Assembly (NCBI GenBank): GCA_038245905.1 | Contig: JBBRRY010000017.1 | Span: 7,793-71,792 of the forward strand | Direction of reading: 5' to 3' | Source of the DNA: Thermoanaerobaculia bacterium | GTDB taxonomy: Bacteria > Acidobacteriota > Thermoanaerobaculia > UBA5066 | DNA length: 64,000 nucleotides | In this document: one piece after another, positions 1 through 64,000 of the stretch | How positions within the stretch are numbered: position 1 is the first letter of the stretch | How the letters are laid out: each line of letters begins with the position of its first letter | Notes under the pieces: generated by a model | Told to the model about the DNA's origin: nothing | The model's input: only the letters and a program-made list of their open reading frames with translations | The model's database searches: none | Made by a program: the position numbers and the translations under genes

Positions 1-1
1 C

Positions 2-550
2 GTGCCGTTCCGCCGCCACCTCGTGTGGGAGGTCGTCAAACAGATCCGGGCGCGCGAGCACCGGGGCACGCACAAGACGAAGGTTCGCTCCGAGGTTTCG
101 GGCTCAGGCAAGAAGCCGTTCAAGCAGAAGGGCACCGGCCGCGCGCGTCAGGGCGGCGGACGCCCGCCGATCCACCGTCACGGCGGCACGGTGTTCGGGC
201 CAAGACCGCATTCGTACGACCTGAAGGTCAACGCGAAGGCGAAGAAGGCGGCTCTCTGCTGCGTTCTCTCCGAGAAGGCGCGCGGAAACCAGGTGGTCCT
301 CCTCGACACGCTCCAGCTCGGCAGCCACAAGACGAAGGACTTCGCGGGCGTGCTCGCGAAGCTCGGCATCCAAGGGAAGGCGCTCATCCTCGACCGGAAG
401 GCCAACCTCAACCTGTCCCGCGCCGCCGCGAACAACCCGAAGGTCGTCGCCCTCGACGTCCTCGGCCTCAACGTCTACGACGCGCTGAACGCCGGCACGC
501 TCGTCTTCTCCGAAGACGCGCTTCGGACGGCCATCGAGGTGCTCGCATGA
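2..550 (+). CDS. rplD: 50S ribosomal protein L4 (5' end cut by window edge)
   Basis: KKPFKQKGTGRARQGG signature of L4. Followed by L23-L2-S19 in canonical S10-operon order. Confidence 0.93.
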   Translation: MPFRRHLVWEVVKQIRAREHRGTHKTKVRSEVSGSGKKPFKQKGTGRARQGGGRPPIHRHGGTVFGPRPHSYDLKVNAKAKKAALCCVLSEKARGNQVVLLDTLQLGSHKTKDFAGVLAKLGIQGKALILDRKANLNLSRAAANNPKVVALDVLGLNVYDALNAGTLVFSEDALRTAIEVLA

Positions 551-846
551 GCGAGAGAACGATGCAGTCCGTTCTCGTGCGCCCCGTCCTCACGGAGCGC
601 TCCACGGCCATGAGCCAGGCGCAGAACGTCCTCACGTTCGACGTCGCCCGGGACGCGAACAAGATCCAGATCCGCAAAGCCGTCGAGGCCCTCTTCCAGG
701 TCAAGGTCGACGCCGTCCGCGTCGTCGCCGTGTCCGGGAAGATCAAGAAGGTCGGAAAGTCGATCGGCCGGGCCCAGGACCGAAAGAAGGCCTACGTGAA
801 GCTGGCGAAGGGCCAGAAGCTTCCGGCCCTCTTCGAAGGGGTGTAA
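547..846 (+). CDS. rplW: 50S ribosomal protein L23
   Basis: In-frame ATG at 547 inside track ORF 25..846. Product MSERTMQSVLVRPVLTERS...KKAYVKL is L23-like. ATGA overlap with the L4 stop. Confidence 0.9.
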   Translation: MSERTMQSVLVRPVLTERSTAMSQAQNVLTFDVARDANKIQIRKAVEALFQVKVDAVRVVAVSGKIKKVGKSIGRAQDRKKAYVKLAKGQKLPALFEGV

Positions 847-852
847 CGCACC

Positions 853-1674
853 ATGCCCGTAAAGTCATACAAACCCACGTCTCCCGGTCTCCGTCAGCGG
901 ACCACGTCCGACTTCTCGGAGATCACGAAGACCGGACCCGAGAAGTCGCTCACGAAGGGCAAGCTCAAGACCGGCGGCCGCGACAGCCGCGGCCATCTCA
1001 CGTCCTGGTGGCGCGGCGGCGGACACAAGAAGCGCTACCGAACGATCGATTTCAAGCGCGACAAGCACGACATCCCGGCGAAGGTCGCTTCGGTCGAGTA
1101 CGACCCGAACCGGTCCGCACACATCGCCCTTCTGAACTACGCGGACGGCGAGAAGCGTTACATCGTGGCGCCCTCGGGCCTCAAAGTCGGCCAGACGATC
1201 GTCTCCGGCGCCGCCGTCGACATCGTCGTCGGGAACGCGCTTCCGCTCAAGGCGATCCCGCTCGGCACCGTCGTGCATAACATCGAGTTCAAGCCGGGCC
1301 GCGGCGGACAGATGGCGCGGTCGGCGGGAGCCGGGGCGCAGCTCATGGCGAAGGAGGGCGTATACGCCCTTCTCCGCGTTCCGTCGGGCGAGCTCCGCCG
1401 CGTCCGCGTCGACTGTTACGCCACGATCGGACAGGTTGGAAACCTCGAGCACGAGAACATCTCCATCGGCAAGGCCGGCCGCAATCGCTGGCTCGGCTGG
1501 AAGCCGCACAACCGCGGTGTCGCGATGAACCCGGTCGACCACCCGATGGGTGGCGGCGAGGGCAAGACTTCGGGCGGACGCCATCCAACCTCGCCGTGGG
1601 GCTGGAAGACGAAGGGTAAGAAGACGCGCAACAACAAGCGGACCGACGCCTTGATCGTCAAGCGCCGCAAGTAG
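853..1674 (+). CDS. rplB: 50S ribosomal protein L2
   Basis: 273 aa with the conserved C-terminal HPMGGGEGK motif; operon position. Confidence 0.96.
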
Positions 1675-1689
1675 GATTCGAGGAAACAC

Positions 1690-2031
<342 letters not shown>

Positions 2032-2040
2032 GGAACGCCG

Positions 2041-2703
2041 ATGGAAGCCGTCGCACGTCTCCGCCACTACCGAGGCTCGGCCCAGAAGGTCCGCCTCGTC
2101 GCCGATCTAATCCGGATGAAGCCGGTCGGGAAAGCGCTCGCGACTCTGCGCACCACGCGAAAGAGCTGCTCGTCCGATCTCCAGAAGCTCGTCGAGTCCG
2201 CGCTCGCGAACGCCCAGCAGAACGAGTCCGGCGTCGACGCGGACGCGCTCGTCGTCGCGAAGATCCAGGTCGACGAGGCCGGACGCAAGCCTCTGCAGCG
2301 CAATTCGATGATCCGCTCGGTCTCGAACTACAAGAAGCGCTTCGCGCGCCCACGCTTCATGAGCGGCCCCCAGGGCCGCATGTGGCTCGTGCCGCGCCCG
2401 TTCTGCCACGTGACGGTCATCCTGTCGGATGCGGCCGCCGCGCGGAAGGAAGCGGGCCTCAAGGCCGAGGCGCCGAAGCCGCTCGTCAAGAAGCGCCAGG
2501 GTCGCGTCGCGGCCGCGGTCTCCGCCGCCGCACACCGCCCCGGCAAGGAGAACCGCGCGGTCGAGCGGGCGCACAAAAAGGTGGCGTCCGACGAGAAGCG
2601 CGCCGAGCGCGTGGAGGCCGCCGAGGCGAGCCACGCCGGGGACAAGAACGAGCACAACGAGAAGAAGTCGAAGAAGCCGGCGAAGCCGGAATCGGCCGGG
2701 TAA
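2041..2703 (+). CDS. rplV: 50S ribosomal protein L22 with about 100 aa Lys/Ala/Glu-rich C-terminal extension
   Basis: N-terminal half is L22-like (MEAVARLRHYRGSAQKVRLVADLIRMKPV...). At 220 aa it is about double the usual length. Confidence 0.9.
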   Translation: MEAVARLRHYRGSAQKVRLVADLIRMKPVGKALATLRTTRKSCSSDLQKLVESALANAQQNESGVDADALVVAKIQVDEAGRKPLQRNSMIRSVSNYKKRFARPRFMSGPQGRMWLVPRPFCHVTVILSDAAAARKEAGLKAEAPKPLVKKRQGRVAAAVSAAAHRPGKENRAVERAHKKVASDEKRAERVEAAEASHAGDKNEHNEKKSKKPAKPESAG

Positions 2704-2715
2704 CGGGAGAACACG

Positions 2716-3363
2716 ATGGGTCAGAAAGTCCACCCTTACGGTTTCCGCATCGGCTACAACCGCACCTGGCACTCGCGCTGGTATGCCGAGAAGGACTACC
2801 TCAAGTTCCTGCACGACGACATCAAGCTCCGTGAGGAGCTCAAGCGGGACCTGGTGAACGCGGCTGTCTCGGAGATCGAGATCGAGCGCGGGAACAAACT
2901 GAAGATCAACATCATGACCGCCCGTCCCGGCGTCATCATCGGGAAGAAGGGCGCGTCCGTGGACCAGCTGCGCGACCGCCTGCAGCAGCGGCTCGGCAAG
3001 GACATCCACGTCAACATCGTCGAGATCCAGCGTCCCGAGACCGACGCGCAGCTCGTCGCCGAGTCGATCGCGATGCAGCTCGAGCGCCGCGTTGCGTTCC
3101 GCCGCGCGATGAAGAAGGGCATGGAGTCCGCGTTCCGCTTCGGCGCGCAGGGAATCAAGATCCGATGCGGCGGCCGCTTGAACGGCGCCGAGATCGCGCG
3201 CTCGGAGTGGTACCAGGAGGGTCGCCTCCCGCTCCACACGCTCAAGGCCGATATCGACTACGGATTCGCCGAGGCGCGCACGACGTACGGAAAGATCGGC
3301 GTCAAGTGCTGGATCTACAAGGGTGACCTCCACCGCGCCAAGAGTCGCCGGAAGGTCGCGTAA
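2716..3363 (+). CDS. rpsC: 30S ribosomal protein S3
   Basis: [25 protein letters not shown]-terminus is typical of S3. Confidence 0.96.
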
Positions 3364-3375
3364 GGAACAACGCTG

Positions 3376-3801
3376 ATGTTGATGCCGTCGAAGGTCAAGT
3401 ACAGGAAGCAGCAGAGAGGCCGCATGCGCGGAACTGCGTACAAGGGCTCGGAGCTCTCGTTCGGGGAGTACGGGCTGCAGGCGCTCGAGCCGGGCTGGCT
3501 CACGGCGCGCCAGATCGAGGCTGCCCGCGTAGCGGTCCAGCGCCACGTGAAGCGCGGCGGGAAGCTCTGGATCCGCGTCTTCCCCGACAAGCCGATCACG
3601 AAGAAGCCCGCGGAAACACGCATGGGTAAGGGCAAGGGCGCACCCGAAGGCTGGGTCTGCGTCATCAAGCCGGCCCGGATCATGTTCGAGATGGAAGGCG
3701 TCGACGAGAAGACGGCGCGCGAAGCATTCGGCCTCGCGGGGGACAAGATCGGGATCAAGACCCGGTTCGTCTCGCGCACTTTCCTCGCGGCGGTGAGGTA
3801 A
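3376..3801 (+). CDS. rplP: 50S ribosomal protein L16
   Basis: [19 protein letters not shown]... is L16-like. Confidence 0.96.
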
Positions 3802-3805
3802 GCGC

Positions 3806-4291
3806 ATGACGATGAAGATCCAGGCCATGCTCGACTGGTCTCCCGAGGAGAAGGCGGCGAAGGCGAAGGAGTGGGCCCAGTCCCTCTTCACGCTCCGTCT
3901 CCAGAAGGCCACGGGACAGCTCGAAAATCCGATGAAGATCAAGGAGCTTCGAAAAGACATCGCTCGCCTCAAGACCGCGCAGCACATGGGCGCCGTCGAG
4001 ACGGCGGCGGCGGCGGCTCACGAAGTTGCGCCCCATTCGGAGGGGACCGAAGAGAAGAGCTCTGCGAATGTGAAGAGCGCGGTGGGAACGGCGAAGCACA
4101 AGGGCCACGCGGTCGCGTCCGGCAAGGGCGCGAAGAAGCGCGCTGCGGCTGCGAAGGCGACACACAAGAAGGCGGCCGGCGCCCCTGCGAAGGCTCATTC
4201 ACCTTCTAAGAAATCTTCATCTCCGAAAGGCAAGCCCGCTGCTGCCTCGAAGAGCAAGTCCGCCCCCGCGAAGAAAAGCAAAAAGAAGTAG
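3806..4291 (+). CDS. rpmC: 50S ribosomal protein L29 with about 95 aa Ala/Lys-rich C-terminal tail
   Basis: L29 core ([28 protein letters not shown]), then a KKAA-type tail ending KKSKKK. The tail contains repeat copy A. Confidence 0.88.
4198..4224 (+). repeat. CT-rich dispersed element, copy A (in the rpmC tail, encodes SPSKKSSSP)
   Basis: TTCACCTTCTAAGAAATCTTCATCTCC. Contains the exact 11-mer CCTTCTAAGAA. Confidence 0.8.
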
Positions 4292-4307
4292 TTCGTAACA
4301 GGAAGCA

Positions 4308-4730
4308 GTGAGCACGATCATGAGCAGCACCCCGAATCCCCAGCCGACGCCGGCGGCCGGCGCGTCCGCGGCCGACCAGCCGCGGCGCACCCGCAAGATC
4401 GGGATCGTCGTCTCGAACAAGATGGAGAAGACGGTCGTCGTCGAGGTTTCGCGCACCGTCAAGCACGAGCGCTACGGCCGCTACCAGAAGAAGTCCGCGC
4501 GCTTCCTGGCGGACGACCGTGTTCTCAAGGCGCTGCCCGGCGACACGGTTCAGATCGAGGAGACGCGTCCGCTGTCGGCCCGCAAGCGCTGGCGGGTGAT
4601 CACGATCGTGACGAGGGGCCGCCAGGCGGTTTCCGACACGGCCGACGTTCCGGGCAGTGCGAAGAAGATCGCGCCGAAGTCGGTCCCCGATAAGAAGCTG
4701 GCGGGTAAGCCGGCGAAGAGGCAGTCATGA
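4308..4730 (+). CDS. rpsQ: 30S ribosomal protein S17 with N- and C-terminal extensions
   Basis: Core [42 protein letters not shown] is S17-like. GTG 4308 or ATG 4320 are both possible starts. Confidence 0.9.
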
Positions 4731-5101
4731 TCCAGATGGGGACGATTCTCGAAGTCGCCGACAACTCGGGTGCCCGCCGGCTCTTCTGCATCAAGGTGCA
4801 GGGCGGGTCGACCGGCGACTACGGCCGCATCGGCGACGTCATCACCTGCTCGGTGAAGGAGTCGAATCCCGACGCGCCGGACACGGTCAAGAAGGGCAAG
4901 GTCGTCAAAGCCGTCATCGTGCGCACGGTTCGCGAGCAGCGGCGCCGCGACGGCAGCTACATCAAGTTCGACACGAACGCCGCCGTCCTCGTCAACGCCG
5001 AAAAAGAGCCGATCGGAACCCGTGTGTTCGGGCCGGTCGCTCGTGAGCTCCGCGAGAAGAAATTCATGAAGATCATCTCGCTGGCTCCGGAAGTCATCTG
5101 A
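4727..5101 (+). CDS. rplN: 50S ribosomal protein L14
   Basis: [24 protein letters not shown] is L14-like. Confidence 0.96.
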
Positions 5102-5102
5102 C

Positions 5103-5468
5103 ATGAAGAAAAAGCAGCCGACATACTCCGGAAAGCGCCGGATTCGCAAGGACGACCTCGTGGTCGTCCTCACGGGGAAAGACCGCGGGGCCCAGGGGAA
5201 GATCCTCAAGATGCTGCCCGACAAGGGCCGCGCCGTCGTCGAGGGCGTGAACAAGATCAAGCGGGCCACGCGCGCGAATCCACAGAAGAACATCAAGGGC
5301 GGCATCCTCGAGCGCGAGGCGCCGATCGCCCTCTCCAACCTCATGCTCGTCGACCCCGAGGGCGGCAAGCCGACGCGCGTGGGAATCCGCCCGGAAGGCG
5401 GGGAGTGGGTGCGCTACGCCAAGAAGAGCAGGACGACCATCGGCACGCTCCGGCCGGCGGGCGAGTGA
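5103..5468 (+). CDS. rplX: 50S ribosomal protein L24
   Basis: KOW-type motif [23 protein letters not shown]; operon position. Confidence 0.94.
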
Positions 5469-5475
5469 GGAGAGC

Positions 5476-6021
5476 ATGAGCACGCCGCGTCTCGCAGAGA
5501 AGTACCGAAAAGAAGTCGTTCCGGTCCTCAAGAAGGAGTTCGGGATCGACAATCCGATGGCGGTTCCGAAGGTCGAGAAGGTCGTCCTCAACATGGGGAT
5601 CGGCGAAGCGATCACGAACGCGAAGCTCGTCGACACCGCCGCCGAGGAGCTCACGAAGATCGCCGGCCAGCGAGCCGTCGTGACCAAGGCGAAGAAGTCC
5701 ATCGCCACGTTCAAGCTGCGCGCGGGCATGCCGATCGGCTGCCGCGTCACGCTGCGCGGCGATCGGATGTACGAGTTCCTGGACCGCCTCATGAACGTCG
5801 CGCTTCCCAGGGTCCGCGACTTCCGCGGCGTGCCGACGCGCGCCTTCGACGGCCGGGGCAACTACACGCTCGGCGTCAAGGATCACCTCATCTTCCCCGA
5901 GATCGACCCCACGAAAATCGACAAGTCCAAGGGTCTCAACGTCACCATCGTCACGACGGCAGGCTCGGATGACCGGGCCCGGGTTCTTCTGAAGGAACTC
6001 GGAATGCCGTTCGGCCGATAG
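5476..6021 (+). CDS. rplE: 50S ribosomal protein L5
   Basis: [41 protein letters not shown] is L5-like. Confidence 0.96.
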
Positions 6022-6040
6022 CAAGTCAAGGAGCGCAGGC

Positions 6041-6226
6041 ATGGCTCGTCGCGCCGCGATCATCAAGGCAAATTCAAAACTGAAGTACGCGATCCGCAAG
6101 CGAAACCGCTGCATGCGCTGCGGGCGTCCGCGGGCGTTTCTTCGCAAGTTCGGCTTGTGCCGCATTTGCTTCCGGAACCTCGCGCTCGCGGGCTACGTGC
6201 CCGGAGTGACGAAGGCGTCGTGGTGA
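6041..6226 (+). CDS. rpsN: 30S ribosomal protein S14, short zinc-binding type
   Basis: 61 aa with CMRCGRP...CRIC cysteine pairs. Confidence 0.94.
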
Positions 6227-6236
6227 GGAGGGGACG

Positions 6237-6635
6237 ATGAACATCAGCGATCCCGTCTCCGATCTCCTCGCGCGCCTCCGGAACGCGCTGTCGGCCCGGC
6301 ACGAGAAGGCTGACGTCCCATCGTCGCGCTTCAAGGTCGAGCTGGCCCGCATCCTCAAGGATGAGGGTTACATCAAGAACTTCAAGGTCATGGACGACCG
6401 GGGCGGAAGCCTCCTCCGGCTTTACCTGAAGTACGACGACGCAGGGAACCCGGTCATCCACGGGTTGACGCGATCGAGCAAGCCCGGCCGCCGCCTGTAT
6501 GCCGGCAAGGACGAGCTTCCGGAGGTCCTCGGCGGCCTCGGCGTCGCCATCGTCTCCACCTCGCAGGGCCTCCTCTCCGGCAACGACGCGAAAAAGCGCG
6601 GCGTTGGCGGCGAAGTCGTCTGCACGGTGTGGTGA
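6237..6635 (+). CDS. rpsH: 30S ribosomal protein S8
   Basis: DPVSDLLARLRNA...GGEVVCTVW is S8-like. Confidence 0.96.
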   Translation: MNISDPVSDLLARLRNALSARHEKADVPSSRFKVELARILKDEGYIKNFKVMDDRGGSLLRLYLKYDDAGNPVIHGLTRSSKPGRRLYAGKDELPEVLGGLGVAIVSTSQGLLSGNDAKKRGVGGEVVCTVW

Positions 6636-6644
6636 GGAACGCAT

Positions 6645-7202
6645 ATGTCGCGAGTCGGTAAGAAACCCATCACCATTCCCAAGGGAGTGGACGTCCAGGT
6701 CGCGGGCTCGACCGTCACCGTCAAGGGGCCGAAGGGCTCCGTCGTGACGCCGATCCTCGCGGGCATCTCGATCGAGAACAAGAGCGGCATTCTCAGCCTC
6801 ATGCGCCGCGGCGAGGAGAAGAAGGACAAGGCCCTCCATGGACTGAACCGCGCGCTCCTCCAGAACGCCGTGAAGGGCGTGACCGAGGGCTTCAAGCGGG
6901 AGATCGATCTCGTCGGAATCGGCTTCAAGGCCGAGAAGAAGGCCAAAGAAGTCGTGTTCTCCGTAGGCTTTTCCCACCAGGTGAAATTCCCCGTGCCGGA
7001 GGGAATCACGATCGACGTGGCGCCCGACGCGAAAGCCAAGGACATCACGCACGTCATCGTGACCGGCGTCGACAAGCAGAAGGTCGGACAGACGGCCACC
7101 GAGATTCGCGGCATTCGTCCGCCGGACCCGTACAAACTGAAGGGATTCCGCTTTGTCGGCGAAATCCTGAAGAAGAAGGCCGGCAAGGCCACGGGCAAGT
7201 AA
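6645..7202 (+). CDS. rplF: 50S ribosomal protein L6
   Basis: [17 protein letters not shown] is L6-like. Confidence 0.96.
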
Positions 7203-7221
7203 GGTTAAGGAAGCAGGAACC

Positions 7222-7590
7222 ATGGACAAGGCAAGAGCCCGGGTCGAAGCGAAAACGCGCATCCATGCGCGCATCCGGCAGAAGGTCAAGGGCACGGCCG
7301 CGCGGCCGCGTCTCGCGGTGTCCCGCACCCTTCGCTGGATCTCCGTTCAGGTCATCGACGACGCCGCCGGTGCGACGCTCGCCCACGCGACGTCGCGCGA
7401 GGAAGGCGTGCGCGGAAAAGCGAAGAGCGCGGCCAACAAGACGGCCGCCGTCAAGGTGGGGACGCTCATCGCCGAGCGCGCCCAGGCCAAGGGGATTCAG
7501 GCGGTCGTGTTCGACCGCGGCGGCCATCTCTACCACGGCAACGTGAAAGCGCTCGCGGAAGCCGCCCGCGAGAAGGGGTTGAAGTTTTGA
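7222..7590 (+). CDS. rplR: 50S ribosomal protein L18
   Basis: [20 protein letters not shown]...[27 protein letters not shown] is L18-like. Confidence 0.95.
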
Positions 7591-8261
7591 GCAGCACTCC
7601 GCCAGCCAATCGTCCTCCGCGCCCGAACCGTCCCGGCGGCCGCTCCGGCGGTCCCGGCGGCCCGCCCCAGCGCCCCGCCGGCGCTCTCGGTGAAGGCCGC
7701 GCGGGAGCCGACCTCATCGACCACGTCGTCCACATCAACCGCGTCACGAAGGTCGTAAAAGGCGGCAAGAACTTCTCGTTCTCGGCCCTCGTCGTCGTGG
7801 GCGACGGGCATGGCCGCGTCGGCTATGGTGCCGGCAAGGCGAAGGAAGTCCCGATGGCCATCAAGAAGGGCATCGAGATGGCGAAGAAGAAGATGATCAG
7901 CGTCCCCCTGAAGGGCAAGACGATCCCGCATCCGATCGTCGGCCACTACGGCGCCGGCCGGGTCATGCTGAAGCCGGCTTCCGAAGGCACGGGCGTCATC
8001 GCAGGCGGTGCCGTCCGCGCGGTGCTCGAGTCGGCCGGAGTCCAGAACATCCTCACGAAGTCCCTCGGCACGACGAACCCGCACAACGTCGTCAAGGCCA
8101 CGTTCGACGCGCTGCTGCACCTGCAGCTCGAGTCGACGATCGCCCGGGCGCGCGGCCTGGGCAGCAACGAGCCGAAGGCCGCCGAACCCGTGACTGCGCT
8201 CGCGCCCACAACGGCGCTCGCGCCGGCCGTGGACGTCGATGCCACGGAGAAAATCGGATGA
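7587..8261 (+). CDS. rpsE: 30S ribosomal protein S5 with Pro/Gly-rich N-terminal and Ala/Pro-rich C-terminal extensions
   Basis: Core [47 protein letters not shown]. The TTG start at 7587 is uncertain. Confidence 0.9.
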
Positions 8262-8509
8262 GCGAAGCGCAGAAAAAAGAGAAGAAAAAGCCCACGGCCG
8301 CCGCGAAGGCGGTGGCTCCGAAGCACATTCGCATTCGCCAGATCAAGTCTGGCATCTGCACGCCCGTCGACCAGAAACAGACTCTCTTCGGGCTCGGCCT
8401 CCGCCGCATCAGGCAGGAAGTCGTCCGCCTCGACACCCCGGCGATCCGGGGCCAGGTCCACAAAGTCCGCCACCTCGTCGAAATCGTCGAGGGCGGCGCG
8501 GCGAGGTAA
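8258..8509 (+). CDS. rpmD: 50S ribosomal protein L30 with Lys-rich N-terminal extension
   Basis: [28 protein letters not shown] core is L30-like. Confidence 0.92.
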
Positions 8510-8512
8510 CGC

Positions 8513-8974
8513 ATGTCGCACGTGTCGCACGGACTCCACAACCTCGGGCCCCGCAAGGGCGCGACCCAGACGAAAAAGCGAGTTGGCCGCGGTCCTGGCT
8601 CCGGTCTCGGCAAGACGTCGGGCAAGGGCCACAAAGGCCAGAACTCGCGCAGCGGCTATTCGCATCTGCGCGGCCACGAAGGCGGACAGAACCCGCTCCA
8701 CCGCCGGCTTCCGAAGCGCGGCTTCACGAACATTTTCCGCAAGGAGTGGACGACGGTCAGCGTCGAGGCTCTCGAGCGTATGTTCAAGGCGGGTGACGCG
8801 GTCACCCTCGAGGCCCTCAAGAGCGCTGGAGTCAAGAAGACGAGCCAGGGCGTGAAGGTTCTCGGCTCGGGCGAGCTCAAGAAGGCGCTCGTCGTCTCCG
8901 CGCACCACTTCACGGAAGGCGCGAAGAAGAAGATCGAAGCCGCCGGCGGCCGCTGCGAGGTCGTGGCTCGGTAA
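8513..8974 (+). CDS. rplO: 50S ribosomal protein L15
   Basis: [28 protein letters not shown] is L15-like. Confidence 0.95.
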
Positions 8975-10377
8975 TGCAGATCCTCGAGTCGTTCCGCAAC
9001 ATTTTCGCGATCCCGGACCTGAGGAAACGTGTCCTCTTCACGTTCGGGCTGCTTGCGATCTACCGGATCGGTTCGCACATCCCGACGCCCGGTCTCGACG
9101 CGTCCGCCCTCGAAGAGTTCTTCAAGGCGAGCGCCGGGGGGCTGCTCGGCTTCCTCGACGTGTTCTCGGGCGGGGCGCTCCGGCGGCTGTCCGTGTTCGC
9201 GCTCGGCATCACGCCATACATCACGGCGTCGATCATCCTTCAGCTCCTGACGGTCGTCTGGCCCTACCTCGAGAAGCTCTCGAAGGAAGGAGAGATGGGA
9301 CGCCGGAAGATCACGCAGTACACGCGCTACGGCACGGTCATCCTCTCGGTCGTCCAGGGGACCGGCATCTCGCTCTGGCTCTGGAGCCAGACGACGCCGA
9401 GCGGGCGGTTCCTCGCGCTGCGCGACCCGGGATCGGACGCGGGCAAGCTCGGGTTCGTCCTCATGGCGATCCTGACGCTCACGACGGGCACGGCGTTCGT
9501 CATGTGGCTCGGCGAGCAGATAACGGAACGAGGAATCGGTAACGGGATTTCGCTGATCATCTTCGCAGGCATCGTCGCCGGGTTCCCGGGCGCGGTCATC
9601 AACTCGATCCAGCAGGTCCAGCGCGGCGCCATGTCGCTCTTCACGGGGCTCATCCTCCTCGTCTTCATGATCGGGGTGGTTGCGGCAATCGTCTTCGTCG
9701 AGCGCGCCCAGCGGCGCATCCCGGTGCAATACGCAAAACGCGTCGTCGGCCGGAAGGTCTACGGAGGCCAGAACACGTACCTGCCCCTGCGCGTGAACAC
9801 GGGCGGCGTCATCCCGATCATTTTCGCGGTCTCGATCATCCAGTTCCCGCAGTACATCGCGTCCGCGTTCAAGAGCGACTTCATGAAGAAGATCGCCGAG
9901 CAGCTCTCCATCGGGCAGCCGCTCTACAACCTCTTCTATGCGCTCGGCATCATCTTCTTCTGCTACTTCTACATTTCGATCATCTTCAACCCGAACGACA
10001 CGGCCGAGAACATGCGCAAGTACGGCGGCTTCATCCCGGGCATCCGCCCCGGAAAGGCCACGTCGGACTACATCGACAACGTGCTCACGCGCATCACCCT
10101 CATCGGCGCTCTCTATCTCGTGGTCGTCGCCCTCATCCCCGAGTTCCTCACGATGGGCTTCAAGGTGCAGGGCATTCCGGGCATCGGCCCGTGGCTCGAC
10201 GGGCACCTGCCCGCGTTCGTGACGCAGGGCCTCGGCATCACGTTCTTCTTCGGCGGCACGTCGCTTCTCATCGTCGTGGGCGTCGCCATGGACACGGTCC
10301 AGCAAGTGGAGTCGCAGCTCGTCATGCGTAACTACGATGGCTTCCTCAAGAAGGGCCGCATCCGGGGGCGTCGCTGA
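8974..10377 (+). CDS. secY: Preprotein translocase subunit SecY
   Basis: 467 aa polytopic membrane protein. LLAIYRIGSHIPTPG and GITPYITASIILQLL motifs. TAATG overlap with the rplO stop. Confidence 0.96.
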   Translation: MQILESFRNIFAIPDLRKRVLFTFGLLAIYRIGSHIPTPGLDASALEEFFKASAGGLLGFLDVFSGGALRRLSVFALGITPYITASIILQLLTVVWPYLEKLSKEGEMGRRKITQYTRYGTVILSVVQGTGISLWLWSQTTPSGRFLALRDPGSDAGKLGFVLMAILTLTTGTAFVMWLGEQITERGIGNGISLIIFAGIVAGFPGAVINSIQQVQRGAMSLFTGLILLVFMIGVVAAIVFVERAQRRIPVQYAKRVVGRKVYGGQNTYLPLRVNTGGVIPIIFAVSIIQFPQYIASAFKSDFMKKIAEQLSIGQPLYNLFYALGIIFFCYFYISIIFNPNDTAENMRKYGGFIPGIRPGKATSDYIDNVLTRITLIGALYLVVVALIPEFLTMGFKVQGIPGIGPWLDGHLPAFVTQGLGITFFFGGTSLLIVVGVAMDTVQQVESQLVMRNYDGFLKKGRIRGRR

Positions 10378-10381
10378 CGAC

Positions 10382-10951
10382 ATGCCATCCGCCGTCGTTT
10401 TCTTCGGCCCTCCCGGCTCGGGAAAGGGGACTCAGGCGTCGCGGCTCGCGGCGTCGCTGGGGATTCCCCAGGTCTCGACCGGAGACCTCCTCCGGAGTCA
10501 CGTCTCACGGGGAACGGCGCTCGGCGGAATCGCGAAACCCATCATGGAGTCGGGCGCGCTCGTGCCGGACGATCTCGTGACGAAGATGCTGAAAGAGCGG
10601 CTCGCCGAGGCCGACGCGAAAAGCGGGGCGATTTTCGACGGGTATCCGAGAACGGTCGCACAGGCCCAGTCTCTCGAGGCGCTCCTCGAGGGCGCCGGCG
10701 GCCGCGTGAACCCGGTGCTCTTCATCGACGTGCCCGACACAACGCTCGTCGACCGGTTGCTCAAGCGCGCCACCCTAGAAGGTCGTGCGGACGACACGAA
10801 GGAGACAATCGCCGAGCGGCTGCGCGTGTATCGCGAGAAGACGGCGCCGCTTGCCGACCTCTACGCGAAGGCCGGTGTTCTCGTGAAGATCGATGGCGAC
10901 CGCTCCGTCGAGGCCGTCGCGGTGGACGTGCGCCGGGCGGTGATCGCGTGA
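10382..10951 (+). CDS. adk: Adenylate kinase
   Basis: P-loop FFGPPGSGKGTQ. I take the ATG at 10382 rather than the longer track start at 10337. Confidence 0.92.
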   Translation: MPSAVVFFGPPGSGKGTQASRLAASLGIPQVSTGDLLRSHVSRGTALGGIAKPIMESGALVPDDLVTKMLKERLAEADAKSGAIFDGYPRTVAQAQSLEALLEGAGGRVNPVLFIDVPDTTLVDRLLKRATLEGRADDTKETIAERLRVYREKTAPLADLYAKAGVLVKIDGDRSVEAVAVDVRRAVIA

Positions 10952-11766
10952 TCACCTGCAAGGGCAAGTCGGAGATCCTCAAGATGGAGCACGCGGCCCG
11001 CATCGTGCACGAGACGTTGTCCGAGTGTGTGGCGGCGTGCCTCGCCGGGAGGACGACGGAGGAGATCGACCGCATCGCGGCGGCCGGCATCGCGTCTCGC
11101 GGCGGCAAGCCCGCATTCCCGGGCTATCGCGGCTACCCCAAGACGCTCTGCATCTCGATCAACGACGAGGTGGTTCACGGCATCCCGTCGACGAAGCGCG
11201 TCCTCAAGGCGGGCGACGTCGTGGGGCTGGACCTGGGCGCGATCGTCGAGGGCTACTACGCGGACGCCGCGCGCTCGATCGCCGTCGAGCCGGTGCCCGC
11301 CCCGGTGCGGGAGTTGATCGACACGACGCACGCTGCCCTCCTTGCCGGTATCGGGGCCGTCGTCGTCGGCGGCCGCATCGGCGACATCGGGGCGGCCGTC
11401 GAGGCCGTCGCGAGGAGCAAGAAGTACGGCGTCGTTCGTGAGTTCGTGGGCCACGGGATCGGTACGGCGCTCCATGAAGAGCCGCAGGTTCCGAACTACG
11501 GCCCCGGCGGCAAGCGCGAGATCATCCGCGAGGGGATGGTCCTTGCCATCGAGCCGATGTTCAACCTCGGCGCCGCGGCGGTCACGACCGATGCCGACGG
11601 ATGGACCGTGCGCACGAAGGACGGTCGGCCCTCGGCGCATTTCGAGCACACGGTGGTGGCGACGGCCAAGGGGCCGGTCGTCCTCGGGTTCGGGCGATTC
11701 ACGGCCGGTTCGGCGCAGACGGGCGCCCCCGGTCTTCACGAGTATCCGCTTCCCGTCGCGGTTTGA
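10948..11766 (+). CDS. map: Methionine aminopeptidase type I
   Basis: VVGLDLGAIVEGYYADAARS and FVGHGIGTALHEEPQVPNYG metal-site motifs. GTGA overlap with the adk stop. Confidence 0.94.
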   Translation: MITCKGKSEILKMEHAARIVHETLSECVAACLAGRTTEEIDRIAAAGIASRGGKPAFPGYRGYPKTLCISINDEVVHGIPSTKRVLKAGDVVGLDLGAIVEGYYADAARSIAVEPVPAPVRELIDTTHAALLAGIGAVVVGGRIGDIGAAVEAVARSKKYGVVREFVGHGIGTALHEEPQVPNYGPGGKREIIREGMVLAIEPMFNLGAAAVTTDADGWTVRTKDGRPSAHFEHTVVATAKGPVVLGFGRFTAGSAQTGAPGLHEYPLPVAV

Positions 11767-11787
11767 CGGCAGCGAGACAGAAGGTTT

Positions 11788-12006
11788 ATGTCGAAGGAAG
11801 ACGCCATCGAAGTGACCGCAACGGTGATCGAGCCGCTGCCGAACGCGATGTTCAAGGTCGAGTTGGAAAACAAACATCAGGTGCTCGCACACATCTCCGG
11901 CAAGATGCGGAAACATTTCATCCGAATCCTGCCGGGAGACAAGGTCCTCGTCGAACTCTCGCCGTACGACCTGACGCGCGGGCGCATCATCTACCGGTAC
12001 AAGTGA
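11788..12006 (+). CDS. infA: Translation initiation factor IF-1
   Basis: 72 aa, [42 protein letters not shown]. Confidence 0.96.
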
Positions 12007-12019
12007 ATCGAGGTCTCGC

Positions 12020-12133
12020 ATGAAAGTCCGCACGTCCGTCAAGAAGATCTGCAGCAAGTGCAAGGTGATCCGCCGCGCCGGCGTGGTGCGGGTCATTTGC
12101 GAGAACGTCAAGCACAAGCAGCGTCAGGGCTGA
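12020..12133 (+). CDS. rpmJ: 50S ribosomal protein L36 (below the ORF-track size cutoff)
   Basis: Hand translation from the ATG at 12020 gives [37 protein letters not shown], then TGA at 12131-12133. Lies in the canonical position between infA and rpsM. Confidence 0.9.
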
Positions 12134-12146
12134 AGAGGAATTCGCA

Positions 12147-12530
12147 ATGGCTCGTATCGCAGGCGTCGACCTTCCCCCGAACAAGCGCGTCGAAATCGGC
12201 CTGACCTACATTTTCGGGATCGGCCGTCCAAGCTCCGGAAAGATCCTGGAGACCGCAAAGGTCGACCGGAACACGCGCGTCAAGGATCTCTCCGAGGACG
12301 AGGTTTCCCGGATCCGCAAGACGATCCAGGACGACTATGAGGTCGAGGGCGATCTCCGCAAGGAGACGTCCCAGGACATCAAGCGGCTCATGGAGATCGG
12401 CTGCTATCGCGGCGTCCGGCACCGCCGGAACCTCCCCGTCCGCGGTCAGCGCACACACACGAACGCCCGCACGCGGAAGGGGCCCCGCAAGGGCGCCGTG
12501 GCCGGCAAGAAGAAGGCTACGAAAAAGTAG
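12147..12530 (+). CDS. rpsM: 30S ribosomal protein S13
   Basis: [26 protein letters not shown] is S13-like. Confidence 0.96.
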
Positions 12531-12534
12531 GTAA

Positions 12535-12969
12535 ATGATGGCTACACCAACTGAAGCTTCCGCGACCGCGAAACCCGCGACTCCCAAGGGCAAGAAGAAG
12601 GGTCCGAAAAGGGATAAGAAGAACATCCCACACGCGCTAGCGACGGTGCAGGCGTCCTTCAACAACACGATCGTCTCGATCACCGACCAGCAGGGCAACG
12701 TCCTCGCCTGGTCGTCGGCGGGGCGCATCGGGTTCAAGGGCTCGCGCAAAGGCACCCCCTTCGCGGCGCAGCTGGCCGCCGGGAACGCCGCGCAGATCGC
12801 CCAGGAGAGCGGCGTCCGCTCGCTGGACGTCCGCGTGAACGGACCGGGCGCCGGCCGCGAGAGCGCGATCCGAGCCCTCGCAGCCGCGGGCATCGACATC
12901 CGTTCCATCAAGGACGCGACGCCGATCCCGCACAACGGCTGCCGCCCGCGCAAGCGGCGGCGGGTCTGA
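12535..12969 (+). CDS. rpsK: 30S ribosomal protein S11
   Basis: [23 protein letters not shown]...[15 protein letters not shown] is S11-like. Confidence 0.95.
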
Positions 12970-12975
12970 GAGGCG

Positions 12976-13025
12976 CCCCTCTTACCTTCTAAGAATTCTT
13001 CGGAATTCTTCGTCCGTAAACCGAG
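12976..13025 (+). repeat. CT-rich dispersed element, copy B (intergenic rpsK-rpsD)
   Basis: CCCCTCTTACCTTCTAAGAATTCTTCGGAATTCTTCGTCCGTAAACCGAG. Has the exact 11-mer and a perfect 10-bp tandem duplication GAATTCTTCG x2 (12993-13012). Confidence 0.85.
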
Positions 13026-13094
13026 CTCTCGATTCCGGGCCGGGAAGAAGGACGCAATGAAATGACGGAATCGGACGAGAGGTCGTGATTTCCC

Positions 13095-13721
13095 GTGGCT
13101 CGTTATCGTGAATCGGTCTGCCGGCTCTGCCGGCGCGAAGCAATGAAGCTGTTCCTCAAGGGGGACCGCTGTTTCACCAACAAGTGCGCGATCGAGCGCC
13201 GCAATTTTCCGCCCGGCCAGCACGGCAAGCGTCGCTCCAAGATCCTCGGCTACGGCATCCAGCTTCGTGAGAAGCAGAAGCTGAAGAGGTTCTACGGGGT
13301 GCTCGAGGGCCAGTTCCGGCTCACGTTCGAGGCCGCCGAGCGCATGCGCGGCGTCACGGGCGAGAACCTCCTCTCGCTCCTGGAACGCCGTCTCGACAAC
13401 GTCGTTCACCGCCTCGGCTTCTCCGGCTCGCGCGCTCAGGCGCGCCAGCTCGTCCGTCACGGGCATGTCCGCGTGAACGGCAAGAAGGTGAACGTGCCGA
13501 GCTATGTCGTCGGCACGGGCGCCCTCGTCTCCGTCAAGGAGAAGAGCAAGGCGAATCCGCTCATCGCCGGCGCCGTCGAAACGGCCAAGGGCCGCGGAAT
13601 CCCGGCGTGGCTCGAGCTGAACGCGGCGGAATTCCAGGGCAAGGTCGTCAAGCTTCCGAAGCGCGAAGACGTCGCGCTGCAGGTCAACGAAAAGCTCATC
13701 GTCGAGCTGTACTCGAAGTAG
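13095..13721 (+). CDS. rpsD: 30S ribosomal protein S4
   Basis: GTG start. [26 protein letters not shown] is S4-like. Confidence 0.95.
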
Positions 13722-13784
13722 TTCCGTCACGAACACTCCCGCGCGCGCCGCTCAGCGGATCAGTCGCAGGGACAGGAGAAACAG

Positions 13785-14756
13785 ATGTTGTGGAAGGGTT
13801 TTCAACGTCCGAACCGTCTCGAGGTCGATGAAGAGAAGGGCAACTACGGCCGTTTCACGGCGCAACCGCTCGAGCGGGGCTGGGGCACGACGGTCGGCAA
13901 CGCGCTTCGCCGCGTTCTTCTCTCGTCGATCGAGGGTGCCGCGGTCACCGCGGTGAAGATCGAGGGCGTGGAGCACGAGTTCACGGCCGTCCCGGGCGTC
14001 GTCGAAGACGTCACGGACATCATCCTCAATCTCAAGGGCCTCGCGATTCGTCTGCACGATGACGGCCCGCGCGCGCTCACGCTCGACGTCAAGACGAAGG
14101 GCGGCGTGACCGCCGACGCCTTCGAGGACGACGCGCAGCTCGAGATTCTCAATCCCGACGCCCCCGTCGCGACGCTGGCCGACGGAGGCCGCCTGCGTCT
14201 CGAGGCCACGGTCAGCAAGGGCCGTGGCTATGTGCCGGCCGACCGCAACTTCGACCCGGAGGCACCGATCGGAACGATTCCGCTCGATTCGGCCCACTCG
14301 CCCGTGCGCCGCGTGAACTATCACGTCGAGGCGGCTCGCGTCGGCCAGGCGACGGACTACGACAAGCTCGTCATCGAAGTCTGGACGAACGGCACGATCA
14401 CTCCGCGCGACGCCGTTGGCGTGGCCGCGGTTCTCATCCGCGACCATCTCGCGATTTTCGTGAACGTCGAGACGGACGAGGCGGCCCAGGCGGCCGGAGC
14501 CGAGATGCCCCAGAGCGAGCTCGACGCTCTGCTCGACACGAACGTCGAGGAGCTCGAGCTTTCCGTGCGCAGCGCGAATTGCCTCAAGAACGCCGGCATC
14601 CGCACGCTTCGCGAGCTGGTCCAGAAGACCGAAAGGGACATGCTCGAGACGAAGAACTTCGGGCGGAAGAGCCTGAACGAGATCAAGGACATCCTGCGCG
14701 ACAAGGGCCTCGCCTTCGGCATGAAGCTCGAGTCTCCGGCCGGCGCGGGTCGCTGA
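13785..14756 (+). CDS. rpoA: DNA-directed RNA polymerase alpha subunit
   Basis: [23 protein letters not shown]-terminal domain. [24 protein letters not shown]-terminal domain. Confidence 0.96.
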
Positions 14757-14763
14757 GGAATCC

Positions 14764-15402
14764 ATGCAGCACAATCGAGCGGGCCGCAAGCTCGGCCGGA
14801 CGACAGCGCATCGCAAGTCGCTGTTTCGGAACCAGCTTTCGTCCCTCATTACCCACGAGCGGATCCAGACGACGCTGCCGAAGGCGAAAGACCTCCGGCC
14901 GCTCATCGAGAAGATGGTCACCCTCGGAAAGCGGGGCGGTCTACACGCGCGACGTCTCGCCCTGAAGACCATCCCTGAGGCGACGACTGTCAAGAAGCTC
15001 TTCGAGGAGATCGCGCCGCGCTTCAAAGAGCGGGCCGGTGGCTACACTCGCATCATGAAGCTCGGACGGCGTCAAGGCGACGGCGCCGAGATGGCAATCC
15101 TCGAGTTCATCGACTTCGACTGGGCGCACCGCCAGGCGGCCAAGAAGGTTGCCGCGAAGGCCGCCGACGAGAAAAAGCAGTCGCTTCTCGAGAAGGCCAA
15201 GAAGCTCGTCTCGGGCAAGAGTGACGACAAGGCCGAGAAAAAGGGCGACGGCGCCGAAGGCTCTGATGACGCCGAGAAGGCCGAGAAAAAGGCCAAGGTG
15301 CCTGTCGAAAAGAAGAAGGGCTACACGGCTCCGAAGGGACCCAGAGGCTCAGGACCGAAGAGCGGCGGCTCCCACGGCGGCGGCAAGCGCAAGACCGGCT
15401 AG
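14764..15402 (+). CDS. rplQ: 50S ribosomal protein L17 with about 85 aa Lys/Ala/Glu-rich C-terminal tail
   Basis: [37 protein letters not shown] is L17-like. 212 aa. Confidence 0.93.
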
Positions 15403-15410
15403 GTAGACAG

Positions 15411-15462
15411 GAAAGATAGAGAAGAGACTCGGATACGGATTTTCTTAAAAGGTTAAGAGGGG
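15411..15462 (-). repeat. CT-rich dispersed element, copy K (intergenic after rplQ, reverse orientation)
   Basis: Plus strand reads GAAAGATAGAGAAGAGACTCGGATACGGATTTTCTTAAAAGGTTAAGAGGGG. Its reverse complement aligns with copies B and C, including the TCCGTA/CCGAG arm. Confidence 0.75.
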
Positions 15463-15487
15463 CCCCGGTTCGCCGGGGCCTTTTTTC
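15460..15487. terminator. Intrinsic terminator closing the ribosomal protein array (possibly bidirectional)
   Basis: Perfect hairpin GGCCCCGG-TTCG-CCGGGGCC followed by TTTTTT, 58 nt after the rplQ stop and 14 nt from the end of the convergent gene. Confidence 0.8.
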
Positions 15488-15500
15488 ATGAGGGGGGCTT

Positions 15501-15893
15501 CTACCCGAGCGCTTTCTCGATCTCCTGTATGAGGACCTTCGTCGAGAAGGGTTTCGTGATGTAGCTCGACGCCCCGAGCCGGAGTCCGAGGTCGCGCTCC
15601 GACGGCAGCGTGCGCGCCGTCAGCATCACGATCGGCAGACGGGACGTGGCCGGGTTTTCCTTCAGGATGCGGCAGACGTCGAAGCCCGTGAGGCCGGGCG
15701 TGAGGGACACGTCGAGGAGCACGAGGTCGGGCGCTTCCTCGCGCACCATCCGGAGGGCCTCTTCGCCGCCGGTCGCCTCCACAGGCAGGAGTCCCGTCAG
15801 GCGGAGCTTGAAGGAGAGGATCTTCAGGATCGTCGGTTCGTCGTCCACGACCAGGATCTTTCGGCCCGCAAGGCCCGGGGGAAGGCTGCTCAT
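15501..15893 (-). CDS. Single-domain response regulator (CheY-like receiver)
   Basis: KILVVDDEPT...PDLVLLDVSL...ITKPF receiver motifs. 130 aa. Confidence 0.88.
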   Translation of the reverse strand: MSSLPPGLAGRKILVVDDEPTILKILSFKLRLTGLLPVEATGGEEALRMVREEAPDLVLLDVSLTPGLTGFDVCRILKENPATSRLPIVMLTARTLPSERDLGLRLGASSYITKPFSTKVLIQEIEKALG

Positions 15894-15900
15894 CGAGCCG

Positions 15901-16290
15901 TCATTCTAGCGAGAGCGCGGCGCCGGTCAGCACGACGACAGCGGCGGCCATCTCCCGCGTGTGGGTGATCGTGACGTGGGCGCCCGTGACGCCGAGGCGC
16001 GCTCCGTGGAGGCGGGCCCGTCCGAAGAGGGCGAGCCGGGGCGGACCGCCGGGACTGCGCACGATGGCGAGCTCGCGAAACGCGATTCCGCGCATTCCTG
16101 TCCCGAGCGCTTTCATCGCCGCCTCTTTCGCCGCGAAGAGCCCCGCGACATGCTCCGCGTACGCCGGCGATTCGGGGGGGCGGCGGACCTCGCCCGGCCG
16201 GAAGAGCCTCTCGGCAAAGCGCGCTCCGTGGCGTGCGATCGCGCGCGCCACCCGTGGAATCTCGCAGAGGTCGACGCCGAGTCCGACCAC
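15901..16290 (-). CDS. acpS: Holo-[acyl-carrier-protein] synthase
   Basis: VVGLGVDLCEI...FAAKEAAMKALG...HVTITHTREMAAAVVVL. GTG at 16290 chosen; the longer track ORF has a non-homologous N-terminus. Confidence 0.75.
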   Translation of the reverse strand: MVGLGVDLCEIPRVARAIARHGARFAERLFRPGEVRRPPESPAYAEHVAGLFAAKEAAMKALGTGMRGIAFRELAIVRSPGGPPRLALFGRARLHGARLGVTGAHVTITHTREMAAAVVVLTGAALSLE

Positions 16291-16334
16291 TCCCGATCCC
16301 GGAGGAAGGCCGTCCTCCGGACCGACGCGGCTGC

Positions 16335-16616
16335 TCACGCAGGCTCCCGCGAGTCCGGCGAAGCCGCATCGCCCTTCATCTCGCGCCTCCACGTCTCGAT
16401 CTCGGAAACTGCGGCCCAGAGGTGCAGGAGCCCGAACCCGAGGAGGAAACTCCGGAAATAGGGCGATTCCAGGAAGGGACGCGTTTTCTCCGGAGACCGT
16501 CCGACGACGCGCACCGTCCAGTACCGGCCCCACGGCGCGAGAGTCAGGAACGCACCGGCCTCGAGGGCGTAGAGGACGAAGAGCGCCCTGAGAAGCCTGC
16601 CGCCGGTTCGTGCCAC
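16335..16616 (-). CDS. Small hypothetical membrane protein
   Basis: 93 aa with two hydrophobic segments (LLRALFVLYALEAGAFLTLAP, FLLGFGLLHLWAAV). GTG start preceded by TACAAT. Confidence 0.45.
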   Translation of the reverse strand: MARTGGRLLRALFVLYALEAGAFLTLAPWGRYWTVRVVGRSPEKTRPFLESPYFRSFLLGFGLLHLWAAVSEIETWRREMKGDAASPDSREPA

Positions 16617-16647
16617 CCCCGGATTGTAGAGGGAGGTCGCCGGCGGG

Positions 16648-18453
16648 TCAGGCGCGGCGGAATGCGGCGGCGTGTGCCGATGCGTCGAATGTCCGAAGCG
16701 CGCCTTCGCGCCGCGCCGGGGGAGCCGCGGGAGCCTGAGGCACTGGCGCCGCCGGCTGAGGCGCGGGGGCCGGCGCGGAATGAGGCGCCTCGCGGGGAGC
16801 GGGTGCGGATTCCCGGTGGGTCACAGGAGCCTCGCGAGGAGCGGGCGCGGATTCCCGGGCCGGGGGCGCCTCGCGCGAGCGCTCGACCACGCGGGGCTGC
16901 GGCGCACGCCATCCCGAGTCGTCGTGACGAACCGGCCGTGCCTCCTCGACGCGCCTCGGAATCGGGGCCGGGGCCGGCGAGGAAGGGGAGCGCCACCCAT
17001 CGTCTCGAAGGCGTCGATAGGCGGGGTCCTGGCCAACGCGCACGGCGGTCTTCTTCAGCTCCTCGATCGCTGCCGGCGAAGGCGTGCTTTCGCGGCGGAG
17101 AATCGCCGTCAGGCCCTCGCTCACGGGAGCCCGGCGAGCGCTCTCGGCGCCTGGCAAACGGTGAAGCGCATCCTGGATCGACGCGGCCGGGTTTCCGCCA
17201 CGCTCGAAGCGGAGGGGAGTTGTCGCGATCGTCCCGATCTCACCGGGCCGGAAGCTCACGCGATCCCCGCGCACGATGTCCCGGGCCGGATCCAGCCGGA
17301 CGACGATCCGCCCGGACGGCACGTAGTTCCAGCCGCGCGGATCGATCTGCGAGACTGCGACACGCCCGCGAAGATGCGGGTAGACGGGAACGCGTCCGTC
17401 GCTGACGTTCACGCGGGCGTGCCGGGAACGGGGCTCCCACGAGCCGTAGGTCCCGATCGGGCACCAGCCTATCCAGCCGGGCGTGTAATTCCAGTAGACC
17501 CACGCGGGCGAGTAGTCGTCGCCGGGGCACCACATCCAGCCCAGCATCGAGTCGAAGACCCACGTCCCATAGTGGTACGGGAGCCATCCCCATGGCTCCG
17601 AAGAGACCCACGTGAGGCCCGCAGGCGTCCACCGCCAGTAACCGAGCGCGTACGGCGTCCAGCCGGCGCCCACGCGAGGCCTCCAGCAGGTGCAGCCACA
17701 CGTCGACGAGTACGTCCAGCTTCCAAAGTCGTCGAACGAGGCGTTGTCGTAGTCGTAGCCGAAATCCGAGGAGACGTAACGGGTCGTGTTGCGGCTGTCC
17801 GTCCGGTCGCGCCGTTCCTCGATGAACCGCGCGAAGCGGTCGCGCGGCGAAGCGGACACCTCCACCTCGACGTCGCCGTCGCTGCTCACGAACGCGTATT
17901 CGCCCGCGCGGACGAGGGCGCGTCCGGCCCGGCCCGAGACCTCGACCTTGCCCGACAGAGCGTAGATCTCCGTGCCGCGCCTGCCGGCGTCCACGCGGAA
18001 CAGCGCGCGCGAAGGCGCCAGGATCGTCGCGTCGTCCGTGTCGAGACGCAGGGCGCGCTCGCGCGTCGTCTCTCTCGCCGCCACGTCACGGACCTCGACC
18101 GCCACCGTGCCGCGCGCGAGGAAGAGGAGGTCACGGTCGTCTTCGGCTTCGTACGTGCGGGCCATCCGGTCGAAGCGCAGGTCCGTGTATCCGTCCACGC
18201 GCACCACGTTGCCGTCCGCGAGGACCGCTTCCGCACGCGACCCGACTCCCGTCACGAGGCTGTCTCCCGGGAGAACCGGCATGTTGATCCGGGCCGCGGA
18301 GTCGTCTTCGGCCTTCGAGAGCAGGGAGACGTCGGGCTGTACGTACGAGAGGTACGTGTAGCCCTCCCGCTGGGCGTCCGCGCGACCCGGCGCCAGGGCG
18401 GCGGCGAGAAGGGCGGCTGCGAGAGCGGTGGGCGCCGTCTGGCGGGCGTTCAT
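16648..18453 (-). CDS. Secreted FecR-domain protein with Trp-rich central region and Pro/Ala-rich tail
   Basis: Start MNARQTAPTALAAALLAAALAPGRADA (signal peptide). FecR-like VLPGDSLVTGVGSRAEAVLADGNVVRVDGYTDLRF. W-rich block GYWRWTPAGLTWVSSEPWGWLPYHYGTW. Confidence 0.65.
   Translation of the reverse strand: MNARQTAPTALAAALLAAALAPGRADAQREGYTYLSYVQPDVSLLSKAEDDSAARINMPVLPGDSLVTGVGSRAEAVLADGNVVRVDGYTDLRFDRMARTYEAEDDRDLLFLARGTVAVEVRDVAARETTRERALRLDTDDATILAPSRALFRVDAGRRGTEIYALSGKVEVSGRAGRALVRAGEYAFVSSDGDVEVEVSASPRDRFARFIEERRDRTDSRNTTRYVSSDFGYDYDNASFDDFGSWTYSSTCGCTCWRPRVGAGWTPYALGYWRWTPAGLTWVSSEPWGWLPYHYGTWVFDSMLGWMWCPGDDYSPAWVYWNYTPGWIGWCPIGTYGSWEPRSRHARVNVSDGRVPVYPHLRGRVAVSQIDPRGWNYVPSGRIVVRLDPARDIVRGDRVSFRPGEIGTIATTPLRFERGGNPAASIQDALHRLPGAESARRAPVSEGLTAILRRESTPSPAAIEELKKTAVRVGQDPAYRRLRDDGWRSPSSPAPAPIPRRVEEARPVRHDDSGWRAPQPRVVERSREAPPARESAPAPREAPVTHRESAPAPREAPHSAPAPAPQPAAPVPQAPAAPPARREGALRTFDASAHAAAFRRA
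16787..16882 (-). repeat. Imperfect ~42-bp tandem repeat in the Pro/Ala-rich tail of the FecR-like gene
   Basis: GCCTCGCGGGGAGCGGGTGCGGATTCCCGG (16787-16816) and GCCTCGCGAGGAGCGGGCGCGGATTCCCGG (16829-16858), plus a partial third unit. Encodes repeated RESAPAPREAP. Confidence 0.6.
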
Positions 18454-18619
18454 GTCGGGCCTCCGGGCCATCCTATGCGACCTCCGTACCACTATGGGCG
18501 GCGCCTCTCTCGTCCCCCCGCGGGGACGCTTGACCGCGCCCGGGAAGCCCTGCAATCTCAACGTGCTGGCCGACGCTCCTGAAAAGGGGAGAAGAGCCGT
18601 CCCGTCCTCCGGAGTGCAG

Positions 18620-19135
18620 GTGGCCATTCGAGAAATCGTCAAGTACGGGGATCCGCGGCTCGTCGCGAAGAACCGGGCCGTCGACGTGTTCGACGATCCC
18701 GGCCTCGCCGCCTTGCTTCAGGACCTGAAAGAGACCTGCTGGGCGGCTCCCGGCCTCGGTCTCGCCGCCCCCCAGATCGGGGTGAACCTCCGCGTCGCGA
18801 TCGTCGATCTCTCGATCGGGAAGGATCCGGCCCAGGTCATCGTGCTCGTGAACCCCGTCGTCGTGGACGTGCAGGGGCTCATTCGGGAAGAGGAGGGCTG
18901 TCTCTCCTTTCCCGACATGGTGGAGACGGTCGAGCGGCCCGAGAGAGTGACGGTGGAGGCCCTCGACGCCCTCGGAAAGAAGCAGACGTTCGACGGGCGA
19001 GACCTTCTCGCGCGGGCATTCTGCCACGAGGTGGACCACCTCGACCAGCGGCTCTTCGTCGACCGGCTCTCGTCCCTGAAGAAAGGCCTCCTGCTGCGCC
19101 AGGTCGTCAAACGCCAGAAAAGGGGGGTGTGGTAG
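18620..19135 (+). CDS. def: Peptide deformylase
   Basis: GLGLAAPQIG, EGCLSFP and HEVDHL motifs. GTG at 18620 (or 18614) chosen over the long track start. Confidence 0.92.
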   Translation: MAIREIVKYGDPRLVAKNRAVDVFDDPGLAALLQDLKETCWAAPGLGLAAPQIGVNLRVAIVDLSIGKDPAQVIVLVNPVVVDVQGLIREEEGCLSFPDMVETVERPERVTVEALDALGKKQTFDGRDLLARAFCHEVDHLDQRLFVDRLSSLKKGLLLRQVVKRQKRGVW

Positions 19136-19171
19136 ACGGCGTCAACAGCCACGATGCCGCGACGCCCGACA

Positions 19172-20074
19172 CTACGCTCCGGCTTTCGCGCGCAGCTCGT
19201 CGACGAGGTTGAGCCGGTGGAGGGTGCGGCCGAGGTGCGCGGCGAACGCCATCAAATGCTCGAGCTCGGGTGATTCGCCTGGTGGAGGAAGCGGTCCGCG
19301 CCGATAGAGGCGCAGCGTGCCGAGGAGCTCCTTGCCGCCGAAGACCGGAGCGGCGGTGATGGTCCAGTCCGGGGTGGCATCGCCCGGGAGGCGCGGCGCG
19401 CGCGCCGTGCGCGGATCCTCGTCGAGGCCGAGCGTCGCGACGAAGCCGGGAGGACTTCCGCCCGGCCAGGTGCTGGAGGCGGCCGCGAGCAGGTCTACGT
19501 GGCCCGTGCGCCGCACGTGCAGCGTGACGCCGTCGGCGCCGAACACGGACGCGATCCGGTCGAGGATCGGGACGAGGAGGCGCGCCCGGAAGTCTTCGGT
19601 CGTGACGCCGTCCTCTTCGACCTTCGCGGAGATCTCCTGCTGCAGCTCGAGAATCTGCGTGCGCGCCGTGAGGGCGTCCAGTAGCTCCTTGATGCGAAGC
19701 GCGTTCTTCACGCGCGCCTTCAGCTCGCGGGCCGAGAACGGCTTCGTGACGTAGTCGTTCGCGAGCGCTTCGAAACCCTGCAGGAGGTCTTCCTCCTCAG
19801 TGCGCGCCGTTACGAAGATGACCTGCGTGCCCGCCGTCGCGCCGACGGTCTTGATCCGGCGGCAGACCTCGTAACCGGAGAGATCGGGCATACGCACGTC
19901 GAGGAGGACGACGTCGGGCCGGCGGGCGTCCACTTTCTCGAGGGCCTCGGTGCCGGACAGCGCGCTTTCGAAGTCGCAGCCCAGCTCGTAGGCGATGTAC
20001 GACGCCACCTCGGCCTGGTAAGGGTCGTCGTCCACGAGGAGGAGCAGGGGCGCGGAGGCGGGCGATCGGAACAT
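19172..20074 (-). CDS. Response regulator receiver fused to a GAF-like C-terminal domain
   Basis: LLLVDDDPY...DVVLLDVRMPDLSG...VTKPF receiver, followed by about 150 aa resembling a GAF fold. Confidence 0.7.
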   Translation of the reverse strand: MFRSPASAPLLLLVDDDPYQAEVASYIAYELGCDFESALSGTEALEKVDARRPDVVLLDVRMPDLSGYEVCRRIKTVGATAGTQVIFVTARTEEEDLLQGFEALANDYVTKPFSARELKARVKNALRIKELLDALTARTQILELQQEISAKVEEDGVTTEDFRARLLVPILDRIASVFGADGVTLHVRRTGHVDLLAAASSTWPGGSPPGFVATLGLDEDPRTARAPRLPGDATPDWTITAAPVFGGKELLGTLRLYRRGPLPPPGESPELEHLMAFAAHLGRTLHRLNLVDELRAKAGA

Positions 20075-20201
20075 GGCGACCGAGGGTATAGCAGAACCAG
20101 GGAGCGATCAGGGAGCGCTTTTGCCTGGACCGACCTGCGACAGCGCGGATTCGACCCGATGCGCTAGCGAAATCCCTCGCGGTCGTCGAGAATCGCCCGT
20201 C

Positions 20202-21683
20202 GTGACTCTTCGCCTTTACAACACCATGAGCCGCTCGCTCGAGGAGTTTCGTCCCGTCTACCCGGGAAAGATCGGCCTCTACACATGCGGACCCACCGTC
20301 TACAACCGGGTGCACATCGGAAACCTCAGGACATTCGTCTGGGAAGACGTGATGTGCCGCGTCTTTCGCGCCCTCGGCTACGAGACGACCCAGGTGATGA
20401 ACCTCACGGACATCGACGACAAGACGATCCGGGGCGCGTTGGCCGCCGGGCTGCCGCTGCGCGCGTTCACGGACCTTCACATCGCGACGTTCTTCGAGGA
20501 CCTGAAGACGCTCGGCGTCGAGCCGGCGGCGCTCTATCCGCGCGCCACGGAGCACATCCCCGAGATGGTCACGATCGTCCAGAAGCTCGCCGCCCGTGGG
20601 CACACGTACGAGAGCGACGGATCGGTCTGGTTCCGGATCTCGACGTTCCCGGGCTACGGAAGTCTCTCTAAGATCGACCTCACGGCCGTGAAGCGCGGCG
20701 CGCGCGTGGCCGACGACGAGTACGAGAAGGAAGATGTGCGCGACTTCGCGGTATGGAAGGGAGCGAAGGAGGGCGAGCCCGAGTCCGCGACGTGGGCCAC
20801 GGCGCTTGGCCGCGGGCGGCCCGGCTGGCACCTCGAGTGCAGCGCCATGGCGATGAAGTACCTCGGCGAAACGCTCGACATCCACACGGGCGCCGTCGAC
20901 AACATCTTCCCGCATCACGAGAACGAGATCGCGCAGAGCGAAGGCGCGACCGGGAAACCGTTCGTCCATTACTGGCTCCACGCCGAGCACCTCCTCGTGG
21001 ACGGCGAGAAGATGTCGAAGAGCAAGGGGAACTTCTACACGCTTCCCGACCTCCTCGAGAGGGGCTTCTCTCCGCGCGCGATCCGCTACCTCCTCATCTC
21101 GGTCCCGTATCGGATGAAGCTCAACTTCACCTTCGACGGCCTGAAGGCCGCGACCTCCGCGGTCGAGCGGCTGGAGTCGCTCGACCTGCGGCTCAGGGAA
21201 AGAGAGAAAGAGAAGAACAGTTCTTTGAAAGGGGAAGAGGGGGGGAGAGAGGGATTCGAGGGGCGACTGGCGGAGGCGCGGCGTGCGGTCTTTGCCGCCC
21301 TCGAGGACGACCTCAACACGGCCGGCGCTCTCGGGGCGCTGTTCTCGTTCGTCAAGGCGACCAACGTCGATCTCGAGGCGGGCCATCTGTCGGCCTCCGA
21401 CGCAACCGCGGCGCGCGGTCTTCTCCATGAAGTCGCCGGGAACGTCTTCGGAGTCATTGAAAAGACCGCAGGCGACGATGCGCCCTCTTCACCTTCTCAG
21501 AAATCTTCATCCGAATCCCCCGAATCCGATGATGCGTGGATCCTGGAGCGCATCGAGGCCCGAAAGGGGGCTAGAAAGGCCCGGGATTTCAAGGCCGCCG
21601 ACGCGATCCGCGACGAGCTCCTGGGCAAGGGAGTCATCCTCGAAGACACGCCCCAGGGCGTTCGCTGGAAGAGGAAGCCTTGA
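20202..21683 (+). CDS. cysS: Cysteine--tRNA ligase
   Basis: LYTCGPTVYNRVHIGNLR (HIGH) and KMSKSKGN (KMSKS) motifs. GTG at 20202 chosen. The C-terminal region carries repeat copies N and C. Confidence 0.93.
   Translation: MTLRLYNTMSRSLEEFRPVYPGKIGLYTCGPTVYNRVHIGNLRTFVWEDVMCRVFRALGYETTQVMNLTDIDDKTIRGALAAGLPLRAFTDLHIATFFEDLKTLGVEPAALYPRATEHIPEMVTIVQKLAARGHTYESDGSVWFRISTFPGYGSLSKIDLTAVKRGARVADDEYEKEDVRDFAVWKGAKEGEPESATWATALGRGRPGWHLECSAMAMKYLGETLDIHTGAVDNIFPHHENEIAQSEGATGKPFVHYWLHAEHLLVDGEKMSKSKGNFYTLPDLLERGFSPRAIRYLLISVPYRMKLNFTFDGLKAATSAVERLESLDLRLREREKEKNSSLKGEEGGREGFEGRLAEARRAVFAALEDDLNTAGALGALFSFVKATNVDLEAGHLSASDATAARGLLHEVAGNVFGVIEKTAGDDAPSSPSQKSSSESPESDDAWILERIEARKGARKARDFKAADAIRDELLGKGVILEDTPQGVRWKRKP
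21196..21263 (-). repeat. CT-rich dispersed element, copy N (in cysS, reverse; encodes REKEKNSSLKGEEGGREGFEG)
   Basis: GGGAAAGAGAGAAAGAGAAGAACAGTTCTTTGAAAGGGGAAGAGGGGGGGAGAGAGGGATTCGAGGGG. The core TAG is changed to TTG in the reading frame. Confidence 0.7.
21483..21527 (+). repeat. CT-rich dispersed element, copy C (in cysS; encodes PSSPSQKSSSESPES)
   Basis: CCCTCTTCACCTTCTCAGAAATCTTCATCCGAATCCCCCGAATCC. Confidence 0.8.
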
Positions 21684-21709
21684 CAGTGGCGCGCCACTTC
21701 GGGTCTACT
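21680..21709 (+). promoter_or_regulatory. Candidate sigma70-type promoter for the leader/aro-his-trp array
   Basis: Perfect TTGACA at 21680-21685 (overlaps the cysS stop), an 18-nt spacer, then TCTACT at 21704-21709. Assigned by eye only. Confidence 0.3.
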
Positions 21710-21718
21710 TCCGGAGTC

Positions 21719-21760
21719 ATGATCTTCGTCGCGCGCCACTGGCACGTTCATCACACCTGA
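21719..21760 (+). CDS. Candidate attenuator leader peptide MIFVARHWHVHHT
   Basis: Hand translation: ATG ATC TTC GTC GCG CGC CAC TGG CAC GTT CAT CAC ACC TGA. Four His and one Trp codon, followed by a terminator, directly upstream of the his and trp genes. Confidence 0.55.
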   Translation: MIFVARHWHVHHT

Positions 21761-21832
21761 GTCGGCTGCGCCTCGCGCCGCCGGCCCATAGAGGTTCGGA
21801 GGCACGCGGGTTTTCCAACAAGGTCACCCCAA

Positions 21833-21859
21833 CCCCTCCGGATCGGAGGGGTTTTCGTT
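21833..21859 (+). terminator. Attenuator intrinsic terminator
   Basis: CCCCTCCG-GAT-CGGAGGGG perfect 8-bp stem followed by TTTTCGTTTT. The 3' arm contains the GGAGG that serves as the Shine-Dalgarno (SD) sequence for the TTG start at 21860. Confidence 0.7.
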
Positions 21860-23422
21860 TTGGTCCTCACCGCGGAGAAAACACTTCTCGTCGCGTCCCT
21901 CGCACCGGCTTCTAACGCCGAGGCTCTGGGGGGGCGCGCGGCTCTCGCCGACCTGCCTCCGTCGACGGCTGTCGAGCTGCGCCTGGATGCGATGACCGAG
22001 GCGCCTGCGTTCGGCGCGCTGCGCGCGTGCTTCGAAGGCAGAACGCTCATCGCAACCGTTCGATCCAAAGCCGAGGGCGGCGGGTTCCGGGGGAGCGAGG
22101 AGGAAGAGCGGGATTTCCTAGAAGGTGCCCTCTCTGCGGGCTTCGATCTCGCAGACGTTGAATTTCGCCGCGACCTTGGTACTCGCTTCGCCGGAATACC
22201 TCCTTCTAAGAAGATTTCTTCTCTCCACGACCCCGAAGGGGTACCAGCCGACCTCGACAGCGTCGTCTCGAGGATGCTCGCTTCCCCCTCGCGCTTCGTG
22301 AAAGTCGCGGCGACGGCAAACGATTCCGGCGACGCCCGCCGCCTTCTCGAGCTTCAGGCCGCGAACCCAGGGGGGCGCCTCACCGTATTCGGCATGGGCG
22401 AGGCCGGGATCGCCACGCGCGTCCTCTCGCCCTATCTCGGCGCGGCGCTCGCGTACGGGGCGCTCGTCCCCGGGCGCGCCACGGCACCCGGCCAGCTTCT
22501 TGCGCGCGACCTCAACGAGATCTACGGCGTCGGCTGCGCGCGGAGCGTCTCGCGGCTCTTCGGGATCCTGGGCGGCGTCGTCTCGCACTCCCTCTCTCCC
22601 GCTCTCCACAACGCGAATTTCGAGGCTCTCGAAGAGGACGCGCTCTACGTCCCGTTTGCGATGCGGATGCTCGGGAGGGAGCTCGAGCCCCTCGTCGCCT
22701 CCCTCGACGCGCTCGGCCTTCCTCTCGGGGGCGTCTCGGTGACGATCCCGTTCAAGGAAGAGGCCGCGCTCCTTTCGGGCGCGGCCGAGGGCGGCGAGAG
22801 GGCGGTCAACACGCTCCTGAGGTCGAGCGCCCCGGGCCTGCCGCTCCAGTGGCGCGCGGAAAACACCGACCGTGCGGCATTCGAGGCCGTGATTGAAGAT
22901 GCTTCCGAGAGAGGGAGAACCGAGACGAGCGCGAATGCGCGGGTGGCGATCGTCCTCGGGGCTGGTGGTACGGCACGGGTTGCCGTGGATGTTCTCCGAA
23001 AAAGGGGATTCGGAGTCTTTCTGGTGAACCGAGGCGAGGAGCGTGGCGAGGCGCTTGCGGCTGCCACGGGCGCCCATTACCTTTCTAATAAATCCTCGGC
23101 GCCGTGGCCCGAGGCTGGAGTCATCGTCAACGCGACGGCCCTCGGGCTTCTCCCGGGGGATCCTCTTCCCTGCGAGCAAAATATTCTCCGCCCCGGGATG
23201 CTCGTGATCGACGCGCCGTATCGCGCCGGCGGAACAGAGCTCGTCCGGGCGGCGCGCGCAGCGGGCGCGCGCGTCGTAGACGGCCAGACACTGCTCCTGC
23301 TTCAGGCCGCGGGCCAGGCAACGCTCTTCACCGGGCGGCAGACGAGCCCGCGGGATCTGCTCTCGCGTCTCGCGCCGCGCCTTCGCTCCCTGTTTTCGTC
23401 CTTCGAGGAGTTTTCTCCTTGA
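21860..23422 (+). CDS. aroDE: Bifunctional 3-dehydroquinate dehydratase (type I) / shikimate dehydrogenase
   Basis: N-terminal AVELRLD and SSLHD motifs resemble type I DHQase. C-terminal VSHSLSPALHNANF and NATALGL motifs resemble AroE. TTG start. Confidence 0.82.
   Translation: MVLTAEKTLLVASLAPASNAEALGGRAALADLPPSTAVELRLDAMTEAPAFGALRACFEGRTLIATVRSKAEGGGFRGSEEEERDFLEGALSAGFDLADVEFRRDLGTRFAGIPPSKKISSLHDPEGVPADLDSVVSRMLASPSRFVKVAATANDSGDARRLLELQAANPGGRLTVFGMGEAGIATRVLSPYLGAALAYGALVPGRATAPGQLLARDLNEIYGVGCARSVSRLFGILGGVVSHSLSPALHNANFEALEEDALYVPFAMRMLGRELEPLVASLDALGLPLGGVSVTIPFKEEAALLSGAAEGGERAVNTLLRSSAPGLPLQWRAENTDRAAFEAVIEDASERGRTETSANARVAIVLGAGGTARVAVDVLRKRGFGVFLVNRGEERGEALAAATGAHYLSNKSSAPWPEAGVIVNATALGLLPGDPLPCEQNILRPGMLVIDAPYRAGGTELVRAARAAGARVVDGQTLLLLQAAGQATLFTGRQTSPRDLLSRLAPRLRSLFSSFEEFSP
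22097..22134 (-). repeat. CT-rich dispersed element, copy P (in aroDE, reverse; encodes EEEERDFLEGALS)
   Basis: GAGGAGGAAGAGCGGGATTTCCTAGAAGGTGCCCTCTC. Confidence 0.6.
22191..22226 (+). repeat. CT-rich dispersed element, copy D (in aroDE; encodes GIPPSKKISSL)
   Basis: CCGGAATACCTCCTTCTAAGAAGATTTCTTCTCTCC. Contains the exact 11-mer. Confidence 0.8.
23075..23097 (+). repeat. CT-rich dispersed element, copy E (in aroDE; encodes HYLSNKSS), degenerate
   Basis: CATTACCTTTCTAATAAATCCTC. Confidence 0.55.
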
Positions 23423-25050
23423 AGATCGAGCGGCCCGACCCGAACCTGCCGCGAGGCGTGCAGGCATTTCTCTTCGACGCGGCCGAGCGCCGCCGGAAGG
23501 CGGAAGACTCGGTCGTGCGACGGCTTCAGGAGGCCGGTCTGCGTGAGGTGATTCTCCCCGTCCTGGATTTCGCGGCCCCCTATGCCGGCGTGACGGCCGA
23601 GGGAGACGATCGCCTTTATCGGTTCCTCGACCGGCAGGGGAATACTCTGGCGCTTCGGGCGGACTTCACGCCGATGGCGGCGCGCGTCGTGGCGCCACGG
23701 CTCAGCGCGCTCTCCGGAGCCGTCTCCCTCTTCTACCGCGGAGACGTCGTGCGCGACGAGGAGACTGGTGTCGGGCGCCGGCGCGAGTTCGCGCAGGTCG
23801 GCGCAGAGCGTTACGGCGATGGCCGCCCGGAGGCCGACGGCGAAATGCTCGCGCTGGCTCTCTCCTGCCTCGGAGATCTTCCGGCCGAGCGCCTCAGGCT
23901 CACCCTCGGCTGGTCGGGCCTCCTGGAACGCCTGCTCGCCATACTCGCCCCGGGACTCGAAGTGAACGGCGCGTCCGAACTCGCCGTTGCCTTGTCGGCC
24001 GCGCGCGCGCGGCACATCACGGAGCTGGAGACGCGGCTTTCGACCGCGGGCGCCGCGCCGGCCGTCGCTGCGGAAGCCGCCCGGGCCCTCCTCGTCGGCT
24101 TCGACCCCTCTTCCGATCTCTTCCACTCGACTGCCCTTGCGGGCGCGGCCGCGGAGCTCGCGCGCGCGGTCGCAATTGCGAGGGCCGCCCGGCCCGGTCT
24201 CTCGGTCGTCGTCGACCTTGCCGACACTCCCCAGGCCCCCTATTACACGGGGCTCACGTTCAGCGTGGACGCCGCGAGCGGGGGCGGCACGATTGCCGGA
24301 GGCGGACGGTACGACGGCCTCCTCGGGCGTTTCGGCACGGCGGCGCCCGCGCTCGGCTTCTGTATCGGCCTCGAGGCTCTCGGTGCTGCCGCCGATGTAA
24401 CCGAGAGAGACGCGCGCCCTCTCCGAATCGCGGTCGGGAAGGGCCGGCTCCTGCCGCAGGCGCTCGAGGCGCTCGACGCCGGAGGCGCCTCGTTCGGCGA
24501 GCCGGACGGCCGGCGCCTTCTCGTGCTTTCCTCGGACGGCGCGTTCGAGCTGCTTCTCCTCAAGGACGACGACGTCCCGACCTACGTGGCTCACGGTGGC
24601 GCCGACCTCGGGATCGTGGGGAGCGACCGCGTCCTCGAGAGCGGCGAGGACGTGACCTCCCCCGTGGAGCTTCCGTTCGGCGCCTGCCGCCTCTCCCTCA
24701 TCGGGCGGGCGGGGGAGCCGTTCCGCCCGAACGGCGCGCCCGTTCGCGTGGGAACGAAGTACCGCCGCCTCGCGGCCCGCTATTTCGATGAGCGGAAGAT
24801 CGCCCATGAGATCGTCCCGCTCGCGGGTTCGGTCGAGCTCGCTGCCGCGCTCGGGCTCACGGACGTCGTCGTGGACCTCATCGAATCTGGCTCCACGATG
24901 GCCGCGAACGGTCTCGCCGAGATCGAGACCATCCTCACGAGCCGCGCGACCCTCGTCCTCGGGCGTTCCGCGCTCATCGCCCGCCGGGCCGAGATCGCGG
25001 AGTTCGTCCAGCGCCTCAGGGCTCATGCGGGCAAGGCGCTGACTTCATGA
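23419..25050 (+). CDS. hisZG: Fusion of ATP phosphoribosyltransferase regulatory subunit (HisZ) and short-form catalytic subunit (HisG)
   Basis: First about 330 aa are HisRS-like/HisZ (LRADFTPMAARV, YYTGLTFSV, GGGRYDGLLGRFG). Last about 210 aa are HisG (LRIAVGKGRL...DLIESGSTMAANGL). One uninterrupted ORF. TTGA overlap with the aroDE stop. Confidence 0.8.
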   Translation: MKIERPDPNLPRGVQAFLFDAAERRRKAEDSVVRRLQEAGLREVILPVLDFAAPYAGVTAEGDDRLYRFLDRQGNTLALRADFTPMAARVVAPRLSALSGAVSLFYRGDVVRDEETGVGRRREFAQVGAERYGDGRPEADGEMLALALSCLGDLPAERLRLTLGWSGLLERLLAILAPGLEVNGASELAVALSAARARHITELETRLSTAGAAPAVAAEAARALLVGFDPSSDLFHSTALAGAAAELARAVAIARAARPGLSVVVDLADTPQAPYYTGLTFSVDAASGGGTIAGGGRYDGLLGRFGTAAPALGFCIGLEALGAAADVTERDARPLRIAVGKGRLLPQALEALDAGGASFGEPDGRRLLVLSSDGAFELLLLKDDDVPTYVAHGGADLGIVGSDRVLESGEDVTSPVELPFGACRLSLIGRAGEPFRPNGAPVRVGTKYRRLAARYFDERKIAHEIVPLAGSVELAAALGLTDVVVDLIESGSTMAANGLAEIETILTSRATLVLGRSALIARRAEIAEFVQRLRAHAGKALTS

Positions 25051-26357
25051 TGAAGATCGTCGACGCGGATACGCTTGCGGGCAAGAAGGAGCTGGAGCGG
25101 TTGCTAAAGAGCCGCCGGGGAGCCGCTCCTGACTTCGCGACGCTGAAGCAGGTCCTGCCGATCGTGGAGGATGTTCTGCGAAGAGGGGAGCCTGCGCTCC
25201 GGAAATACGTGAAGTGCTTCGACCCGTTGCGCGGCGCCCCTTCTTACCCTTCTAAGAAGCTCTTGATCACTCCCCGACGTGAGGAGTCTTCTCGGGTGGA
25301 TCCGGCGTTTCAGGCGGCGTTTGTCTTCGCCCGCAAGCGCATCGAGGCTTATCACCGCAAGCAGCTCTCGTCCGTCTCGCCGGGTTTCTCCTTCAAGGAC
25401 TCTCTCGGCGTCTCCTTCGTGGAGAGGCCCACGCCGTTCGATTCGGTGGGCGTCTATGTGCCCGGGGGCCGCGCCTTCTATCCGTCCTCGCTTCTCATGG
25501 GGGTCGTGCCCGCGCGCGTCGCGGGCGTCAGGCGAGTCGTCGTCGCGACGCCGCGCGGGGCGTGGGCGTCGAGCCCCGAGCTCCGGTGGGCGGCGGCCGA
25601 GCTGGGAGTCGACGAGGTGCTCCTCGCGGGAGGGGCCCACGGTATCGCCGGCCTCGTGTCCGTCGCGGGCGTCGCGAAGATCGTCGGCCCCGGGAACCGG
25701 TTCGTCGCGGCGGCGAAGCACCTCGTCTCGGGCCTCGTGGCGGTGGACATGCCGGCAGGGCCTTCGGAAGTCGCAATCCTCGCGTCGGCCGATGCGGACC
25801 CGGCGCTCGTGGCGGCGGATCTTCTCGCGCAAGCGGAGCACGATCCCGACGCAAAGTGCTTGCTGTTTACGAGCTCGAGAAGGCTGGCGGACGCCGTTCG
25901 ATGCGCGGCGCTCTCGCAGATGGATGCCTTCGAAGAGGATTCTTCTTTGATGGTGATGAGAGCGGCCTTGCGCCGCGGTGGGCGGATCTTTCTATTCAAA
26001 GAAATCTCCCGCGCCGCGTCGGCCTGCGCTGCCGTGTTCGCGGAGCACGTTCAGGTCATGGGCCGGTCTGTCGAGCGCTCGGCGGGTTCTCTCTTTCCCG
26101 CTGCCGGAACCTTGTTCATTGGCCCGTCGACGCCGACCGCGCTCGGGGACTACGTCCTCGGCCCGAATCACGTACTGCCCACAGGCGGTGCCGCGCGCAG
26201 CTTCTCGGGTCTCTCGGTGCGCGACTTCCTGCGCTGGGGGCGATCGGTCTCGGCCCCCGTGAAGGCGGCCCGCCGCCTCGCGCCCGCGGCAGCGGTCCTG
26301 GCGCGATTCGAAGGTCTCGTCGCCCACGCGAGCGCGCTCGACCGGAGAGTCCGGTGA
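25047..26357 (+). CDS. hisD: Histidinol dehydrogenase
   Basis: KIVGPGNRFVAAAK, DMPAGPSEV, LLAQAEHD and GPNHVLPTGG motifs. Confidence 0.94.
   Translation: MMKIVDADTLAGKKELERLLKSRRGAAPDFATLKQVLPIVEDVLRRGEPALRKYVKCFDPLRGAPSYPSKKLLITPRREESSRVDPAFQAAFVFARKRIEAYHRKQLSSVSPGFSFKDSLGVSFVERPTPFDSVGVYVPGGRAFYPSSLLMGVVPARVAGVRRVVVATPRGAWASSPELRWAAAELGVDEVLLAGGAHGIAGLVSVAGVAKIVGPGNRFVAAAKHLVSGLVAVDMPAGPSEVAILASADADPALVAADLLAQAEHDPDAKCLLFTSSRRLADAVRCAALSQMDAFEEDSSLMVMRAALRRGGRIFLFKEISRAASACAAVFAEHVQVMGRSVERSAGSLFPAAGTLFIGPSTPTALGDYVLGPNHVLPTGGAARSFSGLSVRDFLRWGRSVSAPVKAARRLAPAAAVLARFEGLVAHASALDRRVR
25237..25275 (+). repeat. CT-rich dispersed element, copy F (in hisD; encodes PSYPSKKLLITP)
   Basis: CCCCTTCTTACCCTTCTAAGAAGCTCTTGATCACTCCCC. 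Contains the exact 11-mer. Confidence 0.8.
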
Positions 26358-27421
26358 CCGGCCGGCCCATCCCGGTCCGCGAGGAGATCCGGTCGCTCAG
26401 GGCCTATCGCCTCGAGTCCGAGGACGCCCCCCCTCTCCGAGCGAAGCTGGACTTCAACGAGTCGCCGTTCGACGTGCCCGAGGAAATCCGCGCGGAGGTC
26501 CTCGCGCGCCTCGCGGCGAAGAGATGGGGCCGCTACCCCGAGTTCGGCGCGCCGCGTCTGAAGAGGGCGGTCGCCGAGGCGATTGGCCGGCGGCCCGAAG
26601 AGATCGTGGTCGGCAACGGGTCTGGTGAGGTCCTTCTCGCGGCGGTCTCCGTCTTCGCGGGGGGCGGCTCTCTCGTCCTTCCGACGCCCACGTTCTCGCT
26701 CTACGGACAGATCGCGGCGATCGCGGCGGCCCGCGTCGTGGACGTGCCGCGCACGGGGCCGGATTTCGAGCTCGTCGAGGACGCATTTCTCGCCGCGGTG
26801 TCCCGGCCGCACGCCGTTCCTCTCGTCTGCTCGCCGAACAACCCGACGGGCGGCGTCGTACGGCGGGAATTCCTGGAGAGGCTGCTCACGGCCGCGCCCG
26901 TCGTGCTCCTCGATCAGGCCTACGTGGATTTCGCGGGGCCCGGCGACGACGGCCTCTCGCTCCTCGATGCCTATCCGAACCTCGTCGTCTTCCGGACGCT
27001 CTCGAAGGCGTACGCGGCCGCGGGCTTCCGGATCGGGTACGCAGTCGCGCCGCCGGAGCTCGCGCGGGAGATCGAGAAGGCCGTCCTGCCGTTCAGCGTC
27101 GACCTCGCGGCCGAGGAGTTGGCGGTCGCCGTCCTCGGGCGTCCAGAGGTTGCGCGGGCCCACCTGGGCAAGATCGTGGCCGAGAGGTTGCGCGTGGCCG
27201 CGGCGCTCACGGCGGCCGGCTGCCTCGTGGCTTCGTCGTCCGCAAATTTTCTCTTCGTGCGTCCGCCGGGCGGCCAGGCGGAGCCGGTCCGCCGGGCGCT
27301 TCTCGACAGGGGAATCCTCGTGCGCGAAATGACCGCGGCGGCGCCCGGGCGCCTCCGTGTTTCGATCGGATCCCGTGAGGAGAACGATCTTTTCCTCGAA
27401 GCGCTTCGGGAGGTGTTATGA
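26354..27421 (+). CDS. hisC: Histidinol-phosphate aminotransferase
   Basis: GTG at 26354 in-frame within track ORF 25562..27421. CSPNNPTG and FRTLSKAYAAAGFRIGY (PLP lysine) motifs. Confidence 0.92.
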   Translation: MTGRPIPVREEIRSLRAYRLESEDAPPLRAKLDFNESPFDVPEEIRAEVLARLAAKRWGRYPEFGAPRLKRAVAEAIGRRPEEIVVGNGSGEVLLAAVSVFAGGGSLVLPTPTFSLYGQIAAIAAARVVDVPRTGPDFELVEDAFLAAVSRPHAVPLVCSPNNPTGGVVRREFLERLLTAAPVVLLDQAYVDFAGPGDDGLSLLDAYPNLVVFRTLSKAYAAAGFRIGYAVAPPELAREIEKAVLPFSVDLAAEELAVAVLGRPEVARAHLGKIVAERLRVAAALTAAGCLVASSSANFLFVRPPGGQAEPVRRALLDRGILVREMTAAAPGRLRVSIGSREENDLFLEALREVL

Positions 27422-28014
27422 GCAGGGTCGGAACAGTCGAGCGGAAGACGAAGGAGACGGACGTGTCCCTGTCGCTGACGCTCGACGGAGCGGGGCGAAC
27501 GGACGTGACTACGCCCGTCGGGTTTCTCTCCCACATGCTCGAGACGATCGCGAAGCACGCGCGCGTCGATCTCACGGTCCGGGCGTCGGGCGACGTGCAC
27601 ATCGACGCCCACCACACGGTCGAGGACGTCGGCCTCGCCTTCGGCGAGGCGCTGGCTCAGGCCCTCGGGTCGCGCGCGGGAATCGAGCGCTTCGGCGAGA
27701 GCCTCGTGCCGCTCGACGAGGCTCTCGCGCGTTCGGTCGTCGACCTCTCTGGCCGGCCGTACATCGTGTTCGAGTCTCCCATCGACAAAGAGCTCCTCCT
27801 TGTCACGAACGACTTCCCGTTCGCGCTCGTCGAAGAGTTCTGGAAGTCCGCGGCGTTTCGCGGCAAGTTCAACCTCCATGTGGACGTGATCCGCGCCCGG
27901 AACGGCCATCACGCGGCCGAGGCTGTCTTCAAGTCGGCCGCGCGCGCGCTGCGCCAGGCCATGACGATCACGGGCTCAGAGGTTCTCTCGACGAAAGGGA
28001 CGCTGACGGCATGA
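27418..28014 (+). CDS. hisB: Imidazoleglycerol-phosphate dehydratase
   Basis: ERKTKETDVSLSLTLDG...DAHHTVEDVGLAFG. 198 aa, with no phosphatase domain. Confidence 0.95.
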   Translation: MSRVGTVERKTKETDVSLSLTLDGAGRTDVTTPVGFLSHMLETIAKHARVDLTVRASGDVHIDAHHTVEDVGLAFGEALAQALGSRAGIERFGESLVPLDEALARSVVDLSGRPYIVFESPIDKELLLVTNDFPFALVEEFWKSAAFRGKFNLHVDVIRARNGHHAAEAVFKSAARALRQAMTITGSEVLSTKGTLTA

Positions 28015-28640
28015 GCGAAGCCCCCGCGCCGGTGGTCACGCTCGTGGACTACGGGGTCGGTAACACGGCTTCCGTCATCCGCGCCTTCCGCCGGCTCGGC
28101 GCCGAGGTGGACTTCACGGCCGATCTCGACCGGGTCGCGGCCGCCCGCCGCCTCGTGCTGCCCGGCGTCGCCGCGTTCGCCCCGGCGATGAACCGGCTGC
28201 TCGAGACCGGCCTCGAATCGGCCGTGCGGGCAGCCGTGAAGCGGGGAGGGCGTCTGCTCGGGCTCTGCCTGGGTTTTCAGCTTCTCTTCGAAGAAAGCGA
28301 GGAGCACGGCGTTCACCGGGGGCTCGGCCTCGTGTCCGGCCGTATCCGGCCCTTCCCGGGCAGCGTGCGGTCGCCTCACGTGGGCTGGAACCGGCTCCTC
28401 ACTCGCCGGCCGGACGGTTTCGTCGCGGGGCTTCAGGACCGGAGCTTCGTCTACTTCGTCCATTCCTTCAGACCCGAGGGCGCCGAAGCCGCGGACGTCG
28501 CGGCGGCCTGCGACCACGGCGGAGAGTTCCCGGCGATCGTGCAGCGCGGGAACGTCTGGGGTTGTCAGTTCCACCCGGAAAAGTCGTCGGAGAACGGCCG
28601 GCTCCTGCTCTCGAATTTTCTCGAGGGGGATCCGGCGTGA
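28011..28640 (+). CDS. hisH: Imidazole glycerol phosphate synthase, glutaminase subunit
   Basis: ATG at 28011 within track ORF 27357..28640. LVDYGVGN, LGLCLGFQLL and CQFHPEKS motifs. Confidence 0.93.
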   Translation: MSEAPAPVVTLVDYGVGNTASVIRAFRRLGAEVDFTADLDRVAAARRLVLPGVAAFAPAMNRLLETGLESAVRAAVKRGGRLLGLCLGFQLLFEESEEHGVHRGLGLVSGRIRPFPGSVRSPHVGWNRLLTRRPDGFVAGLQDRSFVYFVHSFRPEGAEAADVAAACDHGGEFPAIVQRGNVWGCQFHPEKSSENGRLLLSNFLEGDPA

Positions 28641-29422
28641 ACGGCGGCCGGCTTGCGCTGTGGCCCGCGATCGACCTCATGGGCGGCCGCGTGGTCCGGC
28701 TGCTCAGGGGCAAGCGCGAGGCCGTGACGTTCTACGACGAGCAGCCTTCCGAGGCCGCGAGGCGATTTGCGGCGGAAGGCGCCGACGGCATCCACGTGGT
28801 GGATCTCGATGCGGCATTCGGAACGGGGGACAACGAAAGCAATCGGAAAGAGATTGAAGAAATACTTTCTGTTTCGGAGGCTTCCGGGGTGGCAGTGCAA
28901 GTCGGGGGAGGGCTGCGCGCCACCGCGGCCGTCGAAGATTTCTTAGAAGGGGTGAGTACCGCTAGGGCAGTTGTCGGCAGCCTGCCGTTCCTCGACCGCC
29001 CCGCGTTCACACACCTTCTAAGAAAATCTTCCTCTTCCGTCTCGGCCCGCATCGTGGTGGCCCTCGATTGCAAGGATGGCCGTCCGACCGTCCGCGGCTG
29101 GACCGAGGACGCGGGAGCGGGTGACGCCGTGTCCGTGGCACGCGAGATGTGGGGCCTCGGCGTCCGGGCGCTCCTCGTCACGGACGTCGCGTGCGACGGG
29201 GCCATGACGGGCCCGAATCTCGAACTCCTCGCCGGAGTGCGCGCCGTCTTTCCGGGCGAGATCCTGGCGTCCGGCGGCATGCGAGGAGAACGGGATCTCG
29301 ATCCGGTCGACCGCACGCTCGCGGGTGGGCCCCGCGGCGCCATCTTCGGCCGCGCATTGCACGGCGGAGTCACCACCATGGCGAAGCTCAAGGCGGCGCG
29401 CGACCTCGGGAGGCCTTCATGA
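28637..29422 (+). CDS. hisA: ProFAR isomerase (HisA)
   Basis: GTG at 28637. [25 protein letters not shown] and VQVGGGLR motifs. Contains repeat copies L and G. Confidence 0.9.
28934..28960 (-). repeat. CT-rich dispersed element, copy L (in hisA, reverse; encodes EDFLEGVST)
   Basis: GAAGATTTCTTAGAAGGGGTGAGTACC. Contains the exact complement of the 11-mer (TTCTTAGAAGG). Confidence 0.75.
29008..29040 (+). repeat. CT-rich dispersed element, copy G (in hisA; encodes [11 protein letters not shown])
   Basis: CACACACCTTCTAAGAAAATCTTCCTCTTCCGT. Contains the exact 11-mer, read in a different frame from copies A, D and F. Confidence 0.8.
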
Positions 29423-30852
29423 CCCTCGCCGTCCGCGTCATCCCGTGTCTGGACGTCTCGGAAGGCCGCGTCGTAAAGGGCGTCTCGTTCGAAAATCTCC
29501 GCGACGCGGGAGATCCGGTCGAAGCGGCCACGCGCTACGAGGCCGAGGGGGCCGACGAGGTGGCTTTCCTCGACATCGCGGCCGCGCACGAGAAGCGAGG
29601 GACGTTCGTGGGGCTCGTGGGGCGCGTGGCCGAGGCGCTGTCTATTCCCTTCACCGTCGGCGGCGGCGTGCGTTCCGTGGAGGACGCGGACGCGCTCCTC
29701 AAGGCCGGGGCCGACCGGGTCACGGTGAACACAGCCGCGGTCGAGGACCCTTCCCTCATCACGCGCCTCTCCGAGCGGTTCGGAGCGCAGTGCGTCGTCG
29801 TCGCAATCGACGGAAAGAGGCTGCGCGATCCGAACGGCCTCGCGGTGATGCGCGTGACGACTCACGGGGGGAGGCGGCCCGTAGACCGCACGGTCACATC
29901 CTGGGCGGCCGCGGCGGCGGCAGCAGGAGCCGGCGAGATTCTGCTCACGTCCGTCGACGCGGACGGCACCCAGGCGGGGTTCGATCTCGAAATGCTCCGC
30001 GCCGTTCGCTCCGTCGTGGATGTGCCGGTCGTGGCCTCGGGAGGCGCGGGCCGGCTCGAAGACTTCGCGAAGGCGGTTCTCATCGGGGGCGCCGACGCCG
30101 TGCTCGCGGCGTCCGTCTTCCACGACCGCGTCTTCACGATTGGCGCGGTCAAGGAGGCGATGCGGCGTGCCGGCCTCGTCGTGCGCCCCGCTCCGGCCCG
30201 CGCACGTACGCTGCTTCCCCGCTACGACGAGAACGGGCTCGTGCCCGTGATCATGCGGGACGTCGCGACCGGCAGGGTCCTCACGCTCGCGTGGGCGAAC
30301 GCGGACGCGATCGCAAAGACCCGCGAGACCGGCCTCGCGCACTTCTACAGCCGGTCCCGGAAGTCCCTGTGGCGGAAGGGGGAGACGTCGGGGAACATCC
30401 AGCACGTCGCGGGAATTTCCCTCGACTGCGACGACGATGCCGTGCTGTACGACGTGCGCCCGTCGGGTCCCGCCTGCCACACGGGAGCGGAATCGTGCTT
30501 CACGCGCGTGGAGAGCTTCGACTCCTTCGACGTCCATGGCGCAGTCGCCGACGGGCTCGACCTCACCGAACTGTTCGCCGTCGTGAGGAGCCGGAAGGAA
30601 TCGCCGGTCGCCGGCTCGTATACGAGCAAGCTCTTTGACGACGGAATAGCGCGCATCGCACAGAAAGTGGGGGAGGAAGCCGTCGAGACGGCGCTCGCCT
30701 CGGTGACAGGCGACGGCAATGCGCTCGCGGGAGAGGCGGCCGATCTTCTTTATCACCTCGCGGTCCTGCTCACGGCGCGCGGCGTCGCACCGGGCGACGT
30801 CGCCGCGAAACTCGCTGAGCGCCGAGGCGCCGCGAGGCGCGAGAAGCCGTGA
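29419..30852 (+). CDS. hisFIE: Triple fusion: IGP synthase cyclase subunit HisF + PR-AMP cyclohydrolase HisI + PR-ATP pyrophosphatase HisE
   Basis: ATG at 29419. HisF: [15 protein letters not shown]...VLAASVFH. HisI: [18 protein letters not shown]...CHTGAESCF. HisE: [10 protein letters not shown]...[13 protein letters not shown]. One ORF of 477 aa. Confidence 0.85.
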
Positions 30853-32225
30853 GGAATCTCCACCGCCTCGTCGTGGTCGAGAGGCCGGCGGACCTTACGA
30901 CGCCCGTTGCGCTCATGAAGGGCCTTCTTGCCGGCGAGGGGCCGTGCTTCCTTCTCGAATCGGTCGAGGGGGGCGACCGCGTGGCGCGGTGGTCCTTCCT
31001 CGGGGCGTCGCCCTCGGGAGAGATCTCCGGCCAGGATACGGATCCGTTCGCCGCCCTCCGCGCGCTGCCTCGCGGCGAAATGGCGGCAGGCGGGGACGAC
31101 CTCCCTCCCTTCACGGGCGGAGCCGTCGGTTACGCGGGCTACGACGCCGTGAGGCGCCTCGAACGCCTCCCCGAAACGAACCCGGACCCGATCGGGCTGC
31201 CGGACGCGTGGTTCGGGATCTTCGACGCGGTCATCGCGTTCGACCATGTGCGGCACCGCCTTCTCTTCGTGACGCATGCCGAAGAGGGCCGGGAGGAAGA
31301 GGCGCGCGCTCGTCTGCACGCGCTCGAGGCGCGCACCCTCACCCGAGGTGGTGAAACGCGCACAGAGACTCTCTCTTCTCTTACCTTCAAAGAATCTTCT
31401 CCTCGTTCCTCCTACATCGCGGCGGTCGAGCGCGCGAAGGAGCACATTCGGGCGGGCGACGTGTTTCAGGTCGTCCTCTCGCGCCGCTGGTCCGCACCCT
31501 TCGACGGCGACGCCTTCGCTGTCTACCGCGCGCTCCGGTCCATCAGCCCGTCGCCGTACCAGTACTTCCTGAGGACGCCGCACGGCGCGATCTTCGGAGC
31601 CTCGCCCGAGCGACTCGTGCGCGTCGCGGCGGCCCTCGGCGGCGCGGCCGTGGAGACGATTCCTCTCGCCGGCACCCGCGCGCGCGGCGCGACGCGCGAA
31701 GAGGACCTCGCCCTCGAGAAGGAGCTCCTCGCGGACCCGAAGGAGCGCGCGGAGCACGTGATGCTCGTGGATCTCGGGAGAAACGACCTCGGCCGAGTCG
31801 CGAAGGCCGGGAGCGTGCGCGTGGAAGATTTTTTCCGCGTCGAGCGCTATTCCCACGTGATGCACATCGCCTCGCGCGTGACCGGCGTTCTCGCCGAGGG
31901 GAAGGACGCCGTCGACGCTCTCGTGGCGACGTTTCCGGCCGGGACGCTTACGGGAGCGCCGAAAATACGCGCGATGGAGATCATCGAGGACCTCGAGCCG
32001 GTGCGGCGCGGCGCCTACGGCGGCACCGTGGGCTACCTCGACTTCGCCGGAAACCTCGACGTGGCTATCGCGATCCGCACGGCGGTCGTCGCGAACGGCA
32101 TTCTCCACGTGCAGGCCGGCGCCGGCATCGTCGCCGACTCCGACCCCGAGGCCGAAGCGACCGAGTGCGAGAACAAGGCCCGTGCTCTCATGGGCGCCGT
32201 TGCGAAGGCGGGGACGTACCGATGA
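30849..32225 (+). CDS. trpE: Anthranilate synthase component I
   Basis: [23 protein letters not shown] and [15 protein letters not shown] motifs. GTGA overlap with the upstream stop. Confidence 0.94.
31368..31412 (+). repeat. CT-rich dispersed element, copy H (in trpE; encodes [15 protein letters not shown])
   Basis: ACTCTCTCTTCTCTTACCTTCAAAGAATCTTCTCCTCGTTCCTCC. The core TAA is changed to AAA in the reading frame. Confidence 0.75.
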
Positions 32226-32791
32226 TCCTCGTCGTCGACAACTACGACTCCTTCACGTACAACCTCGTCCAGATCCTCTCCATGTTCGACGGCGACGTAC
32301 GCGTCGTGCGAAACGACGCGCTCAGCGTGGACGCGATCCTCGCTGCGAAGCCGGACCGGCTCGTCGTGTCTCCGGGGCCGGGCCGGCCGGAAGACGCGGG
32401 AGTCTCGTGCGAGCTGATCCGCCGGAACGAGCGGATCCCTCTCTTAGGAGTCTGCCTCGGGCATCAGGCCCTCGGGGCCGTCTTCGGCGGAACGGTCTCC
32501 CGCGCGCCGGTCCTCATGCACGGCAAGACTTCGGAAATCTCGCACGAGGGAGCGGGCCTTTTCGCGGGGCTCCCGAGCCCGTTCACGGCCACGCGGTACC
32601 ACTCCCTCGTCGTGGAGCGGGACTCGGTTCCCGCGGCGCTCCGGATCACCGCCACGACCGATGACGGGCTCGTGATGGGCCTCGCCCATCGGACCCGCCC
32701 TCTCGTCGGCGTGCAGTTCCATCCCGAGTCGATCCTGACGAAAGAGGGGGAGCGGCTCCTGAAGAACTTCGTGGACGGGCGGCTCGCGTGA
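32222..32791 (+). CDS. trpG: Anthranilate synthase component II (glutamine amidotransferase)
   Basis: [26 protein letters not shown] and VQFHPES motifs. ATG at 32222. Confidence 0.94.
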   Translation: MILVVDNYDSFTYNLVQILSMFDGDVRVVRNDALSVDAILAAKPDRLVVSPGPGRPEDAGVSCELIRRNERIPLLGVCLGHQALGAVFGGTVSRAPVLMHGKTSEISHEGAGLFAGLPSPFTATRYHSLVVERDSVPAALRITATTDDGLVMGLAHRTRPLVGVQFHPESILTKEGERLLKNFVDGRLA

Positions 32792-33828
32792 CGACGGCCG
32801 CCCATCGCGCGCTCTGGACGGTGGCGCGTGGCGCGCATCTGACCCGCGCGGAAGCGCGGGCAGCCGTGACGGCGCTTCTCGACGAGGACATCCCCGGGAC
32901 GATCGTGGCCGGCCTCCTCGCGGCGCTGGCGGCCCGGGGCGAGACGATCGAGGTCGTGGCGGGCGCCGTGGATGTCCTCCGGGCGCGGGCGGCGCGGCCT
33001 CCCGTGGACGCGGCACTGGCCGCCCGCTCCATCGACGTCTGCGGAACCGGGGGCGACGGGTTCGGCACCTTCAATGTCTCGACGGCCGCCGCGTTCGTGG
33101 TCGCGGGCGCAGGGACGCCCGTCGCCAAACACGGGAACCGTGCCGTCTCCTCGGCATGCGGCTCGGCCGACGTCCTCGCAGCGCTTGGTGTCGAAATCGA
33201 GATGTCTCCCGTCCGGGCCGCCGAGGCGCTCGCGCGCGCGAACGTCACTTTCTTCTTCGCGCCGCTCTATCACCCCTCGATGAAGAAGGTAGGCCCGATC
33301 CGGCGCGAGCTGGGAGTCCGCACGGTATTCAACCTCGCCGGACCCCTTTCGAATCCGCTCGGCGTGACGCGGCAGATCGTGGGGGTGGATCATCCCGAGC
33401 GGGTGCCCGTGATCGCGGGAGCCCTCGCGGAGCTCAACACCGAGCGCGCGCTGGTGTTCTCGCACGAGACCGGCGGCGACGAGCTGCTGCCCTTCGGGCG
33501 CACGTTCGCGGCAGACGTGCGCGGGACCCATGTCGAGCTTCTCGAGCTCTCTGCCCCGGATTTCGGCCTCGAGGAGGGCGAGGGGGCCGATCCCTTGAAG
33601 GGCGGGGACGCCCACACGAACGCGGAGATCCTGCGCGCGATCCTGGGAGGCTTCCGGCGCGACGCGCGGGACGTCGTCCTGATGAACGCTGCAGCTGCGC
33701 TCGTCGTCTCGGGACTGGCCGCTGATTACCGGGAAGGCGTCACGCGGGCGGAACACGCCATCGACGAGGGGAGTGCCCGGGAGGCGCTCGATGCGCTCGT
33801 GAGAATCTCGAACGGGGTCCCGTCCTAA
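32788..33828 (+). CDS. trpD: Anthranilate phosphoribosyltransferase
   Basis: DVCGTGGDGFGTFNVSTAAAFVVAGAG and KHGNRAVSS motifs. Confidence 0.95.
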   Translation: MTTAAHRALWTVARGAHLTRAEARAAVTALLDEDIPGTIVAGLLAALAARGETIEVVAGAVDVLRARAARPPVDAALAARSIDVCGTGGDGFGTFNVSTAAAFVVAGAGTPVAKHGNRAVSSACGSADVLAALGVEIEMSPVRAAEALARANVTFFFAPLYHPSMKKVGPIRRELGVRTVFNLAGPLSNPLGVTRQIVGVDHPERVPVIAGALAELNTERALVFSHETGGDELLPFGRTFAADVRGTHVELLELSAPDFGLEEGEGADPLKGGDAHTNAEILRAILGGFRRDARDVVLMNAAAALVVSGLAADYREGVTRAEHAIDEGSAREALDALVRISNGVPS

Positions 33829-33878
33829 GAGGAGTAAGAGGGAGAGAAATTTCTTAGAAAGGGTAAGAGGAAGAGGGG
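33826..33878 (-). repeat. CT-rich dispersed element, copy M (fills the trpD-trpC intergenic gap, reverse; supplies the trpC SD sequence)
   Basis: TAAGAGGAGTAAGAGGGAGAGAAATTTCTTAGAAAGGGTAAGAGGAAGAGGGG, immediately followed by the trpC ATG at 33879. Confidence 0.8.
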
Positions 33879-35390
33879 ATGGGCGGATCGATTCTTGGGG
33901 AGATTCTCGCCGCCAAGCGGCGCCGGATCGCCCGTGGGGAGTTCACGGCCGAGACGGGCGCGCGCGCACGCACCAGCGGGGGTAGGGGCGCGCAGCCCGC
34001 GGCGCGGCCCGACGGCGCGCGCTTCGCCGCGGCCCTTAGGTCTCACCCTTCTCTTTCTTCCTCCTCCATTTCTAAGCAAGTCTTTCCTCTTCCTCTCCTT
34101 CTTTCCGAGATCAAGCACCGCTCCCCGAGCGCGGGCCTGATTCTTCCCGACGCGTCCTCGCGAATCGAGTCCCTCGCGCGCGCCTATCGGCGCGGCGGGG
34201 CGTCGGTCCTCTCCGTCGTCGTCGAGCAGGACTTCTTCGGCGGCGATCCGTCATGGCTGCCCCGCGCGAAGGCTGCGTCCGGGCTGCCCGTCCTGATGAA
34301 GGACTTCATCGTGGACGAGGCACAGCTGGACTTCGCCGCGGCCCTCGGCGCCGACGCGGTGCTCCTCCTCGTGTCTGCCCTCGAGGACGAGGGGCTTTCG
34401 CGCCTCCATGCGGCCGCGCGCTCCCGCGGTCTCGCGGTCCTCGTGGAGGCGCACGACGAGGCCGAGACCCGGCGGGCGCTGGATGTGGGCGCGGAGGTTG
34501 TCGGCGTGAACGCGCGGGATCTCGAGACGTTCGCCGTCGACCTGCCTGGAATGGCCCGCCTCGGTTCGCTCCTGCCGACGTCAGTCGTCCGCGTGGCCGA
34601 GAGCGGCATCAGGACCCGAGCGGACATCGAGGCTCTCTCCATGGCGGGCTATGGGGCTTTTCTCGTCGGTGAGACGCTCCTCCGCGCGTCCGACCCGGCG
34701 CGCGCCCTGCGCGAGCTCAAGGGCGAGAACGCGACCGAGATCAAGATCTGCGGCGTCACCCGGGAAGAAGACGTCGACGCGTGCCTGGAGTTCGGCGTGG
34801 ACTGGATCGGGCTCATCTTCGCGGAGCGCTCGCCGCGGAAATTGACGCCAGAGAGAGGAAGAATTCTTCGAATGAGGGCAATGGGGGAGCGCGGTGCGCG
34901 ACGAGAGGAAGGCGGGGCTGCGGGCGCCGTCAAGGGTGTGGTGGTTGTCTTCGACGGGGGCGACGAGGAAGAGATTCTTCGAGTCATTGAACTCGTTCGT
35001 CCGGACGTCGTTCAAATGCCAGATCCCCCTCTTACCCTTCAAAAGAAATTCTCTTCTTTCTCTTTTCTTTCGCTGTGGAACACCCTTCGTGTCGGGAGAG
35101 ATGACTTGTCGAGTGCGAATGAGCGGCGCGGCGCCGCTCTCCACTTCGATACGTCGGTGGCCGGGGCGAGCGGTGGCACCGGCAAGACATTCGACTGGAC
35201 TCTTCTGGACGCCGTCGATCGATCGCGCCCGCTGATTCTCGCGGGCGGCCTGAATCCCGGAAACGTGGCGGACGCCGTCAGAAGAGTGAAGCCGGACGTC
35301 GTGGACGTGGCGTCGGGAGTGGAGTCCGCGCCCGGAATCAAGGATCGGGCGAAAATCGCCGCATTCGTGAGGGAGGTCCGTGGTGCCTGA
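33879..35390 (+). CDS. trpCF: Bifunctional indole-3-glycerol phosphate synthase / phosphoribosylanthranilate isomerase
   Basis: TrpC: [21 protein letters not shown]. TrpF: [12 protein letters not shown]...[12 protein letters not shown]...GGTGKTFDW. Carries repeat copies J, Q and I. Confidence 0.88.
34035..34106 (+). repeat. CT-rich dispersed element, copy J (in the trpC part; encodes [24 protein letters not shown])
   Basis: CTTAGGTCTCACCCTTCTCTTTCTTCCTCCTCCATTTCTAAGCAAGTCTTTCCTCTTCCTCTCCTTCTTTCC. Almost pure pyrimidine apart from the core. Confidence 0.7.
34851..34878. repeat. Element-related patch Q with palindromic core (in the trpF part)
   Basis: GAGAGAGGAAGAATTCTTCGAATGAGGG. The GAAGAATTCTTC palindrome resembles the AAGAATTCTTCGGAATTC segment of copy B. 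Confidence 0.5.
35025..35072 (+). repeat. CT-rich dispersed element, copy I (in the trpF part; encodes [17 protein letters not shown])
   Basis: CCCCCTCTTACCCTTCAAAAGAAATTCTCTTCTTTCTCTTTTCTTTCG. Confidence 0.75.
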
Positions 35391-36603
35391 CGCGACTGGA
35401 GAGGCATTTCGCCCGCCCGAGGCCGACGCCGAGGGGCGCTTTGGAGCGTTCGGCGGGCGCTTCGTCCCGGAGACGCTGATGGCGCCCCTCGAGGAGCTGA
35501 CGCGCGCCTACAAGGACGCCCGCCGCGATCCCGCCTTCCGGCGCGAGCTGGACGGACTCCTGAAGACCTACGCCGGCCGGCCGACACCGCTCACGTATGC
35601 GAAGCGCCTCTCCGAGAATCTGGGCGGCGCGAGGATCTTCCTGAAGCGCGAAGACCTCCTCCACACGGGAGCGCACAAGATCAACAACGCGCTCGGACAG
35701 GCGCTTCTCACGAAGAGGATGGGCAAGGCGCGCGTCATCGCGGAGACCGGAGCCGGACAACATGGCGTGGCCACGGCGACGGCGTGCGCCCTCCTCGGCC
35801 TCGAGTGCGTCGTTTACATGGGAGCCGTCGACGTGGAGCGGCAGGCTCTGAATGTCTACCGGATGAAGCTGCTCGGCGCGACGGTCGTGCCCGTGACGGC
35901 CGGCTCGCGCACGCTCAAGGACGCGATCAACGAGGCCATGCGCGACTGGGTCGCCACGACCGCGACGACGCACTACATCCTGGGTTCGGTTCTGGGGCCG
36001 CATCCGTTCCCGACCATGGTGCGCGATTTCCAATCCGTGATCGGGCGGGAAGCCCTCGCGCAGAGCCGCAAGGTCCTCGGAAAGCTGCCCGACCTCCTCG
36101 TGGCATGCGTGGGCGGAGGCTCGAACGCGATCGGCCTCTTCCGGGAATTCCTGCCGTTCCAGGACGTCGAGATGGTCGGCGTCGAGGCCGGAGGGCGCAG
36201 CCTCGAGCCCGGCGAGCACGCAGCCCGTTTCGGGCCGGGTTCCGTCGGCGTCCTCCATGGCACGCGCACCTTGATCCTTCAGGACGCCGACGGGCAGGTG
36301 CTACCGACTCACTCCGTGTCCGCGGGCCTCGACTATCCGGCCGTGGGGCCCGAGCATGCGCGTCTTGCCGAGCTCGGACGGACCCAATATGTCTCGGTCC
36401 CGGACGACGCCGCGCTCGCGGCGTTCCACCGCCTCGCGGAGACCGAAGGGATCATTCCGGCCCTCGAGACAGCGCACGCCGTTGCCTGGGCCATCGAAGA
36501 GGCGCGCCGCCGGCCGAAGAGCGCCACGCTCCTCGTGAATCTCTCCGGCCGTGGTGACAAAGACGTCGTCCAGGTCGCGCGGCGCGAGGGCGTCGAGCTG
36601 TGA
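35380..36603 (+). CDS. trpB: Tryptophan synthase beta chain
   Basis: [18 protein letters not shown] and [12 protein letters not shown] motifs. GGGAGG SD sequence upstream of the GTG start. Confidence 0.96.
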
Positions 36604-37418
36604 GCACTGTGAATCGCATCGGGCGAGCCTTCGCGACGGCCCGGGCCTCCGGACGGGCGGCGCTGATCGTCTTCGTGGAGGCGGGCGATCCCGATCTCGA
36701 GACGACCCGCCGGCTTCTTCCCGCGCTCGCGGAGGCGGGAGCCGACGTAATCGAGCTCGGGATCCCGTTCAGCGATCCGCTTGCGGACGGACCGGTCATC
36801 CAGCGCGCGAGCGAACGCGCCCTCGCGGCGGGGACGACGCTCCCGGCCGCGCTCTCCGTCCTCGCGGAGCTTCGGGCCGAGCGCTTCGTGGCGCCCGTCG
36901 TGATCTTCAGCTACGCGAATCCGGTACTCGCGATGGGGGAGGCCGAGTTCGCTCTCCGGGCGGCGCAGGCCGGCGCGGACGGAGTTCTCGTGACCGACCT
37001 CCCACCGGAAGAAGGCCGCCCCTTCGCGTCGGTCTTGAAGAGCGCGAAGCTCGATCCCGTCTACCTTGTCGCGCCGACGTCGCCGGACGAGCGCATCCGC
37101 AGGGCCGGGTCGCTCTCGCGCGGCTTCCTCTACGTCGTGTCGCGGGCCGGCATCACGGGCGCGCGCACGGCCCTGCCCGAGGGGCTCCCCGCCCTCGTGT
37201 CTCGCGTGCGGCAGCAGGTGCCGCGTCTTCCGATCGCGGTGGGCTTCGGCCTCTCGACGCCCGAGCAGGTCCGCGAGGTCGCTGCTTTGGCGGACGGCGT
37301 CGTCGTGGGGAGCGCGATCGTGGCCGCAATGGAAGCCGCCCGCGCGGCCGGCAGGGACCCCGTCGAGGCGGCGGCCGCTCTCGTCCGTTCGCTCGCCGCG
37401 GCCACGCCGAAAGGCTGA
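36600..37418 (+). CDS. trpA: Tryptophan synthase alpha chain
   Basis: [21 protein letters not shown] motif. GTGA overlap with the trpB stop. Confidence 0.95.
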
Positions 37419-37419
37419 C

Positions 37420-38184
37420 GTGACCCGAGACGACTCGGGGCTGTCCGCCCGGATCTCGAAGGCCGACCGAAGAGCACTTGCCGCGCTGATCGCGGAAGAG
37501 CTTCCCCGCCTCACGGAACGCGACGCGCTTCAGGCGCTCCGTCACCCGCATGCCTCGGAGGCGATGATCGAGGAGATCCTCTCCTCGAAGACGCTGCTCT
37601 CGTTCCGGGGCGTTCGCCGGCTCGTCGCGGCGCACCCTCTCACGCCGCGGCATGCGGCGCTGCGCTGCCTCGACGATCTCCTGTGGCGCGACCTCCTCGA
37701 CGTCGGCCGCGAGGTGCGCACACCTCCGCCCGTGAGGGTCGCGGCCAACCGCAAGCTCGAAGGGGCGCTCCAGTTTCTCGCCGTCGGCGAGAAAATCGCG
37801 GTGGCCCGGTTCGCGTCGCCCTCGCTCTTTTCGGTGCTTCTCGACGAGCCGGACGTCCGCGTTCTCGAGGCGGTCCTCGCCAACCCGAGGCTCATGACCG
37901 AGGACCTTCAGCGCTGGCTCGCCACGGGGCATCCCCGGCCGGAATCGCTCGCTCTTCTCGCGTGCGACGCGCGCTGGGCGAGGCGGCCCGCGATCCGGAT
38001 CGCGCTGCTGACTCATCGAGCGACACCCCGTGCGGCGGCGCTCTCGCTCCTGACCTCGGCCTCGCGCGGCGAGTGGCTGCGGCTCGCGGAGGACCCGAAC
38101 GCGGACGCCCTTCTTTCCGCCTGTGCGCGAAAATTGCTCGAAAAAGGTCTCAAGCCCGTTGACAGAAGCGGTAAGTCGCCGTAG
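37420..38184 (+). CDS. Hypothetical protein with helical (LRV/HEAT-like) repeats
   Basis: GTG at 37420 in-frame within track ORF 37066..38184. Repeated ...NP(R/L)xxxE(D)L... helical pattern. No catalytic motif recognised. Confidence 0.5.
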   Translation: MTRDDSGLSARISKADRRALAALIAEELPRLTERDALQALRHPHASEAMIEEILSSKTLLSFRGVRRLVAAHPLTPRHAALRCLDDLLWRDLLDVGREVRTPPPVRVAANRKLEGALQFLAVGEKIAVARFASPSLFSVLLDEPDVRVLEAVLANPRLMTEDLQRWLATGHPRPESLALLACDARWARRPAIRIALLTHRATPRAAALSLLTSASRGEWLRLAEDPNADALLSACARKLLEKGLKPVDRSGKSP

Positions 38185-38207
38185 GCTAACACGTTACGGG
38201 GATTCGG

Positions 38208-39035
38208 GTGACTGCGGAGACTGCCCAGGAATTCGGCGAAGAACTTCGCCGTGAACGCGAGCTTCGAGACGTAAGCCGGGAACAGCTTTCGGCGGCGACG
38301 AAGGTTTCGCTGCGGCATATCGGCGCGCTCGAGTCCGGCCGTTACGACCAGCTTCCCGCCGGCGTCTTCTCGAAGGGCTTCGTCAAGGTGATTGCGCTGC
38401 ATCTCGGTCTCGACGCCGAGCGCGCCGTCGCCGCCTTCCGGCACGTGCACACGGGCTGGGAGGAGGACTGCGCGAAGCGTGAGCGCCAGGCGCCGATGAG
38501 CACGGCCGGTCTTCGCCTTTCGACGCCGCGGCGCGCGGTGTCTTCCTCGACGACGCTTCGCGGGATCGCGATCGCGCTGGTCCTCGCCGCCGTGACCGGC
38601 GCCGCGGCGTTCTTCCGGACGCGCGGCGCGGATCGCCGTGGTCCGGCCGCCTCGGCGACTCCGGTCGCCCGCGCCGAGAGCGGCCCGGCGTCCCTGGCCC
38701 TTCCGCCCGCGATCGCGGCCGCGACGGTGGCCCTGCCGGCGGGCACTTCTCTGCCGAGCGCCTTCTCCTCCCCGGCGTCGGGGCGCGGGAGAACGCTCTC
38801 CCTGACTTTCCGCGAAGAGTGCTGGGCCGAAGTGCTCGTGGACGGAAAGCTCGTCGTGCGCGGGTTCTTCCCGAAGGGTTCGCGCCGCGAGTTTTCGAAC
38901 GGCGGCACATTTACGCTTACGCTTGGAAACGCCGGCGCCGTCGAGGTCGTCGTCGATGGTCGTTCGCTCGGCACGCTGGGCGGCGAGCACGAGATCATCA
39001 AGAACTACGTGATCGAAGCGGCCCGTAAGGGCTGA
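38208..39035 (+). CDS. RodZ-like protein (N-terminal HTH, Ala/Pro linker, C-terminal DUF4115-like domain)
   Basis: FGEELRRERELRDVSREQLSAATKVSLRHIGALESG is an HTH motif. C-terminus is LTFREECWAEVLVDGKLV...TLTLGNAGAVEVVVDG. Confidence 0.7.
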   Translation: MTAETAQEFGEELRRERELRDVSREQLSAATKVSLRHIGALESGRYDQLPAGVFSKGFVKVIALHLGLDAERAVAAFRHVHTGWEEDCAKRERQAPMSTAGLRLSTPRRAVSSSTTLRGIAIALVLAAVTGAAAFFRTRGADRRGPAASATPVARAESGPASLALPPAIAAATVALPAGTSLPSAFSSPASGRGRTLSLTFREECWAEVLVDGKLVVRGFFPKGSRREFSNGGTFTLTLGNAGAVEVVVDGRSLGTLGGEHEIIKNYVIEAARKG

Positions 39036-39074
39036 CCCAAGGGAACGCCGAGGGACCGGGCGTAAGCTCGACCC

Positions 39075-40097
39075 GTGGCCGACACCGCCCCCGAAGGTGA
39101 CCTCCTCACCCAGATCGAGCGGGGCGAAGCCGCGCCCCAGATCCTCGATTTCGCGGCGAGGGGGATGGTCCCCCTGCCCCCCGAAGAGCTGGTCCGCGCG
39201 ATCGCCAGCATCATGGCGTCGGGCGACCCCCGCCTGGCCGCCATCGCCGCGGAATCCTTCAAGCGGTTCGACGCAGGGTCGCTGAAGAGCGCCGTCTTGA
39301 GTCCGGGGGTCCGGGCCGAGCAGCTCGCCGCCGTGGCGCATCACACGGAGGACGCCTTAGTGCTGGAGCCCCTCATACGGCACAAGGCCGTATCGGACGA
39401 AACTCTGGCCTGGCTCGCCGAGCGCGTGGACGCTCCACTTCAAGACATCATTGTCACGAACCAGACGCGCCTGCTCGCAGCTCCGGTCATCGTCGAACGG
39501 CTTTTCGAGAACCCGAGGCTCTCGCCCGAAATTCGGCGCCGGGCGGACGAGTTTCTCGAGGAGTTCTTTCTCAAGCAGGAGCGCGAGCGGGACGCCGCCG
39601 GGGAAACGGAGGAGGCGGCTCCGGAGGAGGCCCCGGCACCGGCGCCCGCCGCGGAGGTGGACGAGGCGGGGCTCACCGAGGCCGCCAAGAAGAGCCTCTT
39701 CGCCCGGGTCGCGACGATGTCCGTGGTCCAGAGGATCCGCCTCGCATACCGTGGAAACAAAGAGGAGCGGATGTTCCTCGTACAGGACCGCAACCGGCTG
39801 GTTTCGGCCGCCGTCCTGAAGTCCCCGAAGACCCGGGATGGGGACGCCGAATCCATCGCGAACATGAAGAACGTCGCGGAGGACGTTCTCCGGGGCATCA
39901 CGTGGCGGCGCGACTGGATGCGCCACTACACCATCATGCGGAATATCGTGAAGAACCCGAGGGCGCCGATCGACGTCACGCTTTCGCTCGTCGGTCGCTT
40001 GAACGCGAAGGATCAGAAGACTCTCGCGGGCGACCGGAACGTCCCCGAGGCCGTCCGCGCCTTCGCGCGCCGCGAGGTCTCCCGCAAGGAGACGTGA
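39075..40097 (+). CDS. Hypothetical protein with helical repeats, distantly similar to 37420..38184
   Basis: 340 aa with a GTG start. Repeated amphipathic helices and an acidic middle segment. No recognised catalytic motif. Confidence 0.5.
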   Translation: MADTAPEGDLLTQIERGEAAPQILDFAARGMVPLPPEELVRAIASIMASGDPRLAAIAAESFKRFDAGSLKSAVLSPGVRAEQLAAVAHHTEDALVLEPLIRHKAVSDETLAWLAERVDAPLQDIIVTNQTRLLAAPVIVERLFENPRLSPEIRRRADEFLEEFFLKQERERDAAGETEEAAPEEAPAPAPAAEVDEAGLTEAAKKSLFARVATMSVVQRIRLAYRGNKEERMFLVQDRNRLVSAAVLKSPKTRDGDAESIANMKNVAEDVLRGITWRRDWMRHYTIMRNIVKNPRAPIDVTLSLVGRLNAKDQKTLAGDRNVPEAVRAFARREVSRKET

Positions 40098-40169
40098 CGT
40101 CGCTCACGGATTGTTTGAAATTGGGGCTCCCGGTGTGAGAATCTGAAGCGTGCCGACAATCTGGATCGT

Positions 40170-40853
40170 GTGGGCGGGGCGCCCCTCGAGGTTTCGTTGA
40201 CGAGTTACTACGACGTGCTCGGGGTTCCTCGCGACGCGTCCGAGACGGAAGTCCGCGCGAAATTCCGGCTCCTGGCCCGGGAGGGTCATCCCGACCGATT
40301 TCGGGAGCTCGCCGAAAAGAAGACTGCCGAGGAGCGCTTCCAGCTTCTCACCGAGGCGATGAACGTCCTTACGAACCCGGCGCGGCGCAAGGCTCACGAC
40401 ATCGAGCTCGAGAAGAACCGCCCCCTTTCCCAGGATCCGGCGGCGCTCGCGCGCCTCTATCTCGCCAAGGGGGTGAAGGCTTATCGCGAAGGTAATTTTC
40501 CGGAGGCGATTACGGAGTTCGACCTCGCCGTCAAGCATTACGACAAGGATGCCAAGGCGTTTCACTATCTTGCACTGTCCTGCATGAAGGTCGTCGGACA
40601 GGTGCGCCGGGGCGTCGACGCGATCGAGGCGGCAATCAAGCTGGACGGCAACAATGCGCTCTTCCATCGCGACGCCGGCAAGCTCTTCATCCTGGCCGGC
40701 CTGAATTCGAAAGCCGAGCGTCACCTCGAGCAGGCCCTTACGTGGCTTCCCGAGGACGCCGAGACCCTGAAGCTCCTTCAGGACGTGCGCCCGAAGAAGG
40801 GAACCAGCGGGGAACGCAAGGTCCCGAGCGGTATCTTCGGGCGGAAGGGATAA
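40170..40853 (+). CDS. J-domain protein with TPR repeats
   Basis: YYDVLGVPRDASETEVRAKFRLLAREGHPDRF (HPD motif), followed by TPR-like YLAKGVKAYREGNFPEAITEFDLAVK. The start may instead be TTG at 40197. Confidence 0.8.
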   Translation: MGGAPLEVSLTSYYDVLGVPRDASETEVRAKFRLLAREGHPDRFRELAEKKTAEERFQLLTEAMNVLTNPARRKAHDIELEKNRPLSQDPAALARLYLAKGVKAYREGNFPEAITEFDLAVKHYDKDAKAFHYLALSCMKVVGQVRRGVDAIEAAIKLDGNNALFHRDAGKLFILAGLNSKAERHLEQALTWLPEDAETLKLLQDVRPKKGTSGERKVPSGIFGRKG

Positions 40854-40860
40854 TCGCGGC

Positions 40861-41757
40861 GTGAGCGTCTCTGCATTCGGACTAACAGACGTCGGCCGTA
40901 AGAGGCGACATAACGAGGACGCGTACCTCCTCGATGCCGAACGCGGCCTTTTCGTCGTCGCCGACGGCATGGGGGGCCACGCGGCCGGCGAGGTCGCCTC
41001 GCGGATCACCGTCGAGTCTATTCAGGAGTACATCGCCGCCACCGAAGAAGAGCACGAGAGCTCGTGGCCCTTCGGCTTCAACAGCCGCGTGTCCGTCGAA
41101 GGGAACCGTCTGACGACGGCGGTCGAGAAGGCGAACGAGAAAGTCATGCGCGCCGTGCAGAACAGGCCCGAATTGAAGGGCATGGGCACCACGGTCGTCG
41201 CGGCGCTCTTCGACGCCGATCGCGCGACGCTCGTCCACGTCGGCGACAGCCGCGCCTATCTTTTTCGCGACGGGGAGCTGCGGCGCCTGACGGACGACCA
41301 CTCCTGGGTTCAGGAGCAGGTCAACGCCGGCATCCTCAGCGAGGACGAGGCGAAGAGCCACCCGCTCAAGAACGTCGTGACGCGCGCGCTCGGCGGCGCG
41401 GCGCACGTCTCGGTCGATCTCATCGAGGTCCCCGTGCGTCCGGGCGACCGGTTCCTTCTCTGTTCCGATGGCCTGACGGGCATGGTTCCCGACGAGGATC
41501 TCTTCGCCGCCTTCCGTTCAGACGGCCTCATCGAGAAGACGGTGCGTCAGCTCATCGACACGGCAAATGACCGCGGGGGCGTGGACAACATCACCGCGAT
41601 CGTCGTCCAGGTCGTTGGCGAGGCGGGCAATGATTCGGGGCGCGCCGCGAGCGAGCCGGTCCGGCGGGCTGTGTCCACGTCTGGGGAGAGCACGGCCGTC
41701 AATCTCGAACCGCCGGGAATGCCGCCGCGCGATTCCGATCCCGAACCGAAGAGCTGA
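40861..41757 (+). CDS. PP2C-family Ser/Thr protein phosphatase
   Basis: RRHNEDAY, VADGMGGHAAGEVAS, LLCSDGL and DNITAIVV motifs. Confidence 0.9.
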   Translation: MSVSAFGLTDVGRKRRHNEDAYLLDAERGLFVVADGMGGHAAGEVASRITVESIQEYIAATEEEHESSWPFGFNSRVSVEGNRLTTAVEKANEKVMRAVQNRPELKGMGTTVVAALFDADRATLVHVGDSRAYLFRDGELRRLTDDHSWVQEQVNAGILSEDEAKSHPLKNVVTRALGGAAHVSVDLIEVPVRPGDRFLLCSDGLTGMVPDEDLFAAFRSDGLIEKTVRQLIDTANDRGGVDNITAIVVQVVGEAGNDSGRAASEPVRRAVSTSGESTAVNLEPPGMPPRDSDPEPKS

Positions 41758-44227
41758 CGCCGCTCTCGTCGTCGCCGTTCCGGACGGGAAGCTCGCCCGT
41801 CTTCACGCGCGCGAAGAACTCCCGGGTGGCCTGGCCGATCTCGATGCAGGCCAGCTCGCCGGGGTCGTCGAGATACCAGTCGTCCGGCAGGTAACGGCTG
41901 TAGGGCTCCTGGAGGAAACGCCGGCAGGCCAGGACGACGACGCCGGTATCCGTTCCCGACCGGATGAGGCGCCCTGCGCTCTGGACGACGCGCGTCATGC
42001 CGGGGATGACGTAGGCGTATTCGAACCCTCGTTCGAAGCGCTCCTCGAAGTAGCGGCGCATGCGCTCCTGCTCGAAACGGACCATCGGCAGGGCAGGCGA
42101 GACGACGACGACGGCCTGGAGCATTTCGCCGGGATAGTCCACGCCCTCGGCGAAGGCGCCTCCGGAGACGGCGAAGACGAGCACGGGCGCGCCGCCGTCG
42201 CGCATCGCTGCGAGGACCGAATTCCGTTCGAGCTCGGTCGAGCGGTCGGAGGGACGGAGCACGCGGCGGCCGGGGAGGGCGGGGAGGTGGGTACGCACCT
42301 CGTCGAGAAACCGGTAGGACGGAAACAGGGCGAGCACGTTGCCCGGGCACGCCCGCGCGACGTCCGCGACGAGAGCCGCGAGGCGCGGGGCGCCCCGCCC
42401 GCGCGCGGCGAACGTCGTGTCGACGTCCGGGGCGACGAATACGGCACGGTTCTCCCGCGGGAAGGGCGAGGGCAGGCGGAGTACCGTCGTGCGATCGGGG
42501 TCCAGCCCGAGGAGGTCGCGGTAAAACTCCGGAGGGGAAAGCGTCGCCGACATCGAGACGGTCGCCGCGGCCGCGTTCAGGGTCTCGCCGAGGAGCTTCG
42601 ACGGGTCCTTGCAGAGAATCGCGAGACGCGCGCCGCTCCTTCCGCGCGCGGCCAGGACGTCGAAGGCGGGATCGGGCCGCCCCTCCGAGGGCTGCGCCCG
42701 CTTGCTCACGTCGTGGAAGCGCGCGAACGTGAAGTAGAGCTCGAGGACGGGATCGTTCGGGACTCGTTCGCCTCCGGCGCGCAGGTCCGCGAGATGGCGC
42801 ACGAGAAGCGACTCGAAGTCGAGCCTGAGGTCGTCGAGGCGCGTCTCGTCCAGCGTCACGAGGCCCACGGGCTCGGGCTCTTCGTCCGAGAGGCCTGCGG
42901 CGGCGTCGGCGACGAGCCGCCGCAGGCGGCGCGCGGCCTCGCCCGCGTCCCACGAGGTCTTTGCGTTCGAGGCGCCGATCCGCTGCTCGAGCGTTGCGAG
43001 GGCGGCGTCGGAAAGTTCAGGTGAGTAGTATCCGCGCCCGCGGTCCACGAGGTTGTGAGCCTCGTCCACGAGGAGGAACGACTGCGCCAAGGCAGAAGGG
43101 TCGCGCGCCCCCGCGAGCGCCACGACCGGGTCGAAGACGTAGTTGTAGTCGCCGATGACGACATCGGCCTCTTCTGCGAGCTCGAGTGAGACCTCGAAGG
43201 GGCAGACGACCTCGTTGCGCGCCTCCTCGAAGACCGTGTCCGGGTCCAGGTGACGGTGGCTCTCGAGGAGCCGCTCGCGGAGACCCGAGGCCTCCATCTT
43301 GGCACCGTAGTCCTTCGCATACGCGCAGTGGTTCTCGTGGCAGAGGACGACGTCGTTCGCGCACATGCGCTCTTTTGCCCGGAGCCGCACGGAGCGGAAC
43401 GACTCGCCGTCGATGGCCGCGAGCGTCTTCATGTAGATGTCCTGCTGCGTCGTCTTGGCCGTGAGGATGAAGAGGCGCCGGTGGGATTCGAGAGCGCCGA
43501 CGAGGAGGGGATAGAGGGCGGCTGCGGTCTTTCCGATTCCGGTCGGGGCCTGGGCGAGGAGGTGTTCGCCATGCGCGGCCGCGTGAGCGGCCGCCGCGGC
43601 CATATCCCGCTGCCCGGGCCGGAACCGCGCGTGCGGGAAGACGAGCGTCGCGGCCTCGGCGGCCTTCGCCTCGGCGAGGGCGCGCTCCTCGAGAAACGCG
43701 TCGAGGAGGACTCGCGTGCGCCTGACGAGGTCGTCGAGCGTCTTCTCGGGCTCGTGCGGCACGTCGAGGACCTTCGTCGCGCCCGTCTCGATGTCCGCCA
43801 GGACGAGGCGGCCGTGCACGGAGCGGCCCTCGGCGGCGGCGACCGCCTGCATGTACCAGCGGAGCTGGAGCTGGAAACGTTCGAGGCGCGGGGAGCCGGG
43901 CAGCTTCCCGAGGTCTTCGGCGAAATGGAGAGATTTCACCTCGTCCACGACGACGCGTCCGTTCTCCTCGAATCGACCGTCGAGCCGGCCCTCGAGCACG
44001 ACCGTGAAGTCGTCCACCGCATACGTCAGGCGGATGGATTTCTCGACCGCGTATCCGGGGACGTTCGCGAGGTTCTCGCCGAGCACGCGGCGATGCACCG
44101 CCTGGCCGATCCAGAGCCGCTCGAATCCCTCGCCCCGGTCGAAGCCCGCCCGGCGTGCGACGCCGCCGAGGAGGGCCCCTGGAGAGAGCGCGATCGTTTT
44201 CTTCTCGAGGTCGACCGTCAGCGCCAC
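41699..44227 (-). CDS. XPD/DinG-family (Rad3-like) 4Fe-4S helicase with N-terminal PD-(D/E)XK nuclease-like domain
   Basis: N-terminus: GQAVH...GRLDG...VVDEVKS...QLQLRWY. Helicase: AQAPTGIGKTAA (Walker A), four Cys (CANDVVLCHENHCAY...VVCPFE), LLVDEAHNL (DEAH). GTG start. Confidence 0.78.
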   Translation of the reverse strand: MALTVDLEKKTIALSPGALLGGVARRAGFDRGEGFERLWIGQAVHRRVLGENLANVPGYAVEKSIRLTYAVDDFTVVLEGRLDGRFEENGRVVVDEVKSLHFAEDLGKLPGSPRLERFQLQLRWYMQAVAAAEGRSVHGRLVLADIETGATKVLDVPHEPEKTLDDLVRRTRVLLDAFLEERALAEAKAAEAATLVFPHARFRPGQRDMAAAAAHAAAHGEHLLAQAPTGIGKTAAALYPLLVGALESHRRLFILTAKTTQQDIYMKTLAAIDGESFRSVRLRAKERMCANDVVLCHENHCAYAKDYGAKMEASGLRERLLESHRHLDPDTVFEEARNEVVCPFEVSLELAEEADVVIGDYNYVFDPVVALAGARDPSALAQSFLLVDEAHNLVDRGRGYYSPELSDAALATLEQRIGASNAKTSWDAGEAARRLRRLVADAAAGLSDEEPEPVGLVTLDETRLDDLRLDFESLLVRHLADLRAGGERVPNDPVLELYFTFARFHDVSKRAQPSEGRPDPAFDVLAARGRSGARLAILCKDPSKLLGETLNAAAATVSMSATLSPPEFYRDLLGLDPDRTTVLRLPSPFPRENRAVFVAPDVDTTFAARGRGAPRLAALVADVARACPGNVLALFPSYRFLDEVRTHLPALPGRRVLRPSDRSTELERNSVLAAMRDGGAPVLVFAVSGGAFAEGVDYPGEMLQAVVVVSPALPMVRFEQERMRRYFEERFERGFEYAYVIPGMTRVVQSAGRLIRSGTDTGVVVLACRRFLQEPYSRYLPDDWYLDDPGELACIEIGQATREFFARVKTGELPVRNGDDESGVSSSVRDRNRAAAFPAVRD

Positions 44228-44286
44228 GGCCGATTGTAAGGGCGCCCCGGATATCGCACGACGCGTTGTTCAGCTAAAATGCACCG

Positions 44287-45777
44287 ATGTCACGGTTTGC
44301 TCGGTCTCTCGTCGGCGCGGCTGTCGGTTTTCTTCTCGCTCTCGCCCCGGCCGCCGAGGGCGCCAGGAAACCTGCGAGGCCGGCGCCGCCCCAGACCCTC
44401 GAGCAGCGGTTGAACGCCTTGCTGCGCAGGGGCCCCGTCAGGCGCTCCGAGATCGGCGTCGTCGTCACACGACTGGGCGAGGCAGCGCCTCTCGCTTCCC
44501 TGAACCCCCAGCGGTCTCTCATCCTCGCCTCCACGACGAAGCTTTTCACGACCGCCGCCGCCCTCGACCGCCTCGGGCCCGAGTACAAGTTCAGGACGCG
44601 CCTCTATCGCGACGCGGACGTCGGCGAGGACGGCGTCCTGCCCGGTCACCTCGTCGTCATGGGAGGCGGCGATCCGGGAATCTCCGGCCGCTGGTACGAC
44701 GACGATCCCCTGGCCGTGTTTCGGCCGTGGGCGGCGTCCCTCGCGAAGAAAGGTCTTCGCAGCGTTCGGGACGGGCTGCTTCTCGACGTTTCATTCTTCG
44801 ACGACGTTCAGACTCATCCCGACTGGCCGAGCGAGCAGGAGCAACGGTGGTACCAGGCTCCCGTTTCGGCGCTCTCCTACAACGACAACATCGTCCTCGT
44901 GCGCGCGTCGGGAGGCCTTCGCCCAGGGAGCCCGGCTCTCCTCGGATTCGATCCTCTCGGGCCGCCTCTCCTGAATCTCATCTCGAACGTCGTCACCGCC
45001 TCGCGAAAGACGTGGGTCGGCGTGCGCCGCGAGGCCGGCAGCCACACCGTCGTGGCGGCGGGGCGCGTCGGCCGGAACCGGACGTGGGTCGGCGACGTGA
45101 CGGTGCCCGACCCGCCGCTCTATTTCGCCGCGGCCCTCTCTCAGGTCCTCCGTGAAGCCGGCATCCGGATCGACGCCCCGCCCACCGTGAGGACGGAACC
45201 GGGCACCCCGCTTCCGATCTCGGGTCGCGTGCTCCTCCATACTCATGAGACGCCGCTCCTCTCCGCGATCGCCGTGTGCAATAAGCGCTCGCAATCCCTC
45301 TTCGCCGAAGAGATCCTCAAGACGCTCGGCGCCGAGAAGCGTGGCCGTGGAACGTGGGAGAACGGCCGGGCCGAGGTCGCGGCGTTCCTGACCTCGCTCG
45401 GTCTCGACGCTTCGCGCTACCAGCTCGCCGACGGGTCCGGGCGCGCGCATTCCAACCGCGCCTCCGCGGCCGCGTACGTGGATTTCCTCACGGCGCTCGC
45501 GTCGCGCTGGAAACACTTCGAGACGTTCAAGGGCACGATGGCGGTATCGGGTGCACCCGACGGGACGTTGCGTCATCGCCTGCAGGGCGACGCGACGATC
45601 GGCAAGGTGTGGGCGAAAACGGGGAACGTGTCGGGTGTCGTGACGCTGTGCGGCTACGTGCAGGCCCAGAGCGGCCAGACGTACGCCTTCAGCATTCTCC
45701 TGAACGGCGGCGCCCGTGACGTCCGCGGCCACGCGTTCCAGGACCGTCTCGTGAGCGAGCTGGCTAAATTCGGCTAG
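44287..45777 (+). CDS. dacB: D-alanyl-D-alanine carboxypeptidase/endopeptidase (PBP4, peptidase S13)
   Basis: Signal peptide, ASTTKLFT (SxxK), SNR and KTGNVSG (KTG) motifs. Confidence 0.88.
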   Translation: MSRFARSLVGAAVGFLLALAPAAEGARKPARPAPPQTLEQRLNALLRRGPVRRSEIGVVVTRLGEAAPLASLNPQRSLILASTTKLFTTAAALDRLGPEYKFRTRLYRDADVGEDGVLPGHLVVMGGGDPGISGRWYDDDPLAVFRPWAASLAKKGLRSVRDGLLLDVSFFDDVQTHPDWPSEQEQRWYQAPVSALSYNDNIVLVRASGGLRPGSPALLGFDPLGPPLLNLISNVVTASRKTWVGVRREAGSHTVVAAGRVGRNRTWVGDVTVPDPPLYFAAALSQVLREAGIRIDAPPTVRTEPGTPLPISGRVLLHTHETPLLSAIAVCNKRSQSLFAEEILKTLGAEKRGRGTWENGRAEVAAFLTSLGLDASRYQLADGSGRAHSNRASAAAYVDFLTALASRWKHFETFKGTMAVSGAPDGTLRHRLQGDATIGKVWAKTGNVSGVVTLCGYVQAQSGQTYAFSILLNGGARDVRGHAFQDRLVSELAKFG

Positions 45778-46651
45778 CGCGCGACGTTCGGAACAGCGCA
45801 ATCTGCGTTTTCGTTCCCTTGGCTCTATACATTGCCGTATCGGCATTCTTGAAGAGAACGTCCGCCGTTCTTCCATCGGCGGGATAGACGGCAATGCCGA
45901 TACTGGCTCTTATCGAAAGCGTGGTCCCCTTCAACTCGCAGGCTTCGGCGATCCGAGACTGCATCTTCTGTGCAAGCCGCGTCACCACGGCGTCCTGCTT
46001 GACCTCGAGCAACAGACAGACGAATTCGTCGCCTCCCCAGCGACTGACCATGTCTTCCGCGCGGACGGAAGACCGTAAACGGTTCGCCACCATCAACAGC
46101 ACCTGGTCTCCCAGATCATGGCCATGAGAGTCGTTGATTTTCTTGAAGTCATCGATATCGATGAACAGGACCGCGAGCTTCCAGCCGTGCCGTTTTGCCT
46201 GGATCAACCCATGGTCGAGGCGCTGCTCGAATGACACGCGGTTCGGAAGGCCGGTGAGCGCGTCCTGAAGCGCGAGTTGTTGCGCTTCTTCCTCCTTGAG
46301 CTGGGATTTCGACAGATCGTCCCGCACGTCGGCCAGGTCGGTCTTCGTGTCCGCGAGCTCGGATTCGATGACGATTCGCTCAGCGACTTCTCTGGCGAGC
46401 TGGGCGTTGACCAGCTTCAAATCGTCCGCGGCTTTCGCTACCTTGTGTTCGACATCCTCGTTCTCGGCGAGAAGATGTTTGATGGTCTGAACAGGGACGT
46501 TGTCCTGCCGGAGGATTTCATTAACCGATGTGAGTTCAGTGGCCGCCTCCTTGACGGTGTCCTTGATCTTCTCGTTCTTCTTGAGCACGCCTCCAAGCGA
46601 AGCTCTCCTGGCGGACGCGTGTGGTTTCAGCCCTTTTGATCTTGACTTCAT
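45764..46651 (-). CDS. Diguanylate cyclase (coiled-coil + GGDEF); gene is visibly lower in GC than its neighbours
   Basis: RWGGDEFVCLL and FKKINDSHGHDLGD motifs. ATG at 46651 has a GGAGA SD sequence. The track ORF starts at GTG 46669. Confidence 0.85.
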   Translation of the reverse strand: MKSRSKGLKPHASARRASLGGVLKKNEKIKDTVKEAATELTSVNEILRQDNVPVQTIKHLLAENEDVEHKVAKAADDLKLVNAQLAREVAERIVIESELADTKTDLADVRDDLSKSQLKEEEAQQLALQDALTGLPNRVSFEQRLDHGLIQAKRHGWKLAVLFIDIDDFKKINDSHGHDLGDQVLLMVANRLRSSVRAEDMVSRWGGDEFVCLLLEVKQDAVVTRLAQKMQSRIAEACELKGTTLSIRASIGIAVYPADGRTADVLFKNADTAMYRAKGTKTQIALFRTSRASRI

Positions 46652-46732
46652 CACGAGCTCTCCATGCACCCCGCATCAGTAATCAGTTTACTGCGATTCT
46701 CGGACTCCTAGACCCGCAGTAGACTGGACGCG

Positions 46733-48019
46733 ATGGACTATCGCCTTCTCCTGAAGAACGTCGAGAAGACCCTCGAAGCCATCGAGGGCGGCGACGACGT
46801 GCTCGTGACGATCGTGAGCGTCGGCGAGGCGATCGTCCGGAACTTCCAGAGGGAGCTCGGGATCCTGGGCGGTCGGCTCTACGTGCGCCGGGAGAACCAG
46901 TACGTCCTCGAGCGGGGATTCGGCCGCTCGCGACGCGTCCCGACGGGCATCTCCGTTTCCGCCGAGTACGGCCCCATCCGCCGCGCGGAGGAAGACGGGA
47001 TGGCGCTTGCCGATCTCGACGATCCGTCCATCGACAAGGCGTTCGAGAAGAGCCTCGGCGTCTCGCGCTTCGCCGCCGTCTCGTTCGGTGAGGAGCGCTA
47101 TCTCCTCTCCTTCGACGTCCACCCGAGGGCGCGCGAAGAGGACCTCCTCCTCGCGCTCGGCATCATCCGGACCGTGGTCGACTCGAAGGTGCGCACGGAG
47201 CGCCTCGAGGGCCTCCTGCAGGACGCCCGGCGTATCCAGCAGTCGATTCTCCCGCGCGCGATTCCCCAGGTGGGCGACTTCGAGCTCTTCGGACTGTCGG
47301 TTCCGGCCGAGGCGGTCGGCGGGGACTTCTACGATTTCATTCCGCTCGGCGACCTGAGCTTCGGCGCGGCCATCGCGGACGCGTCCGGCCACGGACTTCT
47401 CGCGGCGCTGCTCGTGCGCGACATCTACGTCGGTCTCCGGATGGGGATCGGAAACGACTTCAAGATCGCCCGCACGATCGAGCGGCTGAACCGCATCCTG
47501 AACAAGAGCCGACTCACGACGAAGTTCGTCTCCCTCTTCTACGGCGAGTTCGAGACGAATGGCGACATCGTTTACGTGAACGCGGGGCACCCGTCACCCC
47601 TCCATCTGCATGCCGTGACGGGCTCGTTCAGCGAGCTTGCCTCGACGGGAATGGTCCTCGGCCCCGCGCCCGACGCCGTTTACAGCCGGCGGGCGGCTCA
47701 CATGGAGCCGGGCGACCTCGTGCTTCTCTATACGGACGGAGTCGTCGAGGCCCACGATTCGAAGGGTCGCGAGTTCGGGATGTCCCGGCTTAAGCGACTG
47801 CTCATCGAGGCGAGGCGCGAATCGGCGCGCGAGGTCGTGCACCGGGTCGTCAATGCGGCGCGCTCGTGGTCGCACGGAGCCCCCGTGGAGGACGACATGA
47901 CGGCCGTCGCGATCCGGCGCGTGCCGCAGCGGGCCGGCGACCGTCCGCACCGGTCGGGCGAGCATCCACGCGTCAAGCCCGAGACGACGCCTCACGGAAC
48001 CAGGCCGCGGTCCGCCTGA
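46733..48019 (+). CDS. SpoIIE/RsbU-type PP2C phosphatase with N-terminal GAF-like sensor
   Basis: PAEAVGGDFYDFIPL, DASGHGLLAALL and LLYTDGVVEA motifs. Confidence 0.82.
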   Translation: MDYRLLLKNVEKTLEAIEGGDDVLVTIVSVGEAIVRNFQRELGILGGRLYVRRENQYVLERGFGRSRRVPTGISVSAEYGPIRRAEEDGMALADLDDPSIDKAFEKSLGVSRFAAVSFGEERYLLSFDVHPRAREEDLLLALGIIRTVVDSKVRTERLEGLLQDARRIQQSILPRAIPQVGDFELFGLSVPAEAVGGDFYDFIPLGDLSFGAAIADASGHGLLAALLVRDIYVGLRMGIGNDFKIARTIERLNRILNKSRLTTKFVSLFYGEFETNGDIVYVNAGHPSPLHLHAVTGSFSELASTGMVLGPAPDAVYSRRAAHMEPGDLVLLYTDGVVEAHDSKGREFGMSRLKRLLIEARRESAREVVHRVVNAARSWSHGAPVEDDMTAVAIRRVPQRAGDRPHRSGEHPRVKPETTPHGTRPRSA

Positions 48020-48917
48020 GACCCTCGGCGAGACGGACGGGCTCCGGCAGGCCGAGGGCGGCCCGCCCTTTCGCGACGTCGAGGACGCTCCGGCGCTGCT
48101 CTCCAGGCTTGGCGGCCTCGTGCGGGGCCTTCGCGGAGGAGCCGCAGGACCGCACGACTTCGTCCCAGAGGGCGTTTACGTTCGTCTCGACGCCGGTCCC
48201 GACGTTGTAAACGCCCGCGAGGCGCTTCGAGGCCGCCGCGCGGTTTGCGGAGACGACGTCCCCGACGTAGACGAAGTCGCGGGAGTTGAGGCCGTCGCCG
48301 TAGATGACGCAGGGCTTTCCTTGGAGGAGGCGCGCCATCCAGATCCCGACGACGCCGGCCTCGCCCCGCCCGTCCTGGCGCGGGCCGTAGACGTTCGCGT
48401 AGCGGAGGGCCGTCACGAGAAGCGGCGTCCCGTGCGCGAGGCCGAAGAGATACTTCTCGCCCGCGAGCTTCGCGACGCCATAGGGCGACACGGGGTTCGT
48501 CGCGTGGCTCTCGTCGGCGGCGAATCCCTCGGGGTCGCCGTAGATCGCGCCGCCGCTGGAGGCGAAGATGATCTGCGTGACACCTGCCTCGATCGCAGCC
48601 TTGGCGATGCGGATCGTCCCGAGGACGTTGACCTCCGCGTCGAAGACGGGATCCTCGACCGATTTGCGCACGTCGATCTGCGCGGCATGGTGGACGATCG
48701 TGTCGATCTTCTCGGCTTCGAGGAGAGCCGCGAAATCGAAGTTCCGGATATCGCCTTCGACGAAACGGGCCGGGCCGGGGAGACGCGATGCCTGGCCCGT
48801 CGAGAGATCGTCGAGGATGACGACCCGCTTGCCTTCGGCCAGGAAGGCGTCGGCGAGATGGGAGCCGATGAAACCGGCTCCGCCGGTGACGAGGACGGAA
48901 CGCGTCTCGGGCATCAT
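47973..48917 (-). CDS. NAD-dependent epimerase/dehydratase (UDP-glucose 4-epimerase-like)
   Basis: Start MMPETRSVLVTGGAGFIGSHL (Rossmann fold). YGVAKLAGE (YxxxK). Confidence 0.88.
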   Translation of the reverse strand: MMPETRSVLVTGGAGFIGSHLADAFLAEGKRVVILDDLSTGQASRLPGPARFVEGDIRNFDFAALLEAEKIDTIVHHAAQIDVRKSVEDPVFDAEVNVLGTIRIAKAAIEAGVTQIIFASSGGAIYGDPEGFAADESHATNPVSPYGVAKLAGEKYLFGLAHGTPLLVTALRYANVYGPRQDGRGEAGVVGIWMARLLQGKPCVIYGDGLNSRDFVYVGDVVSANRAAASKRLAGVYNVGTGVETNVNALWDEVVRSCGSSAKAPHEAAKPGEQRRSVLDVAKGRAALGLPEPVRLAEGLRRTAAWFREASSRA

Positions 48918-48933
48918 GGGTGTGGAGGATAGC

Positions 48934-49551
48934 GTGCCCTCTCGCCGACCGCTCCCCGCCACCTTTTTCCGCCGCGACACCGAGGTCATCGCGCGTGATC
49001 TCCTGGGCTGCCGGCTCACGCGGCGGCTGCCCGACGGCACCACGCGATCCGTGATCCTGGTCGAAACGGAGGCCTATCTCGGCGTGAAGGACCGCGCGGC
49101 GCACACGTGGAACGGCCGTCGTACCGCCCGCGTCGAGCCGATGTGGGGGGCGGGCGGCCACGCGTACGTCTATTTCGTCTACGGGATGCACTTCTGCATG
49201 AACGTCGTAGCGGGCGAAGAAGGGATTCCGGAGGCGGTCTTGCTGAGAGCGGGGATTCCGGAGGGAGAAGAGAAGGTTTCTTTGAAGGTGAATAGGGGAG
49301 GGGAGGCGTCCGGGCCCGCGAAGCTGTGCGCCTATCTGGGCGTGACCACCGCGCTGTCCGGCGCCTCGCTCTCCGGCCCCGAGCTGGTCCTCTCGCGCGG
49401 GCCGCGTCGGCGGTTCTCGATCGTCGCCGGGCCGCGCGTGGGCGTGGACTACGCGGGGGAGGCCGCGGCGTGGCCGCTGCGCTTCGCGATGGCCGGGTGC
49501 AAGGCCGTGACGAAGCCCAAGGGGCTCCGTCCTTTCCGTGTCATCGCATGA
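48934..49551 (+). CDS. DNA-3-methyladenine glycosylase (MPG/AAG family)
   Basis: FFRRDTEVIARDLLG, ETEAYLG and YFVYGMHFCMNVV motifs. GTG at 48934 has a GGAGGA SD sequence 5 nt upstream; ATG 48916 is also possible. Contains repeat copy O. Confidence 0.85.
   Translation: MPSRRPLPATFFRRDTEVIARDLLGCRLTRRLPDGTTRSVILVETEAYLGVKDRAAHTWNGRRTARVEPMWGAGGHAYVYFVYGMHFCMNVVAGEEGIPEAVLLRAGIPEGEEKVSLKVNRGGEASGPAKLCAYLGVTTALSGASLSGPELVLSRGPRRRFSIVAGPRVGVDYAGEAAAWPLRFAMAGCKAVTKPKGLRPFRVIA
49251..49306 (-). repeat. CT-rich dispersed element, copy O (in the MPG glycosylase gene, reverse; encodes GIPEGEEKVSLKVNRGGE)
   Basis: GGGGATTCCGGAGGGAGAAGAGAAGGTTTCTTTGAAGGTGAATAGGGGAGGGGAGG. The core TAG is changed to TTG in the reading frame. 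Confidence 0.7.
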
Positions 49552-50383
49552 TCGCGATGACGTCGAAGAACGGAGCCGCGAGCCTCTCGTCCCCGCTCAC
49601 GGTGGTACGGCGTCTCGCCTCCTCGCGCGAGAGGCCGCCCGTGAGGATCCGCCACGCGGTCTCGCCGCCCATCGCGATGCGGGCCTTCGGCGAATCCGCG
49701 GGGCCTCTCTCGAGGAGCCAGGTGCGTCCCTCGCGGCGCAGCGCATAGACGCGGTCGACTGGCGACTGGGTCGCGATCTCGAGGGACTCGCCGTCGCTCG
49801 CGGCGACGTCCCGATACGTGAACGGCAAGGCGCGGGCGAACGTGTCCATTACGGGCCCCGCGTAGCGCGCTTCCAGAAGAAGCGGAATCCCTGCGGCGAG
49901 ACGGATCTGCTGTTGGTGGTGCCAGTGCTCGGTGAAATCCCGCGCGAGGTCGAACCATGCGGCCGACCGCGCCTCGCCGGCCCACGACACCGCGAAGACC
50001 GCGAACCCGAAGGGGTCCGTCGCGCGCGCGGTCTCCGCGAGGCGAGGGGCGGCCCATTCGAGGAGCTCGATCAGGACGCGAGGACTGAGCCGGCGGCTCG
50101 TCTCGACGAAGCCCGCGTTCAGGCCGTTCAAGAAGCGCACGAGGTCGTCATACCCCCGAATCGGGGTGCCCGGCGGCGGAGGCACGTGCCCGTCGCGCTG
50201 CGCCGAGATGCGGCGGAGCTGGCCGTCGAGGATGTGCGCGACGATCTCCTTGACGCGCCAGAGGCGGCTCGTCGTCGGGAGATCCCACGCGCCTGCCGGG
50301 AGGCCGCGGAGGACGCCGAGGAGCTCCTCCTGGAGCGGAAGGAACAAGTCCTGGACGAGCGTTGGGGCCAGCGGTCCTGCCAT
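49541..50383 (-). CDS. DinB/maleylpyruvate-isomerase-like metal-dependent protein
   Basis: N-terminus WRVKEIVAHILDGQLRR resembles the DinB/MDMPI fold. ATG at 50383 lies 2 nt after the upstream stop. Confidence 0.55.
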   Translation of the reverse strand: MAGPLAPTLVQDLFLPLQEELLGVLRGLPAGAWDLPTTSRLWRVKEIVAHILDGQLRRISAQRDGHVPPPPGTPIRGYDDLVRFLNGLNAGFVETSRRLSPRVLIELLEWAAPRLAETARATDPFGFAVFAVSWAGEARSAAWFDLARDFTEHWHHQQQIRLAAGIPLLLEARYAGPVMDTFARALPFTYRDVAASDGESLEIATQSPVDRVYALRREGRTWLLERGPADSPKARIAMGGETAWRILTGGLSREEARRRTTVSGDERLAAPFFDVIAIMR

Positions 50384-50385
50384 GC

Positions 50386-52101
50386 TTACAGGGTCTTGAG
50401 ATCGGCGAGCGCCGAGGCGGTCACGAGGCAGTTCTTTCCGCTGCGCTTCGCCTGATAGAGGGCCTGGTCGGCGCGCTCGACGAGGAGGCGCTTCGTGCCC
50501 GCGTCCTCCGGGAAGCACGAAAGGCCGAGCGAAATCGTCACGCCGAGAGCGTGATCGAGATTCGGTGCGACGAAGAGGCGTCCGGCCACGCGATTGCGGA
50601 GGCGGTCGGCGACGACCCAGGCCTTCGCAGGCGTCGTTTCGGGAAAGATGAGCGCGAATTCCTCTCCGCCGTACCGGGCGACCGTGTCCATCTCACGCAC
50701 GCCCTTGGTCAGCTCCTCGACGAGCCCGCGCAGCACGAGGTCTCCGACGGGGTGTCCCCAGCGATCGTTGATCTTCTTGAAGTCGTCGATGTCGAGCATG
50801 ACGAGGGCGAGCGGCTGACCGCTCCGCTCGTGGCGGGCGAGCTCGCGGGCAAGCGTCTCCTGGAAGTAACGGTGGTTGAACGCCTCGGTCAGAGAGTCGC
50901 GCACCGACATCTGCCGGGTCGTCTCGTAGGCGCGCGCCGACTGGATCGCCGTCACGGCCTGATTCGAGAATATTTCGAGGGCCTGGACGTCCTCGAGTCG
51001 CGGCACGAGTCCGCTCCGCGGCTGGTCGACCTGAAGGACCCCGACGAGCAGGTCGCCGGCGGTGAGCGGAACGAAGAGAAGATCGTTCGGGTGCCAGGCG
51101 CCCACGGCCGTGCTGCGCCGGCGGCGCTCGATGCGGCCGGAGTCGTCGACGAGCGTGCCCACGTCCTTGCGATCGAGGTGGCTCACGAAGTACGACTTCG
51201 AGATCCGGTAGCGTTCGCCGAACCATCGCGCGATCTCCTCGCGCGCAAGTTTTCGGGGCGGTGCCCCTTGCGCCGTGTCGTCGATCCCTACCTGCGCGCG
51301 GCGTTCGAAGACGTTCTCCGCGGGGTCGAATAGGGAGAGCACGACGACCCGGTAGCCGAGGCTGTGATGGACTGCCTGCACGATGCTTTGCACGAGGTGC
51401 TCGAGGGTCAGGTGCGACTTCAGCTCGTTCGAGACTTCGAGGATGCGCTGGAGCATCTCGGCGCGCCCCTGGAGGCGCTCGTTCACGGCCTGCATCTGCC
51501 GCCTGAGGTTTCGGTCCTGAAGGGCGAGGGCCACGTGATCCGACACGACCGAGAGTTCCTGCAAGGTCTGCGGTGTCACGAGCGACGGGTCGTCCGATTC
51601 CGCGATCAGGACGCCCGCGATCAAGGCCGGAGTCTGGAGCGGCAGGAACACCTGATGGGAGAAACGCGGGTTGAGGACGAGATCGCGGTCGGGACCGCTT
51701 GCGACGCGCGGCGTGGGCGAGGCCGGAAGGAACGGTGACTCGAGATCCTTCTGCGAGGCGAGCCAGTCGAGGAACGGCCGCCGCTCGAGAGTCACGTCGC
51801 CGCCGAACGACACGAGCGCCTGGCCATCCGGGTCCTCTTCGTAGGACACGGCCGCGAGGGCGCGGATGGGGAGCGCCTGGCGGAGCGCGTCGAAGAGTCG
51901 CGCGAAGATCTCTTCTCCGGCCGCGACACTCGAGACGATGGCGGTGAGCTCGCGGAGCGTCGCAAGCTCGCGGTTCTTGCGGGACAGCTCGGTGGTGCCG
52001 GAACGGGCCTGCGCGAGCTTTCGGGTGACGACGACGACCGTGACGAGGAGTCCCAGCGCGACGGACGCGATCAGGGCGGGCGGGAGATCGAGGCTCCACA
52101 T
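50386..52101 (-). CDS. Membrane-anchored GAF-GAF-GGDEF diguanylate cyclase
   Basis: Real start MWSLDLPPALIASVALGLLVTVVVV (one TM segment). C-terminus FKKINDRWGHPVGD...RYGGEEFALIF. Upstream part of the 1020-aa track ORF rejected. Confidence 0.85.
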   Translation of the reverse strand: MWSLDLPPALIASVALGLLVTVVVVTRKLAQARSGTTELSRKNRELATLRELTAIVSSVAAGEEIFARLFDALRQALPIRALAAVSYEEDPDGQALVSFGGDVTLERRPFLDWLASQKDLESPFLPASPTPRVASGPDRDLVLNPRFSHQVFLPLQTPALIAGVLIAESDDPSLVTPQTLQELSVVSDHVALALQDRNLRRQMQAVNERLQGRAEMLQRILEVSNELKSHLTLEHLVQSIVQAVHHSLGYRVVVLSLFDPAENVFERRAQVGIDDTAQGAPPRKLAREEIARWFGERYRISKSYFVSHLDRKDVGTLVDDSGRIERRRRSTAVGAWHPNDLLFVPLTAGDLLVGVLQVDQPRSGLVPRLEDVQALEIFSNQAVTAIQSARAYETTRQMSVRDSLTEAFNHRYFQETLARELARHERSGQPLALVMLDIDDFKKINDRWGHPVGDLVLRGLVEELTKGVREMDTVARYGGEEFALIFPETTPAKAWVVADRLRNRVAGRLFVAPNLDHALGVTISLGLSCFPEDAGTKRLLVERADQALYQAKRSGKNCLVTASALADLKTL

Positions 52102-53498
52102 CACTTGAAGGTGATGATGCCGCTCTTGTGAAGCTTGTGAAAGATGCGCGTGACCTCGGCTTCGGGGAAGGGCGAGATGCGGGCGATCGAGCGCACGTCC
52201 CAGATCCCGTTGATGCGCGACACGATAAAGGCCTCGGGGGGCGTGAACGGGAAGTTCATGAGCTCTTCCATGGGTTTGCCCAGGACAGGAATGGACCCGG
52301 CGGGGATTTTGGGCAGGGGCTCGGAAGGGGGGGGCGGCGCGGCGGGGCCGGGGGAGGCTGCCGGCGCGGGGGAGGGAGGCGGCGAAGCGGGCACGCGCGC
52401 GGCCGGAGGCGCGGCGGCCGGGGAAGGTCCCGCGGTCGCGACGGTCTTGGCGGCCTTGGCGGCGGGCGGAGGCTTGACGGCCGGCACCGGCGCGGGCGGC
52501 GCCTGGGTCTTTGCGGCCTGGTCGATCTTTGCGTTGGGCAGTGTGTCCGCGCTGTCGGCGGGCCGCGGAGCCGGACGCCTCGATAGGGAGGCCCCGGAAT
52601 CGCGCTTCAGAAACTGGTTGAAGTGGGTCGGGACCGGTGTGCGGGGCCCCGGGGGGGCGAGCCGGAATTCGTCCCCGGGCACGGCGGTATGGGCACTCTC
52701 GGGAATCGAGTGCAGATCGCCCGACATCAGCGGGTCGAACGAGGACGAATCCTCCTCGATCGGCTCGATCTCGGCGAACACGGACTCGGTGGGCGCCTCC
52801 TCGCGTTCGCCCACGATCATCACGTGGCCCGTGAGCATGAGGTCGTAGATCAGCTTGGCGACGTGGAAGTCCGGATTGTGGGTCTCGAGTGCGATCTGAT
52901 CGATCGCGCGCCGGCCGTTCGTCGCGCCGAGGATCATCTTGTCGCGCTCGGGGAGCTCTTCCTCGACCGGCATCACGACCACGGGAATGACGCGCATCGT
53001 GGGGATACGGGTTTTGATGCGTTGCCACTCGTCGTAACGGCGGAGGCCCTCCATCACGATGCCCGTGACGTCGGAGGAGATCGGGACCATGGGAAGGCTC
53101 GGGATCTCGCCGTCGATGAACGCGAAGGAGCCTTCGGTCCACAGGAAAATGTCGTAGATCGTCTCGGCGGCCTTCAGGCGGACGAGGTCCGCGAGCTCCT
53201 CTTCCTTGATGGCGCCGATCATGACGAGAATCTTGCCGAGGAGGATGCGAGATTCCTGCTGGACCTCCAGCGCGCGGATGAGCTCTTCCTCGGTAATGAA
53301 CCCGAAACCAACGAGAAAGCGGCCGAGGTGCTCGCGCTCGAGCGTGGACGAGGAGGACGTGACCCGGCCGTTGTTGAAGTAGATGCGCTTCTCGCCGGGC
53401 GCACCGCGCACGACGAGCGTTCCGGTCTTGAGGCCCGTCGAGAGCCACTGGAGCAGCTCCGACAACTGCATCGTGCGCAGATTTCCTGCGATGGCCAT
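52101..53498 (-). CDS. DUF4388 (PATAN-like) domain protein with Pro/Ala-rich linker
   Basis: MAIAGNLRTMQLSELLQWLSTGLKTGTLVV...RIYFNNGRV is typical of DUF4388. Its stop overlaps the start of the GGDEF gene by 1 nt. Confidence 0.7.
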   Translation of the reverse strand: MAIAGNLRTMQLSELLQWLSTGLKTGTLVVRGAPGEKRIYFNNGRVTSSSSTLEREHLGRFLVGFGFITEEELIRALEVQQESRILLGKILVMIGAIKEEELADLVRLKAAETIYDIFLWTEGSFAFIDGEIPSLPMVPISSDVTGIVMEGLRRYDEWQRIKTRIPTMRVIPVVVMPVEEELPERDKMILGATNGRRAIDQIALETHNPDFHVAKLIYDLMLTGHVMIVGEREEAPTESVFAEIEPIEEDSSSFDPLMSGDLHSIPESAHTAVPGDEFRLAPPGPRTPVPTHFNQFLKRDSGASLSRRPAPRPADSADTLPNAKIDQAAKTQAPPAPVPAVKPPPAAKAAKTVATAGPSPAAAPPAARVPASPPPSPAPAASPGPAAPPPPSEPLPKIPAGSIPVLGKPMEELMNFPFTPPEAFIVSRINGIWDVRSIARISPFPEAEVTRIFHKLHKSGIITFK

Positions 53499-53539
53499 GC
53501 GGGGCGATTGTAACCCGTAAGCACCTGACGGGAGCGGAT

Positions 53540-54727
53540 TTACTCCATCGGAGGGTTGTACGAGGGGATCCCCGTCACGGCCTGCCCGAGCACGAGCGTG
53601 TGGATGTCGTGCGTGCCTTCGTATGTGAAGACCGACTCGATGTTCGCGAGATGCCGGAAGACGGGGTACTCGCCCGCAATGCCGTTCGCGCCGAGGATCT
53701 CGCGCGCGAGCTTCGCGCACTCGCGCGCGACCCACACGTTGTTCCGTTTCACCATGGACACGTGCTCGGGCTTCATCGTGCCGGCGTCCTTCATCCGCCC
53801 GAGCCGGAGCGCGAGGAGCTGGCCCTTCGTGATCTCCGTGATCATGAACGCGAACTTTGCCTGCACGAGCTGGTGCGACGCGATGGGGCGGTCTTTAAAC
53901 TGCTTGCGGCTCTTCGCGTAGTCGAGGGCGCACGTATACGTGGCCATCGCCGAGCCGAGGGCGCCCCACGAGATGCCGTACCGCGCCTGCGTCAGGCATG
54001 AGAGCGGGCCCTTCAGCCCTTCGACGCCCGGCAGGACGCTTGCCGCCGGCACGCGCACGTCCTCGAAGGCGAGCTGCGACGTGACCGAGGCGCGGAGGGA
54101 CATCTTCATCCGGTGCTCGGGCGCGGTGAACCCCTTCATGCCCTTCTCGACGAGGAACCCTCTCACGGGACCGTTCAGGTCGCCGACCTTCGCCCAGACG
54201 ACGGCGACGTCCGCAATCGAGCCGTTCGTGATCCAGGCTTTCGCGCCGTTCAGGATCCAGTCGTTCCCGTCCTTCTTCGCGACGGTGCGCATACCGGCGG
54301 GGTTCGAGCCGAAGTCCGGCTCCGTCAGGCCGAAACAGCCGATCTTCTCGCCCCTCGAGAGAGCCGGAATCCAGCGGTCCTTCTGCTCCTTCGAGCCATA
54401 CGTGAAGATCGGGTACATCACGAGCGACGACTGGACGGACACGAATGAACGCAGGCCGGAATCGCCGCGCTCGAGCTCTTCCGTGATGAGCCCGTATGCG
54501 ACGTTGTTCAGGCCCGGCAGGCCGTACTCCGAGATCGTGGAACCGAAGAGGTTCAGCGCGGCCATCTTCGGGATCAGCTCTTTCGGGAACCGCCCCTCGT
54601 AGGCGCACGCTTCGATGATGGGAAGGATGTACTCATCCACGAAGCTGCGCACGAGGTCGCGCACGGCTCGCTCGTCGTCCGAGAGCATGTCTTCGATGCC
54701 CAGAAAGTCGACTCCTGAAAAGCTCAC
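53540..54727 (-). CDS. gcdH: Acyl-CoA dehydrogenase, glutaryl-CoA dehydrogenase-like
   Basis: GCFGLTEPDFGSNPAGMRT and YEGTHDIHTLVLG motifs. GGAGG SD sequence upstream. Confidence 0.8.
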   Translation of the reverse strand: MSFSGVDFLGIEDMLSDDERAVRDLVRSFVDEYILPIIEACAYEGRFPKELIPKMAALNLFGSTISEYGLPGLNNVAYGLITEELERGDSGLRSFVSVQSSLVMYPIFTYGSKEQKDRWIPALSRGEKIGCFGLTEPDFGSNPAGMRTVAKKDGNDWILNGAKAWITNGSIADVAVVWAKVGDLNGPVRGFLVEKGMKGFTAPEHRMKMSLRASVTSQLAFEDVRVPAASVLPGVEGLKGPLSCLTQARYGISWGALGSAMATYTCALDYAKSRKQFKDRPIASHQLVQAKFAFMITEITKGQLLALRLGRMKDAGTMKPEHVSMVKRNNVWVARECAKLAREILGANGIAGEYPVFRHLANIESVFTYEGTHDIHTLVLGQAVTGIPSYNPPME

Positions 54728-54777
54728 GGTTCCTCCAGCGGCCGAAGAGTATCGGCTCCCGGTGCTAATGTCTCCTC

Positions 54778-55035
54778 ATGGCGAATCCTGCGTGGAAGGT
54801 GGCGGCGGACGTGGCGGAGGGTTACGTCTCGCTCAACCCGGTTGTCTTGAAGAAGTACGAGAAGCACGAGGTGGACGTGCTTCTCAAGGAGCTCGAGAAG
54901 CTCACGCGGGACACGCGCTCACAGGTCGTGCCCCAGGACGACGCAGAGGCTAGCGCGACCCGAAGCCGCAGGCTGCTTCGACTCTCGCAGGCGAACGTCG
55001 TCCTTCAGAGCTGGCGAATGAGGATGCTGAAGTGA
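54778..55035 (+). CDS. Small hypothetical protein, translationally coupled to asnS
   Basis: 85 aa. Coding-like composition, and GTGATG overlap with the asnS start. No homology recognised. Confidence 0.4.
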
Positions 55036-56321
55036 TGATTTCGGAGCTGCCCGGCCACGTGGGCGAGACCGTCCGCCTCAAGGGGTGGCTCTACAACTGG
55101 CGCAAGGGCGGGAAGATCTGGTTCCTCGTGCTGCGCGACGGCAGCGGATATCTCCAATGCGTCGTCTCGAAGGCGGATGTCGCGGAGGCCGTCTGGGAGG
55201 CCGCGACGAGCGCGACCCAGGAGTCCACGCTCGAAGTGACCGGCGTCGTGAAGTCAGACGCGCGCTCGGTAGGCGGCGTCGAGCTGGGCGTCGCGGACGT
55301 AAAGATCCTCGACCTCTGCCACGACTGGCCGATCACGCCGAAGGAGCATGGCGTCGACTTCCTCATGTCGCAGCGCCACCTCTGGCTGCGCTCGTCGAGG
55401 CAGGTCGCCGTCCTCAAGGTTCGGAGCGAAGTCGAGAGCGCGATCCACGACTTTTTCTATTCGCGCGGTTTCACGCGCCTCGATTCGCCCATCCTGACGC
55501 CGGCGGCGTGCGAGGGCACGTCGAACCTGTTCGAAACGCAGTACACGGAGGACGAGAAGGCCTATCTTTCGCAATCCGGCCAGCTCTACCTCGAGCCCGC
55601 GGCCGCCGCGCTCGGGAAGGTCTACTGCTTCGGGCCGACGTTCCGGGCCGAGAAGTCCAAGACGCGCCGGCACCTGCGCGAGTTCTGGATGGTCGAGCCC
55701 GAGGTCGCTTTTCTCGAGATCGAAGGGCTGATGGACCTCGCCGAGGAGTTCGTCAAGGAGCTCACGGCCCGCGTTCTCGACCGCCGGAAGGAAGATCTCA
55801 AGCGGCTCGAGCGCGACGTCGCGAAGCTCGAGGTCGTCACGGCGAAGAAGTTTCCGCGTATCTCCTATCGCGAGGCGGTCGAGATCCTCCAGAAGAAGGG
55901 CTTCCCGGTGAAGTTCGGTGACGACCTCGGCGGAGACGAAGAGACCGCGCTCACCGAGGGTTTCGACACACCGGTCATGGTCACGCGCTACCCGACGTCC
56001 ATCAAGGCGTTCTACATGCAGCCCGATCCGGAGGATCCCGAGGTCGTGCTCGGGCTCGACATGCTCGCGCCCGAGGGCTACGGCGAGATCATCGGCGGGT
56101 CGCAGCGCATCCATGACCACGATCTCCTGCTCTCGCGCATCCAGCAGCACAACCTGCCGCTCGAGGCCTTCCAGTGGTACCTCGACGTCCGGAAGTACGG
56201 CACCTTCCCGCACTCGGGCTTCGGCATGGGCCTCGAGCGCTTCGTCGCCTGGATGTGCGGCGTCCCGCACCTCCGTGAGTGCATCCCGTACCCGCGGATG
56301 CTGTACCGGATCTACCCGTAG
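55032..56321 (+). CDS. asnS: Asparagine--tRNA ligase
   Basis: Class IIb motifs [21 protein letters not shown] and GGSQRIHD...[12 protein letters not shown]. Confidence 0.9.
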
Positions 56322-56343
56322 TCGGGCGAGGACCGGCAGGACC

Positions 56344-58392
56344 TCAGGCGCGGTCGAGAGCCGCGCGGACCCGGCCCGCGACCTGCGCGGGTGCGAAGGG
56401 CTTTTCGAGGAAGTCCGTCCCCGGCTCGAGGACGCCGTGGCGCCCGATCGCGTCGTCCGTGTAGCCGGACATGAACAGAACGCGCGCCTCCGGGTATCGG
56501 GCGGTGATGCGTCCGGCCAGCTCCCGGCCGTTCATCCCTGGCATTACGACGTCGGTGAGGAGGAGATGCACGGGCCCTCGGTGCGCGCGAGCCACGTCGA
56601 GCGCCTCCTCGCCGGAGGCGGCGTCGAGCACGGCATATCCGTTCGCCTCGAGCGCCGTGCGCACGAGCTTCCGAACGCTAGCCTCGTCCTCTACGACGAG
56701 GACCGTCTCGCCTCCCCGCCGTGCCATGGCCGGATGCGGAACCGGCTCGTCCGGAGACTCCGCGACGGCCGGAAGCAGGATCTCGAACGTCGTGCCGCTG
56801 CCCACGACGCTGTCGGCCCAGATGAAGCCGTCGCTCTGCTTGACTATTCCATACGTCGTCGCGAGGCCGAGGCCGGTTCCCTTGCCGCGCTCCTTCGTCG
56901 TGAAAAACGGCTCGAAAAGGCGGGCGTGCACCTCGCACGTCATCCCAGCGCCCGTGTCGGAGACCGAGAGACTGGCGTAGAGGCCGGGGCGCAGTCCGGG
57001 CCTGATGGCGGCGGACGCCTCGTCCATCGTCTTGACGGCGGTCGCGAGGGTCAGCGTGCCGCCGCCCGGCATCGCGTCGCGGGCATTCACCGCGAGGTTC
57101 ATGAGCACCTGCTCGAGCTGCCCGCGGTCGGCTCGCACGCAGGGGACGGTCGGGCCGAGCCGGAGGACGAGCCGGACGTCCTCGCCGATCACGCGTCCGA
57201 GCAGGCTCTGTGCCTCGCGCGCGACCTCGTTCAGGTCGAGGACGGCGGGCCGGAGCACCTGCTTGCGACTGAAGGCAAGGAGCTGCTTCGTGAGCGCCGC
57301 GGCTCGATCCGCGGCTCGCCGGATCTCGTTCAGATGCGCCCGGGACTCGTCCTCGACGAGGCTTTCGTGGAGCAGATCGGCGTATCCGATGATCGCGGTC
57401 AGCAGGTTGTTGAAGTCGTGGGCGACCCCGCCGGCGAGCCGTCCGATTGCATCCATTTTCTGGGACTGCAGGAGCTGCTCTTTCAGGATCTCCTTCTCCT
57501 CCTCCGAAGCCCGGTGCAACGCGTCGGCGGCGAGGCGGCCGTCGTCCGAGCGGCGGAGGGCCGCGGCCGTCCAGAGCACGAGGCCCGTCGCGACGGCGCT
57601 GACGGCAAACGCGAAAAGCGCCGTGCCGAGCTCAGGATCCCAGGCGCGGCGGCGCTGCTCGGCGATCTGAATCCAGCCAAGGACGGGGGGGAGCACGAAT
57701 GCGGGCGGGATGAGCCGGCGCGCGAGGGCCGCACCGAGGTCGGTCCGGACCCAGAAGGAGGCGGGCGGGACGTCCGCCCGCAGCGCGAGGATGCCCGCCG
57801 AGAGCCCAAGGAGTCCGATACTCGTCTGCGGCGCGATCACGTTGAACGGGCCGAATGTCAGAAACTCATCCGCGCCGAGGGCCAGGCCGACAAGCGACTC
57901 CATCGCGATAAGCGTGGCCCCGAACGCGACGAGCGGAGTGAGCCAGCGGCTCGCCCGGCCGCGCAAGTGGAGCCCGGCGAGTGAGACCGCGAGCAGGAAA
58001 AGGGCCCCAGCGGTCACCGGCGACATTCGGCCGGGCGCGAGCGTCTGGGGCGCGGGAGAGAGGGCGTCGCGCACGAGGAGCTCGTCGATGCCGAAGCTCC
58101 GGCCGACGACGTCCTGCGCGACCGTCGCGAGAGCGAGCAGCGCGACACCGGTGCCGAGGACCATGGTCATCCTCGACCGCCCGTCGGACCGCGCGGCGAG
58201 GGCGAGCCCGGCTCCGAGCAAGGCGAGCGCGACCGCGGTATTCGCCTTCATGGGAAGGGCCGCGTCGATCGGGGCGCTCAGCGAGGAGGCGCCCAGCAGC
58301 CAGCCGGCGAGCGTCAGGACGCCGAGGCCGGCGGAGCCGGCGGCGACCACGGTCGAGAACGTCGAGAAGGGTGAGAGGCTCCGCTCTCCCAT
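56344..58392 (-). CDS. Hybrid sensor histidine kinase / response regulator with polytopic N-terminal membrane domain
   Basis: VAHDFNNLLTAI (H-box), GTGLGLATTYGIV (G2) and VLVVEDEASV...LLLTDVVMPGMNG (receiver). ATG at 58392 preferred over TTG at 58422. Confidence 0.88.
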   Translation of the reverse strand: MGERSLSPFSTFSTVVAAGSAGLGVLTLAGWLLGASSLSAPIDAALPMKANTAVALALLGAGLALAARSDGRSRMTMVLGTGVALLALATVAQDVVGRSFGIDELLVRDALSPAPQTLAPGRMSPVTAGALFLLAVSLAGLHLRGRASRWLTPLVAFGATLIAMESLVGLALGADEFLTFGPFNVIAPQTSIGLLGLSAGILALRADVPPASFWVRTDLGAALARRLIPPAFVLPPVLGWIQIAEQRRRAWDPELGTALFAFAVSAVATGLVLWTAAALRRSDDGRLAADALHRASEEEKEILKEQLLQSQKMDAIGRLAGGVAHDFNNLLTAIIGYADLLHESLVEDESRAHLNEIRRAADRAAALTKQLLAFSRKQVLRPAVLDLNEVAREAQSLLGRVIGEDVRLVLRLGPTVPCVRADRGQLEQVLMNLAVNARDAMPGGGTLTLATAVKTMDEASAAIRPGLRPGLYASLSVSDTGAGMTCEVHARLFEPFFTTKERGKGTGLGLATTYGIVKQSDGFIWADSVVGSGTTFEILLPAVAESPDEPVPHPAMARRGGETVLVVEDEASVRKLVRTALEANGYAVLDAASGEEALDVARAHRGPVHLLLTDVVMPGMNGRELAGRITARYPEARVLFMSGYTDDAIGRHGVLEPGTDFLEKPFAPAQVAGRVRAALDRA

Positions 58393-58477
58393 TGGAGGCA
58401 GTGTACCGCCGGCGCGGTACAATAAGACTTGTTAGCGCCTGCCGCTCAAGCGCCGACCGGGTTCCGGCTCGCCTTCC

Positions 58478-59857
58478 ATGAAACAACCAGCTTCTCTCCC
58501 GTCCGTCGGCATCGTGTCGCTCGGATGCCCCAAGAACCTCGTCGACACCGAGGTGATGCTCGGCCATCTCCAGCGCGAGGGCATGACGCTGGCCGACCCC
58601 GAGAAATCGCGCGTCGTCATCGTGAACACCTGCGGCTTCATCGACGCGGCCAAGGAGGAGTCCGTCGGCGCAATCCTCCGCGAGGTGGCGCGCAAGGAAG
58701 CCGGGGAGATCGACCGCGTCGTCGTCGCCGGCTGCATGGTGCAGAAGTACGGCCGGGAGCTCGCGGCCGAGATCCCCGAGGTGGACCACTTCATCGGCCT
58801 CGACGAGCTGGAGAAGGCGCCCGCGGCGGCCCTCGGCCTCCCGTCGCTCCCGCGTTTCAGCGACAAACCCCTCGCGACCCGGCTCTACGACGACCTCTCT
58901 CCGCGCGTCCTCACACACCGTAAGGGCTACGCCTATCTGAAGGTCGCCGAGGGCTGCAACAACCCATGCACGTTCTGCACGATTCCGCAGATGCGCGGCC
59001 TCATGCGCTCGCGCACGATCGCGTCGCTCGTGAAAGAAGCGCAGAGCCTCGAGGCGCAGGGCGTCCGGGAGCTCGTCCTGATCTCGCAGGACACGACCCG
59101 CTACGGCGAGGACCTCGGACTCGGCCGGACGGGCCTCGCCGATCTCGTGAAGGCGCTTCTTGCCGAGACGGGCTTCCCCTGGGTGCGCTTCCTGTACGCC
59201 TACCCGAAGACGCTCCACCGGGGCGTCTTCCAGCTCATGGCGAGAGAGCCGCGTTTCGTCCCGTACGTCGACATGCCGCTCCAGCATGTCTCCCGGAAGA
59301 TCCTCACGAAGATGAAGAGGGGAGGCGACGGCGCGAGCTATCTGAAGCAATTCGAAGAAATCCGAAAACTCGTCCCCGAGATTTCCCTCCGCTCGACCTT
59401 CATCGTGGGCTTCCCGGGCGAAGAGGAGAAGGATTTCATAGAAGTGGAAGAGTTTCTCAAGGCCGTCCGCTTCGACAACGCGGGAGTCTTCACGTACTCC
59501 CCCGAACCGGGATCCGGTGCGGAATCGCTCGGGGACCCTCTTCCACTCGAAGAAAAATCTTCACGCCGCGACCGTTTGATGGAGGTCCAGCAGAAGATCT
59601 CTCTATCGAAGAACCGCGCGAAGCGCGGCAAGATCTTCGACGCCCTGCTCGAAGGCCCCAGCGAGGAAACGGAGATGCTCCTCGAGGCGCGCCTCGCCGG
59701 GCAGGCCCCCGAGATCGACGGGCGCGTGCTGATCAACGACGTCCCCTCCGGCTGGGCGCCGCGCGTCGGCGAGATCGTGCGTGTGAAGATCACCGAGGCG
59801 CACGCCTACGACCTCGTCGGGCGGGTCGTAGCGCCCGTCGCTTCCACCGTCGCTTAA
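58478..59857 (+). CDS. rimO: Ribosomal protein S12 methylthiotransferase RimO
   Basis: VSLGCPKNLVDTE, radical-SAM CNNPCTFC, and a TRAM-like C-terminus. Confidence 0.9.
   Translation: MKQPASLPSVGIVSLGCPKNLVDTEVMLGHLQREGMTLADPEKSRVVIVNTCGFIDAAKEESVGAILREVARKEAGEIDRVVVAGCMVQKYGRELAAEIPEVDHFIGLDELEKAPAAALGLPSLPRFSDKPLATRLYDDLSPRVLTHRKGYAYLKVAEGCNNPCTFCTIPQMRGLMRSRTIASLVKEAQSLEAQGVRELVLISQDTTRYGEDLGLGRTGLADLVKALLAETGFPWVRFLYAYPKTLHRGVFQLMAREPRFVPYVDMPLQHVSRKILTKMKRGGDGASYLKQFEEIRKLVPEISLRSTFIVGFPGEEEKDFIEVEEFLKAVRFDNAGVFTYSPEPGSGAESLGDPLPLEEKSSRRDRLMEVQQKISLSKNRAKRGKIFDALLEGPSEETEMLLEARLAGQAPEIDGRVLINDVPSGWAPRVGEIVRVKITEAHAYDLVGRVVAPVASTVA
59536..59567 (+). repeat. CT-rich dispersed element, copy S (in rimO; encodes DPLPLEEKSSRR)
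   Basis: CCCTCTTCCACTCGAAGAAAAATCTTCACGCC. The core TAA is changed to GAA in the reading frame. Confidence 0.6.
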
Positions 59858-59868
59858 GATCCGTCCGC

Positions 59869-60813
59869 TTGCAGGTCGTCAAGGATCCCTTTCGCGCCGT
59901 CGACCTTCCGCGAGGCGGCGTCGTCACCGTCGGAAACTTCGACGGCGTACATCGCGGTCATCAGGCGATGCTGAAGGCCGTCTCGGCCCGCGCCCGGGAG
60001 CTCGGCGCGCCGAGCGTCGTCGTGAGCTTCGACCCGCATCCGCTGAAGGTTCTGCACCCCGAGCGCGCCCCGAAGATGATCCAGACGCTCAGGCAGCGCG
60101 AGGAGGCGATCGAGGCCTCGGGTATCGACGCGCTCGTCCTCGTGCCCTTCACACGGGACTTCTCTCTGATGCCCGCCGAGGCCTTCATCAAGGAGCTCCT
60201 CGTGAAGCGGCTCGCGGTGCTCGAAGTGCACGTGGGCGCGCGTTTCATTTTTGGAAGAGACCGCCTCGGATCCCTGGACCTCCTCCGCGCGGCCGGCGAG
60301 GCCGCGGGATTCCGCGTGGCCGGTCTCGCGGACGTGAGCGACCCGGGCGGCGCCATTTCGTCGACGCGCATCCGAAACGCCCTCCTCGAGGGAGACGCCG
60401 CGACGGCGCGGGAGCTGCTCGGGCGTCCCTACGCGATGGACGGAATCATCGCGAAGGGGGACCGGATGGGCCGCAAGATCGGATTTCCGACGATGAATCT
60501 CAAGCCCGACAACGAGCTCTATCCGAAGGACGGTGTCTACTTCACCTCCGTCCGGATCGCGTCGTTCGAGCGGACCTTTGCCTGCGTGACGAACATCGGG
60601 TGCCGGCCCACGGTGTACGAGGACTACGCGACGACCATCGAGTCGTACATTCTCGATTTTTCGTCGGACGTCTATGGCGAGCGCGTGCGTTTGTCGTTCT
60701 ACGGCCGCGTTCGTGACGAGCAGACGTTTCCGTCCATGCTCGACCTCACGGCCCAGATCCGGCGGGACGTGGACGCGACGCGCCTCTATTTTCTAGGGAA
60801 TCCGCTGCCATGA
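59869..60813 (+). CDS. ribF: Bifunctional riboflavin kinase / FMN adenylyltransferase
   Basis: VTVGNFDGVHRGHQ and GFPTMNL motifs. TTG at 59869 is the only plausible in-frame start. Confidence 0.88.
   Translation: MQVVKDPFRAVDLPRGGVVTVGNFDGVHRGHQAMLKAVSARARELGAPSVVVSFDPHPLKVLHPERAPKMIQTLRQREEAIEASGIDALVLVPFTRDFSLMPAEAFIKELLVKRLAVLEVHVGARFIFGRDRLGSLDLLRAAGEAAGFRVAGLADVSDPGGAISSTRIRNALLEGDAATARELLGRPYAMDGIIAKGDRMGRKIGFPTMNLKPDNELYPKDGVYFTSVRIASFERTFACVTNIGCRPTVYEDYATTIESYILDFSSDVYGERVRLSFYGRVRDEQTFPSMLDLTAQIRRDVDATRLYFLGNPLP
60783..60805 (+). repeat. CT-rich dispersed element, copy V (3' end of ribF), degenerate
   Basis: CCTCTATTTTCTAGGGAATCCGC. Confidence 0.45.
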
Positions 60814-61709
60814 CCGCGGAGGTCCTCCTGCGGGTCGGGGCCGTCGTGCTCGCTGTCCTTTTCGCGAGAGGAACGGGGAACCGCGCCGCCACTTTCGCCG
60901 CGGGCGTCCTGGCAGGATTCGCGGTCTTCGGATCGCGCGTCGCGTCCATGCCTTTCAGCGGCGACGCCGCGCTCCTCGCGGCTTGCCTCGTGGTCCTCGT
61001 GGCTCTCGGCGCCGCGCGCGCCTGGCCCCCCATCACCGGTGACGGCGTCGTGGCCGGCTCGGTGGCTGCGGCGGGCGCCGCGTGGGCCGCGGCCGTTTCC
61101 GGCCGCCACCTGCCGGGTTGGCAGGCGCCCGCGCTCGTCGCGATCACCCTGGTCGTCGTTTCCGCTTTCGCGGCGGAAGCCACGCGCGCGAGCGCGGAGG
61201 CGGGCTGGCGCGAGGGGATCGCCTGGACGTCGGCCGCACTCATACCGGTCGCCCTCGCCGCGGCGCTCGCGGGCCTCTTTTCAGGCGTGCCGCGCCGGTT
61301 CGAGCCGCTTGCCGTCGCGGGGATGCTCTTCGTCGCGGTACTCGTCTGGGCCCCCGCGGTGCTCGCCGAGCGCGCGCGGGTCTCGCGCGAGCTCGTGGAG
61401 GAGGTGGCGCTGGGGCTCTTGCCAGAAGAGGACGCCGCCGCGCTGCGCCTTCCGTGGACGCGCGGCTTCGAGAGGAGATTCGGCCGGCCGGACGAGCGCC
61501 GCGAATACGTGAGAAGCGCGCTTCTGCTCGCGGTCGCGCGTCACCAGCAGCGGCACCGTTCCGGCGAGGCCGAGCGACTCCGGCAGCTCGAGGTCCTGAC
61601 GTTTCGGACTCGGCTCCGAAGGACGCAAGACGCGCGCGCGGCGCGTTTCCACACGCGCGTCTCGGGAGAGTTCTCCGCCGAAGAGGCGCCGCGCGAGCCG
61701 GCGCCCTAA
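60810..61709 (+). CDS. Hypothetical polytopic membrane protein
   Basis: About 6 hydrophobic segments, then a charged C-terminal tail. ATGA overlap with the ribF stop. Confidence 0.55.
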   Translation: MTAEVLLRVGAVVLAVLFARGTGNRAATFAAGVLAGFAVFGSRVASMPFSGDAALLAACLVVLVALGAARAWPPITGDGVVAGSVAAAGAAWAAAVSGRHLPGWQAPALVAITLVVVSAFAAEATRASAEAGWREGIAWTSAALIPVALAAALAGLFSGVPRRFEPLAVAGMLFVAVLVWAPAVLAERARVSRELVEEVALGLLPEEDAAALRLPWTRGFERRFGRPDERREYVRSALLLAVARHQQRHRSGEAERLRQLEVLTFRTRLRRTQDARAARFHTRVSGEFSAEEAPREPAP

Positions 61710-63751
61710 GGCGCGCCCGGGATGTCTGCCGGCAGGAACGCGCCGTCCCCCGTGCGCTGTCCGGCCGTCCCGCCGTCGTTCACGACCCCATACGCGAGGA
61801 AAGGGTTCGAACCGGAGAGTCTCGTGACGACCGCGTAGGCGTTCTGCAGGCCTGGCGCATAGGACGCGAGAATGGAATTGAACTGTACGAAGCCGCCCGC
61901 GGGAACCTGCCCGGTCGTTACCGTGGTGGCCTTCTGACCGGTCGCCCCGTCGTACAAGTCGATCCGGAACGAGTCTGCGCTGCCGCCCGTGGAACCCGTG
62001 CACACGATTGCGAGGTTCGTTCGGTTCTCGGCGTTCTGCTGAATGCCGTAGATCCACGCGCGCTCGGTCGCCTCGGAGCCCGAGGGCACCGCGGCGGCGA
62101 AGAGGCCGAAGCGGCCCCCGCCGCCCGGCGTCGAGGTGCGGGCTCCCACCCCGATGCTGCGGAGATCGCCGGTCGTGTCGGCGACGACGAGAGGGCCAGC
62201 GAAAACCGGCCCTGCCGCGTCGACGATCGCTCCGCGGTCGCGCAGCGTCTGGACGAAGTTCGGCAGGATCTGCTGCTCGCCGCCTTCGAGCTTGATCAGA
62301 ATGCTCGCCGAGCCCCCGGTCAGAGCCGACGAGAAGAACGTGAGCCGCAGGCCGCGGAGGTTGTTCGAATAGTTCGTGAGGACGAGCTCCGTGGAAAACG
62401 AAGGCGTCTCGACGAGGACCGGAAGCGTCAACGAAGGGATCGCCGAGGTGGCCGAGATCGGAACGGGGGTCACGAAGGAGCCGTCCGAGTTCACCTGGTC
62501 GTTGATCACGCCGTACGTGTAGAAGGGAGCGTTCCCCGCGACGCGCTCGACGAGCACGTAGCCGTTCGTCAGGTTCACGCCTTCAGTGGCGAGAATGCTC
62601 GAGATCTGGCTGAAGCCACCCGGCGGCAGGACGATGTCGGGAAGCGAGTGTTCGAACGTGCTCCCTTTCTCGCCAGAGAACGCCGTGATGCGCAGCGCGA
62701 TGCTGCCCTCCGTGGGGCCACCCGCGTTGAGGACGGCGACGTTCGACCGGTCCGTCTGGTTCTGACGGAGTCCCGGAATCATCACGGGATTGGAGAGGAG
62801 CCTGCTCGGAAGGACGCCCGCGTACGAGAGGCCCGCGCGGCCGCCCGCGATGGAGGTCGTCGTGCGCACGATCGCCGTCCCGGCGTCCGGCGACGAAAGT
62901 CCGGAGAACGCGATTTGGAGCGTGCCGCCCCGGTTGCCCGAGTCGCCGACCGGGAGGCCCACGCTCTTCAGAAATGCGATCGCGTCGGGGACGATCTTCT
63001 GGCGCCCGGCCGCGAGCGTATCCGTCGCGGTGCCGGCCGCTCCGCCGAGTCCTGGCACGGGCACGTAGGAGTAGAGGATCGACGCGTCCGTCGTTCCGCG
63101 GTTCGTGATCGTGAGCTCGGACGTGAAGAACGAGCTGTTTAGTCCGGTCGTCGAGAGAACGATAGGAACCGTGACCCGCGACTCGGGGTTCGCGACGAGG
63201 ATGTCGATGCGCGTGAGCGTCACGTCGACCCGGCCGTCGAACAGGCAGCCAGGGCACGGGGGACCGGAGGTGACGGGAAGATTCCGGTACGTGTAGCTCT
63301 CGAGCGACCCGATGGGCGAGGCCGGTGAAGACGAGGCGAGGGTCTGGCCCGTGCCCGTTCCCGGGACGCCGAGCACGATCGCCTGCCGGAGAATCTGGAG
63401 GGGGCTGAGCACGTCCGTCACGACGGATTGAGATTTCGCCACGAGAGCGCCGAATCCGACCTCGGGGTGTGGCGCGGTCGTGAAGAGGTTCGAGAGGCTC
63501 GTGTTCGGCCCCCCCGTGTCCCGGACGGATGCGAGGAGCGGCGCAAGTGAGGAATGGGCGGCCGCGAGGTCGGTCAGGACCTCGGAGGGCAGGATCGAGC
63601 TGGCCGCGACGTAGGGCGCCGGGGATGCACCGGGTATGGTCATCGTGCCGTACGTGACGTTCACGGAAACCGGGATCAAGGTCTGCGAAACGGCGGGCGC
63701 GGCGGTCAGCGCAAGGGCGGCGACAAGTCCAGCGGCAAGTCGAGGCGACAT
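61706..63751 (-). CDS. Secreted hypothetical protein with two tandem copies of an uncharacterised ~215 aa domain
   Basis: Signal peptide MSPRLAAGLVAALALTAAPAVSQ. Internal duplication: FFTSELTITN / FSTELVLTN, and PFYTYGVINDQVNSDGSF / PFLAYGVVNDGGTAGQRTGDGAF. Confidence 0.65.
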   Translation of the reverse strand: MSPRLAAGLVAALALTAAPAVSQTLIPVSVNVTYGTMTIPGASPAPYVAASSILPSEVLTDLAAAHSSLAPLLASVRDTGGPNTSLSNLFTTAPHPEVGFGALVAKSQSVVTDVLSPLQILRQAIVLGVPGTGTGQTLASSSPASPIGSLESYTYRNLPVTSGPPCPGCLFDGRVDVTLTRIDILVANPESRVTVPIVLSTTGLNSSFFTSELTITNRGTTDASILYSYVPVPGLGGAAGTATDTLAAGRQKIVPDAIAFLKSVGLPVGDSGNRGGTLQIAFSGLSSPDAGTAIVRTTTSIAGGRAGLSYAGVLPSRLLSNPVMIPGLRQNQTDRSNVAVLNAGGPTEGSIALRITAFSGEKGSTFEHSLPDIVLPPGGFSQISSILATEGVNLTNGYVLVERVAGNAPFYTYGVINDQVNSDGSFVTPVPISATSAIPSLTLPVLVETPSFSTELVLTNYSNNLRGLRLTFFSSALTGGSASILIKLEGGEQQILPNFVQTLRDRGAIVDAAGPVFAGPLVVADTTGDLRSIGVGARTSTPGGGGRFGLFAAAVPSGSEATERAWIYGIQQNAENRTNLAIVCTGSTGGSADSFRIDLYDGATGQKATTVTTGQVPAGGFVQFNSILASYAPGLQNAYAVVTRLSGSNPFLAYGVVNDGGTAGQRTGDGAFLPADIPGAP

Positions 63752-63815
63752 GTGTGTGCTCCTGGTTTGGGAGTGCATCGCGCCGGACCTTTCCCACGGG
63801 CCCGCACCGGAAACC

Positions 63816-64000
63816 TCAGACGCGCGGGCCGTCCGCATCCCAGAGGGTCGTTTCCCCGAACGACTCCAGCACGGGCTGGATGAGTTTCGCGTCGCCGACC
63901 GCAACCAGAATGCCGGTTGAAGGGTCGAAGAACTCCTGCGCGGTCCGGAATGCCTCTTCCCGCGAGACCGCCTGGACACGGTCCCGCCAAGTGGCCCACT
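63816..64000 (-). CDS. C-terminal fragment of a protein, possibly an M16 (pitrilysin-family) peptidase; continues beyond the window
   Basis: Hand translation of the minus strand gives ...REEAFRTAQEFFDPSTGILVAVGDAKLIQPVLESFGETTLWDADGPRV, stop at 63816-63818. Not in the ORF track because it lacks a start in the window. Confidence 0.4.
   Translation of the reverse strand, partial: WATWRDRVQAVSREEAFRTAQEFFDPSTGILVAVGDAKLIQPVLESFGETTLWDADGPRV

Follow-up and report, generated by a model that had tools for sequence, protein, structure and literature searches.

The uptake signals of Haemophilus (USS) and Neisseria (DUS) reportedly have a short core flanked by a longer consensus that is less strict, occur by the hundreds in genes on either strand and in any frame, evolve by substitution, not insertion, where the protein tolerates change, keep orthologous positions across related species, and are enriched outside genes, with frequent inverted-repeat pairs after genes. 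The low-GC repeat arms described here appear to share these properties, the genome-wide copy number being in our case an extrapolation from 1.15 Mb of selected loci. They differ from USS and DUS in that half of them lie in inward-facing pairs no more than ~290 nt apart, even within genes, that an AT-rich motif is set in a GC-rich genome, and that the arms cluster strongly in a single operon array. Cyanobacterial HIP1 (GCGATCGC), for which a trans-acting enzyme is suspected, is likewise an over-represented oligonucleotide written in place in coding and non-coding DNA and conserved between species, but it consists of a perfect 8-bp palindrome and lacks both long flanks and a paired layout.

The palindromic elements of Rickettsia (RPEs) are also translated in frame at tolerant positions of essential proteins, at orthologous sites common to several species and with no known transposase, and a hisD unit found in relatives resembles them, as does the minimal unit of an RNase R-like ORF. 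RPEs are reportedly contiguous 100-150 bp insertions relative to homologues, whereas most arms here are length-neutral and paired arms bracket native sequence. Correia elements, the Neisseria MITEs, have inverted arms of ~26 nt as well, are co-transcribed and form RNA hairpins, but they differ from our arms in being genuine insertions between genes, flanked by TA target duplications and conserved in their interior. Two reports describe the REPIN as an inverted, hairpin-forming REP doublet with a spacer (PMC3337134, PMC3116915). The REP/REPIN system, served by RAYT transposases, shares with the arms two short repeats in fixed inverted order around a spacer, hairpin formation, singlets beside doublets, long-lived vertical inheritance, the lack of a transposase linked to each copy and a frequent position just past stop codons. 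Unlike REPINs, ~72% of our arms lie in frame in genes, the spacer is unconserved and sometimes native coding sequence, a single arm forms no hairpin by itself and lacks a GTAG or CGTC tag, and neither replicative turnover nor a RAYT gene was seen in the loci examined. The arm family fits no described repeat family exactly.

Core motif and paired layout

The window, the whole 64,000-nt stretch of Thermoanaerobaculia DNA analysed, has a background GC content of 68-70%, within which the arms stay AT-rich. All six exact copies of CCTTCTAAGAA named in the preliminary description were recovered, at 4202, 12985, 22202, 25248 and 29014 on the plus strand and at 28940 on the minus strand, compared with 0.01 expected from dinucleotide-preserving shuffles of the window. 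Allowing one mismatch gave 12 window sites vs 0.27 expected. A profile made from 11 copies found 11 strong and ~8 weak arms, the latter including patches earlier set aside as weaker, and a looser scan gave 21 calls, two being the same site re-called on the opposite strand. Altogether, the window holds ~20 related arms, found on either strand and in every reading frame. An arm spans ~26 nt and reads on its G-poor strand roughly CCCyyTTCA-CCTTCTAAGAA-AwYYTY; the inner ends of arms share a conserved GGCGCC. The clustering claimed at the outset is real, with ~15 arms at 21.2-35.1 kb (the cysS 3' end plus the aro-his-trp array) and a density of ~1 per kb in the array vs ~0.1 per kb in the rest of the window. 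Non-coding DNA, 7% of the sequence, is 4-5 times enriched in arms. The sites are as follows.

4193..4225 (core 4202-4212), plus: rpmC arm, unpaired; exact core, top profile match (E = 1.3e-6); peptide PSKKSSS in the Lys/Ala-rich C-terminal extension of L29, whose Pfam domain covers only residues 12-60 of 161
12971..13016 (core 12985-12995), plus: arm B, intergenic rpsK-rpsD; exact core, profile, gene calls; inner end GGCGCCCCTCTTA adjoins the rpsK stop; holds the palindrome AAGAATTCTTCGGAATTCTT
15428..15466 (core 15442-15452), minus: arm K, intergenic, between convergent rplQ and a response-regulator gene (15501-15893, Pfam Response_reg); core with at most one mismatch, profile; inner end joined to a GC hairpin and T6 run (~15463-15490)
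21196..21258, minus: cysS left arm (cysS_a), purine-rich; profile, looser scan, relatives; peptide SLKGEEGG with stop-avoiding TAG -> TTG; length-neutral vs CysS structure 8qhp
21479..21523 (core 21492-21502), plus: cysS right arm (cysS_b), pyrimidine-rich; core with at most one mismatch, profile; peptide PSSPSQKSSS, a +9 aa insertion vs 8qhp, missing in L001 and L007
22089..22128 (core 22115-22125), minus: aroD pair, left arm; core with at most one mismatch, profile; peptide RDFLEGA, length-neutral vs the Arabidopsis DHQ-SDH structure
22190..22232 (core 22202-22212), plus: aroD pair, right arm; exact core, profile; peptide PPSKKISSLH, no added length, overlapping a conserved K-x-I-x-S-S-x-H strand
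23069..23100, plus: weak arm TTACCTTTCTAATAAATCC in the aroE domain; profile, relatives at 1-3 mismatches
25235..25275 (core 25248-25258), plus: hisD arm; exact core, profile; peptide YPSKKLLI; many relatives have here a complete ~135-nt unit of (-) arm, GC-rich spacer and (+) arm, of which the window retains the (+) arm only; L001 and L019 are empty
25927..26011, both strands: degenerate hisD pair, (-) arm ~25933-25964 (in 22/26 relatives) and (+) arm ~25995-26011 (in ~6/26); length unchanged
28927..28963 (core 28940-28950), minus: hisA pair, left arm; exact core, profile; peptide EDFLEGVS with a TTA Leu codon; +1 residue vs solved PriA/HisA structures
29004..29044 (core 29014-29024), plus: hisA pair, right arm; exact core, profile; peptide HLLRKSSSS; in relatives a TCTTCC-type tract 0-70 nt long comes next; the two hisA arms can close a stem round the native beta4 coding segment
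31376..31408, plus: trpE arm, unpaired, in a variable linker; core with at most one mismatch, profile; stop-avoiding TAA -> AAA, net length unchanged
33826..33886 (core 33851-33861), minus: arm M, left arm of the trpC pair, occupying the trpD-trpC gap (33829-33878); purine-rich inner end AAGAGGAAGAGGGG abuts the trpC ATG at 33879
34049..34097, plus: degenerate right arm of the trpC pair, in the N-terminal part of trpC, before the Pfam IGPS match
34839..35083: trpCF pair, past the TrpC-TrpF junction and within the TrpF (PRAI) half; weak (-) arm ~34839-34872, (+) arm 35022-35083, the latter near length-neutral vs E. coli TrpCF
49257..49297, minus: methylpurine-DNA glycosylase arm, unpaired, antisense to the gene; core with at most one mismatch, profile; peptide SLKVNRGGE, stop-avoiding variant
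59410..59457, minus: weak patch resembling an arm, in the RimO-like radical-SAM gene; two core mismatches, membership uncertain
60778..60805, plus: weak arm-like patch GCGCCTCTATTTTCTAGGGAATCC at the ribF 3' end; membership uncertain

Copies B, K and M are intergenic as first described, whereas the extra TCCGTA..CCGAG flank ascribed to all three is present in B and K, downstream of the core, and lacking in M. The other copies do lie in open frames and encode the peptides originally listed, and Pfam and PDB comparisons agree with the named hosts: L29, CysS, AroD-AroE, HisD, HisA, TrpE, TrpC-TrpF, the MPG glycosylase, the radical-SAM/TRAM RimO-like protein and RibF.

Neighbouring arms are ordered (-,+) 118 times, (-,-) 16, (+,+) 12 and (+,-) 5; the corresponding counts in the profile search were 28, 3, 4 and 0. 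The pair begins with a purine-rich arm and ends with a pyrimidine-rich one, and the 20-250-nt spacer between them often consists of native coding sequence; about half of the arms belong to such inward-facing inverted pairs. Every pair is able to close a 20-25-bp stem, 11 of 38 independent pairs have their cores spaced 69-79 nt apart, and nested pairs also exist. The preliminary description had missed this anatomy, in which its copies are the two arms of pairs.

Reading frames and conservation among relatives

The repeat exists at the DNA level and is not convergent coding, as originally argued: the core occurs in all six frame/orientation classes and encodes unrelated peptides. In frames where the consensus TAA/TAG would be a stop, core position 5 is a non-T in 27 of 39 cases, compared with 17 of 97 in the other frames (p = 2e-8); open-frame selection edits the single core position that would otherwise make a stop. 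The codons first suspected to be rare are indeed so, with 0.2-6% usage outside the arms; TTA makes up 0.2% of Leu codons there, and TCT reaches 72.7 per 1000 codons in arm zones vs 3.4 per 1000 outside. Also supported is the suggestion that the copies occupy regions of essential proteins that tolerate change. Rho loading, anti-SD mimicry and pausing at domain boundaries had been proposed as roles and predict a strand or position bias. Unpaired arms show none relative to transcription (15 sense vs 16 antisense), and positions within genes are broadly spread without preference, so these RNA-level roles are unsupported.

Relatives were compared at HisA-anchored loci of ~25 Thermoanaerobaculia MAGs with 58-86% HisA identity. 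The arms occupy the same orthologous positions across these diverged genomes, 12 sites having at most two core mismatches in most of them, and the flank variants are site-specific and kept across genomes. A lineage-specific insertion beside an empty site was found for 0 of 176 arms, essentially all being shared. The signal is carried by one clade of uncultured soil Thermoanaerobaculia (Acidobacteriota): exact cores number 80 in L001-L030 and zero in the outgroup loci L031-L040, and in the outgroups L027 and L030 the hisA sites consist of ordinary GC-rich codons, with about equal length. Among metagenome matches to an AT-rich 17-mer, 69 of 120 lay on contigs above 62% GC, compared with 0 of 29 viral matches. 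Nucleotide constraint on the arms is moderate, not extreme. Third-position identity in the arms is 0.74-0.77 vs 0.56-0.62 in the flanks at hisA(-), hisA(+) and cysS_b, and 0.56-0.65, not above the flanks, at aroD(+), hisD_a and trpE. There was weak evidence for concerted whole-genome loss of arms (chi-square 35.05, 22 df, p = 0.038).

Origin of the arms and a putative recognition factor

The arms had been likened to in-frame mobile mini-elements of the Rickettsia type, a view that finds no support in the shared positions of the 176 arms or in the length-neutrality of most window copies relative to distant homologues. Compared with solved homologues, both aroD arms, cysS_a and trpE leave protein length unchanged, hisA(-) and trpCF(+) nearly so, and the hisA and aroD pairs bracket native coding sequence. 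True insertions are cysS_b and the 135-nt hisD unit of relatives; the unit in the RNase R-like ORF is an apparent one, judged by eye. In these comparisons, most window arms were written over existing codons with protein length unchanged, and they have been inherited vertically at fixed positions. As first stated, the window has no transposase (none among 28 non-obvious ORFs scanned), and none lies between wide arm pairs. No target duplications were found at the arms, and searches gave no plasmid match and no high-GC viral match.

We tentatively favor, with a probability of roughly 0.4, a clade-wide recognition signal built in place and read by a putative trans-acting factor, similar to USS and HIP1 in behavior and to REP doublets in layout. 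A lineage-specific factor would recognize the arm at the DNA level, the probable target being either two arms that face inward or a single strand folded into a hairpin, and the factor's sequence preference would maintain the motif, either because the host uses the sites or because a biased process, with preferential DNA uptake or repair as candidates, regenerates them. A factor acting on DNA seems most likely because the same sequence recurs at many unrelated sites, transcript-strand bias is absent, and arms are no more complementary to their own partners than to non-partners (duplex energies -36.1 vs -37.9). Running against this reading, the strong (-,+) pairing is unpredicted by a pure uptake-signal model, and a uniform genome-wide drive would not obviously give the clustering in the aro-his-trp array. 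The moderate nucleotide constraint and the weakness of the evidence for concerted loss also count against it. So do the insertions at cysS_b, hisD and the RNase R-like ORF, which lend a mobile origin of the arm family some plausibility.

As relics, the arms would go back to an ancient palindromic mobile element, non-autonomous and of the RPE, MITE or REPIN type, that inserted in frame as a unit of ~100-135 nt (arm, GC-rich spacer, arm), is now immobile and tolerated in loops, and left solo arms through internal deletion. Terminal inverted repeats would give the fixed (-,+) order, and nested pairs resemble an element inside an element. The recurrent 69-79 nt spacing, the GGCGCC inner ends, the non-coding enrichment, the clean cysS_b indel and the hisD unit, present, partial or absent among genomes, fit this origin as well. 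Such relics nevertheless seem unlikely to us, as most window arms add no length, the aroD(+) arm codes a conserved catalytic-domain strand, and the aroD and hisA pairs, bracketing native conserved coding sequence, could not be produced by one contiguous insertion. Functionless relics would have drifted to GC-rich codons at such divergence, and random single-arm loss from two units predicts all four arrangements, not 118 to 5. The lack of lineage-specific arms, target duplications, transposase, and plasmid or viral copies also speaks against them.

The pairs could instead be host cis-acting RNA stems that set mRNA processing, stability or polarity in long operons through RNase III-type cleavage, 3'-exonuclease block or masking of C-rich Rho-loading tracts, like the REP/BIME and Correia hairpins of intergenic RNA, the arms being embedded in codons because long operons lack intergenic space. 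The aro-his-trp genes overlap by 4 nt in the gene calls and therefore leave no intergenic room, arm M carries the trpC ribosome-binding region, and the distance between a stop codon and the outer end of an intergenic arm is often 17-28 nt (11 of 20 cases). The hisA stem has an MFE of -59.2 vs -43.1 +/- 4.3 kcal/mol for shuffles (z = -3.7), several metagenome units fold at z -2 to -4, changes on one side of the hisA stem mostly leave a wobble pair (15, vs 7 that break the pairing), and the aroD pair of L019 carries a double compensatory change (TTAG -> CTGG with CTAA -> CCAG). We regard RNA stems as an improbable main role, given that a stem needs no identical sequence at every site, that non-partners complement equally well, and that compensatory changes are very few in the hisA stem comparison. 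Unpaired arms persist without sense/antisense bias, the aroD(+) arm being retained in eight genomes with a decayed aroD(-) partner, and the (+,-) order would form the same stem, yet is nearly absent. The stem base is AU-rich without a U-tract, making the pairs poor intrinsic terminators, and the arms match no Rfam family. It is hardly credible that there is no element at all and that ordinary low-complexity Ser/Lys/Glu-rich linkers owe their DNA likeness to amino-acid and codon composition. The peptides are indeed low-complexity and lie in variable regions, and the TCTTCC tracts beside arms behave like microsatellites. However, the same 11-mer encodes unrelated peptides in six frame/orientation classes, occurs between genes and uses the rarest codons in the genome, its exact cores far exceed the chance expectation, and the orientation rule has no protein-level cause; the frame and orientation data refute this explanation.

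Distribution, reading frame and host genes

The low-GC motif is strongly over-represented in this GC-rich stretch. Its 11-base core, CCTTCTAAGAA, occurs six times, exactly where the preliminary description had placed it, against 0.01 expected from dinucleotide-preserving shuffles, and sites with at most one mismatch to the core number 12 against 0.27 expected. GC content is 64–73% per 1-kb bin with a single exception (0.60), and 30-base windows of ≤43% GC recovered the same patches. A profile built from 11 copies found 11 strong and about eight weak arms in the window (an arm being one ~26-nt copy of the motif with its core), and the patches formerly set aside as weaker relatives were recovered among the latter. 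We call an arm (-) when it reads purine-rich and (+) when it reads pyrimidine-rich. The informative part of the arm logo extends from about -9 to +16 relative to the core, with G nearly absent from one strand over ~40 nt, and its only symmetry is a TTCTnAGAA micro-palindrome.

The motif is a property of the DNA rather than of the encoded peptides, as had been proposed, since arms are found in each of the six frames, three sense and three antisense. The host ORFs stay open, their peptides are those attributed to them, and the gene names were confirmed by Pfam and PDB matches. The suspicion that the arms use rare codons was also well founded: the arms draw on the genome's rarest codons. Outside arms, TTA accounts for 0.2% of Leu codons, and the frequency of TCT, 3.4 per 1000 codons outside arm zones, increases to 72.7 inside. 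Additionally, the motif is edited where its frame contains a stop. Core position 5 is other than T in 27 of 39 arms lying in TAA/TAG frames versus 17 of 97 elsewhere (Fisher p = 2e-8), and one base change (TAA to AAA, TAG to TTG) accounts for the variants in trpE, the MPG glycosylase gene and cysS.

Within the window, 17 of 21 arms lie inside genes, and the overall density of 0.33 arms per kb conceals a strong cluster at 21–35 kb, the aro-his-trp array carrying ~1 arm per kb versus ~0.1 per kb in the rest. The motif is restricted to one clade. A HisA-anchored scan with one genome per species covered 30 Acidobacteriota loci, mostly from Thermoanaerobaculia MAGs (58–86% HisA identity), and 10 unrelated outgroup loci, and returned 80 exact cores in the former and none in the latter. 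An AT-rich 17-base pattern matched at least 120 metagenome contigs, 69 of the 120 listed exceeding 62% GC. Among the listed matches, no host ORF matched any window protein; judged by eye from ORF translations, the hosts resemble, among others, ABC-F ATPases, RNase R, DnaX and an Lhr-like helicase, with the FLEG and PSKKSSS peptides again present. With genes called by a codon log-odds caller, 107 of the 149 metagenome arms among the matches listed are genic and 42 intergenic, non-coding DNA making up 7% of the sequence, and 11 of the 20 stop-facing arms in this listed set lie 17–28 nt from the stop codon. A plasmid search gave no match to the motif. All 29 viral matches fall on contigs of 27–56% GC and are attributed to chance for that reason. 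One viral contig (L166, GC 0.27) holds four tandem exact pattern matches at 1060–1478, in a coding repeat rich in Lys, Ser, Asp and Glu; we rejected these as element copies and regard them as chance matches in unrelated AT-rich DNA. Literature searches returned no account of such a motif in Acidobacteriota.

Arms built in place at orthologous positions

Most window arms replace native sequence instead of adding to it. Seven are length-neutral against PDB homologues, and the sites listed here differ from solved homologues by two residues at most.

Length of arm sites relative to solved homologues
aroD(-), encoding RDFLEGA: no net length change
aroD(+), encoding PPSKKISSLH: no net length change
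cysS_a, the left, (-), arm of cysS: no net length change
hisA(-): one residue longer
trpE: no net length change
trpCF(+): two residues longer

The aroD(+) arm encodes the conserved dehydroquinase strand K-x-I-x-S-S-x-H itself, and paired arms enclose native segments, namely beta4 in hisA and the FDLADVEF motif in aroD. In-frame insertion in the manner of the Rickettsia palindromic elements (RPE), the nearest analogue offered in the preliminary description, is confined to two places. The right, (+), arm of cysS (cysS_b) is a true indel of nine residues that is missing from two relatives (L001 and L007), and hisD of many relatives contains a 135-nt in-frame unit consisting of a (-) arm, a GC-rich spacer and a (+) arm, of which the window keeps the (+) arm only. 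Inspection of unit ends revealed no direct repeats that would indicate target duplication. The absence of a transposase was borne out among the 28 window ORFs scanned, and no autonomous partner gene with the same ends turned up, either in the window or among ORFs between wide arm pairs (~1.15 Mb). By Pfam, the ORFs between such pairs are housekeeping genes (LptE, a nitrilase-family protein, glycosyltransferases, ALAD and DnaB).

The arms are old. In alignments of orthologous segments, ~25 genomes share the positions of the hisA, aroD, cysS, hisD, trpE and trpC arms. When 12 sites were compared across 30 genomes, most site-genome combinations showed 0–2 core mismatches, against mostly 4–6 for random 151-nt segments. 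Essentially all of the 176 arms with at most one mismatch are common to most comparable genomes, and none of the 176 is an insertion peculiar to one lineage with an empty site alongside. Flank variants are site-specific and kept across genomes (AAGAAAATC at hisA, AAGAAATC at cysS_b and ATCTCTTC at aroD); therefore, each site has been inherited vertically without genome-wide homogenisation. At the hisA sites, two distant relatives (L027 and L030) use ordinary GC-rich codons. In some lineages, namely L008, L020, L022, L025 (all sites) and L019, nearly all arms have decayed toward GC-richer sequence. L001 is arm-poor as well, and the genomes of L028, L011 and L012 are arm-rich. In the aroD pair of L019, a change of TTAG to CTGG in one arm is mirrored by CTAA to CCAG in its partner. 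The data hint only weakly at a concerted loss of arms from entire genomes (chi-square 35.05, 22 df, p = 0.038).

Nucleotide constraint on the arms is moderate. Third-position pairwise identity is 0.74–0.77 in the hisA(-), hisA(+) and cysS_b arms versus 0.56–0.62 in their flanks, and it is not raised in the arms at aroD(+), hisD_a (one of the hisD arm sites) and trpE. The clearer signal is that AT-rich rare codons have persisted in a genome whose third codon positions would be about 90% G or C, judging from the codon table.

Inward-facing arm pairs and candidate explanations

Neighbouring arms obey a strict orientation rule. In 1.15 Mb comprising the window, the 30 clade loci and 69 high-GC metagenome loci, neighbours 20–450 nt apart were arranged (-,+) in 118 cases, (-,-) in 16, (+,+) in 12 and (+,-) in 5. 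These counts come from a core-plus-composition scan, as iterative nhmmer lost sensitivity on a motif this short; a profile search of the metagenome loci only gave 28, 3, 4 and 0, respectively, among the matches listed. The inward-facing (-,+) arrangement reads identically from either strand and has the order GAAGATTTCTTAGAAGGTGAAGAGGGG, spacer, CCCCTCTTCACCTTCTAAGAAATCTTC, often with GGCGCC at the inner ends of the arms and with microsatellite-like tracts, of purines or pyrimidines, on the outer sides. For independent pairs the distance from core to core is 58–287 nt, with a cluster at 69–79 nt. Nested pairs also exist; the order (-)(-)(+)(+) is seen at L115 2420–2761, L090 945–1134 and L053 8075–8276, apparently one gene on three metagenome contigs.

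Transcription leaves no mark on arm orientation. Unpaired genic arms are sense in 15 cases and antisense in 16, and intergenic arms are turned toward starts as often as toward stops. This lack of bias argues against a primary constraint from Rho loading, anti-Shine-Dalgarno mimicry or translational pausing, all suggested previously, and favors recognition at the level of DNA; a resemblance of the arm to the 16S 3' end would presumably need gaps. Other roles were considered and rejected. For promoters, envisaged as outward-facing arms ahead of start codons, starts and stops are equally frequent among outer and inner neighbours (21, 20, 21 and 19), and inspection of the logo revealed no sigma-70-like spacing. 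For a Chi-like site, the motif is too long and strand skew is absent from the window (7 on +, 5 on -). For CodY-, Lrp- or Fis-like sites, whose half-site spacing we take to be incompatible with the arm, the hosts extend beyond amino-acid metabolism, both by eye (ABC-F, RNase R, DnaX, helicase) and by Pfam (LptE, ALAD, DnaB).

The feature is classed with dispersed signal or repeat sequences, and it departs from RPE, MITE and REP/REPIN families in at least one defining property each. It shares with RPE translation in frame, the frame being open in all genic arms, but lacks the contiguous palindromic insertion of ~100–150 bp except at cysS_b and the hisD of relatives. Like MITEs it has terminal inverted repeats in fixed orientation, without their target-site duplications or insertion polymorphism with empty sites. 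The inverted pairs and the hairpin fold at hisA agree with REP/REPIN, and REPINs as described in their literature are the closest anatomical analogue of the pairs; however, the arms are largely genic rather than extragenic in both the metagenome and window sets, and, unlike the arm, a REP repeat is by itself imperfectly palindromic and carries a GTAG or CGTC tag. REP/REPIN families also go with a single-copy RAYT (a Y1 transposase) that has the repeats on either side. The motif resembles USS/DUS in having a short core that is over-represented, lies on both strands and in every frame, is created by substitution within genes and is kept at orthologous positions in related species. USS/DUS density is roughly even genome-wide at near 1 per kb; in the window the arms stand at 0.33 per kb and are strongly clustered. 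The defining trait of USS/DUS is increased uptake of DNA by competent cells. Rfam gave no match at gathering thresholds in the whole window and two unrelated sub-threshold matches in 20.5–35.5 kb.

We tentatively favor, at a probability of roughly 0.4, the reading that the arm is a recognition signal for a putative lineage-specific factor acting in trans on DNA, its probable target being an arm pair or a single strand folded on itself. The enrichment, the confinement to the clade, the orthology, the unchanged length, the pairing rule, the missing strand bias and the ORF editing are observed; the factor itself and the way in which it keeps up the motif are inferred. It combines the in-place behavior of USS and HIP1 with inward-facing doublets, an anatomy common to REP doublets and transposon ends; uptake-signal sequences and HIP1 likewise arise by substitution in codons, occupy every frame, are stable at orthologous positions, are enriched where constraint is low and are limited to one clade. 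A genome-wide sequence-specific process would let the motif accumulate and persist in place. An ancient RPE- or MITE-like element would account for the fixed orientation and the hisD unit, but it is an unlikely source of most copies, because one contiguous insertion cannot leave arms on either side of native sequence. Host RNA stems embedded in operons that offer no intergenic space appear equally improbable. Paired arms can close a stem, and the hisA unit does fold well (MFE -59.2 versus -43.1 ± 4.3 kcal/mol for shuffles), but an arm pairs with its own partner no better than with a foreign one (-36.1 versus -37.9 kcal/mol, n = 38, p = 0.11; ungapped identity likewise), RNAalifold on 27 hisA pairs found very few compensatory changes, and the aroD(+) arm is retained in eight genomes whose aroD(-) partner has decayed. 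Without pair-specific complementarity and with so few compensatory changes, selection on the stem alone does not explain the conservation. A composition artefact, set against the shuffle-based enrichment, can practically be discounted. Part of the probability is assigned to none of these readings.

Beyond recognition by a trans-acting factor, we would claim a previously undescribed genome-wide recognition tag in Thermoanaerobaculia only with considerable reserve. It is similarly doubtful that an asymmetric ~26-nt tag, set in inward pairs bracketing 60–300 bp within essential genes, is kept up by dedicated trans-acting machinery throughout these genomes. Such a tag would be a candidate for the first signal of DNA uptake or self-recognition outside Proteobacteria, and its candidate reader a pair-specific DNA- or hairpin-binding protein marking segments for recombination or repair. 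USS/DUS, Chi, REP and HIP1 are among the few cases in which a genome-wide process visibly overrides codon choice, and to our knowledge every known dispersed signal sequence has exposed dedicated machinery. Here the motif overwrites conserved his, trp, aro and cysS codons in an uncultured high-GC class of Acidobacteriota, under a pairing rule that no described family explains. If a cognate factor exists, comparing the gene content of arm-rich and arm-poor genomes could find it and would give a first handle on the DNA uptake, repair or mobile-element biology of the lineage. The motif is also a sharp taxonomic marker usable for binning, and the arm-encoded FLEG and PSKKSSS peptides mark replacement-tolerant positions in conserved enzymes.

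Observations at individual sites

Several sites have local features of their own. The L29 gene (rpmC, 3806–4291) encodes 161 residues, of which the Pfam L29 domain covers only 12–60, and the arm at 4202 sits in the Lys/Ala-rich C-terminal extension of ~100 residues. After rplQ, a GC hairpin at 15463–15490 (GGCCCCGG-TTCG-CCGGGGCC, then T6) looks like an intrinsic terminator and is joined without a gap to the intergenic arm K at that arm's inner end. The aro-his-trp array (21860–37418) is extremely compact, most neighbors overlapping by 4 nt, stop to start; aroD-aroE and trpC-trpF are fused according to PDB or Pfam, and ORF sizes suggest that hisF-hisIE is fused as well.

A second AT-rich patch in hisA (GAAGAAATACTTTCTGTTTCGGA, 28831–28886) is kept at the orthologous place in ~15 relatives (L001–L018), is unlike the arm consensus and lengthens the protein by ~6 residues compared with solved HisA/PriA structures. 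Copy B, the intergenic arm between rpsK and rpsD, contains a similar palindrome, AAGAATTCTT, and the two may represent a related second motif. Just 3' of the hisA(+) arm (29035–29050 in the window), a TCTTCC/TCTTCG microsatellite-like tract of 0–70 nt, present in L002, L005, L009, L011, L017, L021 and others, encodes poly-Ser stretches whose length differs by species. In the trpD-trpC gap, the purine-rich inner end of arm M (33826–33886), AAGAGGAAGAGGGG, lies directly upstream of the trpC ATG and would be a putative trpC ribosome-binding region, which the partner arm 170 nt inside trpC could mask by pairing. The GGDEF diguanylate cyclase gene at 45764–46588 lies in the lowest-GC kilobase of the window (0.60 versus ~0.68), carries no arms and may have been acquired more recently.

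Follow-up and report, generated by a model that had tools for sequence, protein, structure and literature searches.

How does one short motif, a 9-nt core that holds a stop codon in one of its reading frames, come to lie inside a series of unrelated genes, and what keeps it there? The question is raised by a 64,000-nt stretch of DNA from a Thermoanaerobaculia bacterium (contig JBBRRY010000017.1; the window). As a rule, palindromic repeats dispersed through genomes are regarded as extragenic, and the known in-frame examples come mainly from Rickettsia. The initial annotation of the window proposed that a common element had been inserted or copied into genes and then filtered by selection for an open reading frame (ORF), and it took the frame-dependent loss of TAA/TAG as internal evidence of shared ancestry. 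The element so described is one arm of an interspersed repeat that is specific to a subgroup of Thermoanaerobaculia (Acidobacteriota).

The core, TTCTAAGAA, occurs as seven exact copies in the window against 0.09 expected, and gives 28 matches at up to one mismatch against 2.5 expected. It is set within pyrimidine-rich flanks to form an arm of ~35–40 nt, with the consensus gCCCCTCTTCACC-TTCTAAGAA-ATCTTCtTCTC, in which the core is strongly conserved and the flanks more weakly. The core is palindromic (TTCTnAGAA), the palindrome within the arm extending only over 4+1+4 nt. The arms of the window (Table 1) were scored with a family model built only from arms outside it. Among 411 such outside arms, core position 4 is variable in 24%, every other core position being at least 94% conserved. 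In all, 120 exact cores were found in 605 kb of DNA from relatives and the window. An Rfam covariance-model scan of the window gave no matches, and a literature search for the 9-mer and for Thermoanaerobaculia repeats returned nothing relevant.

The unit of the family is not the single element first proposed but an inverted doublet. Arms are usually paired with a fixed polarity, a purine-rich arm first and a pyrimidine-rich arm second, and the GGTGAAGAGGG / CCCTCTTCACC flanks point inward within the doublet. Neighbouring arms at most 400 nt apart stand in the -+ order in 55 of 58 cases among the relatives, as do neighbouring arms at independent metagenome loci in 50 of 59 cases (p = 8e-22). 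The distance between arms within doublets ranges from 26 to 350 nt, neither spacing nor spacer being fixed, and at the independent metagenome loci the DNA between arms is unrelated from site to site; the two hisA arms are 76 nt apart in every species. In predicted folds the arms pair with each other (z = -2.9 and -3.7), and partner arms fold together slightly better than non-partners (-2.3 kcal/mol, p = 0.004, from data that are not phylogenetically independent). RNAalifold predicts a helix for 21 hisA doublets and finds no covariation; all pairs are invariant, so that covariation is uninformative here. Compensation in the partner arm for a forced change at position 4 is at about the level of chance (4 of 15 in cysS, with ~3 expected, and 3 of 8 in hisD).

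Table 1. Arms of the repeat family in the window (E from the family model).
Site	Position	Strand	Sequence and reading	E
ribosomal protein L29, Lys/Ala-rich C-terminal tail	4204..4212	+	exact core; safe frame CCT TCT AAG AAA	6.4e-6
rpsK-rpsD spacer	12987..12995	+	exact core; begins directly past rpsK stop; keeps TAA/TAG	
40 nt past rplQ stop	15442..15450	-	TTTTAAGAA; intergenic; abuts rplQ intrinsic terminator	0.004
cysS linker ahead of DALR domain (arm N)	21221..21229	-	stop frame TCT TTG AAA at 21222-21230	0.087
cysS past DALR domain (partner)	21494..21502	+	TTCTCAGAA; safe frame; 273 nt from N	1.3e-5
aroD	22115..22123	-	coding strand TTC CTA GAA; overlies native codons	0.013
aroD (partner)	22204..22212	+	exact core; CCT TCT AAG AAG ATT TCT TCT; overlies native 'PPERVVVSVHD' position	
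aroE (decayed)	22992..23000	-	TTCTCCGAA; exact TTCTTAGAA in 9 relatives	
aroE (partner)	23083..23091	+	TTCTAATAA; safe frame; length same as outgroups	0.031
hisD	25250..25258	+	exact core; safe frame CCT TCT AAG AAx	
hisD (second arm)	25995..26003	+	stop frame TTC AAA GAA; 5 relatives, all TTCAAAGAA	0.023
hisA	28940..28948	-	exact core; GAA GAT TTC TTA GAA	
hisA (partner)	29016..29024	+	exact core; CTT CTA AGA AAA	
trpE (arm H)	31386..31394	+	stop frame TTC AAA GAA; overlies native 'LTWAESLP'	0.31
trpD-trpC spacer	33851..33859	-	exact core; keeps TAA/TAG; in ~15 relatives	
trpC (partner)	34070..34078	+	TTCTAAGCA; reads ATT TCT AAG CAA	
trpF	34864..34872	-	coding strand TTCTTCGAA; safe frame here	0.26
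trpF (weak partner)	35038..35046	+	TTCAAAAGA; good flanks	0.16
mpg, methylpurine glycosylase gene (arm O)	49278..49286	-	stop frame TCT TTG AAG at 49279-49287	1.4e-4
rimO	59435..59443	-	coding strand TTC ATA GAA	0.13
rimO (arm S)	59546..59554	+	stop frame CTC GAA GAA; 111 nt from partner	1.2

With reading frames taken from Pfam-supported ORFs, the codon readings of the initial annotation prove correct for all copies except one. CCT TCT AAG AAx stands in three copies (4204, 22204 and 25250), and CTT CTA AGA (29016), TTC TTA GAA (28940) and TTC CTA GAA (22115) are read as described; copy J (34070), given as TTT CTA AGC, lies in another but still safe frame of trpC. Intergenic copies do keep TAA/TAG (12987, 15442 and 33851). 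The four copies placed in the stop frame, H, N, O and S, are real and were correctly read, with coordinates exact for H and one base off for the others, and a fifth, in hisD at 25995, had been overlooked. Over the genic copies of the window, the TAA/TAG triplet is lost from all five stop-frame copies, whereas safe-frame copies keep it in eight cases and lose it in three (Fisher test, p = 0.026). That selection for an open reading frame removes the stop is supported.

The stop-frame copies are true members of the family. Orthologous arms in relatives establish this for N, H and S; mpg orthologues were not recovered, so O rests on its own score (E = 1.4e-4). At N, at least 13 relatives carry TTCTT[T/C]GAA with consensus flanks, and at S, orthologues read TTC GAA GAA AAA TCT TC or hold a motif-free native block of equal length. 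The partner of S is an exact TTC TTA GAA in the relatives L166 and L167. Synteny around rimO is not conserved. At the trpF minus arm, relatives with a stop-frame version read TTCTTTGAA. Since loss of the stop is forced on any copy inside an intact gene, the frame pattern alone is no evidence of ancestry; that evidence is the flanks, the orthologues and an escape always at one core position. Position 4 is the changed base at every stop-frame site examined in the window, the relatives and the metagenome arms, with chance probabilities of ~0.0016 for the window and relatives and ~0.0002 for the metagenome arms. Calling frames by ORF search is circular for the stop-frame test, because an intact core can never be assigned to the stop frame; calls by flank GC3 periodicity, meant to avoid this circularity, left most arms unclassified. 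An apparent 'frame-shifted core' solution in L146 was dropped, its ORF not being cysS.

More than 120 metagenome loci carry the family, ~95 of them with a GC content of 0.63–0.74; nine matches in viral contigs, all at GC 0.34–0.55, were taken as chance. Extrapolation suggests some hundreds of arms per genome. The host genes are many and unrelated, including those for aconitase, DnaX, UvrD, RecG, RNase R and transporters. Intragenic arms are translated and read through without a stop, many of them in linkers and loops, and other arms lie 15–40 nt past stop codons and beside terminators. A ComEA-like gene was also seen. Independent doublets are wholly inside ORFs in 15–17 of 50 cases, and nearly all those of the window are; the remaining two thirds or so occupy intergenic DNA, gene ends or contig edges. 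The cysS-aro-his-trp operon is a hot spot, with 13 arms in 13.9 kb against 5 in the other 50 kb of the window (ninefold denser), and this concentration is conserved in all relatives; outside it the density is ~0.1 arm per kb. Between arm pairs 450–3000 nt apart, a search for a transposase met ordinary genes only, and the ORFs between distant arm pairs included neither a transposase or RAYT-type gene nor any other trans-acting factor.

The copies are not recent, contrary to a simple model of inserted or copied elements: in the site catalogue, arms occupy orthologous positions in ~25 species, in three frames and both orientations. Seven of them (aroD-, aroD+, aroE-, aroE+, hisA-, trpE+ and rimO+) overlie native codons, with a length change of 0–1 codon relative to motif-free outgroups. 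As native codons are overwritten without length change at these sites, the arms there are not simple insertions, and insertion followed by filtering, as first envisaged, does not describe them; true in-frame insertions are confined to some sites, hisD and the cysS linker. At hisD (25250), an extra minus arm and its spacer form an in-frame insertion of 30–38 aa, present in 10 relatives and absent from 5, and the cysS linker varies in length, with duplicated arms and real in-frame indels. Some arms have replaced native codons at constant length and others are in-frame insertions in loops and linkers.

What holds the arms in place is a constraint acting on the nucleotide sequence as such. They retain A/T third codon positions though GC3 is near 85%. 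At the third positions of the hisA arms, identity is 0.76–0.78 and the AT fraction 0.54–0.68, against 0.47–0.54 and 0.13–0.22 in adjacent codons. The lone TTA among the 4712 codons of the cysS-aro-his-trp operon sits in the hisA minus arm, and 21 of the operon's 44 TCT codons are inside arms, though arms span 3.6% of its codons.

REPs are extragenic by definition, and each is in itself imperfectly palindromic, its end being conserved and of GTAG type. REPINs have a fixed spacing and spacer and an associated RAYT transposase gene (Bertels & Rainey 2011). The present family resembles REP/BIME and REPIN in its short conserved repeats, its inverted fixed-polarity doublets capable of a long hairpin, its hundreds of copies per genome (here extrapolated), its positions past stop codons and within operons, and its vertical inheritance and long persistence within a lineage. 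It differs in that the arms are not themselves hairpins, spacing and spacer vary and location is partly intragenic; neither a GTAG-type end nor a RAYT gene was seen in the arms and loci examined. Rickettsia palindromic elements (RPE) are in-frame repeats in unrelated housekeeping genes (Ogata et al. 2000, as summarised in PMC10969869), inserted whole as a ~100–150-bp unit with family-specific internal sequence (PMC10969869). Both families are palindromic, present in many copies in unrelated housekeeping genes and read in frame without a stop; both extend or change peptide segments at the protein surface, and in both, orthologous copies are common to several species. Unlike RPE, only the two arms are conserved here, with native gene sequence between them; several arms stand in place of native codons, roughly two in three doublets lie at least partly outside an ORF, and there is no sequence relation, the phylum being different. 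Net insertion of a whole unit with family-specific internal sequence is not what is found, as only hisD and cysS behave as insertions. Correia and ERIC elements are mostly intergenic MITEs that show target duplications and share a uniform internal sequence, and in mRNA they form hairpins that RNase III cleaves or that lay open RNase E sites (PMC10969869); the arms described here are likewise inverted repeats co-transcribed with genes, with predicted potential to form mRNA hairpins.

The proposal of the initial annotation can be spelt out as a mobile palindromic element, MITE or RPE-like, that entered genes, survived where the frame was kept open or regained, and then decayed neutrally. The hisD and cysS indels, a strain difference at the rpsK-rpsD spacer (where strains at 92–96% nucleotide identity are without 13 nt of the arm and have only a degenerate TTCCAAGAG), the frequency of arms in linkers and loops of unrelated proteins, and a polarity that resembles terminal inverted repeats all speak for it. 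We nevertheless consider it unlikely, given the seven arms that replace native codons, the native conserved coding sequence between the arms of hisA and aroD, and spacers unrelated between sites. The loci and between-arm ORFs examined showed no uniform internal sequence, target-site duplication or related autonomous IS that could be a parent, and orthologous arms of long standing remain close to consensus in spite of GC3 pressure rather than decaying. That there is no element at all, only a chance or compositional likeness of Ser/Lys/Glu-rich linker codons, might be read from the low-complexity flanks and the weakness of some copies on their own (S, E = 1.2; H, E = 0.31). This view is already refuted by the excess of exact 9-mers, their recurrence, in three frames and in either orientation, at orthologous sites of ~25 species, the existence of intergenic copies, and a strict doublet polarity that composition leaves unexplained.

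Overwriting of native codons, with the resulting amino-acid replacements, is what a DNA-uptake or recombination signal would produce if molecular drive built the motif by point changes where proteins tolerate them, as for the USS of Pasteurellaceae or the DUS of Neisseria. Such signals likewise combine a 9–12-nt core with weaker flanks, lie over coding sequence in either orientation and in every permitted frame, persist at orthologous sites (here within one clade) and form inverted pairs at terminators; the patchy two-state block in RimO homologues also fits. In genomes with USS or DUS (Smith 1995; Findlay & Redfield 2009), an even spread of about one signal per kb would be expected. The density outside the hot spot is roughly tenfold lower here, and uptake bias predicts neither 35–40-nt arms in obligate doublets of one polarity nor a strong local hot spot, which makes this explanation quite doubtful. 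The hot spot, its conservation in all relatives and the palindromic core would suit operators of a transcription factor for amino-acid biosynthesis, sites within the operon acting as roadblocks or loops. This is very improbable, as most arms elsewhere are in unrelated genes, the stretch upstream of cysS showed no arm, and sites are intragenic or past stop codons rather than at promoters of functionally related genes. Moreover, the flanks are long, asymmetric and strand-biased, and core positions 4 and 6 are unequally conserved in the 411 arms outside the window, where a symmetric dimer would require equality.

The reading that we favour, at slightly better than even probability, is a REP/RPE-like palindromic doublet family under nucleotide-level constraint, with a putative function. 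Two constraints would act jointly, one keeping the host ORF open and the other keeping the arm near consensus, so that a stop would be removed at core position 4, the base that TAA on one strand shares with TAG on the opposite strand, and the only tolerant position of the core. Like REP/BIME or REPIN, the doublets may be hairpin-capable sites that a sequence-specific factor recognises; by analogy, a 3'-end or intra-operon mRNA hairpin and a protein-binding site are likely candidate roles, and short-patch gene conversion from one copy to another probably renews the arms. The ninefold operon hot spot counts against this reading, since a generic repeat family does not predict it. So do the lack of covariation and of compensation between partner arms, their small folding advantage over non-partners, the differences from REP and REPIN in hairpin and spacing, and the negative search for a factor or transposase in the ORFs examined. 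With little weight attached, an active process with sequence specificity might instead write the arms into genes, either through short-patch conversion templated by an abundant copy or through recombination after biased uptake; or the arms might be selected as an intragenic signal, such as hairpins that stop transcripts, untranslated or antisense, on both strands. In both cases the amino-acid sequence of conserved enzymes such as AroD, AroE, HisA, TrpE and RimO would be overridden repeatedly by a nucleic-acid signal, clade-wide.

A doublet family under nucleotide-level constraint gives an uncultured, widespread soil and peat lineage a repeat at conserved positions inside core metabolic genes, often without added length, 5–8 native codons being swapped for rare A/T-ending codons that are then kept across genera. 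It offers a clear example from nature of two codes in competition for the same bases, in which the stop rule and the single escape position provide a quantitative read-out of the strength of the constraint. It also carries a warning for annotation, as DNA, and not protein function, may dictate the Ser/Lys- or Glu-rich 'linkers' of these proteomes. In hisA, the plus arm is followed by a TCTTCC-type tract that is read as poly-Ser, and in the trpD-trpC spacer the inner flank of the arm, AAGAGGAAGAGGGG, stands directly ahead of the trpC ATG.

The window (GC ~67%), whose best HisA match is a metagenome-assembled member of the Thermoanaerobaculia, Acidobacteriota (L006, 85% identity), contains seven exact copies of the 9-nt core TTCTAAGAA where 0.09 are expected, and 28 matches with at most one mismatch where 2.5 are expected. 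Aligned copies give an extended directional consensus, gCCCCTCTTCACC-TTCTAAGAA-ATCTTCtTCTC, in which G is scarce in both flanks; each oriented copy (~35–40 nt) is called an arm. The repeat unit is an inverted doublet. Among neighbouring arms no more than 400 nt apart in 30 related loci, the order is minus–plus in 55 cases and minus–minus in three, and plus–minus and plus–plus do not occur; independent metagenome loci among the matches listed show minus–plus in 50 of 59 cases (p = 8e-22). Identical when read from either strand, this arrangement places a purine-rich arm before a pyrimidine-rich one, with the GGTGAAGAGGG / CCCTCTTCACC flanks pointing inward. The two arms lie 26–350 nt apart, and spacer sequences are unrelated between sites.

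Arms occupy identical protein positions in ~25 species (see table), and their maintenance acts at the nucleotide level. Third codon positions of hisA show a pairwise identity of 0.76–0.78 and an AT fraction of 0.54–0.68 within arms, against 0.47–0.54 and 0.13–0.22, respectively, in the codons beside them. Arms make up 3.6% of the operon codons, yet contain its sole TTA, three of its five CTA and 21 of its 44 TCT codons.

Arms at orthologous sites (protein positions in ~25 species; sign, orientation) and E values of stop-frame window copies against a profile of arms from outside the window
Site	Arm positions	Window copy	E value
cysS	-383/+474	N	0.087
aroD	-86/+115
aroE	-378/+408
hisD	-43/+68 and -299/+317
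hisA	-127/+152
trpE	+180	H	0.31
trpD/C spacer	intergenic
trpC	+57-64
trpF	-328/+387
mpg		O	1.4e-4
rimO		S	1.2

The core carries a stop triplet (TAA or TAG) in one of three frames, and the initial annotation proposed that every copy read in that frame has lost it by a single substitution. With frames set by Pfam-supported ORFs, this pattern holds for the genic window copies, which retain the triplet at 0/5 stop-frame and 8/11 safe-frame positions (Fisher p = 0.026). Its safe-frame readings at 4204, 22204, 25250, 29016, 28940 and 22115 agree with ours, and the copies at 12987, 15442 and 33851 are indeed intergenic and keep the triplet. The codons given for the four stop-frame copies H, N, O and S are correct, with the coordinates of N, O and S displaced by one base; copy J (34070, trpC), given as TTT CTA AGC, actually reads ATT TCT AAG CAA. 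A fifth stop-frame copy, absent from that list, lies in hisD (25995, TTC AAA GAA). Counted by site, the triplet is kept at 0/7 stop-frame versus 12/13 safe-frame sites (p = 1e-4), and the rule also appears in metagenome arms among the matches listed when GC3 periodicity of the flanks is used to assign frames (p = 0.001).

Since any arm in an intact gene is bound to lose an in-frame stop, such a table mainly reflects selection acting on the host gene; what is informative is the position of the escape. Core position 4, a T, varies in 24% of 411 arms, whereas conservation is 94% or more at each of the other core bases. This base is common to the TAA of the plus strand and the TAG of the minus strand, and all stop-frame sites escape through it, plus arms reading [A/G/C]AA and minus arms TTG or TCG. 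Changes at positions 5, 6 or 3 would equally remove the stop; the chance of escape at position 4 only is ~0.0016 for the window and its relatives and ~0.0002 for metagenome arms among the matches listed. At trpF -328, one relative in a safe phase retains TTCTTAGAA and three in the stop phase read TTCTTTGAA. One metagenome locus (L065, position 1054) has an intact TTCTAAGAA in the stop frame as assigned by flank GC3 periodicity; the locus may be a pseudogene or the end of a gene, or its frame may be wrongly assigned. Translations of three long-contig MAG loci (L020, L030 and L033; hisA, hisD and cysS regions) go out of frame close to arms, marked by X or * in the alignments, possibly through homopolymer errors of long-read assembly where the arms have A/T runs.

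Stop-frame copies were scored with a profile trained solely on the 411 arms outside the window. Those that score weakly are settled as members of the family because their orthologues carry the arm. At least 13 relatives read GAAGAT-TTCTT[T/C]GAA-GGTGAA.. at the cysS site, with flanks as in the consensus; the trpE site in the in-group reads CCTCTTACC-TTC[G/A]AAGAA-TCTCTTCC; and rimO of relatives reads TTC GAA GAA AAA TCT TC, 111 nt downstream of a partner arm with exact TTCTTAGAA.

Arms have been gained both by replacement and by insertion. The aroD, aroE, hisA-minus, trpE and rimO-plus arms replace native residues with a length change of 0–1 codon relative to motif-free outgroups, as in aroD (PPERVVVSVHD to PPSKKISSLHD), trpE (LTWAESLP to LTFEESLP) and rimO (PQDVKEARR to PFEEKSSRR), and the stretch between the arms of hisA and aroD is conserved native enzyme sequence. 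The hisD minus arm and its spacer, on the other hand, form an in-frame indel of 30–38 aa found in 10 relatives and missing in five, including the window; the cysS linker varies in length, with duplicated arms; and at 12987, strains sharing 92–96% identity are separated by 13 nt as well as by substitutions. In relatives, the hisA plus arm has a TCTTCC-type tail that has expanded in a microsatellite-like manner (L014, L016 and L026, ~10360–10480; window counterpart at 29025–29045) and is translated within HisA as poly-Ser runs of 4 to ~30 residues. RimO homologues (85–91% identity; P0001–P0120) carry one of two equally long blocks, P(F/L)EEKSSRR with the arm or PQDVKE(A/E)RR without it (window 59540–59570; L166–L168, ~11060–11100), with a few intermediates, and this patchy distribution is as expected from recombination or conversion.

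The data describe a doublet repeat specific to this clade: its maintenance acts on the nucleotide sequence, ORFs read through it in frame, and replacement and insertion have both given rise to it. Mobile insertion, uptake-signal drive and an operator regulon are competing accounts. Neither a transposase nor a partner gene was found among the ORFs lying between distant arm pairs, and viral contigs searched for the arm gave chance matches at low GC only. In minimum-energy folds, partner arms base-pair with each other (hisA, z = -2.9; an intergenic doublet, z = -3.7); a pure RNA-helix role is disfavoured because covariation between partners was not found, position-4 changes are not compensated in the partner arm above chance, and partners match each other just slightly better than non-partners. 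The repeat shares its in-frame life style with RPEs (PMC10969869), its doublet architecture with REP/REPIN and its overwriting of codons with USS/DUS, but each of these fails on a defining feature, making it a variant form of interspersed palindromic repeat. By analogy with REP/BIME/REPIN, we suggest that hairpin-capable doublets may be recognised sequence-specifically, and that they would be renewed through short-patch conversion.

A metagenome scan finds the arm at 120 loci or more, with a GC of 0.63–0.74 in ~95 loci among the matches listed. Hosts are unrelated, encoding, among others, aconitase, AlaRS, MetRS, DnaX, UvrD, RecG, RNase R, ComEA-like and ABC-F proteins, a Mur ligase and transporters. 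About 15–17 of 50 metagenome doublets among the matches listed lie wholly within one ORF, the remainder being at gene ends or intergenic, many 15–40 nt past a stop codon. A hot spot, likewise seen in relatives, is the window operon cysS-aroDE-hisZG-D-..-A-FIE-trpE-..-CF, with 13 arms in 13.9 kb against five in 50 kb (Poisson p = 2e-4). The co-directional block from cysS to trpA (20073–37418) comprises cysS, aroD-aroE, hisZ-hisG, hisD, hisC, hisB, hisH and hisA, then hisF-hisI-hisE, trpE, G, D, trpC-trpF, trpB and trpA, with four gene fusions and hardly any intergenic DNA.

Gene signals can come from arms. At the metagenome loci L053, L074 and L114, an ORF ends ..FLRR*, its TGA belonging to the inner flank GGTGAAG, and in the window (33851–33881) the 33851 arm has its inner flank AAGAGGAAGAGGGG at the place expected for the trpC ribosome-binding site. 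The window arm at 15442 adjoins the rplQ terminator; there (15442–15486) and in L126 (1396–1511), intergenic arms or doublets adjoin or surround a canonical terminator hairpin that is GC-rich and has a tail rich in T and C, the enclosing doublet building a larger stem about a real terminator where two genes converge. Two ribosomal proteins of the window have long C-terminal extensions: L29 (161 aa; 3806–4291), Lys/Ala-rich and carrying an arm, and L17 (212 aa; 14764–15402), rich in Lys/Ala/Glu/Gly.

Follow-up and report, generated by a model that had tools for sequence, protein, structure and literature searches.

The his leader of Salmonella and Escherichia coli is a multi-hairpin attenuator with clustered His codons, and in E. 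coli trpL the Trp codons, read by a rare tRNA, stall ribosomes effectively. In attenuators of this kind, kinetic trapping of the upstream hairpin is usual. One leader may sense several amino acids: the E. coli thr leader contains Thr and Ile codons, the ilvGMEDA and ilvBN leaders contain Ile, Leu and Val codons, and a shortage of any sensed amino acid derepresses the operon. Another strategy is that of TnaC, a Trp-responsive arrest peptide of 24 residues. Leaderless leader peptides occur in Corynebacterium and Streptomyces, and adjacent his and trp genes are known in Actinobacteria. In mycobacteria, poly-Cys short ORFs have been shown to act on translation (bioRxiv 10.1101/834739). The his and trp genes of other phyla are under T-box and TRAP control (PMC9413887, PMC4027176).

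The element considered here lies between cysS and aroDE in a 64-kb stretch of DNA (64,000 nucleotides, hereafter the window) from a Thermoanaerobaculia bacterium. It is most likely a ribosome-mediated leader-peptide transcription attenuator of an aroDE-his-trp supraoperon, responding to a shortage of charged tRNA-His or tRNA-Trp.

The leader ORF and the genes behind it

The regulated genes form a packed 15.6-kb cluster that begins with aroDE and has the order aroDE, hisZG-D-C-B-H-A-F/IE, trpE-G-D-CF-B-A. All junctions overlap or abut, save one gap of 50 nt.

20073-21683, + strand: cysS, cysteine--tRNA ligase (TIGR00435, E 6.5e-137)
21860-37418, + strand: aroDE-his-trp supraoperon (NCBIfam matches and ORF coordinates)
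21860-23422, + strand: aroDE
~23419-25050, + strand: hisZG
25047-26357, + strand: hisD
~26354-27421, + strand: hisC
27418-28014, + strand: hisB
~28011-28640, + strand: hisH
~28637-29422, + strand: hisA
~29419-30852, + strand: hisF-hisIE
30849-32225, + strand: trpE, its start overlapping the hisF-IE stop
~32222-32791, + strand: trpG
32788-33828, + strand: trpD
33879-35390, + strand: trpCF
35380-36603, + strand: trpB
36600-37418, + strand: trpA

The upstream neighbour is cysS in all related loci, and the gene order is identical in L062 and L063. The window shares with two other clades the arrangement of a single leader in front of one cluster of overlapping his and trp genes.

The features of the leader region are the following.

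21680-21685, + strand: putative -35 hexamer TTGACA of the leader promoter, overlapping the cysS stop codon
21704-21709, + strand: putative -10 hexamer TCTACT, separated by 18 nt from the -35 and by 9 nt from the ATG
21719-21760, + strand: leader ORF MIFVARHWHVHHT plus stop, present in 48/48 distinct spacers, probably on a leaderless or near-leaderless mRNA
21737-21754, + strand: sensor codons CAC TGG CAC GTT CAT CAC (His7 Trp8 His9 Val10 His11 His12)

An earlier note, made from the sequence alone, had pointed out a 13-codon ORF with four His codons and one Trp codon, running from ATG 21719 to TGA 21758-21760. Both its coordinates and its reading (ATG ATC TTC GTC GCG CGC CAC TGG CAC GTT CAT CAC ACC TGA, encoding MIFVARHWHVHHT) are exact. 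In the window the codon pattern CAYTGGCAYNNNCAYCAY is unique, and none of 100 shuffles contains a match. The observation of a leader followed by a terminator is confirmed as correct to the base and far beyond chance.

Comparison was based on 48 distinct homologous spacers from genomes and metagenomes of Thermoanaerobaculia (Acidobacteriota). Thirty relatives were reached through AroDE protein similarity; the leader sequence was not used in this retrieval, so discovery was unbiased, and every one of them retains the ORF, the terminator and the alternative pairings. A DNA pattern yielded 25 further true metagenome copies, 18 of which entered the 48-sequence alignment after removal of duplicates. 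A smaller alignment, A1, includes 26 relatives.

The small ORF and its His and Trp codons, whose conservation the earlier note had proposed to examine in this spacer, are retained among the Thermoanaerobaculia relatives. The motif H-W-H-x-H-H is kept in 46 of the 48 sequences (the exceptions are RWHVHH in L015 and HWHSH in L019), and one leader, that of L045, has a second Trp codon (WHWHAHH). Around this constant motif, the N-terminus and positions 10 and 13 vary, giving 31 peptide variants of 11-13 codons. Start and stop positions are fixed; the start is ATG in all spacers save one with GTG, while TGA, TAA and TAG are all used as stops. Insertions and deletions in the ORF are multiples of three, and synonymous changes are found at codon 6 (CGC, CGG or CGT for Arg) and at His11 (CAT or CAC). 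This pattern of substitution indicates that the leader ORF is under coding-type constraint.

The putative promoter is also conserved. Among 47 distinct sequences, the -35 hexamer, which contains the cysS stop TGA (21681-21683), reads TTGACA in 45 and TTGACT in the other 2. The final sense codon of cysS is always NCT, be it CCT, GCT, TCT or ACT, and thereby specifies any of four amino acids, whereas just 5-23% of the NCN codons in the genes of the window are NCT; this shows selection at the DNA level. In all clades, the -10 position is occupied by TCTACT, TCCAAT, TTCAAT, TACCTT or TTTACT, with the start codon always exactly 39 nt (18 + 9) or 36 nt (17 + 7) from TTGAC. TACCTT aside, none of these hexamers has the canonical A in its second position, and for this reason a consensus scanner does not call the -10. 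No Shine-Dalgarno core for the leader ORF was found at -14..-7 in any of the 47 sequences; the window has a GGAG merely 2 nt before the leader ATG, which is neither conserved nor usable as a Shine-Dalgarno. Given this, and a start codon 7-9 nt after a conserved -10, the geometry of the promoter suggests that the leader ORF is probably leaderless. In three Acidobacteria genomes, 9.7-19.4% of the genes are predicted to be leaderless (PMC3160421).

Terminator, alternative pairings and ribosome position

The spacer contains a chain of six segments with the pairings L:A, A:B, B:C, C:D and D:E. The termination fold consists of L:A, B:C and D:E, and the antitermination fold consists of A:B and C:D.

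21733-21743, + strand: segment L (1), GCGCCACTGGC, spanning codons 5-9 and nearly identical to B; partner of A, or of C in free RNA
21761-21771, + strand: segment A (2), GTCGGCTGCGC, directly after the leader stop codon
21775-21787, + strand: segment B (3), GCGCCGCCGGCCC, the partner of A or of C (anti-antiterminator)
21793-21810, + strand: segment C (4), GGTTCGGAGGCACGCGGG, 5' strand of the antiterminator, duplicating the terminator 3' arm
21833-21844, + strand: segment D (5) with the loop, CCCCTCCGGATC, terminator 5' arm; 21835-21844 also pairs with C at 21793-21802
21844-21859, + strand: segment E (6), CGGAGGGG, then the run TTTTCGTT; terminator 3' arm, with the aroDE Shine-Dalgarno inside

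The terminator is formed by CCCCTCCG (21833-21840), GAT and CGGAGGGG (21844-21851), followed by TTTTCGTTTT. The earlier description of a textbook intrinsic terminator before aroDE was accurate to the nucleotide, and a terminator scan calls a 10-pair stem at 21831-21853 with a T-run. No other terminator-like site between 20000 and 39000 scores as well, and the scan found no comparable terminator inside the aroDE-his-trp cluster. The 3' arm holds GGAGG (21845-21849), the only Shine-Dalgarno of aroDE, 10 nt upstream of TTG 21860, the earliest start codon available to the aroD-aroE fusion ORF (21860-23422). That this GGAGG is hidden in the hairpin had been noted with exact coordinates, and both comparison and folding support it; GGAGG followed by 10-11 nt and TTG is conserved in all sequences. 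The U-run abuts the aroDE TTG, again a conserved arrangement, and every aroDE transcript must therefore traverse the terminator.

All five helices are stable in each sequence. For L:A, 92.5-96.7% of cells are paired and the duplex energy is -12 to -21 kcal/mol in 48/48 sequences. In all loci found through the protein, the leader stop is followed by 1-2 nt and then CCGGC. The A:B hairpin (21761-21785), which begins right after this stop, has an energy of -16 to -20 kcal/mol in all sequences. A:B is 86-88% paired, with a C.C mismatch replaced by G-C in 11 sequences. The values are 93-94% for B:C, 94% for C:D and 91-92% for D:E, the last with a compensatory change from C-G to U-A in L015. A further compensatory change, UC/GA to CU/AG, is found in C:D of L023 and L024 (clade 3) and extends into the terminator loop. 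In this clade, C:D includes loop nucleotides that are unconstrained by the terminator itself. Clade 3 C fits its own B (-24.9 kcal/mol) and its own D (-22.1 kcal/mol); it fits neither B (-14 to -19 kcal/mol) nor D (-13 to -14 kcal/mol) from the other clades, and clade 3 B fits only its own C.

When partner segments were slid against each other as a control, the paired cells fell from 93.0-93.4% to 38-49% for the termination set and from 90.1-91.2% to 22-51% for the antitermination set, a comparison that favours the structures over the slid controls, as they were derived from the same sequences that were scored. Over the 48 sequences, both folds are paired in 90% of cells or more, compared with 26-49% after sliding. 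Covariation was compared with 500 shuffles. In the 48-sequence alignment both sets lie above all 500; in A1 the termination set lies above 500/500, while the antitermination set is reached by 2/500. Covariation is modest because the pairing cores are nearly invariant.

The earlier note had proposed an antiterminator of 8 bp between TTCGGAGG (21795-21802) and CCTCCGGA (21835-21842). The pairing itself is borne out, but its extent is 10 bp, with GGTTCGGAGG (21793-21802) pairing with CCTCCGGATC (21835-21844). Two anti-antiterminators had also been suggested. For CGCGCGCC (21730-21737), pairing with C does occur as L:C in the minimum-energy fold of the free RNA, both for the window and for half of the relatives in A1 (13 of 26), but the conserved anti-antiterminator is B:C. 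The other candidate, GCGCCTC (21768-21774), is unsupported as a distinct element: it falls within the A arm and its loop, and reads GCGCTTC in most relatives. The A:B hairpin and the B:C pairing were absent from that reading. With these amendments, its leader peptide with His and Trp sensor codons, its terminator and its duplicate-arm antiterminator are supported by both comparison and folding.

The position of a modelled ribosome shifts the balance between the folds. The mean energy difference (terminator minus antiterminator fold, 48 sequences) is -6.4 kcal/mol for free RNA, -0.7 kcal/mol with a ribosome stalled at Trp8, +0.1 kcal/mol with one at His12 and -11.1 kcal/mol with one at the leader stop codon. 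The value for a stall exceeds that for the stop in every sequence, and a ribosome stalled on the His/Trp codons moves the balance by about 6-11 kcal/mol towards antitermination. The folding check that had been suggested predicts mutually exclusive terminator and antiterminator folds, with masking of the leader codons shifting the balance between them. Once C is made, B:C at least equals A:B in stability, even with A free; equilibrium folding thus gives no clean switch, and the model needs A:B to be kinetically trapped. At His11 and His12, which are near A, a stalled ribosome covers part of A with a 12-nt footprint but not with a 9-nt one, and in this model the effective sensor codons are possibly only H-W-H.

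A proposed mechanism and its alternatives

We infer that transcription would start at the promoter with TTGACA over the cysS stop, at or a few nucleotides before ATG 21719, and that the 13-codon leader would, owing to this start, be translated without a Shine-Dalgarno. When His and Trp are plentiful, the ribosome would reach the stop codon and cover L and A. B would then pair with C, and D with E, ending transcription at 21852-21859, just before the aroDE start; the aroDE Shine-Dalgarno would also be locked within D:E. When either amino acid is short, the ribosome would stall on H-W-H(-x-H-H) and cover L alone. A:B would then form as soon as both segments are made, leaving C free to capture D before E is transcribed. 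With C:D formed there would be no terminator, the Shine-Dalgarno in E would be exposed and the 14 downstream genes would be expressed. If the leader is not translated, for example on cysS read-through, L:A (or L:C), B:C and D:E would form and lead to termination. On this reading, the whole cluster is most likely switched on when His or Trp runs short.

In one alternative, the four His codons would sense His-tRNA while the trp genes are simply co-expressed without Trp sensing, with TGG retained solely for the pairing of CACUGGCAC with A (GCCGG). The leader does have four His codons against one Trp codon, TGG has no synonym, which makes codon selection inseparable from RNA selection, and it falls where L:A is fully conserved (pairs 60-64 with 82-86). 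Since TGG and its flanking CAC codons are inside L, their invariance could reflect RNA pairing rather than sensing. We nevertheless regard a His-only attenuator as unlikely. The Trp codon is placed between the two best-placed sensor codons, the second TGG of L045 is at codon 6, outside the conserved L:A core, and Trp codons, read by a rare tRNA, are effective stall sites in known trp leaders. Moreover, seven trp functions (six ORFs) have no other visible regulatory region; the trpE start overlaps the hisF-IE stop.

Decidedly more improbable is that the hairpin is a plain cysS terminator, or that it only sequesters the Shine-Dalgarno for translational control, with the ORF incidental or an independent micropeptide such as a His-rich metal binder. 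The hairpin is located 150 nt after cysS, which has no other obvious terminator, but the U-run and the aroDE start are too close together to accommodate a promoter, which means that aroDE must be expressed by read-through, and a plain terminator leaves the conserved duplicate C, B:C and A:B without a role. Sequestration is used by the mycobacterial leaderless poly-Cys ORFs (bioRxiv 10.1101/834739), and the aroDE Shine-Dalgarno does lie in the terminator 3' arm; such control is, however, compatible with attenuation and is part of the main model. A micropeptide fits poorly with a product of only 11-13 residues whose N-terminus and positions 10 and 13 vary. It is very improbable that HWHxHH is a nascent arrest peptide that, in a TnaC-like manner, would halt the ribosome on or close to the stop codon upon binding of free His or Trp, keeping A covered and enforcing termination. 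The order H-W-H-x-H-H and its fixed distance from the stop are conserved at the amino acid level, and the terminator is favoured most strongly when the ribosome is held at the stop codon. However, L:A pairing explains the conserved order equally well, the peptide with its 11-13 residues is too short to span the exit tunnel and falls far below the length of known arrest peptides such as TnaC (24 residues), and codon sensing accounts for everything without an extra assumption. Least probable of all is a T-box-like or TRAP-like riboswitch that binds a ligand, a tRNA or a protein, with the ORF a coincidence. Although his and trp genes of other phyla are under T-boxes and TRAP (PMC9413887, PMC4027176), no Rfam family reached its gathering score in the 64-kb window, and the weak matches at 21400-22100 (E up to 10) included no T-box or leader family. 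The element has no specifier, T-box motifs or (G/U)AG repeats, and the translation signatures of the ORF would be left unexplained.

Relation to known attenuators

The preferred reading, a His- and Trp-sensing attenuator, can be compared with several described systems. Enterobacterial hisL (Rfam His_leader, RF00514) likewise combines a short leader ORF in which His codons cluster, a chain of alternative hairpins (A:B, C:D and E:F for termination; B:C and D:E for antitermination) and an intrinsic terminator before the first his gene, and follows the same logic whether the ribosome stalls, reaches the stop or does not translate the leader at all. Homology in sequence or structure is undetectable, with no match to this Rfam family even at E up to 10. 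Instead of the seven consecutive His codons of hisL, the new leader has four interrupted His codons and one Trp codon; it has no Shine-Dalgarno and is probably leaderless, its regulated unit adds aroDE and all trp genes, and it is found in Acidobacteriota rather than in Gammaproteobacteria. As in E. coli trpL (Rfam Trp_leader, RF00513), Trp is encoded a few codons before the leader stop, the terminator is immediately upstream of the first structural gene and the logic is that of 1:2, 2:3 and 3:4 pairings. However, the single Trp codon is set among His codons, there are six segments instead of four, and RF00513 gives no match.

The E. coli thr and ilvGMEDA/ilvBN leaders share the principle of one leader peptide with sensor codons for several amino acids. 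They serve one branched pathway, whereas the His and Trp pathways are separate and share only PRPP; here, the mixed codon set mirrors the physical fusion of two operons and aroDE. The leaderless short-ORF attenuators of Actinobacteria also have a sensor ORF at or next to the transcription start and no Shine-Dalgarno, although for the new element this likeness is deduced from promoter geometry only. Unlike the mycobacterial Cys elements, which are translational, it has a canonical terminator with a U-run as well.

The earlier note had implied that a leader mixing His and Trp codons in front of merged his and trp operons was undescribed. No precedent for such a leader was found in the literature searched, but leaders for several amino acids are already known; given the thr and ilv leaders and the adjacent his and trp genes of Actinobacteria, the novelty is narrower than was implied. 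Judged by its sequence, the element is most likely a real attenuator of ordinary mechanism that would constitute a new family: textbook attenuation in a new lineage, with a new pair of amino acids.

Genomic context of the cysS-aroDE spacer

An earlier note on this DNA proposed a candidate dual His/Trp attenuator between cysS and aroDE, and its description of positions 21500-22000 matches the sequence to the base. The elements that the following sections refer to are listed here.

Features of the cysS-aroDE region (window coordinates)
cysS: stop TGA 21681-21683; TIGR00435, E 6.5e-137
Leader ORF: ATG 21719..21760; MIFVARHWHVHHT
Segment L: 21733-21743; GCGCCACUGGC
Segment A: 21761-21771; GUCGGCUGCGC
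Segment B: 21775-21787; GCGCCGCCGGCCC
Segment C: 21793-21810; GGUUCGGAGGCACGCGGG
Segment D and loop: 21833-21844; CCCCUCCGGAUC
Segment E, followed by the U-run: 21844-21851; CGGAGGGG
aroDE: TTG 21860, the first possible start; 520-aa AroD-AroE fusion
Supraoperon: 21860-37418; aroDE, hisZ-hisG, hisD, hisC, hisB, hisH, hisA, hisF-hisIE, trpE, trpG, trpD, trpC-trpF, trpB, trpA

The genes of the supraoperon overlap or abut at their junctions (in the window, the trpE start overlaps the hisF-IE stop), and the sole gap is a purine-rich 50 nt before trpCF (33829-33878). Four gene fusions are present: aroD-aroE, hisZ-hisG, hisF-hisIE, and trpC-trpF. A terminator scan identified a 10-pair GC-rich stem at 21831-21853, followed by a T-run, TTCGTTTT, that ends at the aroDE start; inside the supraoperon, the scan found no terminator comparable to it. 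Since the U-run directly adjoins the aroDE start codon, a promoter between the terminator and aroDE is excluded, and thus all aroDE-his-trp transcripts must read through the hairpin.

Related spacers were collected in several ways. A protein-based scan with one genome per species gave 28 loci in Thermoanaerobaculia/Acidobacteriota MAGs; in 27 of these at least part of the spacer before aroDE is present, with the terminator end only in L006. Three extra loci came from AroDE homologues (57-64% identity). A DNA pattern, made up of the ORF core and the opening bases of the hairpin that follows, returned 28 metagenome contigs, of which 25 carry the same cysS-aroDE spacer and three contain unrelated His/Trp-rich ORFs. 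Two of the unrelated matches (L055:2820-2850 and L036:3548-3578) have long His/Trp-rich repeats, DWHWHRHDHRHR in many copies (L055) and YYHYYHHWHHHHWW (L036); the third, L058:3369-3399, is a C-terminal CCHWHWHHL only. Leaving out duplicates and two spacers cut by contig ends (L003 and L052), the resulting alignment (A2) holds 48 distinct sequences in about six clades; a smaller alignment (A1) holds the window and 26 relatives. The order cysS / leader / aroDE-hisZG-D-C-B-H-A-F/IE-trpE-G-D is identical in two further clades.

Upstream of the leader, the arrangement def (peptide deformylase) / divergent response-regulator plus GAF gene / cysS (window 18428-20074) is kept in most clades examined (upstream parts of L031, L033, L062, and L063), and L032 has a peptidase gene in place of def. 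At the other end of the his genes, a called gap of 75 nt between hisF-IE and trpE in L062 (18889-18962) contains neither a leader-like ORF nor a terminator; the trpE start may have been called too far downstream.

The leader ORF and its putative promoter

The leader ORF (ATG ATC TTC GTC GCG CGC CAC TGG CAC GTT CAT CAC ACC TGA) has 13 codons, four for His and one for Trp, and is sited ahead of his and trp genes; background usage in the window genes is 1.6% of codons for His and 0.7% for Trp. The codon pattern CAYTGGCAYNNNCAYCAY has a single match in the 64 kb, and none of 100 shuffles matches it. The ORF is kept in all 48 relatives, and the small ORF is found in 30 of the 30 spacers reached without selection on the leader. 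As the ORF core is invariant by construction in the sequences derived from the DNA pattern, the coding argument rests on the 30 protein-anchored loci.

The 48 distinct spacers encode 31 distinct leader peptides of 11-13 residues, with length differences that are always multiples of three. The start codon is ATG (once GTG), at a constant distance downstream of a TTGACA motif, and the position of the stop is constant (TGA in 32, TAA in 14, TAG in 2). Codon 6 is CGC, CGG, or CGT, and now and then encodes Gly, Leu, Phe, or Trp; His11 is encoded by CAT (20) or CAC (27). Residues vary at the N-terminus, at position 10 (V/A/S/G), and at position 13 (T/S/N/G/A/I), while H-W-H-x-H-H is constant, the exceptions being RWHVHH (L015), HWHSH (L019), and WHWHAHH with a second Trp codon (L045). 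The last of these variants (L045:666-849, minus strand) reads MKLSLWHWHAHHI, with two Trp codons. Such variation is what one expects of a translated sensor ORF, and not of a purely structural RNA.

The TTGACA motif spans the cysS stop codon in 47 of 47 distinct sequences with upstream flank (TTGACT in two). As its final sense codon, cysS invariably has NCT, whether for Pro, Ala, Ser, or Thr (window 21678-21685 and 47 distinct relatives), and NCT accounts for only 5-23% of NCN codons in the window genes. Because NCT is invariant although it is rare and the amino acid varies, the T is selected at the DNA level. The constant NCT keeps TTGACA intact across the stop, so that the end of a coding sequence is shaped by the neighbouring putative promoter. 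After 17-18 variable bases a -10-like hexamer follows (TCTACT, TCCAAT, TTCAAT, TACCTT, or TTTACT), and the start codon lies 7 or 9 bases past it, giving a total offset of exactly 36 or 39 nt. A sigma-70 consensus scanner made no promoter call at the leader, because the -10-like hexamers are without A at position 2; the assignment is based on conservation and spacing, and not on the scanner.

This suggests a putative promoter whose transcript begins at the leader start codon or no more than about 4 nt away. A Shine-Dalgarno core was found at -14 to -7 before the leader start in none of the 47 sequences, and initiation of the leader is probably leaderless. Such initiation is plausible given that 10-19% of genes are predicted to be leaderless in Acidobacteria (PMC3160421). 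In L032 (2826-3009), the GTG start lies exactly 7 nt past the TTCAAT hexamer, which is the canonical leaderless geometry.

In nearly every sequence, the variable -35/-10 spacer that follows the cysS stop codon is GC-rich and reads as a palindrome or hairpin (GTGGCGCGCCAC at window 21686-21703), and the same holds at this site in L005, L009, L010, L023, L032, and L045. The clade 1 spacer also shows partial complementarity with leader codons 4-6 and with the nucleotides immediately preceding the ATG. One possibility is that the spacer forms a hairpin at the 3' end of cysS; another is that it silences the leader ATG in read-through transcripts. The plain minimum-energy fold of 21684-21870 joins the promoter spacer (21684-21697) to leader codons 4-8 in a long hairpin, and this pairing was rejected as part of the switch since it is not conserved (about 60% of cells paired, against 31-56% in slid controls) and lies upstream of the predicted transcription start.

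Alternative pairings and the position of the ribosome

Segment L, which spans the sensor codons, is akin to B and D, while A, which begins straight after the stop codon, is akin to C and E, which makes neighbouring segments complementary. Termination would involve the pairings L:A, B:C, and D:E, and antitermination A:B and C:D, with D:E as terminator, C:D as antiterminator, and B:C as anti-antiterminator.

Helix energies (sub-folds, all 27 sequences first tested; duplex energies are similar in all 48)
L:A: -12 to -22 kcal/mol
A:B: -16 to -20 kcal/mol
B:C: -16 to -27 kcal/mol
C:D: -21 to -31 kcal/mol
D:E: -14 to -21 kcal/mol

Both sets of pairings are conserved. The termination set is paired in 93.4% of cells in A1 and 93.0% in A2 (slid controls 38-49%), and the antitermination set in 91.2% and 90.1%, respectively (slid controls 22-51%). 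The 10-bp pairing of C (21793-21802) with D and its loop (21835-21844) is paired in 94% of cells across the 48 sequences. For both sets, the covariation score on A2 is higher than in all 500 shuffles; the cores vary so little that covariation is limited. Informative cases include a C-G to U-A replacement in the terminator of L015 and a C.C mismatch in A:B that becomes G-C in 11 sequences; two of the compensated C:D pairs use terminator-loop nucleotides, which are unconstrained by the terminator itself. In clade 3 (L023 and L024), C has diverged to GGCUCGGAGGG, and both of its partners have changed along with it: its own B and D fit this C at -24.9 and -22.1 kcal/mol, whereas B and D taken from other clades give no better than -14 to -19 and -13 to -14 kcal/mol. 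Cognate and chimeric duplexes differ little in most clades owing to the conserved cores, so that this comparison is informative for clade 3 only.

Plain minimum-energy folds with a masked ribosome footprint do not flip cleanly from terminator to antiterminator, since B:C equals or exceeds A:B in stability and the terminator is itself highly stable. The replacement test compared the best terminator-containing fold with the best antiterminator-containing fold and added an explicit kinetic assumption; here, the forced folds shift in all 48 sequences.

Mean ddG (terminator minus antiterminator) over 48 sequences
Free RNA: -6.4 kcal/mol
Ribosome stalled with Trp8 in the A site: -0.7 kcal/mol
Ribosome stalled at His12: +0.1 kcal/mol
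Ribosome at the stop codon: -11.1 kcal/mol

In these constrained folds, the stalled, stop, and free states differ by 6-11 kcal/mol in all 48 sequences, and in each of them a stalled ribosome favours the terminator less than one at the stop codon does. The chain L:A / A:B / B:C would thus depend on the position of the ribosome, with a kinetic trap assumed. As the folds are isoenergetic under stall, which of them wins should depend on the 5'-to-3' order of synthesis: A:B would form before C exists, and C:D before E exists. Untranslated RNA, such as read-through from cysS, would form L:A or L:C together with B:C and D:E, and terminate. With a 12-nt footprint, a ribosome stalled at His11 or His12 already covers part of A, and in the model H-W-H would be the best-placed sensor codons. 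The aroDE Shine-Dalgarno, GGAGG (21845-21849), sits within E, so that termination and translational masking would be coupled. The earlier note's attenuator interpretation is probably right in substance.

Relation to known attenuators

By function, the element appears to be a classical leader-peptide attenuator, with all the features that define this class at the sequence level. A short ORF rich in end-product codons precedes a biosynthetic operon, an intrinsic terminator lies between it and the first structural gene, and the antiterminator and the terminator use one strand in common, so that only one of them can form at a time; a ribosome-position-dependent anti-antiterminator is predicted by computation. 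No Rfam family reached the gathering score in the whole window, including His_leader (RF00514) and Trp_leader (RF00513). In 21400-22100, with E up to 10, there were eight chance-level matches, none of them an amino-acid-operon leader, and the T-box riboswitch (RF00230) matched neither the window nor this region.

By 2010, leader-peptide systems had been described almost only in Proteobacteria and Actinobacteria, and a survey of that year noted that hardly any of the attenuators predicted in Acidobacteria had a function assigned to them (PMC2965389). Mycobacteria provide known examples of leaderless sensory sORFs (10.1101/834739). In a literature search that covered subscription papers thinly, so that absence is not proof, no leader mixing His and Trp codons was found, and neither was a precedent for his-trp supraoperon attenuation or a characterised attenuator in Thermoanaerobaculia/Acidobacteria.

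The finding is real and the mechanism is ordinary. What is new is the lineage, the sequence family, the mix of His and Trp codons mirroring the fused aro-his-trp operon, and the probable leaderless arrangement. On balance, we favour the view that this attenuator is the first to use a single leaderless leader peptide for reporting His or Trp, the products of unrelated pathways, to a fused aro-his-trp supraoperon, that it represents a new family of cis-regulatory RNA limited to Thermoanaerobaculia, and that it extends ribosome-mediated attenuation to Acidobacteriota. If true, the fusion implies that both PRPP-consuming amino-acid pathways are co-regulated as one unit. Operon fusion would then have allowed the sensor to be re-coded to report both end products (with Trp sensing as a candidate), a natural OR gate arising from codon choice. 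It would also provide a clean, testable case of classical attenuation in a poorly studied, mostly uncultured phylum. For annotation, the cysS-aroDE spacer can be read as a putative promoter followed by a small ORF that is so far unannotated and a terminator that would act conditionally, none of which gene callers or Rfam pick up at present. Since the mechanism is textbook, what the case adds concerns breadth and evolution, not principle.

In the six-segment his attenuator of Salmonella/E. coli, the outcome is set by the 5'-to-3' order of synthesis. The logic proposed here is the same, with an early helix formed before its competitor strand is made. The novelty claimed for a leader mixing His and Trp codons holds to the extent that the literature offered no precedent for this combination, but multivalent leaders as such are known, namely those of thr and ilv. 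These serve one branched pathway, whereas the leader described here combines His and Trp codons in front of a fused aro-his-trp operon.
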